Shown here: in pieces, positions 1-64,000 of the stretch
How positions within the stretch are numbered: position 1 is the stretch's first letter
Layout of the letters: every line of letters begins with the position of its first letter
Source of the DNA: an uncultured virus (IMG/VR IMGVR_UViG_3300034066_001606)
Taxonomy: Duplodnaviria > Heunggongvirae > Uroviricota > Caudoviricetes
Length of the DNA: 64,000 bases
Strand: one strand, 5' to 3'
Virus record (IMG/VR): IMGVR_UViG_3300034066_001606
The notes under the pieces: generated by a model
Told to the model about the DNA's origin: nothing
Databases searched by the model: none
Seen by the model: the letters and a program-made list of their open reading frames with translations, nothing else
Made by a program: the position numbers and the translations under genes

Positions 1-126
1 CATAGGCAATGTTTACCAATGGATAGTAGGCATGGTATGGATGACATTAGGGTTTCTGAATGTATTAAGTTTATGAATTTAGAAATTAACAAGAAAGATG
101 CACCTGATGGATATGGGGGTTGCTAG
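1..126 (+). CDS. 3' end of hypothetical protein (truncated by window start)
   Basis: Frame 1 is open from base 1 to TAG at 124-126 (...KKDAPDGYGGC*) and is followed by a terminator. Confidence 0.5.
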   Translation, partial: HRQCLPMDSRHGMDDIRVSECIKFMNLEINKKDAPDGYGGC

Positions 127-177
127 AGAAAAACAATTTTGATTGTTATACTAATTAGTTATCGGTTTTTAATTACG

Positions 178-218
178 CAAAGTGGTGTTTCTAGCAATAG
201 ATGCACCACTTTTGTTTT
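178..218 (+). terminator. Intrinsic terminator
   Basis: AAAGTGGTG-TTTCTA-GCAA-TAGATG-CACCACTTT hairpin with GNRA loop, then TGTTTT. Confidence 0.75.
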
Positions 219-247
219 ATGGATAGTTTATAAATAAAAGAAATATA

Positions 248-544
248 ATGAAAAAACAATTAAAAGAATTAGAAATTAAAGATGCAATTTATTGCAAAGA
301 TTATGTTAGATATCCAACATCGGGTGCAAAGTATAGACACTATAAAGGTGGTTTATATAAAGTGATTGGTATTACTAAGCAGCATGATGATGAAACAATT
401 TTGTTGGTTATATACAAGTCATTGACTTTTGGTACATTGCATAACAGACCATTAGCTGAATTCTTTGAAGAAATAATAGTTGAAGAAAAGTTTAGTAGTA
501 ATGGTAACATGGTTAAAGTTTACAGATTTTCATTTGTGAAATAA
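248..544 (+). CDS. DUF1653-like protein
   Basis: YRHYKGGLYKVIG...VIYKSL...RPLAEFFE motif. Confidence 0.7.
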   Translation: MKKQLKELEIKDAIYCKDYVRYPTSGAKYRHYKGGLYKVIGITKQHDDETILLVIYKSLTFGTLHNRPLAEFFEEIIVEEKFSSNGNMVKVYRFSFVK

Positions 545-623
545 CTTTGATTATATAGCATAGATGTATATATAATCATTGGTGTAAGTAAGTACACATA
601 TACTAAATAGAAAACAAAGCAAA

Positions 624-1844
624 ATGGCAGAAGCAAAGAAGAAAGTAAAGAAGCGTAGAAATGCAGTTAAGACACCTGATGAAATAAAGAGTGTGGCAAG
701 TGAAATACTAGCTGAAGCAGGACTGAACAACGGAAAGGCTGATACTAAGCTGACTATAACTAATCAGGAAGCGTATGACGAAGCAATTCGTATAAAAGAA
801 GGACCGCTTTTTAATGAAAGAAAAATGGTGACAACAAGCCTTGGAAAGACATTTAGTTTAGGTGTGATGTCGCACCACTTTGCACAATACATAATGGATC
901 TACCAGAGGAAGAACAAAACAAGCTTAAGATACTGAAAACCACTTACATGAAGTTGCTAACAAAAGCAAACAACTTGATGAAGAAGGCTTACGATTCACC
1001 TTATGTGAATGGAAAGGGTGAAATTAGTAGTGAGCACTTCAAAAACAAGCTAGATGTAAAGCGGTTGGAAATCATTGAGTTGTTTGGTAGAATGTTTAGT
1101 GTTCGTGAGGTGCATGAAATATGCCTGAAGGAATGGGGTTTAAAATGTAGTGCAAGTTTGATAGGAGAATACAGAGAAACCAACAAAGAAGAAATAGCGT
1201 TGCGAATAGAAGAACATAAGCGTACATTCAGCGACATACGTTTAGGGCATAAGCGTAGTAGACTTGAAGAGTTGAGTTACCTATATCAGAAGCGCAAACG
1301 TATTTATGAAATGACGCAAAAGGGTGAAGACCATAGGTTGCTACTAGAAACACTAAAGCAAATTAAAAGTGAAGCTGAGGGTGACCTAATTCGTATAGAT
1401 GCCAACATAGACATGAACATACAGAACCAAATTAATGTACATTTACAGACAGAAGTGTTTCAGCATATAAGCATTAAGGAAATTGTATTGGCTAGGGTTG
1501 CAACTAGATTAGGGGCTTCAGTTCCAGAGTTCCTTTCAATAATGAACAAGGGGTATTATAACAACATGATACACAAACATGCTGACGAAATTGATTATGA
1601 GGAAATTAATACGTTTCCAAGTACAGAGGTGTACGATTTTGATAAAATAAACAGAATGCACCAAAAGAAAGAAGCTGAGGAACAAAACAAACCCAAAGAA
1701 GTTTTACAAATTAGTGCAAGTGATGCCGAAGCTAGTGACAGCATAAAGGAACTACTTATGAAGCGTATATTGGCACAGAAGCAAAGCATAAACACCAAGA
1801 AGAACACCTTACAAGGGTATTTTATAGATAAAGAAAATCAATAA
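624..1844 (+). CDS. Conserved helical phage protein, possible terminase small subunit (DUF2280-like segment)
   Basis: 406 aa; HTH-like segment followed by DIRLGHKRSRLEEL; GATGTATA late-type box upstream. Function is inference. Confidence 0.35.
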   Translation: MAEAKKKVKKRRNAVKTPDEIKSVASEILAEAGLNNGKADTKLTITNQEAYDEAIRIKEGPLFNERKMVTTSLGKTFSLGVMSHHFAQYIMDLPEEEQNKLKILKTTYMKLLTKANNLMKKAYDSPYVNGKGEISSEHFKNKLDVKRLEIIELFGRMFSVREVHEICLKEWGLKCSASLIGEYRETNKEEIALRIEEHKRTFSDIRLGHKRSRLEELSYLYQKRKRIYEMTQKGEDHRLLLETLKQIKSEAEGDLIRIDANIDMNIQNQINVHLQTEVFQHISIKEIVLARVATRLGASVPEFLSIMNKGYYNNMIHKHADEIDYEEINTFPSTEVYDFDKINRMHQKKEAEEQNKPKEVLQISASDAEASDSIKELLMKRILAQKQSINTKKNTLQGYFIDKENQ

Positions 1845-1848
1845 CACA

Positions 1849-2103
1849 ATGGCGACCAAAGTACTACTAAAGATACAAAAGCAACTATTTGATATATGGG
1901 AGTTGCGAAGCATAGAAAAGCACGACGAGTACGACGATACGCTTGAGGACATGCAGTACTTCATAGTTTTAAATAAAACTAGCATTGGTACTAACTATAC
2001 CCAAGTGAAGTTTAAATATCCTACAGCCGAATCTAGAGACGCTGAACTAGCAAGAATAGAGTTGCAGTTGGAAGATTACGAGGGTTGCATTATACTTAGA
2101 TAG
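1849..2103 (+). CDS. Hypothetical protein
   Basis: 84 aa ORF tightly coupled to the previous gene. Confidence 0.7.
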   Translation: MATKVLLKIQKQLFDIWELRSIEKHDEYDDTLEDMQYFIVLNKTSIGTNYTQVKFKYPTAESRDAELARIELQLEDYEGCIILR

Positions 2104-2118
2104 TTAAACTAATAAATA

Positions 2119-2153
2119 AAAACTGGGTGACTTTCTCAAGTCGCCGTTTCTTA
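2119..2153 (+). terminator. Intrinsic terminator
   Basis: GGTGACTT-tctc-AAGTCGCC stem followed by GTTTCTT. Confidence 0.55.
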
Positions 2154-2180
2154 TGGATAGTAATAGTCATTAACAAAACA

Positions 2181-2241
2181 TTAACAAGTTAATTCTAGGA
2201 TAATAGCCTATCGTAATAGTATATTTGTATTGTAATTAAAA
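2181..2241 (+). promoter_or_regulatory. Early promoter copy 1 (Bacteroidota sigma70-type)
   Basis: TTAACAAGTTAATTCTAGGATAAT...TATATTTGTATTGTAATTAAAA; TAnnTTTG at 2220. Confidence 0.8.
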
Positions 2242-2250
2242 CGTAACACA

Positions 2251-2595
2251 ATGCAAACAAACAACAAATACAGAATAGCACTAAAAGCTGCAAGTGGTTC
2301 AGAAATTAAATTAATGCAAAGTAGCTTCCCTAGGGAGGTGGGTGACCTCATGGTAATTGAAAACAAGCCATACAATGTAATAGCTACATTTGCCGATGTT
2401 GCTGAACAAAACACATTTGTGAGGGCAATTAACCAAATAACAGCACAACATAACAGCATGGTAAGAAAAGAGCGCAAGATTGCTGAAGCAAGGTTGTGGG
2501 TTGATATAATGAAAACGAACCCAAGCCTATTAAAGCTACTTAAAGATTGTGCCGAAATTATAGCCTTAGAAAAACAATTAACCAACAAAAATTAA
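2251..2595 (+). CDS. Hypothetical early protein
   Basis: 114 aa ORF directly after promoter copy 1. Confidence 0.75.
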   Translation: MQTNNKYRIALKAASGSEIKLMQSSFPREVGDLMVIENKPYNVIATFADVAEQNTFVRAINQITAQHNSMVRKERKIAEARLWVDIMKTNPSLLKLLKDCAEIIALEKQLTNKN

Positions 2596-2600
2596 TAGCC

Positions 2601-2666
2601 ATGAAAGTAGTTAAGCCAATAACAGAAAGCTTTTCCCAATTGGTGAACTTTCTTACAACATTATAA
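2601..2666 (+). CDS. Possible 21-aa small ORF
   Basis: MKVVKPITESFSQLVNFLTTL with an A-rich leader; fills the gap. Confidence 0.3.
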   Translation: MKVVKPITESFSQLVNFLTTL

Positions 2667-2727
2667 ACAATTTTTATGTGTGGGTAAAAGACGGAGTACC
2701 TACATTCACCAAATAAAAACTAAAGCA

Positions 2728-3129
2728 ATGCATAACACAACAATAAAACAATTTGAAACAATAGCTAGACAAGAACTAGCAAAACACAACAAAGGTAAGC
2801 ATGAAGATGACACACTTACATACCAAGAATGGCTGAGCGAAAATGCTACCGATTATGCCAATAGATACAGCATAACAATTGGACACGAAAGTGGTGCAAT
2901 AATGTACACAGAAACCAATACCAATTTCAAGGGAAATGACATTTGCAGTTGTTGCGACGAACACTACGATGCTGAAAAGAATGCGGTTGGTAATAGAAGT
3001 GATGAACTTTGTGACGAGTGCTACTTTGCTGATGAACTGGAACTAGGCGATTTAAACGATTTTGGTTTCTTTGGTGATGAAACTGATGCACTAGGTAACA
3101 ACTTTAGCGACGCCGATAGTGGGTTGTAA
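2728..3129 (+). CDS. Early protein with CxxC pairs and acidic C-terminus
   Basis: CSCC...CDEC, ends FSDADSGL; ATG 2728 preferred for its A-rich leader. Confidence 0.7.
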   Translation: MHNTTIKQFETIARQELAKHNKGKHEDDTLTYQEWLSENATDYANRYSITIGHESGAIMYTETNTNFKGNDICSCCDEHYDAEKNAVGNRSDELCDECYFADELELGDLNDFGFFGDETDALGNNFSDADSGL

Positions 3130-3187
3130 TGCCTACAGCAACAAAGTATAAGCAAACAATTATAAACAAGCTAAAAACCGACTCAAA

Positions 3188-3478
3188 ATGACAAATAGAT
3201 ATGTTTTAATGGTACTACTGAACTACGATGGCACTAAGTACCAGAAGTTTAGACCTACTCCAATGGTTGAGGAACATAAAACCATGAAAGAAGTAAAGCA
3301 AACCATGGAAACATTAACCGATGGTTGGAAGCATACTGAAGAAATATATGGGTACACCATTATTGATAAGGTAAAACGTACGAGGGATGTGAGTATATTT
3401 AATGCCGATGCCAATAGTACATACGACCATGTGAACAAGTTGGTGCTGAAACAGCACTTATCCACATTAACAAACTAA
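3188..3478 (+). CDS. Hypothetical early protein
   Basis: 96 aa ORF. Confidence 0.7.
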   Translation: MTNRYVLMVLLNYDGTKYQKFRPTPMVEEHKTMKEVKQTMETLTDGWKHTEEIYGYTIIDKVKRTRDVSIFNADANSTYDHVNKLVLKQHLSTLTN

Positions 3479-3482
3479 TAAA

Positions 3483-3537
3483 AAGTTAAGCCTTGGACAA
3501 TCAAACAATTGGTTATACATTTGTATTGTAATTAAAA
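3483..3537 (+). promoter_or_regulatory. Early promoter copy 2
   Basis: AAGTTAAGCCTTGGACAATCA...TACATTTGTATTGTAATTAAAA; TAnnTTTG at 3516. Confidence 0.8.
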
Positions 3538-3546
3538 CAAAACAAA

Positions 3547-3939
3547 ATGAAAAGCAATAATAGCACAACGACACAAGAAATGTTTGAAACAACAATTGCA
3601 AACCTTAAAAACAGCATAGCTGAAATTAAGCGTAAAATGCCAACAATTGAAGCCTACAAGGGTACTGAAAAGTATGTTTGTTATTACCCAGAAACTTACA
3701 TTACAATAGGTGTAGATAACGAGGGTAAGGTAGCAATGCAAAACCAAATATTTCCACAGCAATTTAATGGACACACAGCTTCAAGGATTTGTAATGGTGT
3801 AAAAAATGGACATGGTCAACAACCTGAATGTATTGAAATTGTAAAATTTTACAAAGGTTACATTGGATGGATGCTTATTCAAATTGAAAGCCTACAAACC
3901 ACATTGAATGAAATTTTAAGTTTACCAATAAACAAATAA
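3547..3939 (+). CDS. Hypothetical early protein
   Basis: 130 aa ORF after promoter copy 2. Confidence 0.75.
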   Translation: MKSNNSTTTQEMFETTIANLKNSIAEIKRKMPTIEAYKGTEKYVCYYPETYITIGVDNEGKVAMQNQIFPQQFNGHTASRICNGVKNGHGQQPECIEIVKFYKGYIGWMLIQIESLQTTLNEILSLPINK

Positions 3940-3944
3940 GAGAC

Positions 3945-4295
3945 ATGACAACAATAACATTTGATGCCAAGAAGCACACATACAACAAAGAAACCAAAGT
4001 GTTTAGAGTAAGCGAGCGTGATGTGAAGTTTGACACTACCTATAGCATATTGAACCCAAGAACAAACAAAGAAATGAAGTTTGAGTTTACCCACAGCACA
4101 GGACCCGAATTTGAACCTGAAACAAGGTGGGTGTACAAAGGTGCTGAAGGTATAACTTTAGAGGTGTGCAACGATGCTAGAATGGCACAACAAGCTGAGC
4201 AAATGTACTTGGATGCAAAGCTACAAAGAGGTGGTGTGAATATTGCACCAATGCCAAATTTAAAGGGCAATCCAGCCTATGATTTAATGATGTAA
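3945..4295 (+). CDS. Hypothetical early protein
   Basis: 116 aa ORF in tight operon. Confidence 0.75.
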   Translation: MTTITFDAKKHTYNKETKVFRVSERDVKFDTTYSILNPRTNKEMKFEFTHSTGPEFEPETRWVYKGAEGITLEVCNDARMAQQAEQMYLDAKLQRGGVNIAPMPNLKGNPAYDLMM

Positions 4296-4312
4296 TTAAA
4301 AACTAAAGTATA

Positions 4313-4534
4313 ATGAAAAAAACTGAAAACAAAATAAACGAAATTATTGAACAATGTTTACAAGGTAGTGAAAAATTCGTAGCCAATGCTAATAGGTGTC
4401 TATCAGATAAAGATAAGCCTGAAATGGTTAGAAATATTCTATGTAGCTTGAATACTGAAATTGCAGTAATTTATTCAACATTCGCTAAAGAGATGGTTAA
4501 ATTAAAAGAAATTATTAAACAAGAAAAACAATAA
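4313..4534 (+). CDS. Hypothetical early protein
   Basis: 73 aa ORF. Confidence 0.65.
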   Translation: MKKTENKINEIIEQCLQGSEKFVANANRCLSDKDKPEMVRNILCSLNTEIAVIYSTFAKEMVKLKEIIKQEKQ

Positions 4535-4535
4535 C

Positions 4536-4790
4536 ATGATACAACAAAATTTTAAAGTAGGTATGATTTGCAAAGCAGACACCGAAGCAGTAAAGCAACA
4601 AAAAAGTTGGATGAGACACCTTGATGCACCACTAGTTGGAGGCGAGGTGGTTAAGGTACTAGGTATTGAAACCAAAGCTGATGAAACATACTTGCGAGTA
4701 CAGCACAACAAAATGAGGAGTACTAGTACGTTTAATGCTAGATACTTTAAATTGCCAACATTGAAATCTAAGACGTTAACAAACGATTAA
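4536..4790 (+). CDS. Hypothetical early protein (SH3/KOW-like pattern)
   Basis: FKVGMIC...GEVVKVLGI. Confidence 0.65.
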   Translation: MIQQNFKVGMICKADTEAVKQQKSWMRHLDAPLVGGEVVKVLGIETKADETYLRVQHNKMRSTSTFNARYFKLPTLKSKTLTND

Positions 4791-4846
4791 CAAGTTAGTT
4801 CTTGGATAATCAAAAAAGCTTATTACCTTTGTATTGTAATTAAAAA
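4787..4846 (+). promoter_or_regulatory. Early promoter copy 3
   Basis: TTAACAAGTTAGTTCTTGGATAATCA...TACCTTTGTATTGTAATTAAAA; TAnnTTTG at 4824. Confidence 0.8.
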
Positions 4847-4855
4847 CAAACAAAC

Positions 4856-5416
4856 ATGCAAACAACAGCAAACAACAGCAAAAACATGGTTGACCTTCAC
4901 CAACTAAAACAAGGGGATATAATTATTGCACAAGGTAGCAAATATGTGTTTATTGACTACAAACATGGTAGGGATATAATACATGTTACCATGAGTAGCG
5001 TTGGTAACAGCAAAGCGGTGTTCAATTTGAAAATTAGAAAAACCTACAAACATCACCACATAGGGGGTAACACAATGTTTGAAGTGGTTGGTAACAACAT
5101 TGAAAAGGCAATTGAAAGCAAAGAAGTACTAGCTGAGTACCAAGAAAAAAAGCAAGAAAGGCAAGAAGCCAATGCAAAAGCAAACATGGAATTTATTAAG
5201 TATGATGCTGAAAGGGGTTGTTATTGCATAATGTTAGGTGATGGTACTAAAGTTTACGAGGGTGACCGAGTTAAGGTGCAATTTACCAATGGTACACAAG
5301 TTGGATACGTTGGTAAAATAGCTGGAACCAAAGAACTTAAATTTGGGTACAAATTCCAACAGCACAAACAAAACAGAATGCTAAATATTTCAATGATTTT
5401 AAACAAAGTAAATTAA
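4856..5416 (+). CDS. Hypothetical early protein with two SH3-like segments
   Basis: LKQGDIII... and YEGDRVKVQF...GYVGKI. Confidence 0.7.
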   Translation: MQTTANNSKNMVDLHQLKQGDIIIAQGSKYVFIDYKHGRDIIHVTMSSVGNSKAVFNLKIRKTYKHHHIGGNTMFEVVGNNIEKAIESKEVLAEYQEKKQERQEANAKANMEFIKYDAERGCYCIMLGDGTKVYEGDRVKVQFTNGTQVGYVGKIAGTKELKFGYKFQQHKQNRMLNISMILNKVN

Positions 5417-5422
5417 TAAGCC

Positions 5423-6031
5423 ATGCAAAGCAATTACGATAAGTGGTTAACAACAGACCCAAACGAGGCACAAGATGCACATTATGAAGCCGTTGCCGAC
5501 AAGTACAGCCAAGAGTTCTATGACCTAGCTGAAAAGCACAACTTCATTGGTAGCTTAGAGGAAACAAACCTAATTGATACACTAGGGGTAAATTGTAGTG
5601 TTGAACTCACAGCTGAAAAGGTTGAGCAGTTTTGCATATTAAACAAGCGGTTTGAACCAAGAAAACTAAAAGGACATGTGATTGGTGTAGGTGTAGTGAA
5701 TATGGAAAGTGGTAATACATGCCATGACTGGAGCATTTACGAAAACAAGGGGTTACATGCATACCTGATGAGTGGTGGGTACTTACTATTTGGAACACAA
5801 AATTGCCTAAGAGTGGGTGACAGCGTGAAGCTATTTGGCAATGACAGCCAAAGAAGCTTGAGCAAGGAACATGAAGTGGTTGCAATTAGCGAATGCCACA
5901 AACCAATATTGATAAGTATGCTGAAAACAAATGGTTACGATTACACTCCAATAAAAGCTTTTAGAGCAAGGGCAAAGGGTAACAAGAAGCTGAGTACTAG
6001 CTACAGCATTAAAGGATTAGAAAACAACTAA
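5423..6031 (+). CDS. Hypothetical early protein
   Basis: 202 aa ORF. Confidence 0.7.
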   Translation: MQSNYDKWLTTDPNEAQDAHYEAVADKYSQEFYDLAEKHNFIGSLEETNLIDTLGVNCSVELTAEKVEQFCILNKRFEPRKLKGHVIGVGVVNMESGNTCHDWSIYENKGLHAYLMSGGYLLFGTQNCLRVGDSVKLFGNDSQRSLSKEHEVVAISECHKPILISMLKTNGYDYTPIKAFRARAKGNKKLSTSYSIKGLENN

Positions 6032-6035
6032 AGAT

Positions 6036-6482
6036 ATGAAAAACATAACAAAGAATGAAAATGGCACTTATGCAGTACGAGTGCTGACAAAGAAAGGGGT
6101 ACTGGAATACAACTACGATGGTTCTGATGCCAACATGGAAAGTGAAGCGGTTGCAAAGGTTATTATTGACAGCACCAAAGCTGAGGGTATAAAATACCTA
6201 GAAGAAGTGAAGCAAGTTGGTGGTGGTAAGCTTGATTTCAAGCAGTTCCGTAGTATTAGCCATATTGCTAGTGACATTAAAAAGGAGTGGAAGAAACCTC
6301 ATTTTGGTGCTGAACCCTACATACAAGCAATGTTGGAACTAGACACCATAGACAACATGTACCACTACGACACAGCAAAGGACATATTGATACGTTTTTT
6401 GTGTAATGCCATGCATTTCAGAGGTGGCAATGCCAAAGCCTTAAAACAGGAACTTAAAGACATTTTAGAAACAACAAAATAA
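6036..6482 (+). CDS. Conserved phage hypothetical protein
   Basis: C-terminal RSISHIASDIKKEW..FGAEPYIQAM...FLCNA..FRG..AKALKQELK domain, recalled from other phages. Confidence 0.7.
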   Translation: MKNITKNENGTYAVRVLTKKGVLEYNYDGSDANMESEAVAKVIIDSTKAEGIKYLEEVKQVGGGKLDFKQFRSISHIASDIKKEWKKPHFGAEPYIQAMLELDTIDNMYHYDTAKDILIRFLCNAMHFRGGNAKALKQELKDILETTK

Positions 6483-6488
6483 AGTACA

Positions 6489-6869
6489 ATGAAAACTATA
6501 TTACAAGCAATAAAAGAAAAACAAAGACAAGCACTTGAAGAAAGGCTAGAGTTGATGAAGCGTGACAAAGCTACAGCCATTCCAGTTATTATGGAATCAC
6601 TTGAAGCTAGAATTGAACAATACAAGAAGGGTTTGGCAAAGTTTCCAGGCGAAACTAGGGGGTACTACAAAAAGTATTTACTTATGGATGCTACTGAGTA
6701 TTGGACAACCAAAGTGAATGGTGAATATGAAATGTGTTTTAGAATACCTAGTGACAAGCCAAACGAGGAAAAGTATTTGCAAGTACAAAGGGAAACAAGG
6801 TTTAATAAATTGATGGTGAGCATACACTACAGCCTGACTAAAAACTACGATAATCATGAAGTTTGCTAA
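6489..6869 (+). CDS. Hypothetical protein
   Basis: 126 aa ORF. Confidence 0.7.
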   Translation: MKTILQAIKEKQRQALEERLELMKRDKATAIPVIMESLEARIEQYKKGLAKFPGETRGYYKKYLLMDATEYWTTKVNGEYEMCFRIPSDKPNEEKYLQVQRETRFNKLMVSIHYSLTKNYDNHEVC

Positions 6870-7197
6870 AGGTAATAAGCCATGGAACAAAGGTGTGAAG
6901 GGAATACACTTGAACCCTGAAACTGAATTCAAAGAGGGTGTTGCAGTAGGTGAAAATCACCCAAGCTGGAAAGGTGGGGTACAAATACCTAAGAGTGATT
7001 GTAAACATGTTTGGGAAGGTGTTGGTAAAAGAGCAAGGTTGCCACGAAAGATATGGGAACAACACAATGGCGAAATACCTAAAGGGAGTGTTATTATACA
7101 CATAGATGGTGACCGATACAACGATAGCATTGATAACCTAGAGTGTATAACAAGGGCTGAATTACTAAAAAGAAACCGATATGAAAATGAAAATTGA
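6856..7197 (+). CDS. HNH endonuclease
   Basis: FAKGNKPWNKG / GENHPSWKGG basic repeats plus HIDGDRYNDSIDNL...RN. Confidence 0.85.
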   Translation: MKFAKGNKPWNKGVKGIHLNPETEFKEGVAVGENHPSWKGGVQIPKSDCKHVWEGVGKRARLPRKIWEQHNGEIPKGSVIIHIDGDRYNDSIDNLECITRAELLKRNRYENEN

Positions 7198-7513
7198 AAT
7201 TGAATTCTATTTTGATACCAACAATAAACTTTTGTTGACAAAAATGATGCACAATGGTGTGAAGCACATTACAGCCGATAACCGATTTCCAAATAGGTTT
7301 TCAAAGCAAAAAGAAAAAGATTGCCATTTTGTTATAAGTAAGCACACTAGCGAAAACGATTCAATGTATAGTGGTGTTAAGGCATTGGTTGAGCATGGAA
7401 GCTATAGGGTTGAAAAGCATACATTGGAATGCAATGTTCAATTCAATAGTGCAATGCAGTTTCATTATGTTATGCCTGAAAGTTTACCACAAACAATAAT
7501 AGATACAATATGA
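7181..7513 (+). CDS. Hypothetical protein
   Basis: 110 aa, overlapping start/stop. Confidence 0.6.
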   Translation: MKMKIEIEFYFDTNNKLLLTKMMHNGVKHITADNRFPNRFSKQKEKDCHFVISKHTSENDSMYSGVKALVEHGSYRVEKHTLECNVQFNSAMQFHYVMPESLPQTIIDTI

Positions 7514-7809
7514 TAGTTGAATTGAATGAGTTGTACGAATTGCCGATTACCAAAGAATTTGGGAAGCGACTATTTGGTAAAACATACTTTTTGAACCATG
7601 CAGTAGTGAGCAAGAAACTTGAGGGCGAATTTATGGTTAAGTGGTTAATAGAATATGAATACAATGGTAGCATAGTGAAAGAAGAATTTGGTATAAAGCT
7701 TGATGGTACTATGTTTAGAAGAAGCAATTTCTTTAATCAAAATATAATGAAACACATGCCATGTTATAGAGCGTTACAAATATTAGAATACATAAACGAA
7801 CAAATATAA
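7510..7809 (+). CDS. Hypothetical protein
   Basis: 99 aa, ATGA overlap. Confidence 0.65.
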   Translation: MIVELNELYELPITKEFGKRLFGKTYFLNHAVVSKKLEGEFMVKWLIEYEYNGSIVKEEFGIKLDGTMFRRSNFFNQNIMKHMPCYRALQILEYINEQI

Positions 7810-7820
7810 AAACAAACACA

Positions 7821-8093
7821 ATGGGAAAGTATTTAAACAAAGACCTGAAGGGCAATTCACTTCCAGCAGTTGGAAAGTATGGTAAATTGGTAGATAGTGG
7901 AGCAATACCAACTGATGCAACATTTAAACCGAACTTATGTTGTGTTGTAGAAAACGGACCATTTGATGCATGTGGGTGGGTATTTGATGAGCTTGAATTT
8001 GAAGCGTTTACAATGCCACATGACGCCAGACCTAAGCGTTGGCTGATTATTGAAGGAATTGAAAACCTAGTAGACAAAAGCTTTACTAATTGA
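7821..8093 (+). CDS. Hypothetical protein
   Basis: 90 aa; VCVVxNGPFxA-like motif. Confidence 0.7.
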   Translation: MGKYLNKDLKGNSLPAVGKYGKLVDSGAIPTDATFKPNLCCVVENGPFDACGWVFDELEFEAFTMPHDARPKRWLIIEGIENLVDKSFTN

Positions 8094-8326
8094 AAACAAA
8101 ATATTACCCAATGGAAAATAATATAGTGGTTTTACATAGAAGCATTAACTACAACAACAGCCATAATTTTAAAGCGAATACTGAACGTATATGCGAGCGA
8201 TACAAGGTTGGTGTTGATGTTCTGGAGGTTGGTGTTACCAATTGGATAATATACCAAACTAGAGACTTTAAAATCGTCTTAGAGGGCAATATTGATGTGC
8301 TGAGGATCGTTGAGCAAATAATATAG
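8090..8326 (+). CDS. Hypothetical protein
   Basis: 78 aa; start may be ATG 8111. Confidence 0.55.
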   Translation: MKTKYYPMENNIVVLHRSINYNNSHNFKANTERICERYKVGVDVLEVGVTNWIIYQTRDFKIVLEGNIDVLRIVEQII

Positions 8327-8351
8327 AAAGTTAAACATAAAAACAACTAAT

Positions 8352-8699
8352 ATGCAATTGATTGACAGATTTTTAAAAGAAACAAATTCCTTTGTAGTAA
8401 TTGCAATACCTACAGGAAGTGAAAAGCAACTTATAGAAGTGAAGCCTATAGAAAAAGAGTTTACATTGGAAGAGGTTAAAACAGCCTTAAAAATGAAAGA
8501 AAACGAATACGTTGAAATGGTTACATGCAACGAAGATTGGATGTTCTTATGCGACGAAGAGGGTAAACTTAAAGAACAGCCTATAAACTATGTAGCTACT
8601 GAAATATGGAACAAGTTTTGTATTGAAAGAAGTGGACATAAGAGCGGTGACTTCTTAGTTGGCAATGTAATATTCATGAAACGTAATTTACTTTCATAA
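8352..8699 (+). CDS. DUF3846-like protein
   Basis: FTLEEV...YVEMV...CDEEGKL..PIN..AT...DFLVGNV. Confidence 0.7.
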   Translation: MQLIDRFLKETNSFVVIAIPTGSEKQLIEVKPIEKEFTLEEVKTALKMKENEYVEMVTCNEDWMFLCDEEGKLKEQPINYVATEIWNKFCIERSGHKSGDFLVGNVIFMKRNLLS

Positions 8700-8809
8700 T
8701 GAAAACATATCCATTAGAAACAGCGATAGGGTTGATTGTATTAGCAGTTGTAATATATGCCATTAGAATAGTTTTTAAAGTAATAAAAGATTTGACTGAA
8801 AATGGGTAG
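8699..8809 (+). CDS. 36-aa single-TM peptide (not in ORF track)
   Basis: MKTYPLETAIGLIVLAVVIYAIRIVFKVIKDLTENG; TAATG coupling, fills the gap. Confidence 0.55.
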   Translation: MKTYPLETAIGLIVLAVVIYAIRIVFKVIKDLTENG

Positions 8810-9104
8810 ATATTCAGAACCTTTGTTTGGTGCAATGGTGGATAAGAATGGTAAACTTAAAATGAGTTGCACTATTATACATGGAGACGATAATACATTA
8901 GGTAAGTTTGTTGATATTACAGATGAAAGGTATGCTAATTCTGGACTTGACGAACAAGGTGAAGGTTATTTATTTGAATGGAGTGAACTATTTGGCACTA
9001 GTACAAACCTAATAGGGTTGGATATAAAAGACATACGGAATGCAAACCTAGTTGAATCATTAGTTGAAGCATTTTTGAAAAGCAAAAACATAAAAATTGA
9101 TTAA
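8802..9104 (+). CDS. Hypothetical protein
   Basis: 100 aa ORF. Confidence 0.65.
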   Translation: MGRYSEPLFGAMVDKNGKLKMSCTIIHGDDNTLGKFVDITDERYANSGLDEQGEGYLFEWSELFGTSTNLIGLDIKDIRNANLVESLVEAFLKSKNIKID

Positions 9105-10260
9105 GACATTATATAAAAAAGACAGCAATGGTAAGTTGATGCAATGGACTATTGAAACCATTGGTAAAAGCTTCAGAACTTGCGATGGATATGTGGGTGG
9201 CAAAATTACCACGACATCACCAACTATTTGTACTAGTAAAAATGTTGGTAGAGTAAACGAAACGACACCTGAAGCGCAATGCATAATTGAAGCAAAAGCT
9301 AAAGTAGAAAAGAAAAAGAAGGAGCGTTGGTTGGACAGCATTGAAGAATGTGATTTTGTGTTTGATTACCCACTAGACCCGATGTTGGCTCGTGAATACA
9401 ACAAAGCCATAAAAGTAATTGAAATCACTAGATACTTTGCATTACAGCCAAAGCTTGATGGCATACGTTGTACAGCCAAAAGAAGCAAACCTGGAATATA
9501 CACTAGGGAAGGTAATAAAATTGTATCGTGTCCACATATTGAGGCAATGGTGGCTGACATATTTATGAATAACACATGGTTGGAAGCCATTGATGGTGAG
9601 TTGTACAATCACGAGTTTAAAGACAACTTTGATGAAATAGTAAGTATAGTTAGAACACAACTACCAACTGAAGAGGATTTACAAAAGTCTTACAAGTACA
9701 TGCAGTATCATGTGTACGATTGTGTTACCAATAATATTGAAGATACATTTAAAGAAAGGTACGAATATTTTAGTAATGCAACTTTTGATAACTACAAAGG
9801 TGGGTACAGAATAAGTAAGCATTTAAGAATAGTGAAAACCAAATTTGTACAGAACCATGAACCACTAGTGCAAAGGATTTACGAAATGTTTTTGGAAGAA
9901 GGTTATGAAGGCATGATGTACCGAAATCCACTAAGCACATACCAAGAGGGTAAAAGAACCAAAGACCTAATAAAACGTAAAGAACACATTGACAAGGAGT
10001 TTATACTTATTGATGTACTTGAAGGTTTGGGCAATAGAGCAGGAATGGCAGGAAAGGTAGTATGTAAAATTGGACCACATACCTTTGAAGCCAACATAAA
10101 GGGCAAAAATAGATTCAATACAGCCTTTGAATGGTTTAAGGAACTACTTGTAAACAAACATAAATATATAGGCGAAATTGTGACCATACGTTACCAGAAC
10201 CTGACACCAGACGGTAAGCCTAGATTTGGTAGAATGATAGCCATTAGGAACTACGAATAG
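9097..10260 (+). CDS. lig: ATP-dependent DNA ligase
   Basis: Motif I QPKLDGIRC, DGELY, YHVYD, EGMMYR, KRK, and OB-fold RYQNLTPDGKPRF. Confidence 0.92.
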   Translation: MIKTLYKKDSNGKLMQWTIETIGKSFRTCDGYVGGKITTTSPTICTSKNVGRVNETTPEAQCIIEAKAKVEKKKKERWLDSIEECDFVFDYPLDPMLAREYNKAIKVIEITRYFALQPKLDGIRCTAKRSKPGIYTREGNKIVSCPHIEAMVADIFMNNTWLEAIDGELYNHEFKDNFDEIVSIVRTQLPTEEDLQKSYKYMQYHVYDCVTNNIEDTFKERYEYFSNATFDNYKGGYRISKHLRIVKTKFVQNHEPLVQRIYEMFLEEGYEGMMYRNPLSTYQEGKRTKDLIKRKEHIDKEFILIDVLEGLGNRAGMAGKVVCKIGPHTFEANIKGKNRFNTAFEWFKELLVNKHKYIGEIVTIRYQNLTPDGKPRFGRMIAIRNYE

Positions 10261-10274
10261 GCATTAACATTTAA

Positions 10275-10334
10275 TTAACAAGTTAATTCTAGGATAATCA
10301 CTAATCACGTATTACATTTGTATTGTAATTAAAA
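10275..10334 (+). promoter_or_regulatory. Early promoter copy 4
   Basis: TTAACAAGTTAATTCTAGGATAATCA...TACATTTGTATTGTAATTAAAA; TAnnTTTG at 10313. Confidence 0.8.
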
Positions 10335-10343
10335 CTAAAAACA

Positions 10344-11348
10344 ATGCAAACAGCGATTAACCACAGCGACGAAACCTTAAAACAAGCAGAAGCCATTTGT
10401 AGCGCAAACAGCGTTGACAATGGTATCTGCATGTACTTTGTAACATTGGGGCAAAGCAGTAATTCAAAAGATGTACGTTTTGTACTATACCGACTATCCT
10501 TGAAGCAAAATAGGTACATTGAACCTTTCAAATTTCAATGCATACTAGGTGACGACCTCATTGAGTCATGTATAAAAGCCAAGTCAATTGTGGGTACAAA
10601 TCCGCTAGTTATTGACTTTGAGAGACAAAACAAAATTGCCAATTATGCCAAGTGGACACCAGAAGTTATTAGATTTGGAAAGCATTATGGGTTAAGTTTA
10701 AACGAGGTTCCTGAAAAATATGTGTGCTGGATTGCCAATGGTTGTTCAATATACAACGAGGATTACAAGTGTTGGGAAAGCAAATTTTTTGGTGGCGAGG
10801 AGTTTATGCAAACAGCTAGACAAGTAGCCGAGCGGTTGGGTTATGGTAAAACAATTGAATTGACACCAAACAACTTTAAGTTTTTTACCAATGAGCAGTA
10901 CGAAAAGCATTTAGCAAAACAAGCTGAATTAGCACTACTAGTACATGACCATCACGAAACCAATGGTAAAAGGGTTACAAAGAAATTAACCATTATTAGA
11001 GTTGGTGGTTATGAATCGCAATTTGGTTATACGCAAATAGTTGCCTTTAAAGATGGGGAAAACAAGGTTTACACATACAAGGGTGGCTCGTTTCCAATTC
11101 AAGCCGTAGTGGGCAATACAAGAACCATTATGGGTACTATCAAGCATGGTGATTACAAAGGGCAAAAACAAACACTTTTACAAAGGGTAAAGGTGTTGCC
11201 CTATACATTTGAGGAATACAAAGTGTTACGTTTAGAGTACATGGGTAACAGACCTGAAAACGAAGCACTGGATATACTTTATAGTTTAGTTGGTGATAAC
11301 AGCTTGTTTGACAAGTATGAAGCATTATTGGAAACAAAAATAGCATAA
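10344..11348 (+). CDS. Protein with FGKH(x)G (DUF3820-like) motif and C-terminal OB-fold-like domain
   Basis: IRFGKHYGLSLNEVPEKYVCW; YESQFG...FKDGENK..YKG...GTIKH..YKGQKQT. Confidence 0.55.
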   Translation: MQTAINHSDETLKQAEAICSANSVDNGICMYFVTLGQSSNSKDVRFVLYRLSLKQNRYIEPFKFQCILGDDLIESCIKAKSIVGTNPLVIDFERQNKIANYAKWTPEVIRFGKHYGLSLNEVPEKYVCWIANGCSIYNEDYKCWESKFFGGEEFMQTARQVAERLGYGKTIELTPNNFKFFTNEQYEKHLAKQAELALLVHDHHETNGKRVTKKLTIIRVGGYESQFGYTQIVAFKDGENKVYTYKGGSFPIQAVVGNTRTIMGTIKHGDYKGQKQTLLQRVKVLPYTFEEYKVLRLEYMGNRPENEALDILYSLVGDNSLFDKYEALLETKIA

Positions 11349-11353
11349 ACACA

Positions 11354-11740
11354 ATGACAAGAATAAATGTGGCAATTGCACCAAGAAAGCTAACAGACAG
11401 ACATCTGTTAGCTGAGCATAGGGAAATTAAAAGAATACCGAATGCATTGGCTAAGTATGGTGTAAATTTGAACCTGAAAAATTTACCTAAGGAATTTACA
11501 TTGGGTACTGGACATGTAAGGTTTTTCTACGATAAGGGTTTATACACATACAACAGATACATTGAAATTTACAAAGAATGTAAGCTAAGGAATTTTAATG
11601 TTGAATTTTATGGCGATGCATGGCATGTGTATAAAGATTATCCTAGTTTGTACAAAGATTATGCACCTACCGATAAAGATTTTGAAGCAATAAAAAAAAG
11701 GTTGGTAACGAAAGACAAACGATATATAGGATTGTTATAA
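11354..11740 (+). CDS. denV: Pyrimidine dimer DNA glycosylase (T4 endonuclease V family)
   Basis: MTRIN...LTDRHLLAEHREIKRI...FTLGTGHVRFFYDK. Confidence 0.93.
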   Translation: MTRINVAIAPRKLTDRHLLAEHREIKRIPNALAKYGVNLNLKNLPKEFTLGTGHVRFFYDKGLYTYNRYIEIYKECKLRNFNVEFYGDAWHVYKDYPSLYKDYAPTDKDFEAIKKRLVTKDKRYIGLL

Positions 11741-11755
11741 CATAAAACAAACAAA

Positions 11756-12001
11756 ATGAGAACACAAGATTTTGACGTACAGCAATTAATAGATGATTTG
11801 CAAGGTACTTGCACAAGCATAAACGACCATTTGCCTGAAGGTATGGATGACATGGATTTAACAAGCGAAGACCATGACGTAATAGATAACCAAATATTTT
11901 TATGTGAAACTTGTGGATGGTGGTGTGAAATATCTGAACAAGATGAAGATGGTAATTGCCAAGATTGCCATGAAGCAAGTGAAGAAGACGAAGATGAGTA
12001 A
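11756..12001 (+). CDS. Highly acidic zinc-ribbon protein
   Basis: 27 of 81 residues are D/E; CETCGWW...CQDC. Confidence 0.7.
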   Translation: MRTQDFDVQQLIDDLQGTCTSINDHLPEGMDDMDLTSEDHDVIDNQIFLCETCGWWCEISEQDEDGNCQDCHEASEEDEDE

Positions 12002-12275
12002 TTACCTAAAGCCTGAAAATTGCAACAAAGCAAAGTGTAAAACTTGCATGTTTAACTACAACGAGCATAGTGTGAGGTTGGGAAAGGAAAGAATGGAAGA
12101 AATTATTGGTTACTTATCAAAATTTGAAAGTAGTCATATTTGCCATACTACCAATAAGACATGTTATGGTGGTTTAGAATTACAAGCAAAGCTGATGCAC
12201 CAAATGGGCGTCATAAAAGAACCAAGTGTAAACGAAATGATTAGTGAAGCAAATAGGATATTAAATGGGCAATAA
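11994..12275 (+). CDS. Cys/His-rich hypothetical protein
   Basis: CKTCMF...HICH...CYGG; start at ATG 11994 overlaps the previous stop. Confidence 0.65.
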   Translation: MSNYLKPENCNKAKCKTCMFNYNEHSVRLGKERMEEIIGYLSKFESSHICHTTNKTCYGGLELQAKLMHQMGVIKEPSVNEMISEANRILNGQ

Positions 12276-12780
12276 AAGGCTGAGTAGTAGGACAACTTAT
12301 TTTTCTTCAATTTTTGAATATACAAAAAGAAGGGATATAGCTAGTGCTAAAGCAAAAGCATTGAAGCCACTTATTACCACAGACACTAAAGCAAAAAGGG
12401 AATATGAAAAGCTTAGAAAGAGTTGCGATAACATGAATGCTAAACTATGTTCTTTAAGGAGAGCGGTTAAGCGTATGGACTTGATAAAGGAATACCTAGT
12501 TAAAGTTGATGCGGTGTTTACAGAAGTAAGTTCGTATAAGATGCTAAACAGCAATATGAGCAAGAGTGAAAGGAAGATGTTTAGTAAGATGTTTTGTAAG
12601 TGGTGTTTAGAGAATGGTGTTAATGGCTATTATGTTCGGGTTTATGTCGGTGCAAAGGGTTTATGGACAATTAGCCGAAATAGGAAAACAATAAGCAAAT
12701 TGATAGCAAAGAACACTAATGAGCGGAGAGTTTGGTTGCAACTGAAGGAAGAACTATTAAATAGAGGGTTAAACAAATAA
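12265..12780 (+). CDS. Basic hypothetical protein
   Basis: 171 aa, K/R-rich. Confidence 0.65.
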   Translation: MGNKRLSSRTTYFSSIFEYTKRRDIASAKAKALKPLITTDTKAKREYEKLRKSCDNMNAKLCSLRRAVKRMDLIKEYLVKVDAVFTEVSSYKMLNSNMSKSERKMFSKMFCKWCLENGVNGYYVRVYVGAKGLWTISRNRKTISKLIAKNTNERRVWLQLKEELLNRGLNK

Positions 12781-12792
12781 ATTAAAACAAAT

Positions 12793-13110
12793 ATGGCAGA
12801 TATAAAATGTTTATGTGTGAATGCTAAGAACAAGCCTAGTGAGATACCAATTGAAAAGTGGGTTGTTGAGATGGAGCAGTACAGCGTAATCTCCATGATT
12901 AGAGATAAGGATGGTAAGTTGGGTATACAAGTATCTGAAATAGATTTAGATGAAACTTGTAAGCCTTATGAAATGTTTGATATAAGAAGATTTGCATTCC
13001 GTGGGCAAGACATTACAGCATTGCAAGAATTAGGTCAAGTATGTAGTGAAATTGATTGGGATACTCCAATGTTGGAACAATTAAATTTACAAACAATAGA
13101 ACAAAACTAA
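12793..13110 (+). CDS. Hypothetical protein
   Basis: 105 aa ORF. Confidence 0.7.
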   Translation: MADIKCLCVNAKNKPSEIPIEKWVVEMEQYSVISMIRDKDGKLGIQVSEIDLDETCKPYEMFDIRRFAFRGQDITALQELGQVCSEIDWDTPMLEQLNLQTIEQN

Positions 13111-13111
13111 T

Positions 13112-13327
13112 ATGAAAAAAGGTACAAGAATGATATACGATACCCAAAATGATTATGATTTTTGTAAGTATGTGGAGAATTTTGATGAAGATTTTTCCAT
13201 AGTTCAATTTACAAGTGGTGAAAACAATGGTAAGGAAATTAAGGTACTTACAGCACACTTGCATTTTGATAATCCTGGGAACGTGATGGCTATTTACAAC
13301 AAATATAATACCGATGGCAACAAGTAA
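13112..13327 (+). CDS. Hypothetical protein
   Basis: 71 aa ORF. Confidence 0.6.
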   Translation: MKKGTRMIYDTQNDYDFCKYVENFDEDFSIVQFTSGENNGKEIKVLTAHLHFDNPGNVMAIYNKYNTDGNK

Positions 13328-13661
13328 TAAAAGGTTAATTAGAAAGAAGATGTTGGCACTATTGAAGGACGAATTGTTTACAATTGATACCGAATTGCTG
13401 AACCTGAAAACGAATGTAAACAATGCATTGGTTGAGGGGTTAAAGGTAAAAAATATAAACCTAGAAACCATTAAGGAAATAAGAGAAAAGGTGCAAGGAT
13501 TACAAGGTTCTATAAATGATGTAAACAGGAGCATACATAGGTTTTCATTAAACAAAATTGATTATGGTTGGCATGTGTTGGTAGAAAAAGAAGAAGATGA
13601 GGATGGTGATATTGAAAACATTGTTACGTCCAAGCATTTTTTGGATAAGCATTTAAAGTAA
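13314..13661 (+). CDS. Coiled-coil hypothetical protein
   Basis: 115 aa with a heptad pattern. Confidence 0.65.
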   Translation: MATSNKRLIRKKMLALLKDELFTIDTELLNLKTNVNNALVEGLKVKNINLETIKEIREKVQGLQGSINDVNRSIHRFSLNKIDYGWHVLVEKEEDEDGDIENIVTSKHFLDKHLK

Positions 13662-13692
13662 AGATTGTTTAATATAAAAACGTAAATGCAAA

Positions 13693-14520
13693 ATGAAAAG
13701 AATATTTTTAAACAAAAAAGATGGCAATTTCTATAGTTCTGATAACTACAACAGAAGCCAAGCCATATTCACACAACTTGAAGTAGTTTTAAATGAAGGT
13801 GACGAAAAAACCAAGTGTTTTGTGCCAACTGAAATACATGTAAGTAAAAGCGATATACCGAGCAATGATAGGATTGAACTTTTACCTAGTATAATTGTTT
13901 TAAACAATGGTGACGAATTAACATTGATGGTAAATTCTGAAGAAGAATTTAAGTACATTGATGAACATGGTGACGACAATTACAAATACGACAAAACTTT
14001 GTTTAGACAAGTTGCTGAAGTAAAGCATTTTATTAGCGGTGTAATGTTGAATGTAAGGGCAAATAAAAATGACTTTGAAATGTATTGTATATTTTCATCA
14101 TACATTGCTAAACCTAAGTATAAAGAAGTTAAGGATGACATTGGTGGTGGCACTACTTTTCCACACTTCATAGCATTCATAGCACAAGATGGTGTTTTAG
14201 TTGATGGTGAAGCGTTTCATAGTGTAAACTTGTTAACACTTGCTGAAGATAAAGGCATGTACTTCAAAGGAAAAGAAATGTCACCTAGTTTAATATATTT
14301 TAAGCATGAAAAGAATGCAACTAAGTATGTTAGATTACATGAAACTAGATTTAGTTTAGTTCAGTTGGTTGCAATACTTAAAACATATACTTCACCCATT
14401 GGTAATCCAGTAGATTTACTAGCAAATGATGAGGAGTTGAATAATATGGTTAATGATTCAATTTTGTGTAAAAAAGCAATATTAGATAGTTTACAATTTA
14501 AACAATTATACAATGCCTAA
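13693..14520 (+). CDS. Hypothetical protein
   Basis: 275 aa ORF. Confidence 0.7.
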   Translation: MKRIFLNKKDGNFYSSDNYNRSQAIFTQLEVVLNEGDEKTKCFVPTEIHVSKSDIPSNDRIELLPSIIVLNNGDELTLMVNSEEEFKYIDEHGDDNYKYDKTLFRQVAEVKHFISGVMLNVRANKNDFEMYCIFSSYIAKPKYKEVKDDIGGGTTFPHFIAFIAQDGVLVDGEAFHSVNLLTLAEDKGMYFKGKEMSPSLIYFKHEKNATKYVRLHETRFSLVQLVAILKTYTSPIGNPVDLLANDEELNNMVNDSILCKKAILDSLQFKQLYNA

Positions 14521-14704
14521 CAAAATAAAAATCATACAGGAAACTAATTTACAAAAGTTAGAAGATTCAGTAAATAACTACCTTAAAAGCATTGGCAATT
14601 CAGCAATTTATGGTACTCCACAATTACTTGAAAGCCAAGAAAGCTATACAATGTTCATTTGCCACTATGTTCCAGTTGAACCATTAGAAAAAGAAGTAGA
14701 CTAA
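14513..14704 (+). CDS. Hypothetical protein
   Basis: 63 aa; KIKII...LEDSVNNYL. Confidence 0.6.
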   Translation: MPNKIKIIQETNLQKLEDSVNNYLKSIGNSAIYGTPQLLESQESYTMFICHYVPVEPLEKEVD

Positions 14705-15358
14705 ATGAAAAGAAACCACATAGTACTAGATTGTGAAACTGGAGGGTTAAGTTGTTTTGATAACCCAATTACAGAAATAGCCTTACAAGTCCTTAGCAAT
14801 AAGGATTTGGAAGTTTTATACTCATACGAAACGTATGTTAAGCCATATCAGGATTTGGTTATAACAAAGGAAGCAATTGAAAAGACGCAAACTTCAATGA
14901 CTGAAATTAATTATGGTGTTGATTACAAGGTGCTATTGAAGCAACTTATTACCACATTTGACAAGTACACAATAAGAACAAGCAAGTCTCAATATAAACC
15001 AATACTAGTTGCTCACAATGCTGATTTTGATGCTGGATTTTTAGAAGTGCTATTTGCCTACGATAACAAAGATTTATACGATTACATTGATAAGGTGTTG
15101 TTTTGCACACAAAGGGAAATGGAACGAATAGATGGATACATAGAGGACAAAAAAAGTAAACTAAGCTATACACTAGGTAATTGTTGCAATAGGATGGGTA
15201 TTGAGCTTAAAAATGCTCATGGTGCTATGAATGATGTAATTGCCACAACGGAGTTATTTAATTGTATTGTGAATAAGATGCGTGGTGGCACTATTGACAA
15301 TACTACAAAGCAAAAGCCTAAACAGACAAAAAAGGCTAGACAGTTTTTTGAATTTTAA
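14705..15358 (+). CDS. DEDDh 3'-5' exonuclease (DnaQ/epsilon-like)
   Basis: ExoI LDCETGG, ExoII AHNADFD, ExoIII HGAMND. Confidence 0.9.
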   Translation: MKRNHIVLDCETGGLSCFDNPITEIALQVLSNKDLEVLYSYETYVKPYQDLVITKEAIEKTQTSMTEINYGVDYKVLLKQLITTFDKYTIRTSKSQYKPILVAHNADFDAGFLEVLFAYDNKDLYDYIDKVLFCTQREMERIDGYIEDKKSKLSYTLGNCCNRMGIELKNAHGAMNDVIATTELFNCIVNKMRGGTIDNTTKQKPKQTKKARQFFEF

Positions 15359-15381
15359 AACTAAACAAATAAATATACAAA

Positions 15382-16569
15382 ATGAAAATTAAAAATTTTA
15401 CAAAGGAAGAAGTTTCCTTAAATGTGTTGCAAGTACTTGACCTATTTAAAAAGGAATTCATGGCATTGGAAAACAAGTTGTCGCTAGTGAACCGCTTGTA
15501 TTTAAAGTCAAAGCAAGAGGTGGGTAATTTGTTATTTATTAATGGCGATGTGGTTGAAACATTGCTACAGCCTATTAGCAAAAAAGAATTGGTTACAAAC
15601 CATTCTGTGTTGGAAACGAGTCAGGTATTGGGTGACATTGAATTTGACATGCCAATTGTTGATTTTATTGAAAATAGAATTGTAATTGGTGGCATTGAAA
15701 ATAGTGACGATTTGATGTTGTTGTTTAGAATGTGCTTAAACAGCGATTCGTTCTTTGCGTTTTCCTTTAGCATGAATCAGTTTGCTGAATTGCAAAAATT
15801 TTATATTAAGGAAGGGAAGTTGGCTACAGCAACTAACTTTAAGGAAAAGGTAAAAGAAATTGACCCTAAGAAAACTATTTTTGTAGGTTGTGCAGACCCT
15901 ACATTAATTGAAAAAATTACCAATTCATTTGGTGACGATATCTTTGTTGCAGTAATGTCACAGGACGTACTGAAAGCCAGTCTGGATTCATTGAATTATG
16001 AAAAGGTAAGCGAGGAGCATAGATTAGCAGTAGAAGCCATGCAAGTCAATGAGGAAAATAAGGCAAAGTCGTTGCAAGTAGCTAAAGAAATTTATGAGTA
16101 TTATGGCGATAGTGGATGCTTTTCAATAGCTAACATAAAAGAATTTTATTTACACAATAAGAGGGGTAAATTTACCAATAAGCAAATTATTGAATTGTTT
16201 GACTTTTTGATTACAATGAACCGAATTACATGCGTGAACCCACATGAGGAAAAGTTACATAAGAGGTTGTTTGCAGTTACAATTGACGATGTTGATTTGC
16301 TGAAATCATTGAATGTAAAGCTTGATATTTTAAATAAGGAAATTGAAGCATTGCACGATTTGAGGGTAATGACAGAAGAAAACATTGAAGAATTGAGCCA
16401 CAAAATACAAGCAGAAGCTGACTTGGAAATACCAAATGAAGGCGATGAAGCATTTGACGATAGCACTATAAGGGAAGTGAACCCTGCAAATGTTGAAGGC
16501 AGTGAAGAATTTAATGAAGCAAACGAACAAGAAAAACCAAGTGATTACATAAATGACAGAGGTCTATAA
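15382..16569 (+). CDS. Hypothetical protein with coiled-coil and acidic tail
   Basis: 395 aa, overlaps the TerL start. Confidence 0.75.
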   Translation: MKIKNFTKEEVSLNVLQVLDLFKKEFMALENKLSLVNRLYLKSKQEVGNLLFINGDVVETLLQPISKKELVTNHSVLETSQVLGDIEFDMPIVDFIENRIVIGGIENSDDLMLLFRMCLNSDSFFAFSFSMNQFAELQKFYIKEGKLATATNFKEKVKEIDPKKTIFVGCADPTLIEKITNSFGDDIFVAVMSQDVLKASLDSLNYEKVSEEHRLAVEAMQVNEENKAKSLQVAKEIYEYYGDSGCFSIANIKEFYLHNKRGKFTNKQIIELFDFLITMNRITCVNPHEEKLHKRLFAVTIDDVDLLKSLNVKLDILNKEIEALHDLRVMTEENIEELSHKIQAEADLEIPNEGDEAFDDSTIREVNPANVEGSEEFNEANEQEKPSDYINDRGL

Positions 16570-18241
16570 TCATTCAAATGTAGGGGAAATACTTTCAAAC
16601 CCATTCCGTTTCAATAGGGCAGAGTTTGATAAGTTAACCACTACAAATGAAGTAGTGAACGAAATTATTGAGGGCATGACGCCAGAAGCAGTTATCCAAT
16701 TATTGGGTAATTGCGACGATAAAGGAATAGATGAATTCTTTAACACTTTAATAGATGAAACCTACAATATAATTTATGGTGATAAGGTAAAAATTATTAC
16801 CAATAATTTGTTTGGACATCTTGATAAGGTTACAGAAAGTATTGAAGAAAGCCTTAGATGTGCAGACCTAAGTTACTTTGTAACTAGTGTAATGCCTGAC
16901 TTTGAAGTCAATGCTCACCACATGGATTGGTTTAAAATTGCACAGAAGTACAAACGTACAGCCATATTAGCAAGTAGAGACCATGGAAAGTCGTATTGTT
17001 TTAGTAATGCAGTTCCAGCATGGCAGATGTACAGATACAAGCCAATTACTAGCAAACAGAGAATAAACAATAGAGGTTTTCTGTTTAGTTTTAGTATTAC
17101 CCAAGCGGTGGACTTACTAACGATTCTAAAGGACAATATAGAGAGTAACGAGATACTAAGGACACGTTTATACAATAAAGAAAAGTGGGGTAAAACAGAC
17201 ATCACATGTGCCAATAGAGCAAGGTTGACAGTGAAAGGTTTTGGCTCTTCCGTAAGGGGTGCTCACCCATATTGGATTATAGTTGATGATGGGTTAAAAG
17301 ATAACGTAATTTACAGCCTAGAACAGAGGAACAAAAGTATAAACTATTTCCATTCTGTAATTATGAACATGATTACACCAAACGGACAAGTTATAGTAGT
17401 TGGCACTCCGTTTCATGGTAGTGATTTGTATGGTGACTTAAAAAGCAAAGAGGGTTGGAAAGTGTTTGAATATCCAGGAATATACCCTAATGGTAATTTG
17501 TTGTGGGAGAACAGATGGTCGTTTAAGGGGTTAATGGAAAAAAGAGCGTCGCAAGGTAATTTAATTTTTAGTAGGGAAATACTATGCAGACCAATTACTA
17601 GTGATAGTAGTATATTTCCAATTGAAATTATGAACAATGCCATTCACAGAATGAGCGATGTTAAGCTAGTTAGGAATAGGGAAAGTTACCACATGAAATT
17701 TGATAGGGTTGTTGTTGGTGTTGACTTTGCGATTAGTAGTAGCGTTGGTGCTGACTTCACTGTGATTACCGTCTGGGGTATAGATAATACCGATAAAATG
17801 TGGTTAATGGAAGCCATAATGGAAAAGGGTATGACTTATGGACAACAAATAGCTACTCTAAAAAACATTAATGTTAACTTCCAGCCTGAGGTTATGGTTC
17901 TTGAAAACAATGTATTTCAGCAGATATATGTACAGCAAAGTGAACTAGAAGGACTTCCAGTAGTTGGTCATACGACTGGGATTGGTAAAAACGACCTTGA
18001 AAAAGGTTGGGCGGGATTGGCATTGTTATTTGAACGTGGGATGATAAAAATACCAACTGGAGACCAAAGAAGTAAAGACTTTGCCGATGCATTAATTATG
18101 CAATTTGGTAGCGTTGCATTCACCGACAAAGGTGGGTTGCAAAGTACAGATGGACACGATGATATCTGTAGTTCAACATGGTTGGGGAGCATAGCAGTTA
18201 AAAAGGTTGTGACTGGAGCGTTTAATTTTAACTTTATTTAG
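16553..18241 (+). CDS. terL: Terminase large subunit
   Basis: Walker A ASRDHGKS, RGAHP..IIVDD Walker B, VVGTP, RNase H-like VGVDFA and HDD. Confidence 0.93.
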   Translation: MTEVYNHSNVGEILSNPFRFNRAEFDKLTTTNEVVNEIIEGMTPEAVIQLLGNCDDKGIDEFFNTLIDETYNIIYGDKVKIITNNLFGHLDKVTESIEESLRCADLSYFVTSVMPDFEVNAHHMDWFKIAQKYKRTAILASRDHGKSYCFSNAVPAWQMYRYKPITSKQRINNRGFLFSFSITQAVDLLTILKDNIESNEILRTRLYNKEKWGKTDITCANRARLTVKGFGSSVRGAHPYWIIVDDGLKDNVIYSLEQRNKSINYFHSVIMNMITPNGQVIVVGTPFHGSDLYGDLKSKEGWKVFEYPGIYPNGNLLWENRWSFKGLMEKRASQGNLIFSREILCRPITSDSSIFPIEIMNNAIHRMSDVKLVRNRESYHMKFDRVVVGVDFAISSSVGADFTVITVWGIDNTDKMWLMEAIMEKGMTYGQQIATLKNINVNFQPEVMVLENNVFQQIYVQQSELEGLPVVGHTTGIGKNDLEKGWAGLALLFERGMIKIPTGDQRSKDFADALIMQFGSVAFTDKGGLQSTDGHDDICSSTWLGSIAVKKVVTGAFNFNFI

Positions 18242-18244
18242 ATT

Positions 18245-18252
18245 GATGTATT
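18245..18252 (+). promoter_or_regulatory. Putative late promoter box GATGTATT
   Basis: Intergenic 8-mer 29 nt before ATG; recurs before structural genes. Confidence 0.45.
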
Positions 18253-18273
18253 ATTCAATTTAAAATTAAAAAC

Positions 18274-18516
18274 ATGAAAGAAAATATTCAAACGATTATG
18301 GCTTCACCATTAGGCTCTTTTATAAAGGGTTTTCTTGGAATAATATTGGCGATGTGGGTTGCAGAACTTTCCAATGGACATGACTTGTTTAGCATGGACA
18401 TAGTTATGGTTAAGAAATTAATTGTAGCTGGAATTATACCAAACATACATATTCTAATCAATTGGTTGAATCCCGAGTACAAAGGGTATGGTGTTGGTAA
18501 AAATTTAGAAAGTTAG
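18274..18516 (+). CDS. Small two-TM membrane protein, holin-like
   Basis: Two hydrophobic helices; ends WLNPEYKGYG. Confidence 0.5.
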   Translation: MKENIQTIMASPLGSFIKGFLGIILAMWVAELSNGHDLFSMDIVMVKKLIVAGIIPNIHILINWLNPEYKGYGVGKNLES

Positions 18517-18534
18517 TAGTGTAAATTGCTAACA

Positions 18535-19215
18535 ATGAATTTAAGCGACAAAACAATTTTAAGTGAAATGGAGAATGGTAATATTACTATTTCTCCATTT
18601 GACATGAAGTACCTGAACCCTAATAGTGTAGACCTTACATTAAATAAAATGTACAAGGTGCTAGACAAGAAGAATGCACACAAACTAAGTACTATTGAAA
18701 GGGAAAACCTTTATGCTAGTGTTAACTTATATACAGAAGAACAGCGTTGGGAAATGAACCCAAACATGTCAAATGCTGAAGTTGATGCCGAATTAGATAG
18801 AATAGGTTTCCCAAGTTACTATGTTGATTGCAAAAAGGAAAACAAGTTTATGGAATTTACAATGCCTGAAGATGGCATGATACTCGTTCCTGGAGAGTTG
18901 TACATTTATAGTTGTAATGAAGTAATAGGTTGCAAGAAGAATATAAGGGCTGGAGTAATGGGTAAAAGTAGCATGGGTAGACTTGGATTGTTTGTACATG
19001 TTACAGCAGGATTTGTAGATACTGGATTCCAAGGTAGTTTAGTATTGGAAATGGTTGCCACAATACCAATAAAGATTTACCCGAACCAAAAGATTTGCCA
19101 AATAGAATTCGTAAGAGTTGAGGGTGAATTCCTTGAAACATACGACCAAAAGGAAGGTAGTAAGTACATGAACCAAACTGGAGCGCAAGAATCAAAAATG
19201 CATAAAAATTTCTAA
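18535..19215 (+). CDS. dcd: dCTP deaminase
   Basis: LSDKTI, NPNSVDL, GKSSMGRLGL.VH.TAGFVDTGFQGSLVLE, ICQI, KYMNQ. Confidence 0.92.
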   Translation: MNLSDKTILSEMENGNITISPFDMKYLNPNSVDLTLNKMYKVLDKKNAHKLSTIERENLYASVNLYTEEQRWEMNPNMSNAEVDAELDRIGFPSYYVDCKKENKFMEFTMPEDGMILVPGELYIYSCNEVIGCKKNIRAGVMGKSSMGRLGLFVHVTAGFVDTGFQGSLVLEMVATIPIKIYPNQKICQIEFVRVEGEFLETYDQKEGSKYMNQTGAQESKMHKNF

Positions 19216-19476
19216 ATGAAATACACATTAAAAGCAGTAAACAAAAGTAATTTGTTTACAGAAGATATTGAAGTACTTTGTGGCTCAATAGTTGTTGGTA
19301 AAATTTACAAGGACGTAAACAACGAAAAGCCAAAAAAGTATTCTTGTAAAATGGTTTTAAGTAATGATGCTTATTTAACTAAGATAGCATTTAGCAATGA
19401 TTACGATTATTGCATGGTTTATATAAAGCAAAAATTTGAAGCATTTTTAAAGCAATTAAAAGAAAAAGATGAATAA
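19216..19476 (+). CDS. Hypothetical protein
   Basis: 86 aa ORF. Confidence 0.6.
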   Translation: MKYTLKAVNKSNLFTEDIEVLCGSIVVGKIYKDVNNEKPKKYSCKMVLSNDAYLTKIAFSNDYDYCMVYIKQKFEAFLKQLKEKDE

Positions 19477-20140
19477 GAAACTAATTTGGTTAATTGGTGG
19501 CATGGGAAGCGGTAAAAGTACACAGAGAAGATTATTGTGCAATGCATTTAGAGAAACCGAACCAAAGGAAATTAAAGGCAATTTGACCGATGATGCTGAG
19601 TATATGTTTACTAGCTTCGGTAAAACTATTAGTTGCATTGGCAAAGTTAAGCAAGAGCACAATGGCGACATAAGTATGTGCGATGGATTAGACAGCGTAT
19701 TTGGTAGTCTTAAGAAATTGGGTGGGTTGCATAGCGTTGATGTTGCATTACAGCATAGTGACATAGTCGTATTGGAAGGAAGCCAAACATCACCTAGTTG
19801 GGGCGAGTTGTTAAAGAGTACAATAGAAAGATATGGTGCTGAATTCCATTTGGTACATTTGTATATGACTTACGAAGAAAACTTTAATAGAGTTAGGCAA
19901 AGGCAATACGATAAACTTAAAAAAGATGGTGGTGCAATGTTTATTAACGACCACAAAGAACATCACCTTACAGATAGGGTAATTGAGAGCCTAATTGGTA
20001 AATGTAGACAATTTAATAATTGCTACGATAAGTTATTTCCACTAACTTATATTAACAAGGTTAAAATCTTGTGTGGTAATAAAACCGAGGAAGAGGTGTT
20101 TGAAGATATAATACAAGGTTGCTTCGCAAACGATATTTAA
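19469..20140 (+). CDS. P-loop nucleotide/DNA kinase (base-modification-associated type)
   Basis: LIGGMGSGKST Walker A, GK...DGLDSV, VVLEG, NRVRQR lid. Confidence 0.7.
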   Translation: MNKKLIWLIGGMGSGKSTQRRLLCNAFRETEPKEIKGNLTDDAEYMFTSFGKTISCIGKVKQEHNGDISMCDGLDSVFGSLKKLGGLHSVDVALQHSDIVVLEGSQTSPSWGELLKSTIERYGAEFHLVHLYMTYEENFNRVRQRQYDKLKKDGGAMFINDHKEHHLTDRVIESLIGKCRQFNNCYDKLFPLTYINKVKILCGNKTEEEVFEDIIQGCFANDI

Positions 20141-20181
20141 GGATAATCTATTTGTTATTGTTTTGTTAATGGGAAGGTGTT

Positions 20182-20228
20182 TTCTTGGATAATCATGCTT
20201 CACATAGTACATTTGTATTGTAATTAAG
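20182..20228 (+). promoter_or_regulatory. Early promoter copy 5
   Basis: TTCTTGGATAATCA...TACATTTGTATTGTAATTAAG; TAnnTTTG at 20208. Confidence 0.8.
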
Positions 20229-20237
20229 AACAAAACA

Positions 20238-20585
20238 ATGGCAAACTACATAAAAAGCAACAGAAACCAACAAAGTAGCTTAACAGCAAATTTAGTAAAT
20301 GGTGTACAAGTGACACCTAAGAATAGACTTAAAAAAGTACCCATATCCGTTCAGGACATTATTAACAATAGTTTTGTTGGTAAAATGGTTACATGGGAAT
20401 ATCATGGTCAAAAATATGGTGGTGAGGTGCTAGAAGTACATGGCATGAACGCGACAGTTGACATGAATGGCATTAGCAAAATATGTCCTGGATTCAAACC
20501 TGTGAAAACCAAAAACATACATGTGTTACCACTTACAAGAATAGCACTAGTTGACTTCAGCACAAGATTCCCACAATTAAATTAA
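20238..20585 (+). CDS. Hypothetical early protein (SH3-like)
   Basis: VGKMVTWEYHGQKYGGEVLEV. Confidence 0.7.
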   Translation: MANYIKSNRNQQSSLTANLVNGVQVTPKNRLKKVPISVQDIINNSFVGKMVTWEYHGQKYGGEVLEVHGMNATVDMNGISKICPGFKPVKTKNIHVLPLTRIALVDFSTRFPQLN

Positions 20586-20603
20586 ACCATAAAATATAAG
20601 AAC

Positions 20604-21041
20604 ATGAAAATGGAAATTATTAAACAAATGAACCCAAGACAAGCACGAGAAGCTTCAAGTTGTGCTAAAACTATGCTACAGCAAATTAAAGCGGTGGGGT
20701 GGAGTACCTTTAGTAGTTGGGGTACACATTCAATTCAATATGGCATGGCATTGAAAGAAAGAATGCAATGTCCGTTTGTGCAATTTTTAGTGAGCGGTTT
20801 TATACACAAGGGTTTAGTAAGGGTATTTTACCTTCCAGTCCCAGATGTGTACATGGTGCAATTACTAAAGAAGAAAAAAGGTGAAAATGGTAGAATGCAT
20901 TGGGTTGAAGTAAAACAAATTGAGGAAGTGTATTGTGATACATTGGGTACAACAATTGATGAAAATGTTGAAACCACAAATGACAAGAGCGAACTTTATG
21001 GCAAACAAGTAACAAAATTTTTAAAGGAAACAAAAATATAA
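20604..21041 (+). CDS. Conserved hypothetical early protein
   Basis: SWG...F.VSGFIHKG.V...DVY...EVYCDTL...ID..VE. Confidence 0.7.
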   Translation: MKMEIIKQMNPRQAREASSCAKTMLQQIKAVGWSTFSSWGTHSIQYGMALKERMQCPFVQFLVSGFIHKGLVRVFYLPVPDVYMVQLLKKKKGENGRMHWVEVKQIEEVYCDTLGTTIDENVETTNDKSELYGKQVTKFLKETKI

Positions 21042-21046
21042 AAACC

Positions 21047-21160
21047 ATGCAACAAGAACCAAAAGAGCTGATGGAACAGCCAATTACCAAACAAGACAAA
21101 ATAAATTTGATAGCAATATTGCTGATAACCATAGCTATGCTGATAATAGATAGTTTGTAA
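21047..21160 (+). CDS. 37-aa peptide with C-terminal TM helix (not in ORF track)
   Basis: MQQEPKELMEQPITKQDKINLIAILLITIAMLIIDSL; fills the gap. Confidence 0.5.
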   Translation: MQQEPKELMEQPITKQDKINLIAILLITIAMLIIDSL

Positions 21161-21180
21161 AATTATTAAAAACAATTAAA

Positions 21181-22158
21181 ATGATAACTAAAGGAACAAA
21201 AGTAAGTTTTAAAGACCGACAAGACACCTTAATGAAAGGGGTTGTTAAAAGGGTTACAATTGGTGGAGAAATTATTATTAATGGCGACGATGGTAGTAGG
21301 TACACTAGAACCAAAGAACAAGTAGTTGTTATTGGTGGTACTACAGACGACATTGATGGTGTTGATGCAATTGAACCAATTGATAGTGTGAAACAAAGTA
21401 TTGTTAGTAGAAATGACAAGCTTAGAAAGCAATTTAACATTAACCAAAGATTTGACTACATGGCTCAGTTGGCTCGTATGGTAATTAACAATACAGCAGT
21501 AAGTTTGATAATAACTGGACAAGGTGGATTAGGTAAAACATTCACTGTCATGCAAGAGATTGCTAGAAAAAAGTTTACCAAACCACAAGATTTCATTGTA
21601 ATTAAGGGTTACAGCACAGCAAGGGGGTTATTTAGAACCCTATATGAAAACAATGGTAAATTAATTGTATTTGATGATTGTGATGAGGTGCTGGAAGATA
21701 AGGTAGCTAAAAACATTTTGAAGAGTGCGTTGGACAGCTACGATACTAGGGAAGTAAGTTGGGTAATAAAGACACCTGATGAAAGTTTACCTGAATCGTT
21801 TGAATTCACTGGAAGGGTTATCTTTATTAGCAACAAAAGCCAAGACCACATTGAACAAGCAATTATAAGTAGAAGCCTGAACATTGACTTAACAATGACT
21901 AGCGAGGAAATAATAGAGCGTATGGAGTGGATAGTTGCCAATGCTAGGGGGTTTATGCCTACCTTTACAATGCAAACAAAATTAGATGCAATTGACATAC
22001 TAAAAACAAACCTAGCCGACATAAGGGAGTTAAGTTTACGTTCTTTAGAAAAGGTGCTAAAAATACTTTCTGGAGATAAGGATTTACTTGATGTAAACGA
22101 CCCTGACTACAAAGATTTAGATATGCATGAATTGTGTCGTTTTATGTTACTAAGCTAA
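21181..22158 (+). CDS. AAA+ ATPase with N-terminal SH3-like domain
   Basis: GQGGLGKT, IVFDDCD, LKSALDS, FTGRVIFISN, AIISRS. Confidence 0.85.
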   Translation: MITKGTKVSFKDRQDTLMKGVVKRVTIGGEIIINGDDGSRYTRTKEQVVVIGGTTDDIDGVDAIEPIDSVKQSIVSRNDKLRKQFNINQRFDYMAQLARMVINNTAVSLIITGQGGLGKTFTVMQEIARKKFTKPQDFIVIKGYSTARGLFRTLYENNGKLIVFDDCDEVLEDKVAKNILKSALDSYDTREVSWVIKTPDESLPESFEFTGRVIFISNKSQDHIEQAIISRSLNIDLTMTSEEIIERMEWIVANARGFMPTFTMQTKLDAIDILKTNLADIRELSLRSLEKVLKILSGDKDLLDVNDPDYKDLDMHELCRFMLLS

Positions 22159-22162
22159 AAAT

Positions 22163-22459
22163 ATGTTCAAAATAAATTCAATCATTAGGACTACTCAATA
22201 CCCACACGAAAAAAGTTTGTGGAGGGTATTGGGTTTTCAAACAGCTACCACATTCGCACATGGCAAATATCAAATTCTGTATTGCGAAGCAATGGGTACT
22301 AAAAGAAACAAGGTTAATTTAATGAGTTTCAAATGCAAACCCTACAGCAAGAAAAATGATGAGGTTGATAAGATAAAAAATTTAGCGAAGGTTATGCTCA
22401 AAAGGGGCAATAATGAAATGGCAAAAAGATTATTAAACAAAATAAAAACCGAACAATGA
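22163..22459 (+). CDS. Hypothetical protein
   Basis: 98 aa ORF. Confidence 0.6.
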   Translation: MFKINSIIRTTQYPHEKSLWRVLGFQTATTFAHGKYQILYCEAMGTKRNKVNLMSFKCKPYSKKNDEVDKIKNLAKVMLKRGNNEMAKRLLNKIKTEQ

Positions 22460-23001
22460 AAACAGAACAAGTGGTAAAGGGTAAGATTATAATCAAGGCG
22501 GTAAACGAAAAGCAATCCATTATTGATTTAATGTCTTCTTCAAACAAGCTTAATTTTAGCATAAAAAATAAGGAAGACAATGAAATGGTAAACTATAGAA
22601 TTTGCAAGGACACCAATGAGGGTTCCGAAAAGTTTTGGGTGTACCATGTTGATTTAAGTAAAGAAGTGGTTGTTGTTAATTTCTTAGGTAAGGTTTTGTT
22701 TTCTAAGAAGTACTACTCTTACAGCAATGACAAAGCCAAAGAAACTATATTGTCAAAGTGCAATTTAGTTTTAACGCAATTCTTTAAGGAATTATTTGGT
22801 GAGGTTGAATTAAGTAAGCGTTTTATACTTTTTGAACGTGAAAACATTGGTAATTTTTACATGCGTAATGTTGCCAAACTTGATGAAATTAAGAAAAAGT
22901 TTAAAGATGGTTTAATCAAATATGAAGAGGTTGGTGAGGTTGTTGAAAACAAAAATTCAAAATTAAAAACGTACAAATTTTATGAAAAAAAGGTTTCTTG
23001 A
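22456..23001 (+). CDS. Hypothetical protein
   Basis: 181 aa, ATGA overlap. Confidence 0.65.
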   Translation: MKTEQVVKGKIIIKAVNEKQSIIDLMSSSNKLNFSIKNKEDNEMVNYRICKDTNEGSEKFWVYHVDLSKEVVVVNFLGKVLFSKKYYSYSNDKAKETILSKCNLVLTQFFKELFGEVELSKRFILFERENIGNFYMRNVAKLDEIKKKFKDGLIKYEEVGEVVENKNSKLKTYKFYEKKVS

Positions 23002-23986
23002 TGATTTGCGGTTAAGTAAACAAAATCAACTTAGGTTAAGAAATGTGAATGCAATTATTGAGGATTATGCTTCACAAGGGTACAAGCTTACATTAAGGCA
23101 ATTGTATTACCAATTGGTTACTAAGAATATCATTCCAAATAACGACAAAGAGTATGCCAAATTAAGCACTTTGTTGACGAAGGGTAGAATGGCTGGAGTG
23201 GTAGATTGGGATGCAATTGAAGACCGAATTAGAGTACCTAGACACACATACTACAATACTGGAATAGAAAATGCATTAGATGATGCGGTTAGTTCTTACA
23301 GATTAGATAGGATGCTTGAACAAGACAATTACATTGAGTTGTGGGTTGAAAAGGATGCATTGAGTAATGTGTTAAGCAAGAAAACCAAATACTACCATGT
23401 TAGATTAATGGTTAATCGTGGGTATAGTAGCACCACAGCAATTTACGATTCATTTAAAAGAATTAGCGATGCGTTAAATAGAGACCAAAAGGTTAATATA
23501 TTGTATCTTGGAGACCATGACCCTAGTGGCTTAGACATGGTAAGGGATATTAGGGATAGGCTGAAAACTATGCTTATAGCCGATTACCCTGAAGACTTTG
23601 TTGAAAACATGCTTGAAGTACACCATATTGGTTTGACGCAAGAACAAATTAAACTACATGAACCTCCACCGAATCCAACTAAGGTACAAGACCCTAGAGC
23701 AGATTGGTATATAAATAATTTTGGAACTACATGTTGGGAGGTTGATGCATTAAACCCTAAAGTATTACATGAAGTAATTGATGAAAAGGTTGCACAATTG
23801 ATTGACTTTGAAAGGTTTAACAATGTGTTGAAAAAGGAAACAATTGACAAGGATGTTCTTAAGGGTGTGCCAATGGTTAGAGAAAACTACCAAAATATAC
23901 AACTAGCGTTTAAGAAAGAATTACCTAAAAAACCTAAGATTGGTGACTATAAAAAGTTACTTGAAGATATTGAAAAATTTATTTAG
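22982..23986 (+). CDS. Topoisomerase VI-A/Spo11-like TOPRIM protein
   Basis: TLRQLYYQL winged helix with Tyr, WVEKDAL, RGYSS, YLGDHDPSG, WEVDAL. Confidence 0.8.
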   Translation: MKKRFLDDLRLSKQNQLRLRNVNAIIEDYASQGYKLTLRQLYYQLVTKNIIPNNDKEYAKLSTLLTKGRMAGVVDWDAIEDRIRVPRHTYYNTGIENALDDAVSSYRLDRMLEQDNYIELWVEKDALSNVLSKKTKYYHVRLMVNRGYSSTTAIYDSFKRISDALNRDQKVNILYLGDHDPSGLDMVRDIRDRLKTMLIADYPEDFVENMLEVHHIGLTQEQIKLHEPPPNPTKVQDPRADWYINNFGTTCWEVDALNPKVLHEVIDEKVAQLIDFERFNNVLKKETIDKDVLKGVPMVRENYQNIQLAFKKELPKKPKIGDYKKLLEDIEKFI

Positions 23987-24012
23987 ATTGTTAACTTAAA
24001 AAACAACAGAAA

Positions 24013-24231
24013 ATGGCAACAGCTAAAAAGTACGTCATAACAGCGTACAACACCAAAACAAAACAAAAAGGTTGTGAAATGCAGAATGCAGTTATCACAA
24101 AAAACAAACTTGGACGCTACATGGCAAAGGGTGACGATGGTGAGGGTAATACCTTATGTATCTTCATGTCAGAAGCAAATGCTCGTTTAGCAGTTTCGCA
24201 AGGAACGGCAAAAGCAGATGGTTGGAAATAA
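24013..24231 (+). CDS. Small basic protein, DUF5679-like
   Basis: AYNTKTKQK..EM.NA.ITKNK.GRYMAKG...GNTL; followed by its own terminator. Confidence 0.55.
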   Translation: MATAKKYVITAYNTKTKQKGCEMQNAVITKNKLGRYMAKGDDGEGNTLCIFMSEANARLAVSQGTAKADGWK

Positions 24232-24253
24232 AAGAACTTTAACCATTGAAATT

Positions 24254-24284
24254 GGGGGTGTGAAGATCGTCGCTCCCCCTTTTT
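24254..24284 (+). terminator. Intrinsic terminator
   Basis: GGGGGtGTGA-agatcg-TCGCtCCCCC followed by TTTTT. Confidence 0.7.
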
Positions 24285-24321
24285 GTGAATGTTACATGAA
24301 ATATTAAACCATAAACAAACA

Positions 24322-25344
24322 ATGAAAATAGAAGATAAAAGTTGGTACAAACACCTAAAGCCAGAAACAGAATTAGTTGATGAAGAAAACTTTTACAATT
24401 TTTACAGAACATTGCATGAGCGCAATGAAATTTGGATAAGGCGGTTTATAGATAAGCAAGAAAGACCATGGACTTCTGACAAAATACTTAGAGACTACAA
24501 ATTTACGAATTCTTATCGGGAATTAGATCGTGCAAGTCAATGGTTGGTGAATAATGTACTAACAGACCATAGGTTGTCCCTAGAGGACTTAATTTTTAGG
24601 ATAATGGTGTACAGATTTTTTAACCAACCATGTACATTTGATAAAAAGAAAAGTCCTTATGCAATTGTGTTACCACATTATGATAACTTTGACAAACAAG
24701 ATTTGTGGGAGCAAGTTGTTACATATAGAGAAAAAGTTGACAATCCGTGGCATACAGCGTATCTAATGAATCCTGGAGCAAGTAAGCCAAATGGTTGGAA
24801 CAAGCGTGGGTTATTTCGTGACGACATGTATGTAAACAATGTACTACAGCAAGTTCACGACAAGATACCTGAAATAGTTTTAATACTTAAAAAAGCTAAA
24901 AGACCTGAAGAAATAGTTGCAGTATTGGAAACCATTCTTGCTGTGAGTGGTTTTATGAGCCATGAATTTTATTTGGATTTTTGCTATTGTGCAAAGTATT
25001 GGAAACAGCCAATTATGAAATTCACTCAAAACGATTTTACAAACGTCGGTCCTGGATGCAGTACTGGATTAAGGATAATATTCCCTAGCTTAGAAAAGAA
25101 AAGGCAAGTTGAAGGTATACATTGGTTACTAGAACTCCTTCCAGAAGTTTATGAGCAATTAGGTTTAGAGTTTAGGTACATACATTGGAATAAGGAAGAT
25201 GGATACCATGTAAATGAAAAGGTGAACAATTTGACATTACATACTATAGAGTTTTGGTTGTGTGAATACCAAAAGTATTGGAAAATGAATATAGGTGAGG
25301 GTAAGCAGAGGAGTAAATTTAAACCAAAAACAAAAATTGATTGA
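24322..25344 (+). CDS. aGPT-Pplase1 / 5-hmdU DNA kinase helical-domain protein (thymine hypermodification)
   Basis: ERNEIW.RR....PWTSDKILRDYKFTNSYRELDR.SQW, YRFFN, HTAYL, FMSHE...D, GPG..GL, IEFWLCEYQKY. Confidence 0.85.
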   Translation: MKIEDKSWYKHLKPETELVDEENFYNFYRTLHERNEIWIRRFIDKQERPWTSDKILRDYKFTNSYRELDRASQWLVNNVLTDHRLSLEDLIFRIMVYRFFNQPCTFDKKKSPYAIVLPHYDNFDKQDLWEQVVTYREKVDNPWHTAYLMNPGASKPNGWNKRGLFRDDMYVNNVLQQVHDKIPEIVLILKKAKRPEEIVAVLETILAVSGFMSHEFYLDFCYCAKYWKQPIMKFTQNDFTNVGPGCSTGLRIIFPSLEKKRQVEGIHWLLELLPEVYEQLGLEFRYIHWNKEDGYHVNEKVNNLTLHTIEFWLCEYQKYWKMNIGEGKQRSKFKPKTKID

Positions 25345-25350
25345 TGTATT
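25343..25350 (+). promoter_or_regulatory. Putative late promoter box GATGTATT
   Basis: 27 nt before ATG 25370. Confidence 0.45.
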
Positions 25351-25369
25351 GTAAAAGTAAATTATAACA

Positions 25370-26149
25370 ATGGCTTTAACAATAGTAGGTGATTCATTGA
25401 AAATAACAATTAATGGTGAAGAAAAATTTTACCCATTAATTGATTTAGACATAGTTTACGAACCGCATGTTAATGTTCAAGAAACGCAATGTGTTTCATA
25501 CGAACCATTAGTTCTTGAAAGCTTTATGTCTGACTTTGGGGGTGTTCCAGAGAATGAACTTCAGATGAGCCAAAATTCAACTTTGAAGATATACCTTAAA
25601 AGGGTTAGTGAAAGAAGTTTACTTATACTTGAGCTTAACTACTTCACGGCTGAAATGTGCCAAATGGTTTCAAATTTTGGAACAACAATAGCATTAATTT
25701 ATGAACAATTGATGATTGAAATTCAAGAGGGGCTGGAAACACAACCTTATGAATTGAAATATGTATATATTGATGAAAGTGAGGTAGATAATAGAAATGT
25801 GTATATAGATTGGGATGGTTACGATGTTGCAGTTATTCCAATTTTAGATAAAGATCATCTAACTTCTTTAGATATAACTTACGATTTTTCTATACCAAAG
25901 AAAGATAAAGTTAGACAAATAATTTTATCAATGGACGATTTAACAACATTGATTTTCAACGAAATATATAGTGATAATTTTTCTGAACAAGTTTACCGAA
26001 ATTCAAATTTGGCTAACGGAACAGATATTACGCCAATAAAATATCAGTCTGGCAGGAAATGTTTTTCAAAAGTGACATTTACGGAATTTAATGATGGTGT
26101 AAGTGATGCCTCTTTCTTTATTAAAGAAGTTAAAAATTATATGGAATAA
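25370..26149 (+). CDS. Acidic hypothetical protein, probably late/structural
   Basis: 259 aa after a late-type box. Confidence 0.7.
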   Translation: MALTIVGDSLKITINGEEKFYPLIDLDIVYEPHVNVQETQCVSYEPLVLESFMSDFGGVPENELQMSQNSTLKIYLKRVSERSLLILELNYFTAEMCQMVSNFGTTIALIYEQLMIEIQEGLETQPYELKYVYIDESEVDNRNVYIDWDGYDVAVIPILDKDHLTSLDITYDFSIPKKDKVRQIILSMDDLTTLIFNEIYSDNFSEQVYRNSNLANGTDITPIKYQSGRKCFSKVTFTEFNDGVSDASFFIKEVKNYME

Positions 26150-26150
26150 A

Positions 26151-26330
26151 ATGAAAATAGAAAAAGATAAAAGTAGAGAAAATGTTGATTTAAAAAGCCA
26201 CTCTATAGATTTGGTTTTTGAAAACGAAAATAAACCATTGCCTTATAGTAATGAATTGCTTAAAAAATTAAACATACCTAGTAATGATAAAAAATCAACA
26301 AGAAGCAAGGATAGCCGAGCAAATAGTTAA
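26151..26330 (+). CDS. Small hypothetical protein overlapping the Zeta gene start
   Basis: MKIEKDKSRE..., 59 aa from ATG 26151. Confidence 0.4.
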   Translation: MKIEKDKSRENVDLKSHSIDLVFENENKPLPYSNELLKKLNIPSNDKKSTRSKDSRANS

Positions 26331-27180
26331 GGGTTTCTATAAGGATAACGATTTCAATAGAAAGCACAATCTAGTTGGTAAAAGATATGGTAGGGATAAA
26401 CATGCTGAAGTTAGCCATGCTGAACGAATAAAGCTAAATGAGGATACTACAAAGGATAGGCATTTTAATAGAAAAGAATGGCGTTATTCAGCTAGTAGGC
26501 AAAAACTACATGAAGAAATTGTAATGGATAATTTTTACAATTACCCTAGTCAAGAAAAACCAACATGTGTTATCGTTGTTGGTGGCGGTGGAAGCGGTAA
26601 GAGCCACATATACAATACAAAAGTTAAGCCAAATTTACCCGACGCTGATAGCTATGCATACCTAAACAACGACGACATAAAGGAAATGTTACCTGAAAGT
26701 CACGAGTTTAGAAAAATTGATGCAAAAAGTACAGCAAATAGATTACATGAAGAGAGTGCTGATATTACACGATTGTCGCTTGATTTTCTTACCCACAATA
26801 AAAAGAATTTTGTTTTAGATGCTACATTTAGCAACTACTCTTCAGCAGTACCTAAGATAGAAAAAATGATTAAACAAGGGTACAAAATAAAATTAATTGG
26901 TGTAACAGCTAACAGACAAGTGGTTGAACAAAGTGTGAAAGACAGATACGAAAGAAGTGGTAGATATGTACCAATTAGTATTGCACTAGGGGCGCAAGAT
27001 GGTGCAAGACACACATTACATAATTTCATTAAGAACCATAGTGACAAATTTGAAGATATACAAGTGTATAACAACGATGGGTTACTAGAAAAGAAAGACC
27101 CAATACATGTGTACGACAATGGCGAGATTAAGCATATAAAATATCACCAAATAAAAAGGTATTTTAGAGGCTACGATTAA
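26284..27180 (+). CDS. Zeta/PezT toxin-family P-loop kinase with N-terminal leader
   Basis: RQKLHEEI, GGGGSGKS, NNDDIKEMLPE, LHEES, FVLDAT, GYKI, RYERSGRYVP. Confidence 0.85.
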   Translation: MIKNQQEARIAEQIVKGFYKDNDFNRKHNLVGKRYGRDKHAEVSHAERIKLNEDTTKDRHFNRKEWRYSASRQKLHEEIVMDNFYNYPSQEKPTCVIVVGGGGSGKSHIYNTKVKPNLPDADSYAYLNNDDIKEMLPESHEFRKIDAKSTANRLHEESADITRLSLDFLTHNKKNFVLDATFSNYSSAVPKIEKMIKQGYKIKLIGVTANRQVVEQSVKDRYERSGRYVPISIALGAQDGARHTLHNFIKNHSDKFEDIQVYNNDGLLEKKDPIHVYDNGEIKHIKYHQIKRYFRGYD

Positions 27181-27188
27181 GAGTTATT
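27181..27188 (+). promoter_or_regulatory. Putative late promoter box GAGTTATT
   Basis: Intergenic, upstream of portal. Confidence 0.45.
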
Positions 27189-27219
27189 AATTTACATTAA
27201 CTAGTTAATGTAAAAGAAA

Positions 27220-28881
27220 ATGGCTAAACGAATCGCAGAGCAATTGGCTTCCATAGAAAGGGCTGAAAGCTTAATACAAATAAAGAAAAACAAATTGCTT
27301 GAAAAGGGTATTACTAGCAACAATCCCTCAGACATTCTTACAGCTAAAACAATGCTTGAAAACATTGAGGATAAGAATGAAATTAAGCACAAATCCTATA
27401 TAATTGACCCAAATGATTTCAATTCATTTCTAGGGTATAAAAACAAAACATATAGTTTAAGCTACAACATGTCCAGAAGGATAAGTTATTCAGTTCCAAT
27501 TATTAGAGCAATTATAGGAACAAGAATAGACCAAGTTGCTTCCTTTTGTGAACCACAAAGTGATAAGTATTCTACTGGATTTGTGATTAGGAAAAAGAAA
27601 AAATACTTTGAATCAGAGAGCGACAGTACTCCGACAAAAGAAGACCAAGCCAAAATACAAAAGTACACAGAATTTATATTGAATTGTGGCGAAGGTAGTA
27701 ATTTCCAATTTGATGATTTTGATACCTTTGTTCGTAAGTTTATAAACGATTGCCTTACATACGACCAAGGAACATTTGAGGTCGTTAGAAACCGACGTGG
27801 TGCTCCAGCTAATTTCTTTGCAACAGATAGTAGCACAATGAGATTAACCGACAATATTGAGGACAATAGTTCGTTTTACGATAACAATGGCTTACAAGTT
27901 GCTAGGTTTGGTGACAATAAGAAAATAAAAGGGTATAAAACCGAATATTGCCAATTAAAAGATGGGGTAATTGTAGCTGAGTATTATCCGTGGGAATTGT
28001 GTTTTGGCATAAGGAATCCAACTACAAATATTTATGCGAATGGTTATGGTGTAAGTGAAATTGAGGTTTTGATGAATACTATAACAAGTATGTTGTGGGG
28101 CGATGAATACAATAGGCGTTTCTTCAGTCAAGGCTCAGCACCAAAGGGTTTCATAAAAATAAAATCAGGTACGAACATAAACAATGGAAGGGTTTCTGAG
28201 TTTAAACAACAATGGCAATCAATGATGTCTGGTGTTTATAATAGTTGGAAGACTCCAGTTTTAGAAGGTGATATTGATTGGGTTGATTTACAGCACAACA
28301 ATAGGGATATGGAATTTAGCAATTGGCAAGAATACCTTATCAAAATTAGTTGTGGTATTTACAGAATTGACCCTGCTGAAATTAATTTTCCATTGTCTGG
28401 TAGTTCAGACCAAAAGCCAATGTTTGAAGGGAACAATGAAGCTAGGTTAAAACATAGTAAGGATAAGGGTTTATATCCACTACTTAAATTTCTGCAAAGG
28501 AAATTAAATAAGTATGTAATGCAACAAATTGACCCCGAATTTGAATTGGTATTTTGTGGCATGGATGGTGTAAACATTGCCGATGAATTGGATAATGATA
28601 TTAAGATGCTAGGTAATTTCATGACAATAGATGAAATTAGAATTAGGAGAGGTTTGAAACCACTAGGCGAAGATAAGGGTGGTAGTATAGTATGTAATAG
28701 TATCTGGTTACAGAACCACAATATGGAAGAGCAAAATAAAAAGGAAGAAGAGCAACAACAGCAACAACAGCAAGGTGGTGAACAAGAACAGGAGCCAGAA
28801 TACGACGAAAGCGAGTTACCACAAAATGAGGAAGACCCTTTTGAAAAAGCATTAAACACTTACATGAAAACATTATCTTAG
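27220..28881 (+). CDS. Portal protein
   Basis: IIRAIIGTRIDQVASF, DCLTYDQ, GYGVSEIE, FFSQGSAPKG, DMEF..W.EYLIK..CGIY.IDPAEI; SPO1/Twort-type. Confidence 0.93.
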   Translation: MAKRIAEQLASIERAESLIQIKKNKLLEKGITSNNPSDILTAKTMLENIEDKNEIKHKSYIIDPNDFNSFLGYKNKTYSLSYNMSRRISYSVPIIRAIIGTRIDQVASFCEPQSDKYSTGFVIRKKKKYFESESDSTPTKEDQAKIQKYTEFILNCGEGSNFQFDDFDTFVRKFINDCLTYDQGTFEVVRNRRGAPANFFATDSSTMRLTDNIEDNSSFYDNNGLQVARFGDNKKIKGYKTEYCQLKDGVIVAEYYPWELCFGIRNPTTNIYANGYGVSEIEVLMNTITSMLWGDEYNRRFFSQGSAPKGFIKIKSGTNINNGRVSEFKQQWQSMMSGVYNSWKTPVLEGDIDWVDLQHNNRDMEFSNWQEYLIKISCGIYRIDPAEINFPLSGSSDQKPMFEGNNEARLKHSKDKGLYPLLKFLQRKLNKYVMQQIDPEFELVFCGMDGVNIADELDNDIKMLGNFMTIDEIRIRRGLKPLGEDKGGSIVCNSIWLQNHNMEEQNKKEEEQQQQQQQGGEQEQEPEYDESELPQNEEDPFEKALNTYMKTLS

Positions 28882-28882
28882 T

Positions 28883-29674
28883 ATGGAAAAATTTATTGAC
28901 GAACTATTTGGAAATTTTAAGTTGCAATTTCTATTTTTTATATTCATAACAATATTCATTATTGTCTTTGTTTACTATGTGTTTAAATACAGAACACAGA
29001 TAAAAAACATATTCCTATTTTTTGATAAGATTGGGGAAGTTGAGTTAGACCAAAAGAAAATTATTGATAACCAAGAACTTTTAATGCAACAGCATAAGGT
29101 TATTACTGAAAATGTTGATAAGATAGCAAAGGAAGCGATACCAAATGGTTCAAATACTTTAAGGAAAACAAACGATAGCATATTTAAAATTGAAAAGTTG
29201 GTAGAGGAAATATGCCATAGGTTGGATTCAAGATTTGAAATAGACAAGTTTCCACTATTTGAATGTGATTCAGATGGGTTATGTGTGAATGCTAATTCTG
29301 CATTGTGTGATTTGTTTGGTGTTTCTAAGGATAGGATATTTGGTTTGGGTTGGACAACCTTTATTCACCAAAGAGATGTTGATGTGGCAATTAAAAATTG
29401 GAATAGGGCGGTACATAATAAACATACCGAATTGGTAGACTCTTACAGAATAATTAATTACAAAACGAATGAAACTATTCCAGTAACTTACAAAGCTATT
29501 TTCAAACACAATTCAGATGGAACTTTAAAAAGTGTATTGGGTACAATTTGGAAAACTAAGACAGTTAATACCAAAAGAGAAGAGGATATTAAATGTTTAC
29601 TTGAAATGGTTGACAAATTTAAAAAGACAAAAGTGGGTAGAGATTTCTTAGAAGAAATAGAAAATGGAAAATAA
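28883..29674 (+). CDS. Membrane protein: N-terminal TM, coiled coil and PAS domain
   Basis: Hydrophobic residues ~14-34; PLFECDSDGLCVNANSALCDLFG...GLGWTTFIHQRD PAS signature. Confidence 0.8.
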   Translation: MEKFIDELFGNFKLQFLFFIFITIFIIVFVYYVFKYRTQIKNIFLFFDKIGEVELDQKKIIDNQELLMQQHKVITENVDKIAKEAIPNGSNTLRKTNDSIFKIEKLVEEICHRLDSRFEIDKFPLFECDSDGLCVNANSALCDLFGVSKDRIFGLGWTTFIHQRDVDVAIKNWNRAVHNKHTELVDSYRIINYKTNETIPVTYKAIFKHNSDGTLKSVLGTIWKTKTVNTKREEDIKCLLEMVDKFKKTKVGRDFLEEIENGK

Positions 29675-29822
29675 AAAACGCAAAAATATAATTAACAAGG
29701 AAGAGCCTGAATTTTTGGCACAAAAGCAATACGAAAAAGTTTTCAAAAAAGACTATAATAAAATGTTGGTTGCTATGAATCTTAATATACTAAAAGAATT
29801 GAGTAATGATACTAAACAATAA
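29664..29822 (+). CDS. 52-aa hypothetical protein (not in ORF track)
   Basis: MENKKRKNIINKEEPEF...; overlaps both neighbours. Confidence 0.5.
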   Translation: MENKKRKNIINKEEPEFLAQKQYEKVFKKDYNKMLVAMNLNILKELSNDTKQ

Positions 29823-30723
29823 GCAATTAAACAATATATTTAGTATAATAGATAAATTCCATTCTATATTCATTTCTACCCATTTGGGTACAAACTATTT
29901 AAGCGATGAACAGAAGTTCAATTTAAAAAATGCTGGAATAGATTTAAGTACTTTTACTAAGGCTGAAATAGTTGATAATGCATTCAAGTTTGGTATGCTA
30001 AGTAATATGTTGCAATCTGTAAAAAATAGTGCCAAGTTAACCTATAAGAAATTCCTTAAATTTTTAGAATTAAATAATTTACCGCTTACAGCTGATGAGC
30101 AATTTGCATTGGATTCGGTTAAACAGCAATGTTATGGCGACATCACTGGATTAGGCAACAAGGTTAAACAAGACATGAACAACATTGTAATTAAACATAG
30201 TAATGCTCAAAAATTTAAAATGGATGCTAGTATTAATAGGTTGGCAAGTGAAGCAGTAGCTAAAAGGCAAACATTGAATAAGTTGTCTAGCGAACTAGGG
30301 CATTTAACAAAGGATTGGAGTAGGGATTTTGATAGGATAAGCGATTACATAATGCATTCGGCATACCAACATGGTAGGGCGCAAAATTTGCTTAAAAATT
30401 ATGGTGATGATGTTGAGGTTTACTTCACAGTCTATCCTAAGGCATGTAAACATTGTATTAGGTTGTATTTGACTGGCGATATAGGTAGTGAACCAATTGT
30501 GTTTAAGTTAACCGATGTTTTATCAAATGGCAATAACATAGGTGTTAAAAGTATTGACTGGAAACCTAGTGTTAATCCAATTCATCCATGGTGTAGATGT
30601 ACTTTAACTATTAAGCCTAAAGATAGTATTTGGGATGGTGCTTCACAACGATATGTGTTGGTTAGAAATACACATAATGTCAAAAGGAAAAGCAAGGTTG
30701 CAGTTAAGGTGAGTTATGAATAA
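29806..30723 (+). CDS. Minor head protein, MuF / SPP1 gp7-like
   Basis: DWSRDFDRI, ACKHC...PIHPWCRC; located between portal and protease. Confidence 0.8.
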   Translation: MILNNKQLNNIFSIIDKFHSIFISTHLGTNYLSDEQKFNLKNAGIDLSTFTKAEIVDNAFKFGMLSNMLQSVKNSAKLTYKKFLKFLELNNLPLTADEQFALDSVKQQCYGDITGLGNKVKQDMNNIVIKHSNAQKFKMDASINRLASEAVAKRQTLNKLSSELGHLTKDWSRDFDRISDYIMHSAYQHGRAQNLLKNYGDDVEVYFTVYPKACKHCIRLYLTGDIGSEPIVFKLTDVLSNGNNIGVKSIDWKPSVNPIHPWCRCTLTIKPKDSIWDGASQRYVLVRNTHNVKRKSKVAVKVSYE

Positions 30724-30745
30724 CAATGTAAAAAAGTAAAAGAAA

Positions 30746-33592
30746 ATGGTAAAAAAGAGTAAAATAGTTGAACAACAAAGGGAAAATAAAGGGTATTACG
30801 AATACGAAAACATGTTGTGCAATGCTAACATTAGACTTTCCAAATTTAAGTTCTTTGAAAACGATTTAAAGTCGTCGTTAAAGGAATTAAACCACTTGTT
30901 TAGCTTAATGGTTGATGGAAAGCCAATAATTAACAATGAGACCCTAATAAGCCTAAAAGTTGGTACTGAAATTGCACACCAAATGAAGTTGATCGATTTG
31001 CGTAATTTTATTATAAGTAAGATAAAAGAAAAGGGTGAATCTAATTACTTAAAAATAACCAATCTTAAAATAGTTAGTAATGCAAATCCTTTTGATTGTA
31101 CACTAACAAAATCGCTAGGTATTACAGCACTTACAGCCGATTTCTTAATTGAAAATGAGTTGCTAGGTGTTGACACATACAATGCATTGGAAAAGGGTTT
31201 TATTGAGGAAGCTACCGACTATTGGAATGTTGATATTGAAAAAGCGGTAAAGAATTTAGCAAAGTACAAAGCTGTAAGAAAATTGGTTTATCGTAATGGT
31301 AAAACCTTTGTTGTTACCTACTATGTGAATCCAATAACCCAATTGCCAGAAGAGCAAGATAGCATAGAATTGAATGACGATAAGAACATACATGCCATTG
31401 CAATAAGCGGTTTGGCAGTAGGTGATGAAATTGAGGATAAAAATGGTGCAAAAGCTGTAGTTAGACGTTTTGAAAAAGATGGTAGTATAAGATTAGATTA
31501 TGGTTCTGGAATAAAAACAACAATGTCTTTTTCAAACTTTGCTAAAAAGGTTAAGAATGGTGATTTAATTATTTCAGCACATAAGAATGTTCAAATAAAG
31601 AATACCAATGCCACACCGACAAGTTTGGCTGACTTAACCCACATATCTTCATTGGGTGGTAGTACTGGAGCTGAACTTACAGAAGATGAAAATGGTGTAA
31701 AATGGGTTGTTAAGCGTGGTGGTGGAAAACAAGCTAGTGAACAATGTGCTAACGAAGCACTAGCAAACCAAATATACGAAACATTGGGTTTAAATGCTCC
31801 TAAAAGTACCATTATTACAGATAAGGGTGATAAGGTATTGGTAAGTGGTTTTGTGGAAAATTTGCAGGATATAAACAGCATAAGCGGAACAGCACAATTC
31901 ACAAACACTAAGGTATTGCTACAATCAACATTTGTTGCACATGCATTACTAGGCAATTTGGATATAGTTGAAAACGACAATACTAAGGTTGATGTAAATG
32001 GTAACATATTCTTTTTAGATAATGGTGGCTCACTATTGTACAGAGCACAAGGTGGTCCAAAGAATTTTGATAAAAGCTGTAGTGAACTAAGTTCAATGCT
32101 ATCATTTACTAGCAATCAAACTAAGTGGTTTGGTAATTTAACTAAGGGCGATATAGCAATGCAAATTGAAAATTTGATATTGCCAAAAAAGGATGAAGTT
32201 TTGAAAACAATAAGTAATGCAAGTTATTTAGACAAGGCTCAACAAAAAGAACTTCTAGACACTATGACTGGAAGGTTTGATAGCCTTGAAAAGTTTTTAG
32301 ATAATTACAAATTGAATACCAAGAATAAAAATAGTCCAATTAAATATGACGATGCAAAAGATACATTGGATTCAATTACACTTGCAAATAGTAAAAAGAA
32401 TGATTACAAAGTTATAGACGACTATGAAAAAATATTGGATGATGTAAACGATTACATTAAAAATAAAAATGGTGGAAAAAGCAAAAACGATACAATTGGT
32501 TTTGTCAATGCTAATTTCATGTGTAAGGCTAGGGGTTTTGATGGTAAACCAACTATATTGTCAGATGTTGATTTTAATAAGTTGTTTATTAAGTCTAAGT
32601 CTCAAAAGGGAGCCAATTTGCTATACAGGACAGTAGGTGCTGGACATGAGGATAGTTTGGTTGATAGAACAGAATTCTATACTGGAGGAGTTGGGCAATC
32701 AGCTTATGGTGCTGGATTGTACTTTGCAAATGAAACTAATAGTTTAAATAATTTCACCACACCTCCACCTCCACCTAGAACAAATGATTTAAGCGATAGT
32801 AAGGGGTATGGCGATTTAACGCATGTGGTAATGACAGCACCAAATTTCAAATGGGGTGATTTAGACAGCATTAGAAGTGAGATGCGTAACTTCCTAAACA
32901 ACACTATAGTTAATCCAAAATTTGATAAGGCAAAGGATGCGTTTGACAAAGCAACACAAGCTTTGAAGGACCACACTAAAAATTTCCATATAAACTTTGC
33001 AAAAACTAGAAACCATGCCCAAGAGGTTGCAGTTAAGGCAATGGAAATTCATGCCAAAAGGGATTGGGGTGAACACCATGTAACTGAATTAGCCGACATA
33101 CTTAACAAATTTGGAAATGGGGCAAGTGGTAAGCAAATCGGTCAAACAATTAGGCTACAACTACCAAAAAATGCTGATGGTAGCAAGGGTGAGCATTACG
33201 ATTATGTTTTAACTGGAGCAGGGAACACCAATGGTAAAAGCTACAATACCAATGTAAAGACGTTGTTTAATAAAATTTACGACGAATACAGCGTTCCATT
33301 CCAAGCCGAACTAACAAAAGCCGACATGCATTCAGACAAGCAGTTTATACAGCTTAGTTCAGATGCAATGGAAGCGCAAGATGAATTAAACAAACATCCA
33401 CATACTATTCCAAATCCAAACTTAACAAAAAGCGATAAGGCTTTGATGGAATTAATAAAGAAAGATCAAAGCGGAGATAGTGCTGGAATATATGCCATAC
33501 ATAAAGGTTATGATGGTGTAACAACTAGTGCTGGAAACTACCGAGTGATTTACAATAGAACAAAATTGATTATTAACGAAAAATTATTTTAA
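30746..33592 (+). CDS. 948-aa multidomain head-associated protein: PI3/4-kinase/HipA-like kinase and ADP-ribosyltransferase-like domain
   Basis: LGGSTGA, WVVK, NEALA..IY, LGNLD...DN, LDNGGSLLYRAQG; RGFDGKP, LYR, AYGAGLYFA, GYDGV...VIYNRT. Confidence 0.7.
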   Translation: MVKKSKIVEQQRENKGYYEYENMLCNANIRLSKFKFFENDLKSSLKELNHLFSLMVDGKPIINNETLISLKVGTEIAHQMKLIDLRNFIISKIKEKGESNYLKITNLKIVSNANPFDCTLTKSLGITALTADFLIENELLGVDTYNALEKGFIEEATDYWNVDIEKAVKNLAKYKAVRKLVYRNGKTFVVTYYVNPITQLPEEQDSIELNDDKNIHAIAISGLAVGDEIEDKNGAKAVVRRFEKDGSIRLDYGSGIKTTMSFSNFAKKVKNGDLIISAHKNVQIKNTNATPTSLADLTHISSLGGSTGAELTEDENGVKWVVKRGGGKQASEQCANEALANQIYETLGLNAPKSTIITDKGDKVLVSGFVENLQDINSISGTAQFTNTKVLLQSTFVAHALLGNLDIVENDNTKVDVNGNIFFLDNGGSLLYRAQGGPKNFDKSCSELSSMLSFTSNQTKWFGNLTKGDIAMQIENLILPKKDEVLKTISNASYLDKAQQKELLDTMTGRFDSLEKFLDNYKLNTKNKNSPIKYDDAKDTLDSITLANSKKNDYKVIDDYEKILDDVNDYIKNKNGGKSKNDTIGFVNANFMCKARGFDGKPTILSDVDFNKLFIKSKSQKGANLLYRTVGAGHEDSLVDRTEFYTGGVGQSAYGAGLYFANETNSLNNFTTPPPPPRTNDLSDSKGYGDLTHVVMTAPNFKWGDLDSIRSEMRNFLNNTIVNPKFDKAKDAFDKATQALKDHTKNFHINFAKTRNHAQEVAVKAMEIHAKRDWGEHHVTELADILNKFGNGASGKQIGQTIRLQLPKNADGSKGEHYDYVLTGAGNTNGKSYNTNVKTLFNKIYDEYSVPFQAELTKADMHSDKQFIQLSSDAMEAQDELNKHPHTIPNPNLTKSDKALMELIKKDQSGDSAGIYAIHKGYDGVTTSAGNYRVIYNRTKLIINEKLF

Positions 33593-33593
33593 A

Positions 33594-34016
33594 ATGAGAT
33601 TTGCATACATACCAGAATACCATTGCAGTTTAGATAAAATTAATAGTGGATACATTATTCATGGACAATTTGATTTAGAAGATGATTATGTTAGGAATGA
33701 AAATGTTGATGAAAGATTAGCCAAAGTAAAGAAGCTAGTATTTGATGACAATTACGAACCTTTGTATGAAAATTGGCATAGCTTACATTTTCCATTGTTA
33801 CATAATGTATCATTTGGTGGTGTGCATAGTAAATGCAGTAAGTTTGATGATTTACCAAATGAAGTTTTGCAAATGGCAGTTAAGGCTGAAAAGCATTTAT
33901 TTGTAGATGTTAAATTTGAAAAGTATGTTGAATCTTTAGGTTTAGTACCTTCAGAATTGGATACAATAAATAAATTAAATTTAGTTGAAAACTTTAAATT
34001 CTTTAATGGTATTTAG
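33594..34016 (+). CDS. Hypothetical protein, candidate immunity partner
   Basis: 140 aa starting 2 nt after the kinase/ART gene. Confidence 0.55.
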   Translation: MRFAYIPEYHCSLDKINSGYIIHGQFDLEDDYVRNENVDERLAKVKKLVFDDNYEPLYENWHSLHFPLLHNVSFGGVHSKCSKFDDLPNEVLQMAVKAEKHLFVDVKFEKYVESLGLVPSELDTINKLNLVENFKFFNGI

Positions 34017-34045
34017 AGTTCTAATTTTTGATTTATAATATTCAC

Positions 34046-35581
34046 ATGGCTGACAAAAAATTTAGATTCTGGTTTCCAATTGACGAAATGAAAAAAGGAA
34101 CCGACGAATCTGGTGAAGTGGAAATGAAGTTCGGCGGTTATGCAAGTACAATGCGAAAAGACGTTGATGGTGAAAACCTTGACCCTAGTGGGTTTGATTT
34201 AAGTTATTTCAACGAGCGTGGTATTGTTAATTGGAATCATGGTAAGACACCTGAAACAATAATAGGTGAACCCATTGAAGCTAAAATAATTGGTAAAAAA
34301 TTATGGGTTTCAACTAAACTTTATAACAGAAGTGAGTTGGCAAAAGGTGTTTATGCATTAGGTGAAACACTTGAACAAAGCGGTGCAACTAGAAGACTAG
34401 GATATAGCATTGAGGGTATTGTTACAGAGAGAGACCCAAATAATCCAACTAAGGTTAAAAAAGCTATGATTACCAATATGGCTATTACCTTAAACCCTAA
34501 AAATCCTGACAGCATTATAGATATAATTAAAGGCACATTTAACGAGTTTGATGATAGCGTTGACACTAGTGCCGACGAACTACTAAAACAAGTCTCTAAT
34601 GGTGGAGCAAATGGTGGTACACAATACATTATTGACATTACAAGACCAGATGGGTGTAGAGTAGTTGTAGATAAGGACTATCAAATAAAAATTACCAAAG
34701 CACTTGATACCATAAATGGTAAGCCATTAATTAAGGAAGACTTGGATAACAAATTGGTTGATTTAAACAAAGTTTCAAGCAAAAAAGATTATTTGAGTAA
34801 GGCACAAATAATGGAAAAAATATTTTCAAAATTTGGAGTTATAGATTTACTGAACGCAAACAAAATTTTCAATAAAATAAATAGTACAATGAAAAAAAAT
34901 CAAAAAAATTCAGAATTGGCAAACATTACTGAAGAAGTGTTGGAAAAAGCACTAGGTAAAATGTCTGACTCATTGAGTGACGATATTTTAAACAAAAATA
35001 TGAAAAATGATGAAGCTGAAGAAGAAGTTGATCCGAATGATGCAATTGAAACTGATGAAAACGAGGAAGAAGAATATGAGGAAAAACCAAAGCCAAAAGC
35101 TAAGGCGAAGCCAAAAGCAAAACCTGAAATGAATGACAACATGGAAAAGGGAAGCTTGAGTGAATCATTGGCAATTGTACTTAAAGGTTTGAACGACAAA
35201 ATTAACAAGTTTAATGAGAAGTTTGATGCATTGGAAAAAAGCTTAGATAGCCAAGCTGAATTGCTTAACGAAATTGCTGATTCCGCTCCTGCTCCTAAAA
35301 GTATTACCAAAAGCAATTCCAAGCCATTGGGTCGTTCTTTTGAAAAAGGTATTGAGGATGAATTTGAAAAAGGTGTTAATGGTGAAGAAAGTGAAAAAAC
35401 GCTATCTGTTTCAAAACAGAAAGGTGCGGTGCTTTCAGTACTTGACAATTTAGCATTTGGGGCAAAGGGTTTCAATCCAACGATTGCAAAGGCTATGACA
35501 ACATTTGAAAGTTCTGGTACATTGGAAAAAGCAATCGTTGACGAAATCAAAACTTCAACTGGAATTCAACTAGTTAATTAA
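34046..35581 (+). CDS. Prohead protease with C-terminal scaffold
   Basis: GYAST..KDVDGE, NWNH, IIGEP, GYSIEG, AIT.NP.N; acidic coiled-coil C-terminal half. Confidence 0.88.
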   Translation: MADKKFRFWFPIDEMKKGTDESGEVEMKFGGYASTMRKDVDGENLDPSGFDLSYFNERGIVNWNHGKTPETIIGEPIEAKIIGKKLWVSTKLYNRSELAKGVYALGETLEQSGATRRLGYSIEGIVTERDPNNPTKVKKAMITNMAITLNPKNPDSIIDIIKGTFNEFDDSVDTSADELLKQVSNGGANGGTQYIIDITRPDGCRVVVDKDYQIKITKALDTINGKPLIKEDLDNKLVDLNKVSSKKDYLSKAQIMEKIFSKFGVIDLLNANKIFNKINSTMKKNQKNSELANITEEVLEKALGKMSDSLSDDILNKNMKNDEAEEEVDPNDAIETDENEEEEYEEKPKPKAKAKPKAKPEMNDNMEKGSLSESLAIVLKGLNDKINKFNEKFDALEKSLDSQAELLNEIADSAPAPKSITKSNSKPLGRSFEKGIEDEFEKGVNGEESEKTLSVSKQKGAVLSVLDNLAFGAKGFNPTIAKAMTTFESSGTLEKAIVDEIKTSTGIQLVN

Positions 35582-35620
35582 TAAACAAATTTTTAAATAA
35601 ACAATTCAATTATAAACAAA

Positions 35621-37096
35621 ATGGTAGATTTACAAAACTACAATTCTGGTGCTGACAATCAAGTTATGTTTGGAGGAAATGCCACAATGCAAGAGGTTGA
35701 TAACCTTAACAAAGCGTTGGAAGCACAAAACCTCACAGGTCGCGAGACTACTAACTTGACCACAACATCAGGTGCTCCGCTTAAAGTGGAAAGTCTCGAC
35801 AAGACTTTGAAAGTATTGACATACACAGAAAAAGAGTTAACGCTCTGGTCTAGAATCAAAAAGACTCCTGCCTATAATACGGTTGAAGAGTATAACCAAT
35901 TAGTATCTTATGGTGCTGATAGAGGTGGTTTTAACCGAGAGGGTGAACTTCCAGTTGAAGAGGACAGCACTTATGTTCGTAGAGCTCAGTTGGTTAAATT
36001 CTTAGGTGTTACCAAATCGGTTACACATCCTATGACTTTAGTAAATACCATGATTGGTGATGCTATTGACAGAGAAGCTAAGAATGGTACTTTGTGGTTG
36101 TTGCGTAAACTTAATCGTGGTCTTTACTTCGGTAACGAAGCAATGATTCCTGAAGAGTTTAACGGATTCATTGCACAGCATCAATCCAACGATGCATTTG
36201 CCTCATTTAATGAGTACATGAATAGCGAAGTCGTGATTGATTTGCGTGGTAAAGTATTGTCTGAAGAAGCCATTGAAAGCGGTGCTAATGGTATTATTGA
36301 AAACTTCGGTTTAGCTACAGCCTTGTATGCTCCTCCAGTAGTGTTATCAAACTTTGTAAAGAAGTTTTATGGTAACAAGTTCATTCAGCCGAATACCAAT
36401 GCCTTGACCGATGGTGTAATGGGACAAAGAGTAAAATCTTTTGAATCCCAATTTGGTAACATTGATTTGAACTACGATATTTTCTTCAACAAGAATCCGA
36501 CCAAAACTTCAGCCTCTAGTGCAACTTCAGCGAATGCTCCAATTGCTCCAGTTGTGTCTGCGGTTACTCCAGTTGCAACTGATGCATTGGGTAAGTGGTT
36601 CGCTTCTGATGCAGGAACTTATATCTATGCAGTATCAGCCATTAATCGTTACGGCGAAAGTGTGCTGACAGTCTTTGCTACTCCTGCAACAATTGTCGCT
36701 GGAGGTGCTGTTGACATTACGTTCACAGCTTCAGCTTCAACGTATAATGCAACTAGCTTCCAAATTTATAGAAGCCAAGCGGGTGCGACAGTCGGCAATG
36801 CGGTTTATAGCCCATTGTTCACGGTTTCATTAACCCAATTGACAGCAGGATATGATGGCGGTAGTGCAGGTCATGTTCGTGACCGCAATCGTTTCATGCC
36901 AGGAACCAACCAAGCGTTACTCATGGAAGAAAGCGAAGAGGTAATGGAATTCAAGCAATTGGCTCCACTTATGAAAATGGATTTGGCAGTTGTTGGTCCA
37001 GCCTTCCGATTCATGGTGTTGCTTTATGGTACTCCGTTCCTTTATGCTCCTAGGAAAATGGTTCGCTTTATAAACATTGGAACTGACCTCACATAG
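35621..37096 (+). CDS. Major capsid protein
   Basis: GAPLKVESLD, PAYNTVEEY, EGELP..EDS.Y.R, EFDG-like EFNG, LAPLMKMDLA, LYG...LYAP.K; SPO1/Twort-type. Confidence 0.93.
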   Translation: MVDLQNYNSGADNQVMFGGNATMQEVDNLNKALEAQNLTGRETTNLTTTSGAPLKVESLDKTLKVLTYTEKELTLWSRIKKTPAYNTVEEYNQLVSYGADRGGFNREGELPVEEDSTYVRRAQLVKFLGVTKSVTHPMTLVNTMIGDAIDREAKNGTLWLLRKLNRGLYFGNEAMIPEEFNGFIAQHQSNDAFASFNEYMNSEVVIDLRGKVLSEEAIESGANGIIENFGLATALYAPPVVLSNFVKKFYGNKFIQPNTNALTDGVMGQRVKSFESQFGNIDLNYDIFFNKNPTKTSASSATSANAPIAPVVSAVTPVATDALGKWFASDAGTYIYAVSAINRYGESVLTVFATPATIVAGGAVDITFTASASTYNATSFQIYRSQAGATVGNAVYSPLFTVSLTQLTAGYDGGSAGHVRDRNRFMPGTNQALLMEESEEVMEFKQLAPLMKMDLAVVGPAFRFMVLLYGTPFLYAPRKMVRFINIGTDLT

Positions 37097-37115
37097 TATC
37101 TATCCTTTAAATTAG

Positions 37116-37146
37116 AAAATGGTGGACTTCGGTTCACCATTTTTTT
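37116..37146 (+). terminator. Intrinsic terminator after MCP
   Basis: AAAATGGTGGAC-TTCG-GTTCACCATTTTTTT with a cUUCGg loop. Confidence 0.9.
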
Positions 37147-37182
37147 GATATATTAAGTTTATTAATAAAAAAACTATTTAAA

Positions 37183-37518
37183 ATGAAAAACGTAAAAGTA
37201 AGATGCACCAACAATGGGTATGCCAACATGGAATTGAATTTACCAATTGTAGGTAAAACAAAGTTGGATGAAAATTGTGAAGTTGAAGTTACTGAAGAAG
37301 TAGCTAAAGTTATTTGTGAAAACAAAGAATGGGAACTTAGTGTTGCTCCTGAAAAATCGGAAGAAGAAATTGAAGCAATTGAGGAAATGAAAGCGCAAAT
37401 TGATTCAATGAATTTGGAAGAGTTGGCTGAGTTCGCTCAGACAGCCAAAATACAAGGCTATGAAAAGTTTTCCAAAAATGAGAAAGCATTTAAAACATTC
37501 TTAAAGAAAAGAATCTAA
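37183..37518 (+). CDS. Hypothetical virion-module protein
   Basis: 111 aa after MCP. Confidence 0.7.
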   Translation: MKNVKVRCTNNGYANMELNLPIVGKTKLDENCEVEVTEEVAKVICENKEWELSVAPEKSEEEIEAIEEMKAQIDSMNLEELAEFAQTAKIQGYEKFSKNEKAFKTFLKKRI

Positions 37519-37522
37519 ATAA

Positions 37523-38341
37523 GTGGCAACTATTAATTTAGACATACAATTTAACGATTTAACACTCGGAACCCATGACAGCCTAGTTATGAGTTCCGAT
37601 GATGTTAAGTTGAATTACTTATGGGGGTTGCCGTTATGCAATCCAGTGACTGGAGCGTCATTACCAGATGAAGTTATTACCAACAAAATTAAAGCATGGC
37701 AAGACTTGTTTGAAAACGAATTTGGTATTAAACTTTTCAAACAAAAAATTAGGGAACAAAAGGATTTAATTACTGAAGAATTTTTAAGTTGGGGTTACAT
37801 TCAAACTAGTTGGCAAATCAATAGTATTTGTGGCTTAAAAGGTAGGTTTAATGAAAGGAATATTATTACATACCCTATAGAATGGCTTACTATTAAAAGA
37901 AGCAATAGTAATGACAATACGCCGAATCACCAATTGTTCATAGTTCCCAATGGTGGTGGTTCTACTAATTTTGATTACCAAAGGGTGCAATTTTCACAAT
38001 TGTTTAATTTCAGAGGGTTTCGAATGATACCCTATTATTGGGATGTTACATACGTTACTGGATTTGACAGAATACCAGATGGCATAATTAACCTCATAGG
38101 ATTGGCTACTACTATAGATTTACTAGGAATACTTGAAATGGGTATATCAAGTCCTGGAGGCAGTTCAGCGTTTGGTTTAGCTAGTCAAAGTTTAGGTTTT
38201 GACGGTCTTAGTCAGTCTGTAAGTAAAATGAATGGTGGTAACATATTCCAACAAAGAATAAAAGCGTCTACAGAGCAATTGAAAGACCTTTATGGAAGGA
38301 TAAGGGGTACTTACAAGGGAATTACCTTTAACGTAGTTTAA
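37523..38341 (+). CDS. Head completion/adaptor protein
   Basis: YLWGLPLCNPVTG..LPDE, YVTGF, GLASQSLGFDGLSQS; position after MCP. Confidence 0.65.
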   Translation: MATINLDIQFNDLTLGTHDSLVMSSDDVKLNYLWGLPLCNPVTGASLPDEVITNKIKAWQDLFENEFGIKLFKQKIREQKDLITEEFLSWGYIQTSWQINSICGLKGRFNERNIITYPIEWLTIKRSNSNDNTPNHQLFIVPNGGGSTNFDYQRVQFSQLFNFRGFRMIPYYWDVTYVTGFDRIPDGIINLIGLATTIDLLGILEMGISSPGGSSAFGLASQSLGFDGLSQSVSKMNGGNIFQQRIKASTEQLKDLYGRIRGTYKGITFNVV

Positions 38342-38364
38342 AAAGCAAAAACGGAGGACTTAAA

Positions 38365-38820
38365 ATGTACGAAATAAACCCTAAAGATAAAATAATTTCA
38401 AGGCAAATATTCAACTCTTTTAAAAAAGAAAAGAAGGAAGAGTTTGTGAACAACATTATTATTAGCGTTGATAAAATATTGTTATTGAAGCGTTGCATTA
38501 GAAGTTCACATCCAAGTTGTTGGTGTACAGCTGGAGGTCATAGGGAAGAGGGTGAAACCTTATTACAAACATGTGCTAGGGAAACATACGAAGAAACTGG
38601 ATTAAAGCCAAAAGTTGATTATGTTTTATTAGGCAATCCATATAGGTTGGAATTACCAGATTGTATTCTGTATTACTTTGTTAGCAATTTGATTAACGAC
38701 AAAGCCACAATAGTATTAGATGAAGACGAGCATGACAATTATGTAATGGCTGACAAGTTGCAATTCAATGGTATGAATTTAATATTGGATTTAAAAAACC
38801 ACTTAAACCAAATTATATAA
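38365..38820 (+). CDS. Nudix hydrolase
   Basis: Nudix box GGHREEGETLLQTCARETYEETGL; LDEDEH. Confidence 0.9.
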   Translation: MYEINPKDKIISRQIFNSFKKEKKEEFVNNIIISVDKILLLKRCIRSSHPSCWCTAGGHREEGETLLQTCARETYEETGLKPKVDYVLLGNPYRLELPDCILYYFVSNLINDKATIVLDEDEHDNYVMADKLQFNGMNLILDLKNHLNQII

Positions 38821-38822
38821 TT

Positions 38823-39647
38823 ATGGGAGCACATGACAAACAAGCGTTTATATCTGAAACACCCAATGTTATAACTACTCCACAAGTTGGTTATTCAAAA
38901 AATTGGTTTGAACAAAGTATTGAAACACATGGCTATGAAGCAAATGTTGAAAGAGCCTTGCGTTGCCCTTGTAAGGAAAAGGCTACTGGACAAGCTAGTA
39001 GTGGTTGTTTGAATTGTGGTGGCACTAGTTGGGTTCATATAGACAAGGTTGTTACAAAATTGTTGTGTCAAGGAATTGGTGTAAAAAGCAAGTACGAAAA
39101 CTGGAGTATGACGGATGCTGGAACTGTCAGCGTTACGGCTAAAGCCTCAGATAAGCTAGGTTTCATGGACAAAATTGTTTTAACAGAACTTGAAGCATGG
39201 TTTAGCCAAAATTTATTCATGACTTCAAAATCTAGCGCAAATTTGTATTTTTCTTTTTTAACTTACAAGCCAATACAAGTATTTGATGTGTATGTATTCA
39301 AAAGCATTGATGAGGCATTAGTTAGATTAGAAGAAGATGAATATGCAATTGAATACAACAAAATTAAAATATCAGCTTCTGTACTAGATGCAATTACAGA
39401 TGATGAATTTCCTAGAGTGAGTATACGCTATTCACACAACCCAACATTTTATGTTATTGACATTAATAGGGATTTAGTTAAAGTTAGGACATATAAGGAT
39501 TGCGGATCTTCCGATACTACTGACAATTACCCAATTCATTGCATAGCTAGAAAAGCACATTATGTACTTGACGATCCTAATTATGACGGTGTTGGTTTGT
39601 TTGATAATACAGACTACAACAAAGACAAGCCGAACTATAATTATTAG
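38823..39647 (+). CDS. Neck/head-closure protein
   Basis: RCPC...CLNCGG zinc motif, SIRY.H.P.FYVIDI. Confidence 0.6.
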   Translation: MGAHDKQAFISETPNVITTPQVGYSKNWFEQSIETHGYEANVERALRCPCKEKATGQASSGCLNCGGTSWVHIDKVVTKLLCQGIGVKSKYENWSMTDAGTVSVTAKASDKLGFMDKIVLTELEAWFSQNLFMTSKSSANLYFSFLTYKPIQVFDVYVFKSIDEALVRLEEDEYAIEYNKIKISASVLDAITDDEFPRVSIRYSHNPTFYVIDINRDLVKVRTYKDCGSSDTTDNYPIHCIARKAHYVLDDPNYDGVGLFDNTDYNKDKPNYNY

Positions 39648-40478
39648 ATGGGTGCTATAAAAATAAATATTAGTTTACAGGATACCATTGATGAATTTCA
39701 ATTAACACAACAGCAAACTGAATCTTTAGCTGATTCATGTGCAAGTGCCTTGACGTTGGAGATATACAGACAATGGGTGGAAGAAGCAAAGGGAGCATTG
39801 AACAAAACTAGAGACCAATACATTTCTAGCTTACTTATGGCTGATATTGGCATTGGTGCTAAGAGTATTGTGTTGGTTGGTAAATTTGCCAATATGCTTG
39901 AAAATGGTGTATCACCATTTGACATGAAGGAAGGTTTTAAAAATTCTTCTAAGGTTAAATTTAATAAAAAGGGGGGTTGGTACTTAACCATACCATTTAG
40001 ATGGGCTACTCCGTCTGCAAATGGCTTCAGTAGTGCCTTTACTGGAGTTATGCCGATGGAAATTTACGACATAGTAAAAAACTTTAAGGCAAGTGATGCA
40101 AAACAAACCACTCCTGGAAATAGTAAAGTGAATTCACCAAATAGGTTGCAAAAAATTGATGTGCCAACACCTTACGATTTACCTAAAACTAGGGCAAAAA
40201 TAGAGTTTGAAGAATTGGGTGCTAAAAAGGTATTTGATGAATATGTACATAAGAGCAGCTATTTTGAAGGTATGACAAGGGATGAAAAGAAATATGAAAT
40301 AGCAACACAAGGATCTTACAGCACCTTTAGGAGAGTGGGGCAAAATAGTGAAGATTTAGCATGGATACACAAGGGGTTAACGACTTTAAACCTTGCGCAA
40401 AAAGCTGTCCAAGCAACTGACTCAGATTTAGTAGTTAACAATGAAGTTGATAGGGTTTTATCTACATTTGGATTTTAA
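39648..40478 (+). CDS. Neck/tail-completion protein
   Basis: PFDMK.GF, GGWYLTIPFR, YSTFRRV..NS...AWIH. Confidence 0.6.
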   Translation: MGAIKINISLQDTIDEFQLTQQQTESLADSCASALTLEIYRQWVEEAKGALNKTRDQYISSLLMADIGIGAKSIVLVGKFANMLENGVSPFDMKEGFKNSSKVKFNKKGGWYLTIPFRWATPSANGFSSAFTGVMPMEIYDIVKNFKASDAKQTTPGNSKVNSPNRLQKIDVPTPYDLPKTRAKIEFEELGAKKVFDEYVHKSSYFEGMTRDEKKYEIATQGSYSTFRRVGQNSEDLAWIHKGLTTLNLAQKAVQATDSDLVVNNEVDRVLSTFGF

Positions 40479-40479
40479 T

Positions 40480-40487
40480 GAGTTATT
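40480..40487 (+). promoter_or_regulatory. Putative late promoter box GAGTTATT
   Basis: Upstream of the FN3 gene and the modular-protein cluster. Confidence 0.45.
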
Positions 40488-40514
40488 TATTTTTAAACAA
40501 TAAAACAAAATAAA

Positions 40515-41072
40515 ATGGTAGACTTTATTATCGCTAATCCAGCAGGAACAGTACTAGTTCGTTTAAGAACTGATGCAATAAAACTTTCCAACAAGGATAA
40601 ATTTACAATTATGAGTATTGACTTCATAAGCACAGATTTGGAAAAATCAATGTTTGAAGTTGCCTACAAAATTGGTCATTCTTACACATTGGCTAATTTA
40701 AAAGCCTTTGTGTTATCTAAAAGTTTGAACATGGTTGCACAATCAGGTAATTCTGAATTGAACGCTATTACAAACCAAGTGTTGACCACTCCAGTTATTT
40801 CTGCAGTTAATACACCAACTACAACTTCATTGAAGGTAACATGGGGTGCAATTACTGGAGCAAGTGGCTACACATTGCAAAGAGCAACGAATGCAGGGTT
40901 CACAACAGGAGTTGTTACTTTTGAATTAGATAATCTTTCTGCGAATAAGGTAGTTACTGGATTAACAACAGGAACAGCCTATTACTTTAGAGTAAAGGCA
41001 AAAGGTTCCTTGAATCTTTTTGGTTGTGCCGATAGTGCTAATAGTGCAAACGGAACTGGAACCACTTCTTAA
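40515..41072 (+). CDS. Virion protein with C-terminal fibronectin type III domain
   Basis: TTTSLKVTW...ASGYTLQ...VTGLTTGTAYYFRVKA. Confidence 0.8.
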   Translation: MVDFIIANPAGTVLVRLRTDAIKLSNKDKFTIMSIDFISTDLEKSMFEVAYKIGHSYTLANLKAFVLSKSLNMVAQSGNSELNAITNQVLTTPVISAVNTPTTTSLKVTWGAITGASGYTLQRATNAGFTTGVVTFELDNLSANKVVTGLTTGTAYYFRVKAKGSLNLFGCADSANSANGTGTTS

Positions 41073-41099
41073 TTCATAAATTAACAAAAACATATTACT

Positions 41100-41495
41100 A
41101 TGAAAAACATAGGTGACGAAGCTAGAAGAAAGCAAATTATGTCGTGTTTTGGCACTACAGACGACAACTTCCAAAAAAGCATTACAAGTAATGATATGCT
41201 TGAGAAGGGTGGTAAACATGGTCAAATTGGGGAAATTCGTAATGGCTACAAAAAGATAGCCGAAGGGAAGTGGCAAAAAGTTTCTAAAACACATGGTTGG
41301 ACAAAAAAAGAACACCAAAATGAAGTTAAAAATAAATTATATTATGGTGACAAAAGTGGTGCTTTTGCTCATGAGAAGTCGGCAAGTGAGCTTGACAGCA
41401 AAGTTTACGATGATGAGCATGTTAATAGCATTGGTGGAATTCGCAATGACCACCATGATGGAGATGTAGAATGGAGTTCACATAAACATTTTTAA
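41100..41495 (+). CDS. Putative internal head protein (module A, His-rich)
   Basis: RKQIMSCF leader; 39-aa block identical to one in ORF 42740. Confidence 0.7.
   Translation: MKNIGDEARRKQIMSCFGTTDDNFQKSITSNDMLEKGGKHGQIGEIRNGYKKIAEGKWQKVSKTHGWTKKEHQNEVKNKLYYGDKSGAFAHEKSASELDSKVYDDEHVNSIGGIRNDHHDGDVEWSSHKHF
41169..41285 (+). repeat. Module A copy 1 (copy 2 at 42824-42940)
   Basis: FQKSITSNDMLEKGGKHGQIGEIRNGYKKIAEGKWQKVS; 39/39 aa identical, 18 synonymous codon differences. Confidence 0.95.
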
Positions 41496-41505
41496 AACTA
41501 TTTGA

Positions 41506-42720
41506 ATGAGAAATATATTGGATGCAGTTAGAGCAAAACAAATTCTAGCAAACTTTAAGCAAGATGTACCATTTGTATCGTTTGAAAAGGGTATAGATTG
41601 TGATGATTTGCTTGAAAAAGCTATTAACAGAGGCAATCTTACCTTAAAGCAAATAACCGATAAAAACGGAAAGCAAACGAAGCGTTGGGTAGACCCTAAC
41701 GATAAGGAACACATGGAGCATGGAACACATGCTAGTTTTGAACACAATGGTGAAAAGAAAACTGGAAAAGTTGGTAGGGTGAGCAGTAGTGGTAGATATG
41801 TAGTACATGGCGATGATGGCACTATTTACAAGAAACACCCAATGGAATTGCAGAAGCATGATGGTGACAAGGCAAAAGATGTAAGCAATGATTCTAAAAA
41901 CAAAGGCTTACCGAAAGGTGCGATTGGTAAAACTAATTCTGGAAAGTATATATACAATGATGCTGAACACCCTGAACATAAAGATTTCAGCAAAGAAGAC
42001 CACGAGGATGCAGTAAAATTGCACAGCGATAAAATTTCTGAAAAGCAAAAAATTGTTGACGAGACTGGTGGGTATGGCTCTGGTATGTTAGCAAATCATG
42101 AAAAGCGACACCATACTGAACAAAAACTTAAACACAGCAAAGAAGCAACAAAAAATACTTCAGCAACTAAACCTACAGCTAGTAAGCCTACCAAACCTAT
42201 TGATGCAAAAAAGGTAAAACAATTAGCTGACAATAAGGCGAATTTAGATAAGGCATTAAGTAAAGAGAAAGAACTTTTAAGTGGGTTTAAAAGAAATGGG
42301 TACACTAAAGACCATAAAATGTTTGCAGAAATTAAGAAAGGTTTTGCTAGATTTAAGGAACTTTCACAAGCTACTCTTAAAAAATATGGCAAGGATGTTG
42401 GTATTCATTTTGATGTAGAAGTAGACAATAAAAAACTTCAATATGAAATGAGTATAATGTTTGATAAGTACGATTTACAAGAAAAACATAAAGATAAATT
42501 TTCAAAGAACAATGCTGGATTGGCTTCGTCTTCAATTAATAATAATAGTGCGGATGTTTCCGCAGAAATGCTGAATTCAATTATGTCTAGAGATGGCGGT
42601 TACAAGTTTAGTTCAAGTGGTTATTCGTATTCGGGCTCGTGGGTTGGATTTCCAGTCGTAAGTGGTTCATTTAGTCAATGGGATGCTAAAGTTTACCAAT
42701 TTCATTCAAAATTAAAATAA
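41506..42720 (+). CDS. Putative internal head protein (modules B and C)
   Basis: AKQILANF leader, FEKG and LEKA sites, segments shared with ORF 42740. Confidence 0.7.
   Translation: MRNILDAVRAKQILANFKQDVPFVSFEKGIDCDDLLEKAINRGNLTLKQITDKNGKQTKRWVDPNDKEHMEHGTHASFEHNGEKKTGKVGRVSSSGRYVVHGDDGTIYKKHPMELQKHDGDKAKDVSNDSKNKGLPKGAIGKTNSGKYIYNDAEHPEHKDFSKEDHEDAVKLHSDKISEKQKIVDETGGYGSGMLANHEKRHHTEQKLKHSKEATKNTSATKPTASKPTKPIDAKKVKQLADNKANLDKALSKEKELLSGFKRNGYTKDHKMFAEIKKGFARFKELSQATLKKYGKDVGIHFDVEVDNKKLQYEMSIMFDKYDLQEKHKDKFSKNNAGLASSSINNNSADVSAEMLNSIMSRDGGYKFSSSGYSYSGSWVGFPVVSGSFSQWDAKVYQFHSKLK
41611..41838 (+). repeat. Module B copy 1 (copy 2 at 43493-43720)
   Basis: LEK(A/G)...LTLKQ(I/V)TDKNGKQTKRWVD...GKVGRVSSSG(R/K)YV(V/I)HGDDGTIYKKH, 76 aa. 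Confidence 0.95.
41923..42024 (+). repeat. Module C copy 1 (copy 2 at 43001-43102)
   Basis: IGKT(N/K)SGK..YN...H..H..F(S/T)K.DH.DA..LH. Confidence 0.85.
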
Positions 42721-42739
42721 CAAAAACATTTAAAACACA

Positions 42740-45061
42740 ATGAGAAATAATAATATAACAAACTTCAGTTACGGAGAAAGTAAGAGAAAACAAATACTAG
42801 CTAGTTTTGGTATTGCAGATGAATTTCAAAAAAGCATTACTAGTAATGACATGCTTGAAAAAGGTGGTAAGCATGGTCAAATTGGTGAGATTAGAAATGG
42901 TTACAAAAAAATTGCCGAGGGTAAATGGCAAAAGGTGTCGAATGAAGGATTAACTACTTATGATAAAAAATACAAATCTGATGGTGTTGATTCAAGAGTA
43001 ATTGGTAAAACAAAATCAGGTAAGGATGTTTACAATCATTTTGACCATGAATCGCATGAAAATTTTACTAAGCAGGATCATTTAGATGCAAGTGATTTAC
43101 ATCAGGCTAGGTATGATAAATACATGGAAAGATCGCATGATAATCCGCATAGTGGAATTGTTGATAAGATGGATAACAACATGGATGCCCACGAAAAAGC
43201 AAGTAGGGAAATTAAAGAAGAACGTGTAAAAATTCCAAATTCATTACATGAAACATTTGATTTTGCAATTGAGGAATTAATTGAAGACGAAATACTACCA
43301 AAAGATTTTGATTTTAAAAATTTAAAAGTTAGTAGGGAAAATTTAAACAAATTCAAATTAAAAATAAAAAAAATAAAATTAGAATTACCAATGAGTGAAA
43401 GAAGTTATTGGGAGGAAACTGATGAAGGGTTTGATTTAATACATGATTTTATAGAAAAAAATTTTAAAAATGGTAACAATGGTGAAGACAAACTTGAAAA
43501 AGGTTTAGATACAAGCCATTTAACACTAAAGCAAGTTACCGACAAGAATGGCAAACAGACTAAGCGTTGGGTTGATGCCAATGGTAAAGAACATGCTGAA
43601 CATGGTAGCCATGCAGATTTTGAACATGGTGGTGAAAAAAAGTCTGGAAAGGTTGGTAGGGTTAGTAGTAGTGGAAAGTACGTTATTCATGGTGATGACG
43701 GTACAATATACAAAAAACATCACCATGAAATTAAGCCTAGAGCCAATGGGAACCAAGTTACTGGACAGCCTACAGCAAAAGTAAAACAAGATGGTAAAAA
43801 ATTAAATACACCTCACCACAAATTAGCTAGAACTAAAAGTAGTGATGTTTTAAAGCGATACATTAGTGGAAAGGATACCACACATGAATACCATACTAGT
43901 GCAGAGGATGTGCTTAAAGAAAGAGGTGAACTCCCAGCAGACCACAAATCTACTTTTAAGGGTAAAGTTCCAGATGCTAAAGCTGATGCTAGTGCTAACA
44001 AAATACAAGCAAAACTTGATGATGATAACAAACATCCGCTAACTGATGATGATAATGAATCAGATGCTGACATTGTAAAAAGAATTACATTAAAATTTAA
44101 AGATTTTGCTGGAGCTGTGAATGCTGTTTGCGATGGTATGAAAAAAAGTGCTATCATGTATGGTAGTGGTGGTGTTGGTAAAACCTTCACAGTCAAAAAA
44201 ACACTTAAGAGGAAATTTGGTAAAGACAGAATGTTTGACCCAAAGATTCACACTCCAGGAAGTGATGACTATGATTATGTGTTTATAGATGGTGGTAAGG
44301 TTACAGCAACTTCATTTTACCAATTGATGTGGGAACATAATGACAAGGTAATGGTGTTTGATGATTGTGATTCAGCCTTAGAAGACCCAGATATTAAAGG
44401 GTATATGAAAGGAGCATTGGGTAGCAGTCAAAGTCAAGTTAGTAATATGTCCCAAAGGGAAGTTAAAGCTAGTGATGGAAGTAAAATACCAAAGCAATTT
44501 GACTTCGGTGGTAAAATGATATTTATTACCAACATACCTAAGGATACTATTACTAAAAGTAAGGAAATGCAACCAATTATGAGTAGAAGTTTTGCGCAAG
44601 ACCTTAGTATGGATAGAAAGGACACAATGACATACATTAAACATATTGCCAAAAAAGACAATGGAGAATTAACCAATATGGAATTTGATGGTATTAAAAA
44701 TTATTCACACGACGAAATGGACCATGTGATTAAAATGCTCGATAAACATAAGGATAAGGCATTTGACATCAATGCTCGTAGTGTTGAAACATTATTAGCT
44801 TTTAGTAAAATGTCAACAGCGGAAGTTGAATCTCAAGAATTGGATAGGGAAGAAGCTGGAAAACCTCCATTAACTAAAAAAGAAAAGGAAGAAATATTTA
44901 ACGAAGAGTTTAACAGAAAATCCATTGATTATTTGTACCAACATAAGACAGTGAATGGTAAATTGGATAAAAACTATATTGCAAAAGGTTTTGTTGAAAT
45001 GTTTGGTTGCTCCCCAGACGAAGCATGTGCTTATATTAGAATGGGTTTAAAAATGTTTTAA
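42740..45061 (+). CDS. Putative internal head polyprotein: modules A, C, B and a C-terminal AAA+ ATPase
   Basis: RKQILASF leader; GSGGVGKT, VFDDCD, FGGKMIFITN, MSRS; paralog of ORF 21181. Confidence 0.8.
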   Translation: MRNNNITNFSYGESKRKQILASFGIADEFQKSITSNDMLEKGGKHGQIGEIRNGYKKIAEGKWQKVSNEGLTTYDKKYKSDGVDSRVIGKTKSGKDVYNHFDHESHENFTKQDHLDASDLHQARYDKYMERSHDNPHSGIVDKMDNNMDAHEKASREIKEERVKIPNSLHETFDFAIEELIEDEILPKDFDFKNLKVSRENLNKFKLKIKKIKLELPMSERSYWEETDEGFDLIHDFIEKNFKNGNNGEDKLEKGLDTSHLTLKQVTDKNGKQTKRWVDANGKEHAEHGSHADFEHGGEKKSGKVGRVSSSGKYVIHGDDGTIYKKHHHEIKPRANGNQVTGQPTAKVKQDGKKLNTPHHKLARTKSSDVLKRYISGKDTTHEYHTSAEDVLKERGELPADHKSTFKGKVPDAKADASANKIQAKLDDDNKHPLTDDDNESDADIVKRITLKFKDFAGAVNAVCDGMKKSAIMYGSGGVGKTFTVKKTLKRKFGKDRMFDPKIHTPGSDDYDYVFIDGGKVTATSFYQLMWEHNDKVMVFDDCDSALEDPDIKGYMKGALGSSQSQVSNMSQREVKASDGSKIPKQFDFGGKMIFITNIPKDTITKSKEMQPIMSRSFAQDLSMDRKDTMTYIKHIAKKDNGELTNMEFDGIKNYSHDEMDHVIKMLDKHKDKAFDINARSVETLLAFSKMSTAEVESQELDREEAGKPPLTKKEKEEIFNEEFNRKSIDYLYQHKTVNGKLDKNYIAKGFVEMFGCSPDEACAYIRMGLKMF

Positions 45062-45064
45062 TAA

Positions 45065-45778
45065 ATGTTAATACCTGAAATTATAATATACAAGTCTTTA
45101 AATTCCATACTAGATATGGTATCAACCGATTATACTTTAGCATCAGATAAGACTCACACAATATTATATGATATTTTCAATAAAGATGATAATGGTGATT
45201 TAATGGTAATGGGGAGTACTGATAATTGGTATGAAAGGGCAGTTAAGTTGTTTGTTATTGATACAGATAAAAGAAGGAACTTAGAAGTGTTTGTTGGTTA
45301 CAATTTGGAAAGAAACAATATTACAACTATACACATTTTATTGCCAAATGAAACTAAGGGTAAATTTGATGCGGTTGGATTAAACGACCAAGCTGAAATT
45401 GTGATTAACGATTTAACCAACAAAATAGAAATAAACAAATCTAGGACAAAAAACAGCGTTTATCACCTTATGGTGACAAGCGACAATAGTACCGAAGTGT
45501 TGATTACTTATTATTATCTACAAGCATTGTTATTGATGTTTAGCGACCACTTCGAACTTAAAGGTTTAGTGAATATGCAAATAAGTGGGGCTGATGTTAT
45601 AATACAACAAGAATTAAGTACACCACACATATTCCACAGAAACCTTTCAATTAATTTTGACTACGAATATATTGTTAAAACAAAAATACCAATTCCAACA
45701 ATTGAAGGGTTTAAAATTTCTGTTTGTGCAGATTTAAAAACAGATTACGAAGATACAATGGGTGGCAATGGTGCATAG
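45065..45778 (+). CDS. Tail terminator/completion-like protein
   Basis: Position before the sheath; IHILLPNE, ISGAD, FHRNLSINF. Confidence 0.55.
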   Translation: MLIPEIIIYKSLNSILDMVSTDYTLASDKTHTILYDIFNKDDNGDLMVMGSTDNWYERAVKLFVIDTDKRRNLEVFVGYNLERNNITTIHILLPNETKGKFDAVGLNDQAEIVINDLTNKIEINKSRTKNSVYHLMVTSDNSTEVLITYYYLQALLLMFSDHFELKGLVNMQISGADVIIQQELSTPHIFHRNLSINFDYEYIVKTKIPIPTIEGFKISVCADLKTDYEDTMGGNGA

Positions 45779-45784
45779 AAAATT

Positions 45785-45792
45785 GAGTTATT
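45785..45792 (+). promoter_or_regulatory. Putative late promoter box GAGTTATT
   Basis: 26 nt before ATG 45811, head of the sheath operon. Confidence 0.45.
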
Positions 45793-45810
45793 AACTATCA
45801 AACTTTAAAG

Positions 45811-46029
45811 ATGCAAAACGAAATAGATATACAAACATTCTGCGGACTACAAGGAGTAAGTAGTTCAGATGAATTTGTTTTGTGTAAAATGCATAAGGGT
45901 ACTAAGAAAACTTACGATGCATGGTATAAAGTGGTTTCACCTAATTTTAATATTTCTGAAAAGAAAGTATTTTGGACTACAGAAAAACCAAAAGAATCAA
46001 ACGATATTAAAAACAACAATAAAAAATAA
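45811..46029 (+). CDS. Small protein preceding the tail sheath
   Basis: 72 aa ORF. Confidence 0.65.
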   Translation: MQNEIDIQTFCGLQGVSSSDEFVLCKMHKGTKKTYDAWYKVVSPNFNISEKKVFWTTEKPKESNDIKNNNKK

Positions 46030-46034
46030 ATTAA

Positions 46035-47732
46035 ATGGCTACAATAGTTAATTTCAATGGTAGAAAAGTAATAGAACCAGGAGCGTATTCGCAAATTAAG
46101 AGCGGTGTTCCAGTTCCAGTAACATTGGGTACTTATGGTAATGTTTGCATAATTGATACAGGAATTGGTGTTGGTTATGGTTACGGAGGTGGCATTAACG
46201 CTGGATTACCTACAGCTGGAGGTGTGAAATCAGTTTATGAATTCAAAAACGCTAGGGATATGAAGGAAAGCATTGGCGGTGGAATTTTATATGATGTTGC
46301 CGACTTCTTATGGTCTCCATCTAAAAATGGCTTAGGTCCCGAAAAGGTTATCTATGTTCGTGCTTGTACGACAGTCCCTGCTATAAAGGCAACTACATTT
46401 TCTACTGGAGCGATTACACTAAAATGTAAAAATGAAGGTACTCGTGGCAATGGTGCATTAGTTACAAATTACAATGGACTTTCAATAGTAAGTAGAGGTT
46501 ATGGTTGGAAGCTTAAAGCTGGAATAATTGATACAGCAAAATACATAATTGAATTTTACGAGGGGCAATATAGGGGCAAAAATGCTGACAATGTTGAATA
46601 CGTTACAGAGGAAGTGAATTGTGATGCTAAAATTGTTTGCCAGACTCCTGAATTTTCAAGTGTAAATGATTTGGTTGCATGGATGGCTACTGATTATAAA
46701 TTCAATCAACTATTTGCCTTAACAGCAAGTACAGCAAGTGCAACTTCATTGACACCAACTGATTTAACCAATTTTGGTACAACAGCGCAATTATTTGCAA
46801 GTGGTACAACTTCATACAATCCAACAGATGTTGACGATGTGTTGGATAACATTGTTGACTTAGATAATAGCTTGTTTTTGTTATGTGATTATGGCTTGAA
46901 ACCAAGTCCAGCGTGGACAGCACCTCAGATGGTAGTTGGTACAAACAATGGTGCTCAAAGTGTTGCAAATGGTAAGATTCTAGCCTATATAAAGCAGAAT
47001 AGTACCTTTACCGAAAAGCTTATGTTTATTGGTGGCGGTAATAATGCTGACGAGTTTACTACTGGAACAGATGATGGTAGTTTGGAAAGTGCAAGTTACT
47101 ATAACGATGCGTTTGTTTCAATTGTGCATAGTGGTGTTTTGATGCCAAATTATAGCGGTGGTGCAACATTTAAAGAATACGATTCATTTTATCATTCTGC
47201 GATGGTTTGCGGTCTTACAGCTGGAATGGAGCCACAGATACCAATTACTTACAAGAATATTAGAATATCTGGGTTGGTGCATGAATTAAAAAAGAGCGAA
47301 AGAGAACAAGCACTTATCGGCGGTGTATTGCACACTAGATATCAACAACAATTAGGTTGGGTAATTAATCAGGGTGTGAATACCATGCAAAACAACAATT
47401 TGCTTATTTCTGCAAATGGTCAAAGTCCTGAAATTCAAATAATGCGAATTATTCACCAAATTAATAAGGAGTTGAAAATAAATGCAACTACTAGATTTGT
47501 TGGTGGCAATTTGTTTACAGCTAGTGCTGAAGAAATTAAGCTGTTCACCGAAGGGTATTTACAATCACGTTCAGTAAGAGCATTGCAAGATAATCTGATT
47601 ATTAGATTTGAAAATGTAAAAGTTGAACTAGTAAATGATTATTGGAACATTGAGTATTGCTTTGTACCAAACGGACCGATTAACAAGCTGTTCTTCACAG
47701 GATACATTTTAGACCCAAATATCAAACTTTAA
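46035..47732 (+). CDS. Contractile tail sheath protein
   Basis: FNG..IEPGAYS, G..AG.EPQ.PITYK, INQGVNT, RI..QINKEL, FVPNGPINK. Confidence 0.9.
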   Translation: MATIVNFNGRKVIEPGAYSQIKSGVPVPVTLGTYGNVCIIDTGIGVGYGYGGGINAGLPTAGGVKSVYEFKNARDMKESIGGGILYDVADFLWSPSKNGLGPEKVIYVRACTTVPAIKATTFSTGAITLKCKNEGTRGNGALVTNYNGLSIVSRGYGWKLKAGIIDTAKYIIEFYEGQYRGKNADNVEYVTEEVNCDAKIVCQTPEFSSVNDLVAWMATDYKFNQLFALTASTASATSLTPTDLTNFGTTAQLFASGTTSYNPTDVDDVLDNIVDLDNSLFLLCDYGLKPSPAWTAPQMVVGTNNGAQSVANGKILAYIKQNSTFTEKLMFIGGGNNADEFTTGTDDGSLESASYYNDAFVSIVHSGVLMPNYSGGATFKEYDSFYHSAMVCGLTAGMEPQIPITYKNIRISGLVHELKKSEREQALIGGVLHTRYQQQLGWVINQGVNTMQNNNLLISANGQSPEIQIMRIIHQINKELKINATTRFVGGNLFTASAEEIKLFTEGYLQSRSVRALQDNLIIRFENVKVELVNDYWNIEYCFVPNGPINKLFFTGYILDPNIKL

Positions 47733-47759
47733 TTCAAAACACTTTAAAATAAAATTAAC

Positions 47760-48236
47760 ATGGCAGATAGAGTAATGACAGCACCACTAGCGATAATCAA
47801 AGTAAATGGTGTTGCAGTTGGAAAAGCAAAAAACATTCGTTGTACGGAAAATGTTCGTAGAACTAAGGTAGTTGGGCTAGGTGCTTTAATTGCGAGCGAG
47901 TATGCTCCGTTAGAATACAATTGTACACTCAATATGGGATTCTTCATGATAGACTTGAAAAAACAAGCTATCCCTGGAGCATTACTTCGAAACATGAATA
48001 CTATTGAAGAATTTGAAAACACATTGCTTTTGAGTTCTGATGGTGTACAAATTGATGTTTTAAGAAAAGTAAAGGACACCACTAGTCCAGGGGGCATTAT
48101 CACACCTAAACTTGAGGTCTTTGCTAGTATCATAGGTTGCTTTATTACAAGAGAATCATTTGATATAAGCGAGGGGCAAATTAGTGGTAGAGATGTTGAC
48201 TTTGAATACACTAACCCAATTTTGTTTCCACTTTAG
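47760..48236 (+). CDS. Tail tube protein
   Basis: IIKVNG.AVG, V.GLG.L..SE, FEY.NP; follows the sheath. Confidence 0.8.
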   Translation: MADRVMTAPLAIIKVNGVAVGKAKNIRCTENVRRTKVVGLGALIASEYAPLEYNCTLNMGFFMIDLKKQAIPGALLRNMNTIEEFENTLLLSSDGVQIDVLRKVKDTTSPGGIITPKLEVFASIIGCFITRESFDISEGQISGRDVDFEYTNPILFPL

Positions 48237-48268
48237 TTCTTTATACATTTCATTACAATTACAATACG

Positions 48269-48303
48269 AAACGACCTCCTGTTCTTGGGAGGTTGTTTTG
48301 TTT
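48269..48303 (+). terminator. Intrinsic terminator after tail tube
   Basis: AAACGACCTCCT-gttctt-GGGAGGTTGTTT then TGTTT. Confidence 0.75.
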
Positions 48304-48315
48304 AAAACAAAAAAC

Positions 48316-49020
48316 ATGAAAAACAACAAAAACAAATTTTTATTGATTCTATTTTTACTAGCATTACTAGGGGCAACAATTTGGGTGTATAAAAAGATAT
48401 CCATAAAGAATTCAATAATTGAAAACCTATCAAACGATGTAGATACAAGGGAAACCAAGATAAAAACATTGATTGATGTAAACAATAAGGAGCATGTGCA
48501 ATTTGAATCCGTTAAAATGGAAAAAGAATTGTTGCTAGTTGCCTACAATAAGAAATTGGAATACATTACAAAGTTACTGAAGATAAAGCCTAAAAATGTA
48601 AATTCAGTTTCAGAAGTTGTTGTAAACATACATGACACAATTGAACCACAAATAACAGTAGTTGATACAGCACAAAGGTTTTTTAGCATTAAGGATAGTA
48701 GTGAATATTTTCAACTTTATGGCAATGGGTATGTAGATACCAATGGTTATGTAAATAGATTAAAAATAAGCTACAATATTACCGACAGCATATACATAAC
48801 CGAATTTACTAAAAAACGTCTGTTAATGTCTTCAAGAACGACAATAGATATCCATAATACTAATCCATTGGTTAAAACAATTGGTGTAAGCAAAATTGAA
48901 ATTAAACAAAAGCCAAAAAGATTCGGTATTGGTTTTCAAGTTGGGTATGGTGTATCAGACAATTTTAAACCTAGTATATATGTCGGAGCTGGACTTCAAT
49001 ACAGCCTATTGAAATTTTAA
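48316..49020 (+). CDS. Membrane-anchored protein with C-terminal amphipathic beta-hairpin, spanin candidate
   Basis: N-terminal TM FLLILFLLALLGATIWVY; C-terminus RFGIGFQVGYG...YVGAGLQYSLLKF. Confidence 0.55.
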   Translation: MKNNKNKFLLILFLLALLGATIWVYKKISIKNSIIENLSNDVDTRETKIKTLIDVNNKEHVQFESVKMEKELLLVAYNKKLEYITKLLKIKPKNVNSVSEVVVNIHDTIEPQITVVDTAQRFFSIKDSSEYFQLYGNGYVDTNGYVNRLKISYNITDSIYITEFTKKRLLMSSRTTIDIHNTNPLVKTIGVSKIEIKQKPKRFGIGFQVGYGVSDNFKPSIYVGAGLQYSLLKF

Positions 49021-49028
49021 GATGTATT
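49021..49028 (+). promoter_or_regulatory. Putative late promoter box GATGTATT
   Basis: 29 nt before ATG 49050. Confidence 0.45.
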
Positions 49029-49049
49029 TAATACAAAACGTAAACAAAA

Positions 49050-49421
49050 ATGCAAACATCAGTAAAAGTAAATTTAAAAGGAAAAGAATTTGTAGTTAAT
49101 TATCCAAATGTAGGTGAGAAAATCAAAATAGAAAACTATAAGGTTTTACTTACGAATGGTCAATATGGCGACTTTGTTAGGAGTGGGCATAAAACATGCC
49201 TTGATCTTCTGGACTTAGTAGACGCATTTTCCAATTTTGCAATTTTAATCAAAGAATTAAATTTGGGGATTGATGATTTCAATAACATGGATTTAAAAAC
49301 TTCAAGTGAAATCAAAATAGAATACACGAAAGTGTTGTACCCATTTTTAACAAACCTAGAAAAGCAACTTGAGGAAGTTACCATTAACAAAGATGATAAT
49401 GAACCAAGTCAAACTAGCTAA
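49050..49421 (+). CDS. Tail assembly chaperone-like protein
   Basis: Position between tube and tape measure; YPNVG..I.IE..K. Confidence 0.55.
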   Translation: MQTSVKVNLKGKEFVVNYPNVGEKIKIENYKVLLTNGQYGDFVRSGHKTCLDLLDLVDAFSNFAILIKELNLGIDDFNNMDLKTSSEIKIEYTKVLYPFLTNLEKQLEEVTINKDDNEPSQTS

Positions 49422-49737
49422 TGGGAATACACTCAAAATAAAAGAGTTTGTTTCAGAATGGAATATTAGATACCCATACGATTATTGGTGGAGAAAGAAG
49501 TATGGGATACCATTTGGTGCTAAAGAACACCTAGAAGCTAATCACATTAATATGGTTATTGAATTCATGGAAGATAGATTTCATGAAAAGGTTAGAGATA
49601 TGGAAGATAATGAAGAAAAGGAACTATATAATAGTGTGCTAAACAATACAGAGGATGTAAACACTAAGCAAATTGTTAAAATGAACAATAAAGAATTGGA
49701 TAGCGAATTTAATAACATTGATTTAAACGATTTTTAA
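49399..49737 (+). CDS. Second tail assembly chaperone-like protein
   Basis: WN..YP.DYWWRKKY.IPFG..EH; immediately upstream of the TMP. Confidence 0.55.
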   Translation: MNQVKLANGNTLKIKEFVSEWNIRYPYDYWWRKKYGIPFGAKEHLEANHINMVIEFMEDRFHEKVRDMEDNEEKELYNSVLNNTEDVNTKQIVKMNNKELDSEFNNIDLNDF

Positions 49738-49738
49738 T

Positions 49739-51526
49739 ATGGCTTCTGAAGATAAAAGGATTAATATTAGGCTTGATGCTGATGCTAGTGGGTTAAACCA
49801 AACAGCAAGAGAAGCCAAGGAAAACTTTAGGTCAGCATTTGAAGAAATTAGCGACTTTGATATTTTAGCAAATGCCGATAAAGCGTTTGAAAAAACTGAA
49901 GAGCGTGTAGAAGCCATTAAGAAAAAACTTGAAGAAATGCGTCGTGAAATGCACGACAACATTGATGATAGTAGAGGTGGGAATGCATTTGGTAGGGCAA
50001 GAATTAGAAGAGAAGAAGGAAGTAACATAGATGAAAAGTTTAAGCTACTTACGGACAAATTTGAAAGATATATTAGAGCATTAGAAAAACAAGCTTCTTC
50101 TGGCTCCAGTAAGGGTGTTGGGTTTGACCCGATGCATGGTTATGAAAAGTTTAAAGACAAAATGTCACCCGAAGAGTATAGTGCTCACATGCAAAGGCAA
50201 CACGATAGAAAAGTTTCTAATATGTTGGGTAATAATGTGGTTGAAAAAGATTCACCTAGCGTGTTGGCTCGCATGGCTTCAGCAGGAGTACAAGGTAATG
50301 GTACTGGAATGATGCAAATAGGGGCGCAAGGTATGATGGGAAGCGTTGGTTTAGGTGCTGGAGGTATGTTACTAGGTGGTGCAATTGTTACAGCCTTAAT
50401 AATGGGTTTTAAAAAGCTTTTTGACGAGGGTTTGAAATTAAGTAGGGCTGAATCAAAAAGCAACATGTTGGTTGAAAATAAATTTAGCGGTTTTACTGGA
50501 AATTACAATGACGCTGGAACTGGACTTGACGATGCTGAATTGATGGGTGCTGGAGTTAGGTTGGCTAAAAGTAGGGGTTTCGGTGGGGAGTCTTTAGCGC
50601 AAGATACTAGGAGACATAAATATTTGGAAAATGCCTACAGCTTAACCGAGGGTGAAACTAGTGGTTTGGATAGGTTTTATAAATACGACAAGCCTGAAAA
50701 CAGAAGGGATGGTAGTATGATCATTGCCGACTTACTTTTAAGAAGTGAAAAGAATGGCATACTAGGTGTGAGTGGTAATGATTTTAGTAGGTTGCCTGAA
50801 AAAATATCTGCAATAGGCGATATTATGGCTATGCAGAGGGGTAATGGTGAAACGGTTGATAGCAACTTTGCTACTAGCATGGCAATAGCAGGAGATAAAA
50901 TTGGTGGTCGTTTTGGTGATGATAGATTAGGTGAAAGTTTGGGTAGAATTGATAGTAGTATTAAAAACCCTACCAATGGGGGCATGAGGGCATACATATA
51001 TCAAATGTTGCAAAGGGCTAATCCAGGAGGTTCATATACCGACATAATGGGGCAAATGGAAAATGGTGCTAGTGGTGAAAATTTAAAGGCTATTTTACCT
51101 CAAATTGCACAAATGCAACAAGGTGAAATGAGAAGGATGGTTTTATTTCAACTCACTAAGAATTGGCAGGATGCAATTAGGCTTGACAATTCTGGCAGTT
51201 TGGAAGAAATGATTAAGGCTACCAATGGTATGAAATCAAGTGATAGTGATATTAATGCAAAATTCAATTCAATAAAAACTAGAGCTGAAGAGGGTATAAC
51301 CAATTGGGATAAGCTTAAGACAACAATTACTAGTGGAATACAAGATGCTGGACGTGAAATGCTAGGTACTGTCGGCTTAGGAACTAAGGCTGATAATGAA
51401 AAGTATGGTACTATTGAAAATAGAGTTAATATGGGTGTAAATGCGTTTGGTGTTGTTCCTGGAATGAGCGTATTCAAATCAATGTGGGATTTAAGTAAAA
51501 TAGGTTTTAATTCAACTAAGAAATAA
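49739..51526 (+). CDS. Tape measure protein (putative)
   Basis: Helical, Gly/Ala/Met-rich with a hydrophobic segment; position in the tail module. Confidence 0.7.
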   Translation: MASEDKRINIRLDADASGLNQTAREAKENFRSAFEEISDFDILANADKAFEKTEERVEAIKKKLEEMRREMHDNIDDSRGGNAFGRARIRREEGSNIDEKFKLLTDKFERYIRALEKQASSGSSKGVGFDPMHGYEKFKDKMSPEEYSAHMQRQHDRKVSNMLGNNVVEKDSPSVLARMASAGVQGNGTGMMQIGAQGMMGSVGLGAGGMLLGGAIVTALIMGFKKLFDEGLKLSRAESKSNMLVENKFSGFTGNYNDAGTGLDDAELMGAGVRLAKSRGFGGESLAQDTRRHKYLENAYSLTEGETSGLDRFYKYDKPENRRDGSMIIADLLLRSEKNGILGVSGNDFSRLPEKISAIGDIMAMQRGNGETVDSNFATSMAIAGDKIGGRFGDDRLGESLGRIDSSIKNPTNGGMRAYIYQMLQRANPGGSYTDIMGQMENGASGENLKAILPQIAQMQQGEMRRMVLFQLTKNWQDAIRLDNSGSLEEMIKATNGMKSSDSDINAKFNSIKTRAEEGITNWDKLKTTITSGIQDAGREMLGTVGLGTKADNEKYGTIENRVNMGVNAFGVVPGMSVFKSMWDLSKIGFNSTKK

Positions 51527-51527
51527 A

Positions 51528-54500
51528 ATGAAAGTAGAAATTAGCAATAATGGTTTGAATATTTTAAAATCAGACGAAGGGTTTAGAAAGGTTGCATACC
51601 CAGATTTAAATTCTGCAAGTGGTTGGTGTATTTGTTTTGGAAACCATTATCACCCAAATGGTAGGAAGGTTAGAAGCGGTGAAAGGGTTAATTTTGATAA
51701 AGATAGCGTTGAAGCCAATGAGTACATTAAAAGCCATTTGAAGAATAATGTGTATCACCATTTTTCAAAAATATCTAAGAACCTTAACCAAAATCAAATT
51801 GATGCATTGTGTATGCTAATTTATGCGGTAGGAAATTTACCAACTGAAATTGCTAAAATTATTAATGAAGAAAATTCAAACGAAAGTAAGTTAAAAGCTT
51901 CATGGAGATCACACAATTTCAACGGCACTAAAAGCATTGATGATAGAAGAATAAAGGAATACAATCTGTTTAAGGGGGTGCAACCTCCAGTTGAAAATAA
52001 AAAAGCTAAAGAACGTAAAATTTCAAATGTCTTCAACAATATAAACATGCATTTTGTTTATGGCTTGAAGGATGAAAAAATTAGGAACATATTTTTGGCA
52101 CTTATCAACCTCATTAATCAGCGTGGTTATTTGGTTCACTTAACTAGCGGTTACAGAACATACGAAGAGCAAAGACAATTACATGCAAAGGATAGTAGAA
52201 ATGCTAAACCTGGAAACAGCAGACATGAGAAGGGTAGAGCAATTGATTTAAATTTAATTTCAATAAAAACAAGAAAGCAGTACACCAAAAAGGGTAGTAC
52301 TTTAGCTGAATGGAATTCAACTGGAATACCACAAATTGCAAAGGAATTAGGTTTTTTATGGGGTGGTGACAAGTTTAGGGGTTACTACGATCCAGTTCAT
52401 TTTGAAATACCAGATGGTGGTTTGAATATAACAAAATTCAATTTATCAAATTTAAAAAAGGAGATAAATGCAAAAACAACCAAGCTTACAACAGATAGCG
52501 AAAGGAATTCAGGTGAATTAACAAACGACATTGCTAGGGGGGATGAACCAATTGCAAATGAAAAGACTAAACCAATTCCACCTCCAGAATACATAACAAT
52601 TAGGGATTCAAATACAGAAAACAATACGTTACAAAAAATAATTGATTTCTATGGTTTGCAAATGAAACCAAAAGAAATACTTGATTACGAATTGTACGAT
52701 AATAAAACCTCAATTTATTCAAGTTACAATAACGAACAGAAAAAATTTTATGGCAAGGCTGATAAGGATTTTATTGTACCCAATACAATACTAGCGATAC
52801 CTAGAAACAAATATTACGCTGAAAAGAATTCTGGTGTAAATTCTAAAATAGTTGAAAATAATGATTACAATGCTTTCATAGAAAAGAAAATAAGTTCAAT
52901 TATAAAAAACAAGGATTACAAAAAATTGAACATAGATAGTTGGAATGATTTAAACAAGGGAAGCATATTCAAAAAGGAAAGTTGGTGTAAGGTTTGGGTT
53001 TGGTCAAAGTCTATGGATTCAGATGGTAGCACTCTTACAAACATTACTAATTTTGTTGAAAACATACAAATAAATGTCAATAAAAATGGTGGCAATTTTT
53101 CAATTACGTTGCCACATATTTCAGTAGGCAAACGGGATATTAAAACCCTTGCAGATTTGTTGGTTTATGAATATGAATTCAATGGTCAAAAAAACTATGT
53201 AAACAAAGATACATTACACTATAAGGATGTTTTGAAGCCTGAGGATATAAAGGCTAAGTTTGGTGATAGTGATGGTAAGGTTGAAGGTGAACAATTTATT
53301 AGAAAATTTAATTTCTTTAATAGGTTGTTGCAAAACAATGATATTGTTTTTATTAGAATGGAAAAAATTGGCATTGATAAAAAAACAATAGATTTAGAAA
53401 ACGAATTTAAAATTTCAAATAGTAGTTTGCCAAATAACTATTTTGACATGATAGGTTTGGTTTCCAATGTTGCAGATGCCACAAATTCAGAAGGTGGTGT
53501 AAGGAAAATAAATGTTTCTGGACAAGATTTAAGTAAGTTATTAATTGATGACGGTGTTTACTTTTTCCCAATTGAATACATAATTAAGGACAGGGAGCAA
53601 ATTATTTTAAATAGTGCAAACCACAAGTCTGGCAATAGGATTATTATTCCTCCGTCTAAAGACACAAATAAAGACTCATACGAGGCTAATATACAAAATA
53701 ACCTACAAGGGTTTATGCCAACAGCTTCCTTTAATTTTGACAAGACACAGAGCATTGAAGAATGGTTAGTGTTTATATTCACACAATTAACCAATATAGA
53801 TATTGTACACGATACGTTGTTTAATTATTTTGAAGAAAAAACATTTGTTGTAAGTAGAGAAGCATTTATTAATGGAAACGACATTGATTTGATAAAAGCT
53901 AGTGGCATTTGGCAAATAGTTAAATTGGTAATAGATAAGGAAATAGGTGGTAGGCGTTTAGCTGACCAAAGTTTTGCTAGTGCAACTGGAAGTCTTATGA
54001 ATTTGATAAGGAAAATATGCCAAGAGCCTTTTGTTGAATTCTTTATGGACACATACGGCGACAAATTTTATTTCATTTGCAGGAAGCCTCCGTTTAGTGA
54101 AAGTAGTTACAAAAGTAATTACACAATAAACATATACGAAGATGATGTTATTGCCGACAATTTATCATTCAATAATGAATTTTACACATGGTACAAGCTG
54201 AACCCTTATGGTAGCTTGATTGACGATAGTTTGGGTGAAAGCATGGCTATACTTCCAGCGGTTATGTTACCTGAATACATGGAAATTTGGGGAAGTAAAA
54301 TACTTGAAATTACGACACAATATTTGGATATAGATGTTAGCCAAAGTGTGCAAACTGAAAACAATCTAGATATAATAAAATCGCAAGGTAGGCAAGATTT
54401 AGATTGGCTGATTGAAACACATGCCTATTTACCATTTACAAGACAAGGCACAATTACAATAAAGTCAGATAGAAGAATAAAGCGTGGCATGAATATACGT

Positions 54501-54743
54501 TATGTGCCTACTGGAGAATTGTTTTATGTTGATGGTGTAAGTAATTCTAGGGAGTTTGGGGAAATTATTTCAAGCGAAACAACATTGCAAGTTAACAGAG
54601 GAATAGTTGAAAAACATTATGAGAAGTATTTTAACCTAGTTAAATTGCTTAGAAACAACAAGAATTCAGACAAATGGGATCCAACGACTTGGAGTGTGAA
54701 TACTGAAATTTTTAAATTTTTATTAAACAGAAGGCAGATATGA
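51528..54743 (+). CDS. Tail-associated lysin / baseplate hub: GH24 lysozyme, M15 peptidase and hub domain
   Basis: ISNNGL..LKSDEGF...AY.D, LNQNQIDAL, RR..E..LF; SGYRT..EQ, PG.SRH..G.AID, WGG...D.VHFE; VSGQDLSKLL, PFVEFF.D. Confidence 0.85.
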   Translation: MKVEISNNGLNILKSDEGFRKVAYPDLNSASGWCICFGNHYHPNGRKVRSGERVNFDKDSVEANEYIKSHLKNNVYHHFSKISKNLNQNQIDALCMLIYAVGNLPTEIAKIINEENSNESKLKASWRSHNFNGTKSIDDRRIKEYNLFKGVQPPVENKKAKERKISNVFNNINMHFVYGLKDEKIRNIFLALINLINQRGYLVHLTSGYRTYEEQRQLHAKDSRNAKPGNSRHEKGRAIDLNLISIKTRKQYTKKGSTLAEWNSTGIPQIAKELGFLWGGDKFRGYYDPVHFEIPDGGLNITKFNLSNLKKEINAKTTKLTTDSERNSGELTNDIARGDEPIANEKTKPIPPPEYITIRDSNTENNTLQKIIDFYGLQMKPKEILDYELYDNKTSIYSSYNNEQKKFYGKADKDFIVPNTILAIPRNKYYAEKNSGVNSKIVENNDYNAFIEKKISSIIKNKDYKKLNIDSWNDLNKGSIFKKESWCKVWVWSKSMDSDGSTLTNITNFVENIQINVNKNGGNFSITLPHISVGKRDIKTLADLLVYEYEFNGQKNYVNKDTLHYKDVLKPEDIKAKFGDSDGKVEGEQFIRKFNFFNRLLQNNDIVFIRMEKIGIDKKTIDLENEFKISNSSLPNNYFDMIGLVSNVADATNSEGGVRKINVSGQDLSKLLIDDGVYFFPIEYIIKDREQIILNSANHKSGNRIIIPPSKDTNKDSYEANIQNNLQGFMPTASFNFDKTQSIEEWLVFIFTQLTNIDIVHDTLFNYFEEKTFVVSREAFINGNDIDLIKASGIWQIVKLVIDKEIGGRRLADQSFASATGSLMNLIRKICQEPFVEFFMDTYGDKFYFICRKPPFSESSYKSNYTINIYEDDVIADNLSFNNEFYTWYKLNPYGSLIDDSLGESMAILPAVMLPEYMEIWGSKILEITTQYLDIDVSQSVQTENNLDIIKSQGRQDLDWLIETHAYLPFTRQGTITIKSDRRIKRGMNIRYVPTGELFYVDGVSNSREFGEIISSETTLQVNRGIVEKHYEKYFNLVKLLRNNKNSDKWDPTTWSVNTEIFKFLLNRRQI

Positions 54744-55831
54744 ATGTAAATGAAAGTTCAAGCCAACCAATTAGCGATGGTGTTAATCCAGTACGTTTGG
54801 AAGCTGAAAGGTTGCCAATGGGTATTGGATATGTTGTTTTAGATAAAACTAAAAGTAGAGCCGATTATATTAAAAATTGCAAGAGAACCAATACCATAAA
54901 TATATTCTCACACAGAAGTGAGGTTATGACTAAATGTTTGGTTAGTCGTTTCTGTTGGGATTCCATTGTTTTTCCAGAAAAATACAACGAGGTTGGCAGT
55001 TGTGTTGTTTGGATAAATATACCAATTAATAATCAACCCATAATAATTGGTTGTTTGCCCAAAAGAGATGAAATAAATTCAAGTTTGGTTGAAAACGAAA
55101 TAGTACATGGTCTTAGAGGCAATGGGTTTAGTTCGGAAATAGTTCACGATAGCAATTCTGGCAAAATGTCATTATTGGTTGATGGTCATAGCATAAATGT
55201 TGCAGTTAAAAATTCTGAAAACTTAGGTAGCTACGATTTGTATGTTCAAGGGGATATAAATGTACATTGTGAAAAATATTTGAATCTGCATAGCAATAGT
55301 GGCTTCAGCATTATAAATGTGTACAACCAACTAGGTAGTGACGTTAAGGCTAAAAGTGAAATAAGTTATAAGGTAAATATTGGCTTCAACATAATAGATG
55401 AATTTGGTAACAATATTACAACTAGCAAGGAAGGTATTACGTTAATTGATAAAAATCTAAATTCAATTTCAACATATAGTGATGGTGTCGTTGTTATGGA
55501 TAAAACCAAAAACAAGATAACAATGGATAAGGATGGGGTTGTTATTATGTTGCCAGATGAAGATAAGAAAGTTAGGATTATAACTAAAAATTCTAACCCT
55601 GAAGAAGTTACACTATTGGGCGAAAAAACATTAGAAATAATTGACGAATTAATAAAGCAAACTTCCAACCTTTGTTTGGAATTAATTCAAACAAAAACAA
55701 TAGACCCTATTAGTGGCAATTTGGTATTTATGCCAGACAATTTAACCAATTTTGCAAAAATAGGTAACAAGATTAGAGCTATTAAGTCAAAGTTCGAGAA
55801 CGCAAAAAGCAAAACATTAAAAACGACATAA
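54740..55831 (+). CDS. Baseplate spike (gp5/gpV-like) protein
   Basis: FP...GS.VVW..IP...QPIIIG OB-like N-terminus, D..GN.I beta repeats, LLGEK. Confidence 0.6.
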   Translation: MNVNESSSQPISDGVNPVRLEAERLPMGIGYVVLDKTKSRADYIKNCKRTNTINIFSHRSEVMTKCLVSRFCWDSIVFPEKYNEVGSCVVWINIPINNQPIIIGCLPKRDEINSSLVENEIVHGLRGNGFSSEIVHDSNSGKMSLLVDGHSINVAVKNSENLGSYDLYVQGDINVHCEKYLNLHSNSGFSIINVYNQLGSDVKAKSEISYKVNIGFNIIDEFGNNITTSKEGITLIDKNLNSISTYSDGVVVMDKTKNKITMDKDGVVIMLPDEDKKVRIITKNSNPEEVTLLGEKTLEIIDELIKQTSNLCLELIQTKTIDPISGNLVFMPDNLTNFAKIGNKIRAIKSKFENAKSKTLKTT

Positions 55832-56923
55832 ATGGCTAGTACTTTAGACCCAAATATACCCGATTTAGAGAATAGATTGCTAGGTGAAATACATGGTAGG
55901 TTTGGATTATTCACTAAAGATAGTCTTACAAACGTAGGCGATGAATTAGAAAAAGTTTCAGCTTCAGTTGGTAACAAAAATTTAGAATTGGTTTTCGGAA
56001 ATAGCCATGCTAAAGGTATGGAAGCGGTACATAGCCAATACCCAAATGAAATTGAATATTATGCGTGTGCCTTTGAGTTGTTAAATAGTAAGGGTGAAAC
56101 GGTTGAATTTTTTAGTTTTCCAGTAATGCCTTCATCCATAAGGTATACACATCAATCAAAATCACATATTGGTAAAACAATGGGTGGGGTTGTTATTACA
56201 ACCAATTCAACATTTTTACCATTTTCAATTTCATTGAATGGTAATTTCGGTAGGAGATTTAGAAGGGTTATGAAAGTTGAAGATATAAGCAGTTCTTCAA
56301 AGGGTGTAAGCGGTGTAAACAATAGATATGCAAATGAAGATGGTAATAAAATATCGACCATGAAAGAGCAAACAATTACACCAAAGGATGAAATGTTTAG
56401 TACTGATTATAAGACTGGATATGGATCAACCAAAATACTTGAAAGCATAATGCTTAAAAGCCAAAGTAGTGACAAGTATTATGGTAGCCACAAATTGATA
56501 TTTTACAATCTTTCTTTTAATCAGGCTCACATGGTTGAATTGGTTGTTCACGATTATGGCATGACTAAAGATTTAAACAGAATTTGGTCGTACAATATAA
56601 CTATGAAGGCGGTTGCTCCAGCGAGTGCCATACTTAAAAAAGGTGGTGTTGATAGTAGTATTTCAACATTACTTTCGTTTAGTAAAAAGAACAAAGAATT
56701 TGGTGATCAAACATTGGGTATAAAAAATTTGCTAGACCCAACTGGACGTGAAAACACTTTAGTTAGAAGAACACTAGAAAAGCAAATTAGGGCTAGGTTA
56801 AATAATGCCATTGGTTTTCAAACTACCAATGCATTTAACGCTGTAAAGCAATTGGTTAGCGACCCAAATAACGCAGATAATTTTCTTGTTAGAGCAGGTG
56901 AGGGACTTTTAAACAGAATTTAA
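55832..56923 (+). CDS. Baseplate protein
   Basis: FSFPVMPSSI, ISLNGNFGR, LIFYN, N.IW.Y. Confidence 0.55.
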   Translation: MASTLDPNIPDLENRLLGEIHGRFGLFTKDSLTNVGDELEKVSASVGNKNLELVFGNSHAKGMEAVHSQYPNEIEYYACAFELLNSKGETVEFFSFPVMPSSIRYTHQSKSHIGKTMGGVVITTNSTFLPFSISLNGNFGRRFRRVMKVEDISSSSKGVSGVNNRYANEDGNKISTMKEQTITPKDEMFSTDYKTGYGSTKILESIMLKSQSSDKYYGSHKLIFYNLSFNQAHMVELVVHDYGMTKDLNRIWSYNITMKAVAPASAILKKGGVDSSISTLLSFSKKNKEFGDQTLGIKNLLDPTGRENTLVRRTLEKQIRARLNNAIGFQTTNAFNAVKQLVSDPNNADNFLVRAGEGLLNRI

Positions 56924-56924
56924 A

Positions 56925-57872
56925 ATGATAAGTAACTTTGATAAAAATACAATAAATAGATTTAGTTCAATATTGAATTACAATATTGAGGTTTATATTG
57001 ATTTGTATGCGTATTTCCTGCAGAACAATTATTCGTTTATTTATAGGTACTTTTCAGAACCAGATTTTAAGGCTGACGCAAACAGCTTTTCATTTTTAGA
57101 AGATTTAATTAGTGAAAGTATTAAAATATCAAACCTATTGAAAATTCATAAGTCTGTGTTTAATAGGTACGATGATTGGGAACTACTTGACTACATTGAA
57201 AATATACAAATCAAATTAAATTCAATTGCCCAAACTAGTAAGTTTACTAGAAGTCCAAAAAGTAAAAATAGTTGGCGAACTTCTGGCATATCCATGGAAC
57301 ATTATGTTTCAAACCATGAAACGCTAGAGCAAATTCAATACAATAATTACGGCGATGTAGATTTTGGCAATAGGTGGGTTAACATAGCATTTGAAAATAA
57401 CCTAACTGAACAGGATTATGGTTCAGATTTAAATTTAAAAATAAATATTACAAAGAATATAGAATTTGAAAAGGGTTTTAGGCTTAATAGCATAGTTGAC
57501 AATCTTGTTGGTGAAAAATTATATGGTAGAGACATATATAAAAAAATTACATTCCACAACAACGATATACTAGTACTTAATTACAATGATTCTGTAATAC
57601 AAGCCATTTCAATTTTGATAACCTTGAAAAAGGGCGATGTTCCAGAATTTCCAAAATTCGGTATAGATGCAAATCTAGGTGTTGGTTCAAATCAAAACAT
57701 TTTCCAATACAAACAGCTTATGATGCAGTTGAAGGAAGTGTTTTTATCCGACGACAGCTTAGTTAATTTCAATGTGAAAAACTATGTTTATGTTGATGGG
57801 GATGTATTTATAACTTACAATGTTGGTACTTTCTACTATTTAAACTACAAAAATATTCAAAATAATTTATAA
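56925..57872 (+). CDS. Baseplate wedge protein (LysM-like plus gp25-like)
   Basis: ETLEQI...W.NIA..N; KGDVPEFP.FG, F.SDD. Confidence 0.6.
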   Translation: MISNFDKNTINRFSSILNYNIEVYIDLYAYFLQNNYSFIYRYFSEPDFKADANSFSFLEDLISESIKISNLLKIHKSVFNRYDDWELLDYIENIQIKLNSIAQTSKFTRSPKSKNSWRTSGISMEHYVSNHETLEQIQYNNYGDVDFGNRWVNIAFENNLTEQDYGSDLNLKINITKNIEFEKGFRLNSIVDNLVGEKLYGRDIYKKITFHNNDILVLNYNDSVIQAISILITLKKGDVPEFPKFGIDANLGVGSNQNIFQYKQLMMQLKEVFLSDDSLVNFNVKNYVYVDGDVFITYNVGTFYYLNYKNIQNNL

Positions 57873-57875
57873 AAG

Positions 57876-59075
57876 ATGATAACGAAAATAACACCAATAG
57901 AAGAACTTAAAGCAATATTTTCAGAAATATTTTTAAATAAGACAGACGAAGTTACCAAAATTACAGATGGTAGTGTAATGAATGCCAATGCATTTGGTGT
58001 TGCTAAATTACAACAAAAAGTTACAAAGGATGTTGCATTGCTTGAAAGCCACATGTTTCCAGATACAGCTTTTGGTGAAAGCTTGGATTACATTGCTAAT
58101 TTGATGGGAGTCGGGCAGCGTTTTGGGCAAAAACAAAGTTCAACATATATGTTGGTAGTTGGTTCAGTTGGAACTCAATATGTAGCTGGAGTACATTCAT
58201 TTCAAAGCGTTGACGGAATAGAATTTGATTTGGTTAACGATTACACCATAGGTGATTTTGGATACGGCTATGTTAAGGTTAGAAGTAATACTACTGGAGA
58301 AAAAACCAATGTACCTTCAACCACAATTAATAAAATTAACCCAATACCCAATGGGCATGAATATAGCATAAACGAATACCATGCCACGATGGGTAGTGAT
58401 GCTGAATCCGATGACGTTTTTCGTAAACGAATTAAGGAAGGTATAAATTTGTTGAGCAGAAGCACCATAGCGCAAATTGAACAAACATTAATGAAAATAA
58501 ATGAAAATGTTTTCAAAGTATATTATGGTGGAATAGATAACGATGGTAGGGTTGTTTTAAATGTACTTGCTGAAAACGGAATTGACTTTACAGAAAGCGA
58601 GTTTAACGACATGCTTCTACGTTGCAGTAAATTCTTCTCAATTACCGAATTTAGACCGTCAAATTTTAATGGTTATGGTATGGTGCTTAGAAATGTAGAC
58701 TTCCAACCATTGGATATAAGCATGAGGGTTGATTTACAGCCTAGTTATAACCCTGACGAGGTAAGAAAACAAATTCAAATACAACTAGGCAAATATTTGG
58801 ATTATAGGTACATGAGAACTGGACAAAAAATAGAATGGGATAATCTACTACAAATTGTAAAAAATGTAGATGGTGTACGTTATGTCAATGATTACTATTT
58901 TTACCCAAATATAGATGTTCCAGTTGATGTGTTTAAGTTGCCAAGAATAAGAGGTTTTAGGTTAATGGATTTGAATGGTAATATTATATTTGACATTCAA
59001 AATAATTTAAACCCAATTTATTTTCCAAAACAAGCTGATTTTAGTTTCATTACAACAGCACTTCAAAATATATAA
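57876..59075 (+). CDS. Baseplate J-like protein
   Basis: FPDTAFG..LD.IA...G...R, G...NV...I, G.DAESDD.FR.RI, V.GV..V. Confidence 0.85.
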   Translation: MITKITPIEELKAIFSEIFLNKTDEVTKITDGSVMNANAFGVAKLQQKVTKDVALLESHMFPDTAFGESLDYIANLMGVGQRFGQKQSSTYMLVVGSVGTQYVAGVHSFQSVDGIEFDLVNDYTIGDFGYGYVKVRSNTTGEKTNVPSTTINKINPIPNGHEYSINEYHATMGSDAESDDVFRKRIKEGINLLSRSTIAQIEQTLMKINENVFKVYYGGIDNDGRVVLNVLAENGIDFTESEFNDMLLRCSKFFSITEFRPSNFNGYGMVLRNVDFQPLDISMRVDLQPSYNPDEVRKQIQIQLGKYLDYRYMRTGQKIEWDNLLQIVKNVDGVRYVNDYYFYPNIDVPVDVFKLPRIRGFRLMDLNGNIIFDIQNNLNPIYFPKQADFSFITTALQNI

Positions 59076-59078
59076 GCA

Positions 59079-59402
59079 ATGCCTGAACAAAAGAAAATTT
59101 TATCAGATACATTATACCAAGTAGCAAAATCTGGTGTGGATTGGTTGTTTGGAATTTCCTTAATAAAAGCCTCAAGTCATAAGAATACACTTCTGGCGGT
59201 AATTGGCTCTGATGGACAAAATATGCAACTTAGGAACAATAAGAAATTTGGATATGGTGAACTCAATGTTACAATAAAAAATGCATTAAAGGATATTAAT
59301 TACACCATAGAAAACAAAACTGGAGAACTATATATACATTGTGAAGATAGCAAAAATTACCACATTGACGGTAATGGAAATTTAATTTATACATTTAGAT
59401 AA
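59079..59402 (+). CDS. Hypothetical baseplate/fibre protein
   Basis: 107 aa ORF. Confidence 0.65.
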   Translation: MPEQKKILSDTLYQVAKSGVDWLFGISLIKASSHKNTLLAVIGSDGQNMQLRNNKKFGYGELNVTIKNALKDINYTIENKTGELYIHCEDSKNYHIDGNGNLIYTFR

Positions 59403-59409
59403 AAAACAC

Positions 59410-60846
59410 ATGGCAAACCCAACAACAACTAGTAAAAATTTAGGGCAAATAAGTTCGTTTTATTCTGGAACAATTGCTCCGACCAATACAGCGTTAATCT
59501 GGTATAATCCAGTAGCAAATGAATGGAAAACGTGGAACAATGTTTCACTCACATGGGTAGCACTTCCAGTAGGAACTCCACCAACTAGCCCAACGACAAA
59601 TTTGGGTAAAATATACTTTGTATGTAAAACCAATGGTGATGATACTGATGCCGAGGTTGGCAATTTATTAAAACCATGGAAAACCATAGCAGGGGCATTG
59701 GGGCAAGTAAGTATAGATGGAACAAGTATACTGGAAAAGGCTCAGGTTGTTATTGCACCTGGAAACTATGCTGAAACGATAACACTTAATCTGAATTACA
59801 TTACCATTAAACCTCTTACTTTAAGAAATGAGTTGTTTAAGGGTGTTCAAAACAAACAGCAATTTGATTTGCTAAGTGGGCATTATAGCAATTGTAACAG
59901 AGATGTGAAAATAAGTAATTTTACCATAAGTGAATCCATTGAAGGTGTTGAAATTTTAGGTTTGGATTTTACGTTACTTACAATTAATCAATCATCACCA
60001 AACAATTCTTATTTCAAAAGAAACCTATATCAAAACTTATTGGTTGGCAATTTAGCATTCGCTTCAACTGGAGCACCTTCACCTTCGGTAAGTGGTAATT
60101 TCATAGATATAGTATCAAAGGGTTATTTTGGAACAAATGTTTCAAATGTTCAGTATAGCTATTTTGAAAAAATAATTGTACTAGATGGATTTTGTTACGA
60201 TTCTATATCAGTAAGCCATTCGGTGATAAAAAATTGTATTTTTGATAAAACAAACGACTATAGCTATTGCACACTAGATGATGTTAAGATATTCGGCGAT
60301 GTTGCTATCACACAGCCGATTAGAGACATAACTAGCTGTGAAATTGTAAACAGCTATTTAGCTGATGGTAGCATTAGGTATGCATTGAATTCTTCAATTA
60401 AAAGAACAAATGGTGGTAGTGGGTGCATTAAAACATTTGAAAACTTAACAATGAAGCATTGCGAATTTGTTACATTTGGTGATAGTGCTTCGCTTCCAGT
60501 TTCTGGCTATTTAAGCGGTGATTTCGATGATGTTAAGGCAGATTACAGCACCATAGGTTTTTTGAAGGGTAGACCGTTTTATGGTAAACTTAGAAACATG
60601 TACATAAGTGTTGTTAGTTCGACCTATCCATGTGTCAATGTTAAAAAGCCAATTGGATTACAACCAATGATAATAGAGTATTGCACCTTTAAAAATTGCC
60701 ATGCTTCTGGCAATACAATTATAGGCGATGCTAGTTTGATATCGCATTGCAATTTAAACAAAATTTGGACTTCCTCAAATGGGTTGGGTACAGCACCAAA
60801 TTCATTCAATATAATTAGCACCCAATTCTGCACTTATGTTCCTTAA
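59410..60846 (+). CDS. Tail spike/fibre with beta-helix-like region
   Basis: YFV...GDD....G...KPWKTIAGA, IAPGNY.E, Asn/Ser/Cys ladder. Confidence 0.6.
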   Translation: MANPTTTSKNLGQISSFYSGTIAPTNTALIWYNPVANEWKTWNNVSLTWVALPVGTPPTSPTTNLGKIYFVCKTNGDDTDAEVGNLLKPWKTIAGALGQVSIDGTSILEKAQVVIAPGNYAETITLNLNYITIKPLTLRNELFKGVQNKQQFDLLSGHYSNCNRDVKISNFTISESIEGVEILGLDFTLLTINQSSPNNSYFKRNLYQNLLVGNLAFASTGAPSPSVSGNFIDIVSKGYFGTNVSNVQYSYFEKIIVLDGFCYDSISVSHSVIKNCIFDKTNDYSYCTLDDVKIFGDVAITQPIRDITSCEIVNSYLADGSIRYALNSSIKRTNGGSGCIKTFENLTMKHCEFVTFGDSASLPVSGYLSGDFDDVKADYSTIGFLKGRPFYGKLRNMYISVVSSTYPCVNVKKPIGLQPMIIEYCTFKNCHASGNTIIGDASLISHCNLNKIWTSSNGLGTAPNSFNIISTQFCTYVP

Positions 60847-60858
60847 TGGTAATAAAAT

Positions 60859-62232
60859 ATGATAGTAAATAATAGCATACTTACTGAAATAGGCGATGTG
60901 TTGGAGTTTAAAACTACTCCAATATTCAACTTGGAATCACTTACAACTGGAGGCATAAGCACTACTGGAGAAACGCTTACAAGGTTTTTAGAATATAAAT
61001 TTTCTTACAGCTTAGATGGTGTGGTGTTTAGTAAAATGTACCCATATACTGGAATAGGTGACATGATTGCTGAAATAAACCCAAAACTTACTACTAAAAC
61101 CGTTTTGACAATAATATTCTCATGTAAGAGGGTGGGTACAGACCCAACTGGAAATATAGAAGTAAATTCCATAAATTTCAACGGAACTTATTTTCTAAAC
61201 GATCCAAACTTTGATAACCAACTGAAATCAATTTTTTCAAAGTTAGGCTACGATGATATAGATGTTTACAACAATATGTTAGCATTAAGCAATAAAATTT
61301 ATGAAGAGGGTATTTTACCATTGTATGTCGAAAGGAACGAAAAGCCTAACGACTTGTATGAAGATGCTGACTTTATTGCCTATTGGACAAGTATAGCGCA
61401 ATTTTTAAGTCTATCTTATGTTTATGCCATACAATTCACAATTATATGGTGGAGAAAGGAATTGCTTTCTGAATATCTGAAACAGAAGAATGTGATATTC
61501 TGTGAAGATGCTGACATTATAGAATTGCAATGCATTGCCAAAACAATTTTTAACGAATTTAGAGAAAGGGGTACTAAAGAAATTTACACGACTAAGGATT
61601 ACGAATACCCACTAGGGTACAGAAGTAGATTTGTTTTACCAATTGGTTTTGTGATACAACCAACAAATCCTATATGGATAAATGGTGTAAAATATACTGA
61701 AGCGGTTGACCTACCTTTTGGTTTTACAATAGACGAAGATTATCTGTATACACCAGATGTAAATTATTATGAAGTTAAAATTGTAGACTACCTTGTTGCT
61801 CCAGTAATTGACGAAAACTATATTGACATTGTAGATTCTTTAGACCGAGTAAATTTGGCTCTAGCCATGCCAAGTGAGCCTACGCATTTTACCAATGTGA
61901 AAAAGCCTTACAATGGCGAATATTTGAGGTTGATATGCTTCCATAATAAATGTGATTGGTTTGCATACCTACTTATGGATAAGGAAAATAGAGGTTGGAA
62001 TATTGGCAATTCATCACCATTATACAAGGGGTTAAGAAATCACCAAAATGGAACTTTCATTAATGGGTACGAAAATTTTGCCGAAGAAGTTTGGGATTTA
62101 CTTTATTATCCAATTATAGGTGATACCATAGTTCCACCTCCACCAATAGAAACATTTTTAATTAAAACTTCTGATAACGACTTATTAAATGCCAACCAAC
62201 CAGACCCTATTCAAACACATGTACCTTATTAA
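60859..62232 (+). CDS. Baseplate/tail structural protein
   Basis: EFRERGT, GE.LRLI, GWNIGNSSPLYKG; position after baseplate J. Confidence 0.55.
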   Translation: MIVNNSILTEIGDVLEFKTTPIFNLESLTTGGISTTGETLTRFLEYKFSYSLDGVVFSKMYPYTGIGDMIAEINPKLTTKTVLTIIFSCKRVGTDPTGNIEVNSINFNGTYFLNDPNFDNQLKSIFSKLGYDDIDVYNNMLALSNKIYEEGILPLYVERNEKPNDLYEDADFIAYWTSIAQFLSLSYVYAIQFTIIWWRKELLSEYLKQKNVIFCEDADIIELQCIAKTIFNEFRERGTKEIYTTKDYEYPLGYRSRFVLPIGFVIQPTNPIWINGVKYTEAVDLPFGFTIDEDYLYTPDVNYYEVKIVDYLVAPVIDENYIDIVDSLDRVNLALAMPSEPTHFTNVKKPYNGEYLRLICFHNKCDWFAYLLMDKENRGWNIGNSSPLYKGLRNHQNGTFINGYENFAEEVWDLLYYPIIGDTIVPPPPIETFLIKTSDNDLLNANQPDPIQTHVPY

Positions 62233-62244
62233 AACACAAAAGAA

Positions 62245-63645
62245 ATGGATAAAAAAGTAAACCAATTACCTGTCGCAACTACTCCACTTAGTTTAACTGA
62301 CGACCTATTTATTGTCGCAAAATTGCCGAATCCAGGTGAAGCATACTATATTGATTTTGGAACACTTGTGACACAAATATTATTAGCTTCAACAAACAAT
62401 GGTTCAAAACTATATTATGTTGATGCAAATTCAACCGTCGTTGGAGATGGTAGTGTACTTAAACCATTTCAAACATTAGATGAGGCTAGGTCAGCTATAA
62501 TCGGAACTGGAACACAATCGGCTCCACAATTTACAAATGTGGGTGTTATGGTTGCTTCAGCTTCATACACAACAGCTTTGAATTTATGGATAACTAATAC
62601 TAGTTGGATATTTGCCGATGGTGCTATTGTTGTATATACTGGAACTGGACATTTGTTTGATTCTTCAGTGTATCCAAATGAATTAAGTGGTAGATTCATT
62701 GTTGCAGGAGGAGCCATATTTAGAACTAATACTGGGGGCATTGTCAGAAATGAAGGTGGCGTAACATCGACAAACTTTGTTGATAATAAAGTTTTTTTAA
62801 TTGAAGCATACCAAATGATAAGCACTAAAATTAGTGCAAACCCAGATGATACACCGCTGATATTGCATAACAGAATTACTGGAACTGGATATTCACCAAT
62901 ATCAACCTACATACAAATCAGAAGAAATGGCACTATTAGCAGTTACAATCAACATTGTGTGCATGTTATCAATGGTGGTACTTTTTCATTATCCAGTGAA
63001 GAGGGTGGTGAAAATTATTTAATATATGGTTTGAATTCTATAACTGGAGCATATACTGGAGGTGTCGTAGGTGGAAGATGTGTGCTGTACGAAAATACTG
63101 ATGCTACAACTAGAAAGTATTATGCAACTTGTAACATAGCCAACTTCAATGTTATTGGAATAAATTGTTTAAGTGAAATTCACATAGAGGGTAATTTCAA
63201 TAATATTGAACTTAGAAATTTAAGCTTCACCGATGCTGGACCGATACCCACTCACCCAACTTATTGCATAACGATTGGTGATATCACAGCGGTGTATAAT
63301 ATTAATGCTTATTTCATTTTCTTGATAAAAAATTGTAGAGTATTAAGAAACCCTTGTACAGATCCAAATTTGATATTCTTTGTTGGGGCAACAACTACAG
63401 ACCTAGTTGAAATTCAAAATTGCATATTTATGAATGGCTACTTTGTTGATCCAAATATTTTTATTGGTGCTAACAGCAATTTCAACCAACCAATTTCATG
63501 TGTAAATATTTTCAATGGGTTGCTAAATATGGCAAACATTCCAGTTTACAATGACAATGCTGATGCGGTTGCAAATGGCTTACTTCCAGGAGATATTTAC
63601 AACATTAGCGTTAGTGGTGCTAATCAATTAGCAATTGTTGTTTAG
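62245..63645 (+). CDS. Tail spike/receptor-binding protein with beta-helix-like region
   Basis: MDKKVNQLP; YYVD....GDGS..KPFQTL..A; C-terminal PVYNDNADAVANGL..GDIY. Confidence 0.6.
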   Translation: MDKKVNQLPVATTPLSLTDDLFIVAKLPNPGEAYYIDFGTLVTQILLASTNNGSKLYYVDANSTVVGDGSVLKPFQTLDEARSAIIGTGTQSAPQFTNVGVMVASASYTTALNLWITNTSWIFADGAIVVYTGTGHLFDSSVYPNELSGRFIVAGGAIFRTNTGGIVRNEGGVTSTNFVDNKVFLIEAYQMISTKISANPDDTPLILHNRITGTGYSPISTYIQIRRNGTISSYNQHCVHVINGGTFSLSSEEGGENYLIYGLNSITGAYTGGVVGGRCVLYENTDATTRKYYATCNIANFNVIGINCLSEIHIEGNFNNIELRNLSFTDAGPIPTHPTYCITIGDITAVYNINAYFIFLIKNCRVLRNPCTDPNLIFFVGATTTDLVEIQNCIFMNGYFVDPNIFIGANSNFNQPISCVNIFNGLLNMANIPVYNDNADAVANGLLPGDIYNISVSGANQLAIVV

Positions 63646-63650
63646 ATATA

Positions 63651-63658
63651 GATGTATT
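63651..63658 (+). promoter_or_regulatory. Putative late promoter box GATGTATT
   Basis: Leader nearly identical to the one at 49021. Confidence 0.45.
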
Positions 63659-63682
63659 TAATAAAAAACGTAAACACAAAAA

Positions 63683-64000
63683 ATGCAACAATATTTTTTA
63701 AATTACCAACTTGAACAATATGTAAACCCAAATCCAACAATGGTAATAGGTGGTGTTTCAATTGTTACACAAGATTTGCCAATGGGTTTAGGTCAAGGTA
63801 GGGTAATGCAAATTGAACCTGGAAGTGGGTTTGGATTTGAAAGTGTTGAAATTAGCAAGAAATGGTTTATGAAGGTTGACCCATTTATAGATTACGAAAT
63901 TAGTTTTTGGTTTAAACAAGACGTTGTGACACCTTGTTGGTTTTTAAGGGTTCATGCCTTTGATTGTGGCGATAACGAATTAGATACATACAATATTACC
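63683..64000 (+). CDS. Structural protein, 5' part (runs off window)
   Basis: MQQYFLNYQLEQY...KVDPFIDYEISFWFKQ, open to window end. Confidence 0.7.
   Translation, partial: MQQYFLNYQLEQYVNPNPTMVIGGVSIVTQDLPMGLGQGRVMQIEPGSGFGFESVEISKKWFMKVDPFIDYEISFWFKQDVVTPCWFLRVHAFDCGDNELDTYNIT

Follow-up and report, generated by a model that had tools for sequence, protein, structure and literature searches.

Several head-region proteins of the phage DNA analysed share a cassette, which consists of an optional, amphipathic helical leader, a Lys-type site of the form h-x-K-[GAS] and a basic (Lys-rich) beta-hairpin of about 30 residues. Pfam contained no match to it. The cassette, with a putative cut after Lys, is proposed to mark accessory proteins for capsid loading, clipping and co-injection. 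The window, meaning the whole 64,000-nucleotide stretch, would stem from an SPO1/Herelleviridae-type myovirus of Bacteroidota. The probability of this joint explanation is estimated at roughly 0.55. The same protein start also strings enzymes together in thousands of uncultured phage proteins, which makes it probable that the head-region proteins enter the capsid and are clipped inside it.

From motif statistics, conservation, homology and domain architectures, we infer a course of cleavage, packaging and injection and a likely address part. The prohead protease of the window would most likely cut after Lys in hydrophobic-x-Lys|Gly/Ala/Ser. This signal would remove the MCP propeptide of about 31 residues, dismantle the scaffold and trim the portal. 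Accessory proteins, bearing the signal within the portable cassette, would enter the procapsid along with the scaffold core and be cut at the N-terminal site and, in multi-part proteins, at internal cassettes. Each freed piece would begin with the basic hairpin, remain in the head with the DNA and exit with it at infection.

The SPO1/Herelleviridae-type homologous set of portal, protease and major capsid protein (MCP) was complete in the window:

27220..28881, + strand: portal protein (Pfam Phage_portal, 8e-24; phrog_12, 3e-50)
34028..35581, + strand: prohead protease (residues 5-165) and acidic scaffold region (phrog_1028 head maturation protease, 1.2e-41)
35621..37096, + strand: major capsid protein (phrog_752, 1.6e-87; SPO1 Gp6.1, PDB 9vel, E 2e-84)

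The MCP propeptide comprises residues 1-31 (nt 35621-35716), with a predicted cut at L-N-K|A. The motif h-x-K-[AGS]-[LM] was present in the MCP N-termini of 60/60 distinct relatives, and the Lys site held the same position in Brochothrix A9, Staphylococcus Stau2 and an SPO1-like phage. It coincided with the annotated mature start of Cps in Listeria phage A511, the only one of the cases compared with an annotated cleavage, where the mature protein runs from codon 24 after ...ALK (K23|S24; RefSeq NC_009811 mat_peptide). The first 30 residues of the portal (nt 27220-27309) form a leader-like helix followed by L-L-E-K-G, and P-F-E-K-A is found at residue 541; hEK[GAS] sites numbered 2 against 0.15 expected. 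The portal of the SPO1-like phage likewise showed N-terminal LSKA and LEKS. Six [LFM]EK[GAS] sites, against 0.31 expected, were located in the scaffold region of 34028. Scaffolds of Herelleviridae (Brochothrix A9, Staphylococcus Stau2, the SPO1-like phage) held 6-11 h.K[GAS] sites each.

Motifs were counted over 84 non-nested + strand ORFs comprising 20,630 residues. The stricter form [LFMIV]EK[GAS] occurred 21 times (6.5 +/- 2.5 expected; 0/1000 shuffles reached 21), with six occurrences in the protease-scaffold protein, two in the portal, two in a 948-aa protein and five in the proteins encoded at 41100, 41506 and 42740. Head/neck proteins accounted for 16 against 2.4 expected (0/2000 shuffles reached 16), whereas early proteins (3 vs 2.9) and tail proteins (2 vs 1.4) were at expectation. 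The motif was therefore not equally common in early proteins, and the proposal of a head-module-specific N-terminal element followed by Lys sites gained support at the sequence level. Two hEK[GAS] motifs lay inside the terminase of the window. In the complete relative G006, nine sites were found at 10-25 kb (1.7 expected) and none at 35-100 kb (~7.5 expected). Every site quoted in the first-pass annotation (IVKG, FQKS, LEKG, FEKG, LEKA) was present. Its description of head proteins studded with the broader h-x-K-[GAS] applied to the scaffold protein 34028 (15 vs 3.7 expected) and the 948-aa protein (14 vs 5.9) only, because the portal (2 vs 2.3) and the MCP (2 vs 1.85) were not enriched.

Four cassette carriers were identified, all encoded between the portal and the tail sheath:

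30746..33592, + strand: 948-aa multi-part head-module protein, internal site plus hairpin at residues 145-195 (nt 31178-31330)
41100..41495, + strand: 131-aa protein, full cassette at residues 1-64 (nt 41100-41291)
41506..42720, + strand: 404-aa paralog, cassette at residues 1-64 (nt 41506-41697)
42740..45061, + strand: 773-aa multi-module protein (HMM 36.9 bits; phrog_1250, 1.8e-32)

The cassette of 41100 comprises a leader helix, F-Q-K-S, L-E-K|G and a type A basic hairpin. It scored 39.1 bits (iE 2e-12) with the site-plus-hairpin HMM and forms the first row of alignment A1, in which K36, G44, G56 and W58 are invariant. AF2 placed helices at residues 6-16 and 20-28 and a hairpin at 45-60 (pLDDT 83-87), predicting a cassette fold of helices, an exposed site and a confident hairpin. 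In 41506, the leader is followed by F-E-K-G, L-E-K-A and a type C hairpin (NGK...RWVDP); its homolog L066 shows YFEKG and then ...NGKMMHRWVDP. 42740 carries cassette A at residues 1-69 (nt 42740-42946), a second site K-L-E-K-G with a type C hairpin at residues 249-285 (nt 43484-43594) and a P-loop ATPase at residues 449-690 (nt 44084-44809). Cassette-bearing homologs of this ATPase are a conserved head-module gene in the relatives. An internal contrast to 42740 is provided by a paralog elsewhere in the window, for which the leader and site-plus-hairpin HMMs gave no leader, site or hairpin match:

21181..22158, + strand: leaderless ATPase paralog, 325 aa, 30% identical to 42740 over 244 aa (E 2e-22)

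Residues 145-195 of 30746 contain L-E-K-G, I-E-K-A and an NGK-turn hairpin ending in YVNP. Residues 291-948 are conserved in relatives, where homologs of 773-834 aa (25% identity, E ~1e-38) are located between the ATPase and protease genes. The reported resemblance of KLVYRNGKTFVVTYYVNP in this protein to KQITDKNGKQTKRWVDP in 41506 and 42740 proved real for 30746 and 41506. Both matched NGK.{4,6}[YW]V[ND]P, a regex defined post hoc that matched in 0/3000 shuffles; 42740 missed it (...RWVDA). The label 'kinase/ART' for the 948-aa protein was partly retained, with kinase-like leads (HipA_C at E 0.008, below cutoff; Atlas rows at 0.81-0.84) and no ART signal in Pfam or PDB.

The element recurred beyond the window. 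In relatives, local HMMs detected 28 modules of type A and 39 of type B, with 2-3 copies within single large proteins. Cassette matches amounted to 671 proteins by word search and to 1376 database clusters at 50% identity. Many of these clusters are classic polyvalent proteins with ART, kinase, Zeta, Nudix, ParB and similar domains. Among 356 modules examined, 222 were located in the first 80 residues and 134 internally; 344 started with h-x-K-[GAS], a count biased by the site columns included in the HMM. The conserved unit is the whole cassette, which is wider than the QIxxxF motif. That motif had been taken as the constant part, and alignment A1 instead points to h-x-K-[GAS] plus the basic hairpin as the invariant unit.

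Lys and hairpin are always adjacent in alignment A1, and with such tight coupling the Lys could belong to a small domain instead of a cut site. The unit would then be an ordinary domain binding DNA or a common partner, with a structural, uncut Lys, no need for presence in the virion and a head location due to late expression or gene-cassette shuffling. Compatible with this are hairpins without leader or clean site inside winged-helix-like proteins, encoded in early-looking regions of the relatives G002, G003 and G006, and one full cassette gene outside the head module that adjoins the terminase gene. The ATPase domain is also common in T4-like phages, where 1277 records matched at E<=1e-3, all with coverage below 80% of the query. 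We consider a plain binding domain rather unlikely. The Lys motif is kept in the MCP propeptides of all 60 relatives, is 6-fold enriched in the hairpin-less scaffold and other head proteins and is missing from 65 kb of non-head genes of G006. Most of the early-region hairpins have no clean hydrophobic-x-K-[GAS], and the module is positioned exactly at the domain joints of polyvalent proteins.

Two further head-region proteins had been proposed as carriers on account of an N-terminal Q-I-x-x-x-F:

26284..27180, + strand: Zeta-toxin-family P-loop kinase, 298 aa (Pfam Zeta_toxin, E 4.9e-32)
38365..38820, + strand: Nudix hydrolase, 151 aa (Pfam NUDIX, 8.5e-14, residues 33-126)

All five proteins named for this motif indeed contained it, starting within residues 12-18 (26284 at 13, 38365 at 14, 41100 at 12, 41506 at 12, 42740 at 18). 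Over the 84 ORFs, it occurred nine times against 2.4 expected and, starting in the first 25 residues, five times against 0.23. Residue shuffles (n=5000) gave P(>=5)=0, P(>=3)=0.0016 and P(>=2)=0.024 for a pattern that was set post hoc, after the data were seen. 41100 and 41506 are paralogs of 42740, with 52% identity over 106 aa (E 2e-28) and 50% over 151 aa (E 5e-42), respectively, leaving only three independent occurrences. Of the portable tag suggested in the first-pass annotation, the sharing of one element by varied enzymes stands, although three of the five named carriers are paralogs.

The Zeta kinase (PF06414, 111.4 bits vs cutoff 22.3; Walker A GGGGSGKS present) has a leader at residues 2-21 (nt 26287-26346) that ends at a possible I-V-K|G site; a hairpin was not found in this protein. 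With a large leader HMM, trained on 63 non-window leaders, this leader scored highest in the whole window proteome (iE 0.034) at 7.0 bits, a value that the best null score attained in 5.7% of 300 shuffles. The model supports the Zeta kinase only, with P ~0.06 before allowing for position. QIVKGF is retained in the 81% homolog P0122, and the distant homolog P0124 (E 4e-9) displays a full cassette of N-terminal DLEKA and hairpin. The Zeta domain also occurs in the hairpin polyproteins L088 (759 aa) and P0192. Taken as a leader-only version, the Zeta kinase probably belongs to the cassette set. The Nudix hydrolase (PF00293, 52.1 bits vs cutoff 21.1) carries QIFNSF on an N-terminal extension of about 22 residues (nt 38365-38433), which is present in the 65% homolog P0250 and missing in the 43% homolog P0251 and in L002. 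Its N-terminus had none of the quoted Lys sites nearby, and neither Lys site nor hairpin was found in the protein. It ranked second with a small clean leader HMM, with which window scores were at null level, and lay outside the top 15 of the large independent model. Nudix domains were found elsewhere in the cassette polyproteins P0163 and P0232 and in the portal fusion phrog_15528. Its listing as a tagged member was thus not upheld; it possibly belongs to the set, and the case is weak.

The QIxxxF pattern could instead reflect paralogy and coincidence, the Zeta and Nudix proteins being chance matches with ordinary helices and unpackaged late enzymes of the cytoplasm. The paralogy of three carriers, the post hoc choice of motif and the leader HMM results for the Nudix protein and the small model agree with this, as does a loose leader-end regex, which over 1181 locus ORFs matched equally at residues 1-30 (50 ORFs) and 31-60 (49 ORFs). 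This explanation is possible and somewhat doubtful, since even three independent occurrences have the low P value given above and the Zeta N-terminus was the proteome-wide top match of a window-free model, exactly from residue 2. Moreover, fusions of both domains with the cassette recur elsewhere, and the Nudix extension is an add-on missing in more distant homologs.

Another alternative is that the long helical leader, rather than the hairpin, is the true capsid address and functions as a copied scaffold segment. The window scaffold shows ...L-S-K-A followed by Q-I-M-E-K-I-F near residue 255, scaffolds of relatives show I-E-K-A and then K/E-Q-I-F/Y, and scaffold stretches were among the best non-self matches of a five-sequence leader model. 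A leader-end pattern was also present in the first 30 residues of 82/118 non-window cassette proteins. However, profile-profile comparison of the leader and scaffold alignments yielded no alignment, and their spacing was off by one residue. In many cassette proteins, the conserved head-module ATPase among them, just 6-10 residues precede the site, which makes a leader address quite improbable. The helix is therefore better described as an optional leader and probably not as the address tag.

The cassette was linked to a broad range of cargo. Of 34 large cassette-protein matches scanned, 18 had Pfam domains: ART-PolyVal, Kinase-PolyVal, ddrB-ParB, InPase, PBECR3, LPD1, Zeta_toxin, NUDIX (two proteins), RelA_SpoT, SAM lyase, topoisomerase IB, RadC, DUF5661, DUF3990, DUF3293, Kyano_Gp96, AAA_33 and SNF2/ResIII/Helicase_C/Eco57I. 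Fusion to the kinds of enzyme named in the first-pass annotation was found for Zeta kinase, Nudix, kinase, ART and P-loop ATPase. In polyvalent proteins of phages and conjugative elements, defined by two to fifteen effector domains in one polypeptide, the cassette was also placed between domains. Such proteins have been predicted to be packaged in the capsid and injected (Iyer et al. 2017, PMC5512222), and the idea is thus not without precedent. The cassette is found within proteins bearing the Pfam families of their repertoire (Zeta, Nudix, kinase, ART, ParB, InPase, PBECR and LPD1), and the head-gene context is shared as well. Passages of that paper ascribe processing to the proteins' own metallopeptidase domains, with P1 DdrB as an example, and describe no joint of Lys site plus hairpin, unlike that of the cassette proteins. 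Pfam polyvalent families (ART-PolyVal, Kinase-PolyVal, LPD, MuF, ddrB-ParB and others) were absent from 27 window proteins of the head, neck and proximal tail region at 24289-54743 (E<=0.01) and from nine window stretches rescanned at E<=1. Unlike polyvalent proteins, the enzymes of the window are encoded individually or as small polyproteins; both 42740 and 30746 consist of several modules, with one recognisable enzyme domain each (the phrog_1250 ATPase and the kinase-like lead). Since the cassette joins domains of large polyvalent proteins in other phages, this phage would carry such an arsenal as separate or smaller genes.

Tentatively, the cassette might be a general 'cut here, keep inside' joint of a very large group of phages with SPO1-type proteases. 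The protease, not the cargo's own peptidase, would separate polyvalent enzymes within the capsid, and the hairpin at each new N-terminus would tether the pieces to DNA or shell, resulting in ejection with the genome. Such a joint would provide a hitherto unrecognised sequence rule by which the proteins injected by thousands of uncultured phages could be predicted, a portable tag with which foreign proteins might be loaded into their capsids and an explanation for the dismantling of giant polyvalent proteins.

A comparable tag is known from T4. Mullaney and Black are said to have described in 1996 a capsid-targeting sequence on IPI-III and Alt that is removed by the prohead protease gp21. Proteases of the gp21 family cut after Glu in Leu/Ile-x-Glu. 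Both systems have a short N-terminal element common to unrelated proteins, here the ATPase, the 131-aa and 404-aa proteins, the Zeta kinase and varied C-termini in the databases. The T4 tag ends at the cut site of the head protease; the window tag would do so too if the protease has the presumed specificity for its site motif, which matches the sites of MCP propeptide and scaffold. The predicted outcome of prohead loading, trimming and co-injection would also be the same. In contrast to T4, most of the conserved part, a basic hairpin, follows the cut instead of preceding it, the cassette also serves as an internal joint in multi-enzyme proteins, the protease is of SPO1 type (phrog_1028) and the candidate P1 residue is Lys instead of Glu. 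With this protease and P1 residue, the window system would work like that of T4 and be no member of it.

In the giant phages SPN3US and phiKZ, a single prohead protease is reported to process many head-internal proteins at a simple motif (PMC5694885, PMC7411985, PMC10052503). As described in these sources, propeptides on head and ejection proteins are likewise removed, but with a T4-type protease, another motif, another lineage and evidence from mass spectrometry. In Cps of A511, the annotated cut resembles the one predicted for the window MCP: each follows a Lys located about 23-31 residues into the protein, with Ser or Ala as the next residue. Lys maturation of this type is known there only for the capsid protein. 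The new part would be its extension to cargo proteins and polyprotein joints, widening the Lys-specific rule of SPO1-type head proteases from capsid protein to cargo.

If so, finding the cassette in sequence would suffice to list the proteins that are packaged and injected across a large and mostly uncultured group of phages. Enzymes acting in the first seconds of infection would include a Zeta-type kinase, a Nudix hydrolase, an atypical kinase and a P-loop ATPase, likely with counter-defence functions. The closest cultured relatives were Bacteroides DAC phages (47%) and Chryseobacterium phage MA9V-3. The latter is the nearest cultured cassette carrier, which makes the proposal testable by ordinary virion proteomics.

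All long ORFs of the window were located on the + strand, and 84 non-nested ORFs were used in the analysis. The head/neck module occupied 24-46 kb. Proteins are named by their start coordinates, and the main structural features were:

16553-18241, + strand: large terminase, 10 kb upstream of the head module
27220, + strand: portal, head/neck module
34028, + strand: prohead protease fused to an acidic scaffold (phrog_1028)
35621, + strand: major capsid protein (phrog_752)
within 24-46 kb, + strand: neck proteins of the head/neck module
46035, + strand: tail sheath, after the head/neck module

The capsid protein shared 47% identity with Bacteroides phages DAC16-23/SJC03 and 37-40% with SPO1-like Bacillus phages, and the solved SPO1 Gp6.1 matched it with E 2e-84. 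Capsid genes with about 60% identity were found on many IMG/VR contigs of 90-120 kb. Region 41000-45100 had no megablast match among cultured phages, and a PDB sequence search with the protease-scaffold protein was likewise negative.

The first-pass annotation had described hydrophobic-x-Lys-[GAS] sites for most of the proposed tagged proteins and in the scaffold, the portal and the capsid protein N-terminus. These sites were real and sharper than described, with [LFMIV]EK[GAS] present 21 times versus 6.5 expected. The excess was restricted to head/neck proteins (16 versus 2.4 expected), and none of 2000 shuffles reached 16. Tail proteins held two sites (1.4 expected). Equal frequency in early proteins had been named beforehand as a finding that would speak against the proposal, but these proteins remained at chance level with three sites versus 2.9 expected. 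Of the 11 sites in the complete relative G006 (100.5 kb), nine lay near the head genes at 10-25 kb, where 1.7 were expected. Its 35-100 kb region, about 65 kb of non-head genes (L094, L098-L101), contained none, with about 7.5 expected. One possible reading of this zero count is that non-head proteins avoid the protease motif; a corresponding depletion was absent in the window itself.

The capsid propeptide contained h-x-K-[AGS]-[LM] in 60 of 60 distinct N-termini of relatives, and the version in the window was L-N-K-A-L. Three Herelleviridae capsid proteins showed this feature too, at residues 21-24, namely I-V-S-K-S in A9, K-L-S-K-S in Stau2 and A-L-N-K-A in an SPO1-like phage. The scaffolds of these phages had 6-11 h-x-K-[GAS] motifs, and one was found near the N-terminus of their proteases. 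The RefSeq entry for Listeria phage A511 has the mature capsid protein begin at codon 24, between ...A-L-K and S-F-T-T-G, in agreement with the Lys-Ser maturation bond cited in the first-pass annotation. Because of the conservation of the capsid site and this one annotated case, the cutting rule at Lys predicted for the window phage is well supported. No description of the cassette reported below or of the specificity of SPO1-type proteases was found in the accessible literature.

In relatives, proteins with a site near the N-terminus repeatedly showed one layout: a leader, short or long, then h-x-K-[AG] and a conserved basic hairpin. The type A hairpin, approximately I-G-x-h-R-x-x-x-G-K-K-Y-K-K-x-x-x-G-K-W-x-P-V, was present in 28 modules of 22 proteins, and type B, V-G-D-x-H-P-N-G-K-W-V-W-T-E-Y-K-P-G-K-F-D-W-R, in 39 proteins. 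Both types could be aligned together (alignment A1), the site Lys, two Gly and one Trp being invariant. Several large proteins held two or three copies of this cassette, each preceded by a site. An AlphaFold model of A1 comprised two helices, a loop that holds the site, and a hairpin with pLDDT 83-87, at a mean pLDDT of only 68.7. Foldseek searches of the model against the PDB yielded no match, and no Pfam family covered the cassette. Within the window, type A hairpins were present in 41100 and 42740. Three proteins had a related type C, made up of a site and an NGK-hairpin: 41506, 42740 in its second module, and the 948-aa protein (30746-33592, + strand). The type A/B hairpin model did not detect the type C hairpins of 41506 and 30746, and only their architecture and NGK turn link them to the main cassette. 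A repeated G-K-x-I-G-x-T-K-S-G-K-x-h-Y followed by a His-rich H-x-x-F-x-x-x-D-H was observed in 41506-42720 and 42740-45061, as well as in the database cassette proteins P0053 and P0232 and at 18387 of the related locus L066. One long-leader cassette gene of G006 (10557-11547, locus L097) contained a single TAA inside the hairpin, resulting in ORFs of 73 aa and 273 aa; either the gene is broken or the stop codon is read through.

The cassette was widespread. The A1 profile matched 671 proteins in a word-indexed search, and an exhaustive search yielded 1376 clusters (50% identity), 72 of them at E<=1e-10. Chryseobacterium phage MA9V-3 was the closest carrier among cultured phages. The retrieved proteins contained 356 modules, 222 within the first 80 residues and 134 internal. 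h-x-K-[GAS] was located at the start of 344 modules, a count to be read with the fact that the model itself includes those columns. Smaller cassette proteins had near-identical N-termini and mostly unannotated, mutually different C-termini. Pfam matches were obtained for 18 of the 34 large cassette proteins scanned: ART-PolyVal, Kinase-PolyVal, ddrB-ParB, InPase, PBECR3, LPD1, Zeta_toxin, NUDIX (two proteins), RelA_SpoT, SAM lyase, topoisomerase IB, RadC, DUF5661, DUF3990, DUF3293, Kyano_Gp96, AAA_33 and SNF2/ResIII/Helicase_C/Eco57I. The enzyme types of the presumed effector set in the window are therefore those joined by the cassette elsewhere. The large cassette proteins with Pfam domains are polyvalent proteins as described by Iyer et al. 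2017 (PMC5512222), where such proteins are predicted to be packaged in capsids and injected. The phrog_1250 P-loop ATPase was present in two copies in the window, bare at 21181-22158 and behind cassettes at 42740-45061. Many T4-like phages encode the bare domain (1277 records), which is often mis-annotated as thioredoxin.

Among the best 120 database matches, 90 had the first module at residues 22-50, and most of these proteins began with a helix ending in ...N-I-x-K-[SA]-F. A regular expression for the leader end matched 82 of 118 non-window cassette proteins. A loose version did not discriminate N-termini from internal controls (50 versus 49 of 1181 ORFs). The conserved head-module ATPase and others had only 6-10 residues before the site, indicating that the leader helix is optional. 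The idea that the leader copies a piece of the scaffold found no support, as hhalign could not align the leader with the scaffold alignment.

The Q-I-x-x-x-F motif, proposed earlier as an address tag, was confirmed near the N-terminus of the Zeta kinase 26284, the Nudix hydrolase 38365, 41100, 41506 and the ATPase polyprotein 42740, starting at residues 12-18 in all five. Five starts within the first 25 residues compared with 0.23 expected in the window proteome, and at least three such starts had P 0.0016 (5000 shuffles) for a motif picked post hoc. Since 41100, 41506 and 42740 are paralogs sharing whole N-terminal modules, the independent occurrences number three. The motif is a local variant of the optional leader helix and probably not the address tag. 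A leader model from 63 non-window sequences had residues 2-21 of the Zeta kinase as its top match in the window proteome (7.0 bits, iE 0.034), a score reached anywhere in the proteome in 5.7% of shuffle nulls. This model gave no score for Nudix or for the three paralogs, which have no Lys at the leader end. A model from the five window sequences alone found nothing significant elsewhere, its best non-self match being 5.4 bits. A small model built from hairpin proteins of related loci placed Nudix second, Zeta third and 41100 fifth at null-level scores (top-score P 0.47), which is only suggestive of leader carriers.

Of the two enzymes with uncertain membership of the tagged set, the Zeta kinase is a probable member. 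Its 81% homolog kept Q-I-V-K-G-F, and a 26% homolog (E 4e-9) had D-L-E-K-A and a type A hairpin at the N-terminus. L088 and P0192, two hairpin polyproteins, also contained Zeta domains, as did a PHROG annotated as 'minor head protein'. Membership of the Nudix protein, which contained neither Lys site nor hairpin, is only possible. Its extension of about 22 residues was present in a 65% homolog and missing in a 43% homolog. Nudix genes occurred in the head modules of four relatives, and Nudix domains in cassette polyproteins and a portal-fusion PHROG. The ART domain attributed to the 948-aa protein was found neither by Pfam at E<=1 nor by PDB sequence search.

Whole-record searches of five relatives gave 17 matches, some of which speak against packaging. 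One full cassette gene adjoined the terminase gene, and three hairpins were located inside winged-helix-like proteins of early-looking regions, without leader or clean site. The hairpin thus also exists as an independent domain, and the Lys coupled to it could be structural. The terminase of the window itself carried two site motifs. Altogether, a head-specific, Lys-ending cassette common to unrelated candidate cargo is real and widespread, and the capsid-loading interpretation is partly supported. The system would work like the T4 capsid-targeting system, but protease and P1 residue differ, so it is not a member. It is best filed within the theme of polyvalent or internal head proteins.

Further observations concerned individual genes. 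The terminase homolog of the 124-kb record G003 (L093, 13520-16594) was 1024 aa long and corresponded to the window terminase in two halves, between which about 450 extra residues may represent an intein or homing insertion. In the same record, a portal-like gene, a 29806 homolog, a cassette ATPase and an 834-aa protein were located about 40 kb from the capsid gene (L092, 55-70 kb, compared with L052, 12-33 kb), representing either an unusual split head module or a chimeric assembly. The 351-aa protein at 24289-25344 matched HMUDK_hel, the helical domain of 5-hmdU DNA kinase (E 1.8e-46), and partially a small-terminase PHROG; the former match suggests that thymidine in the phage DNA is hypermodified. 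Between portal and head-module genes, 28883-29674 encoded a protein of 263 aa that has a PAS domain (PAS_3, E 8e-6) and whose N-terminal segment is hydrophobic; no homolog of it was found in related loci. The 1071-aa tail-region protein at 51528-54743 contained lysozyme and M15 D-Ala-D-Ala carboxypeptidase domains and is likely a tail-associated lysin.
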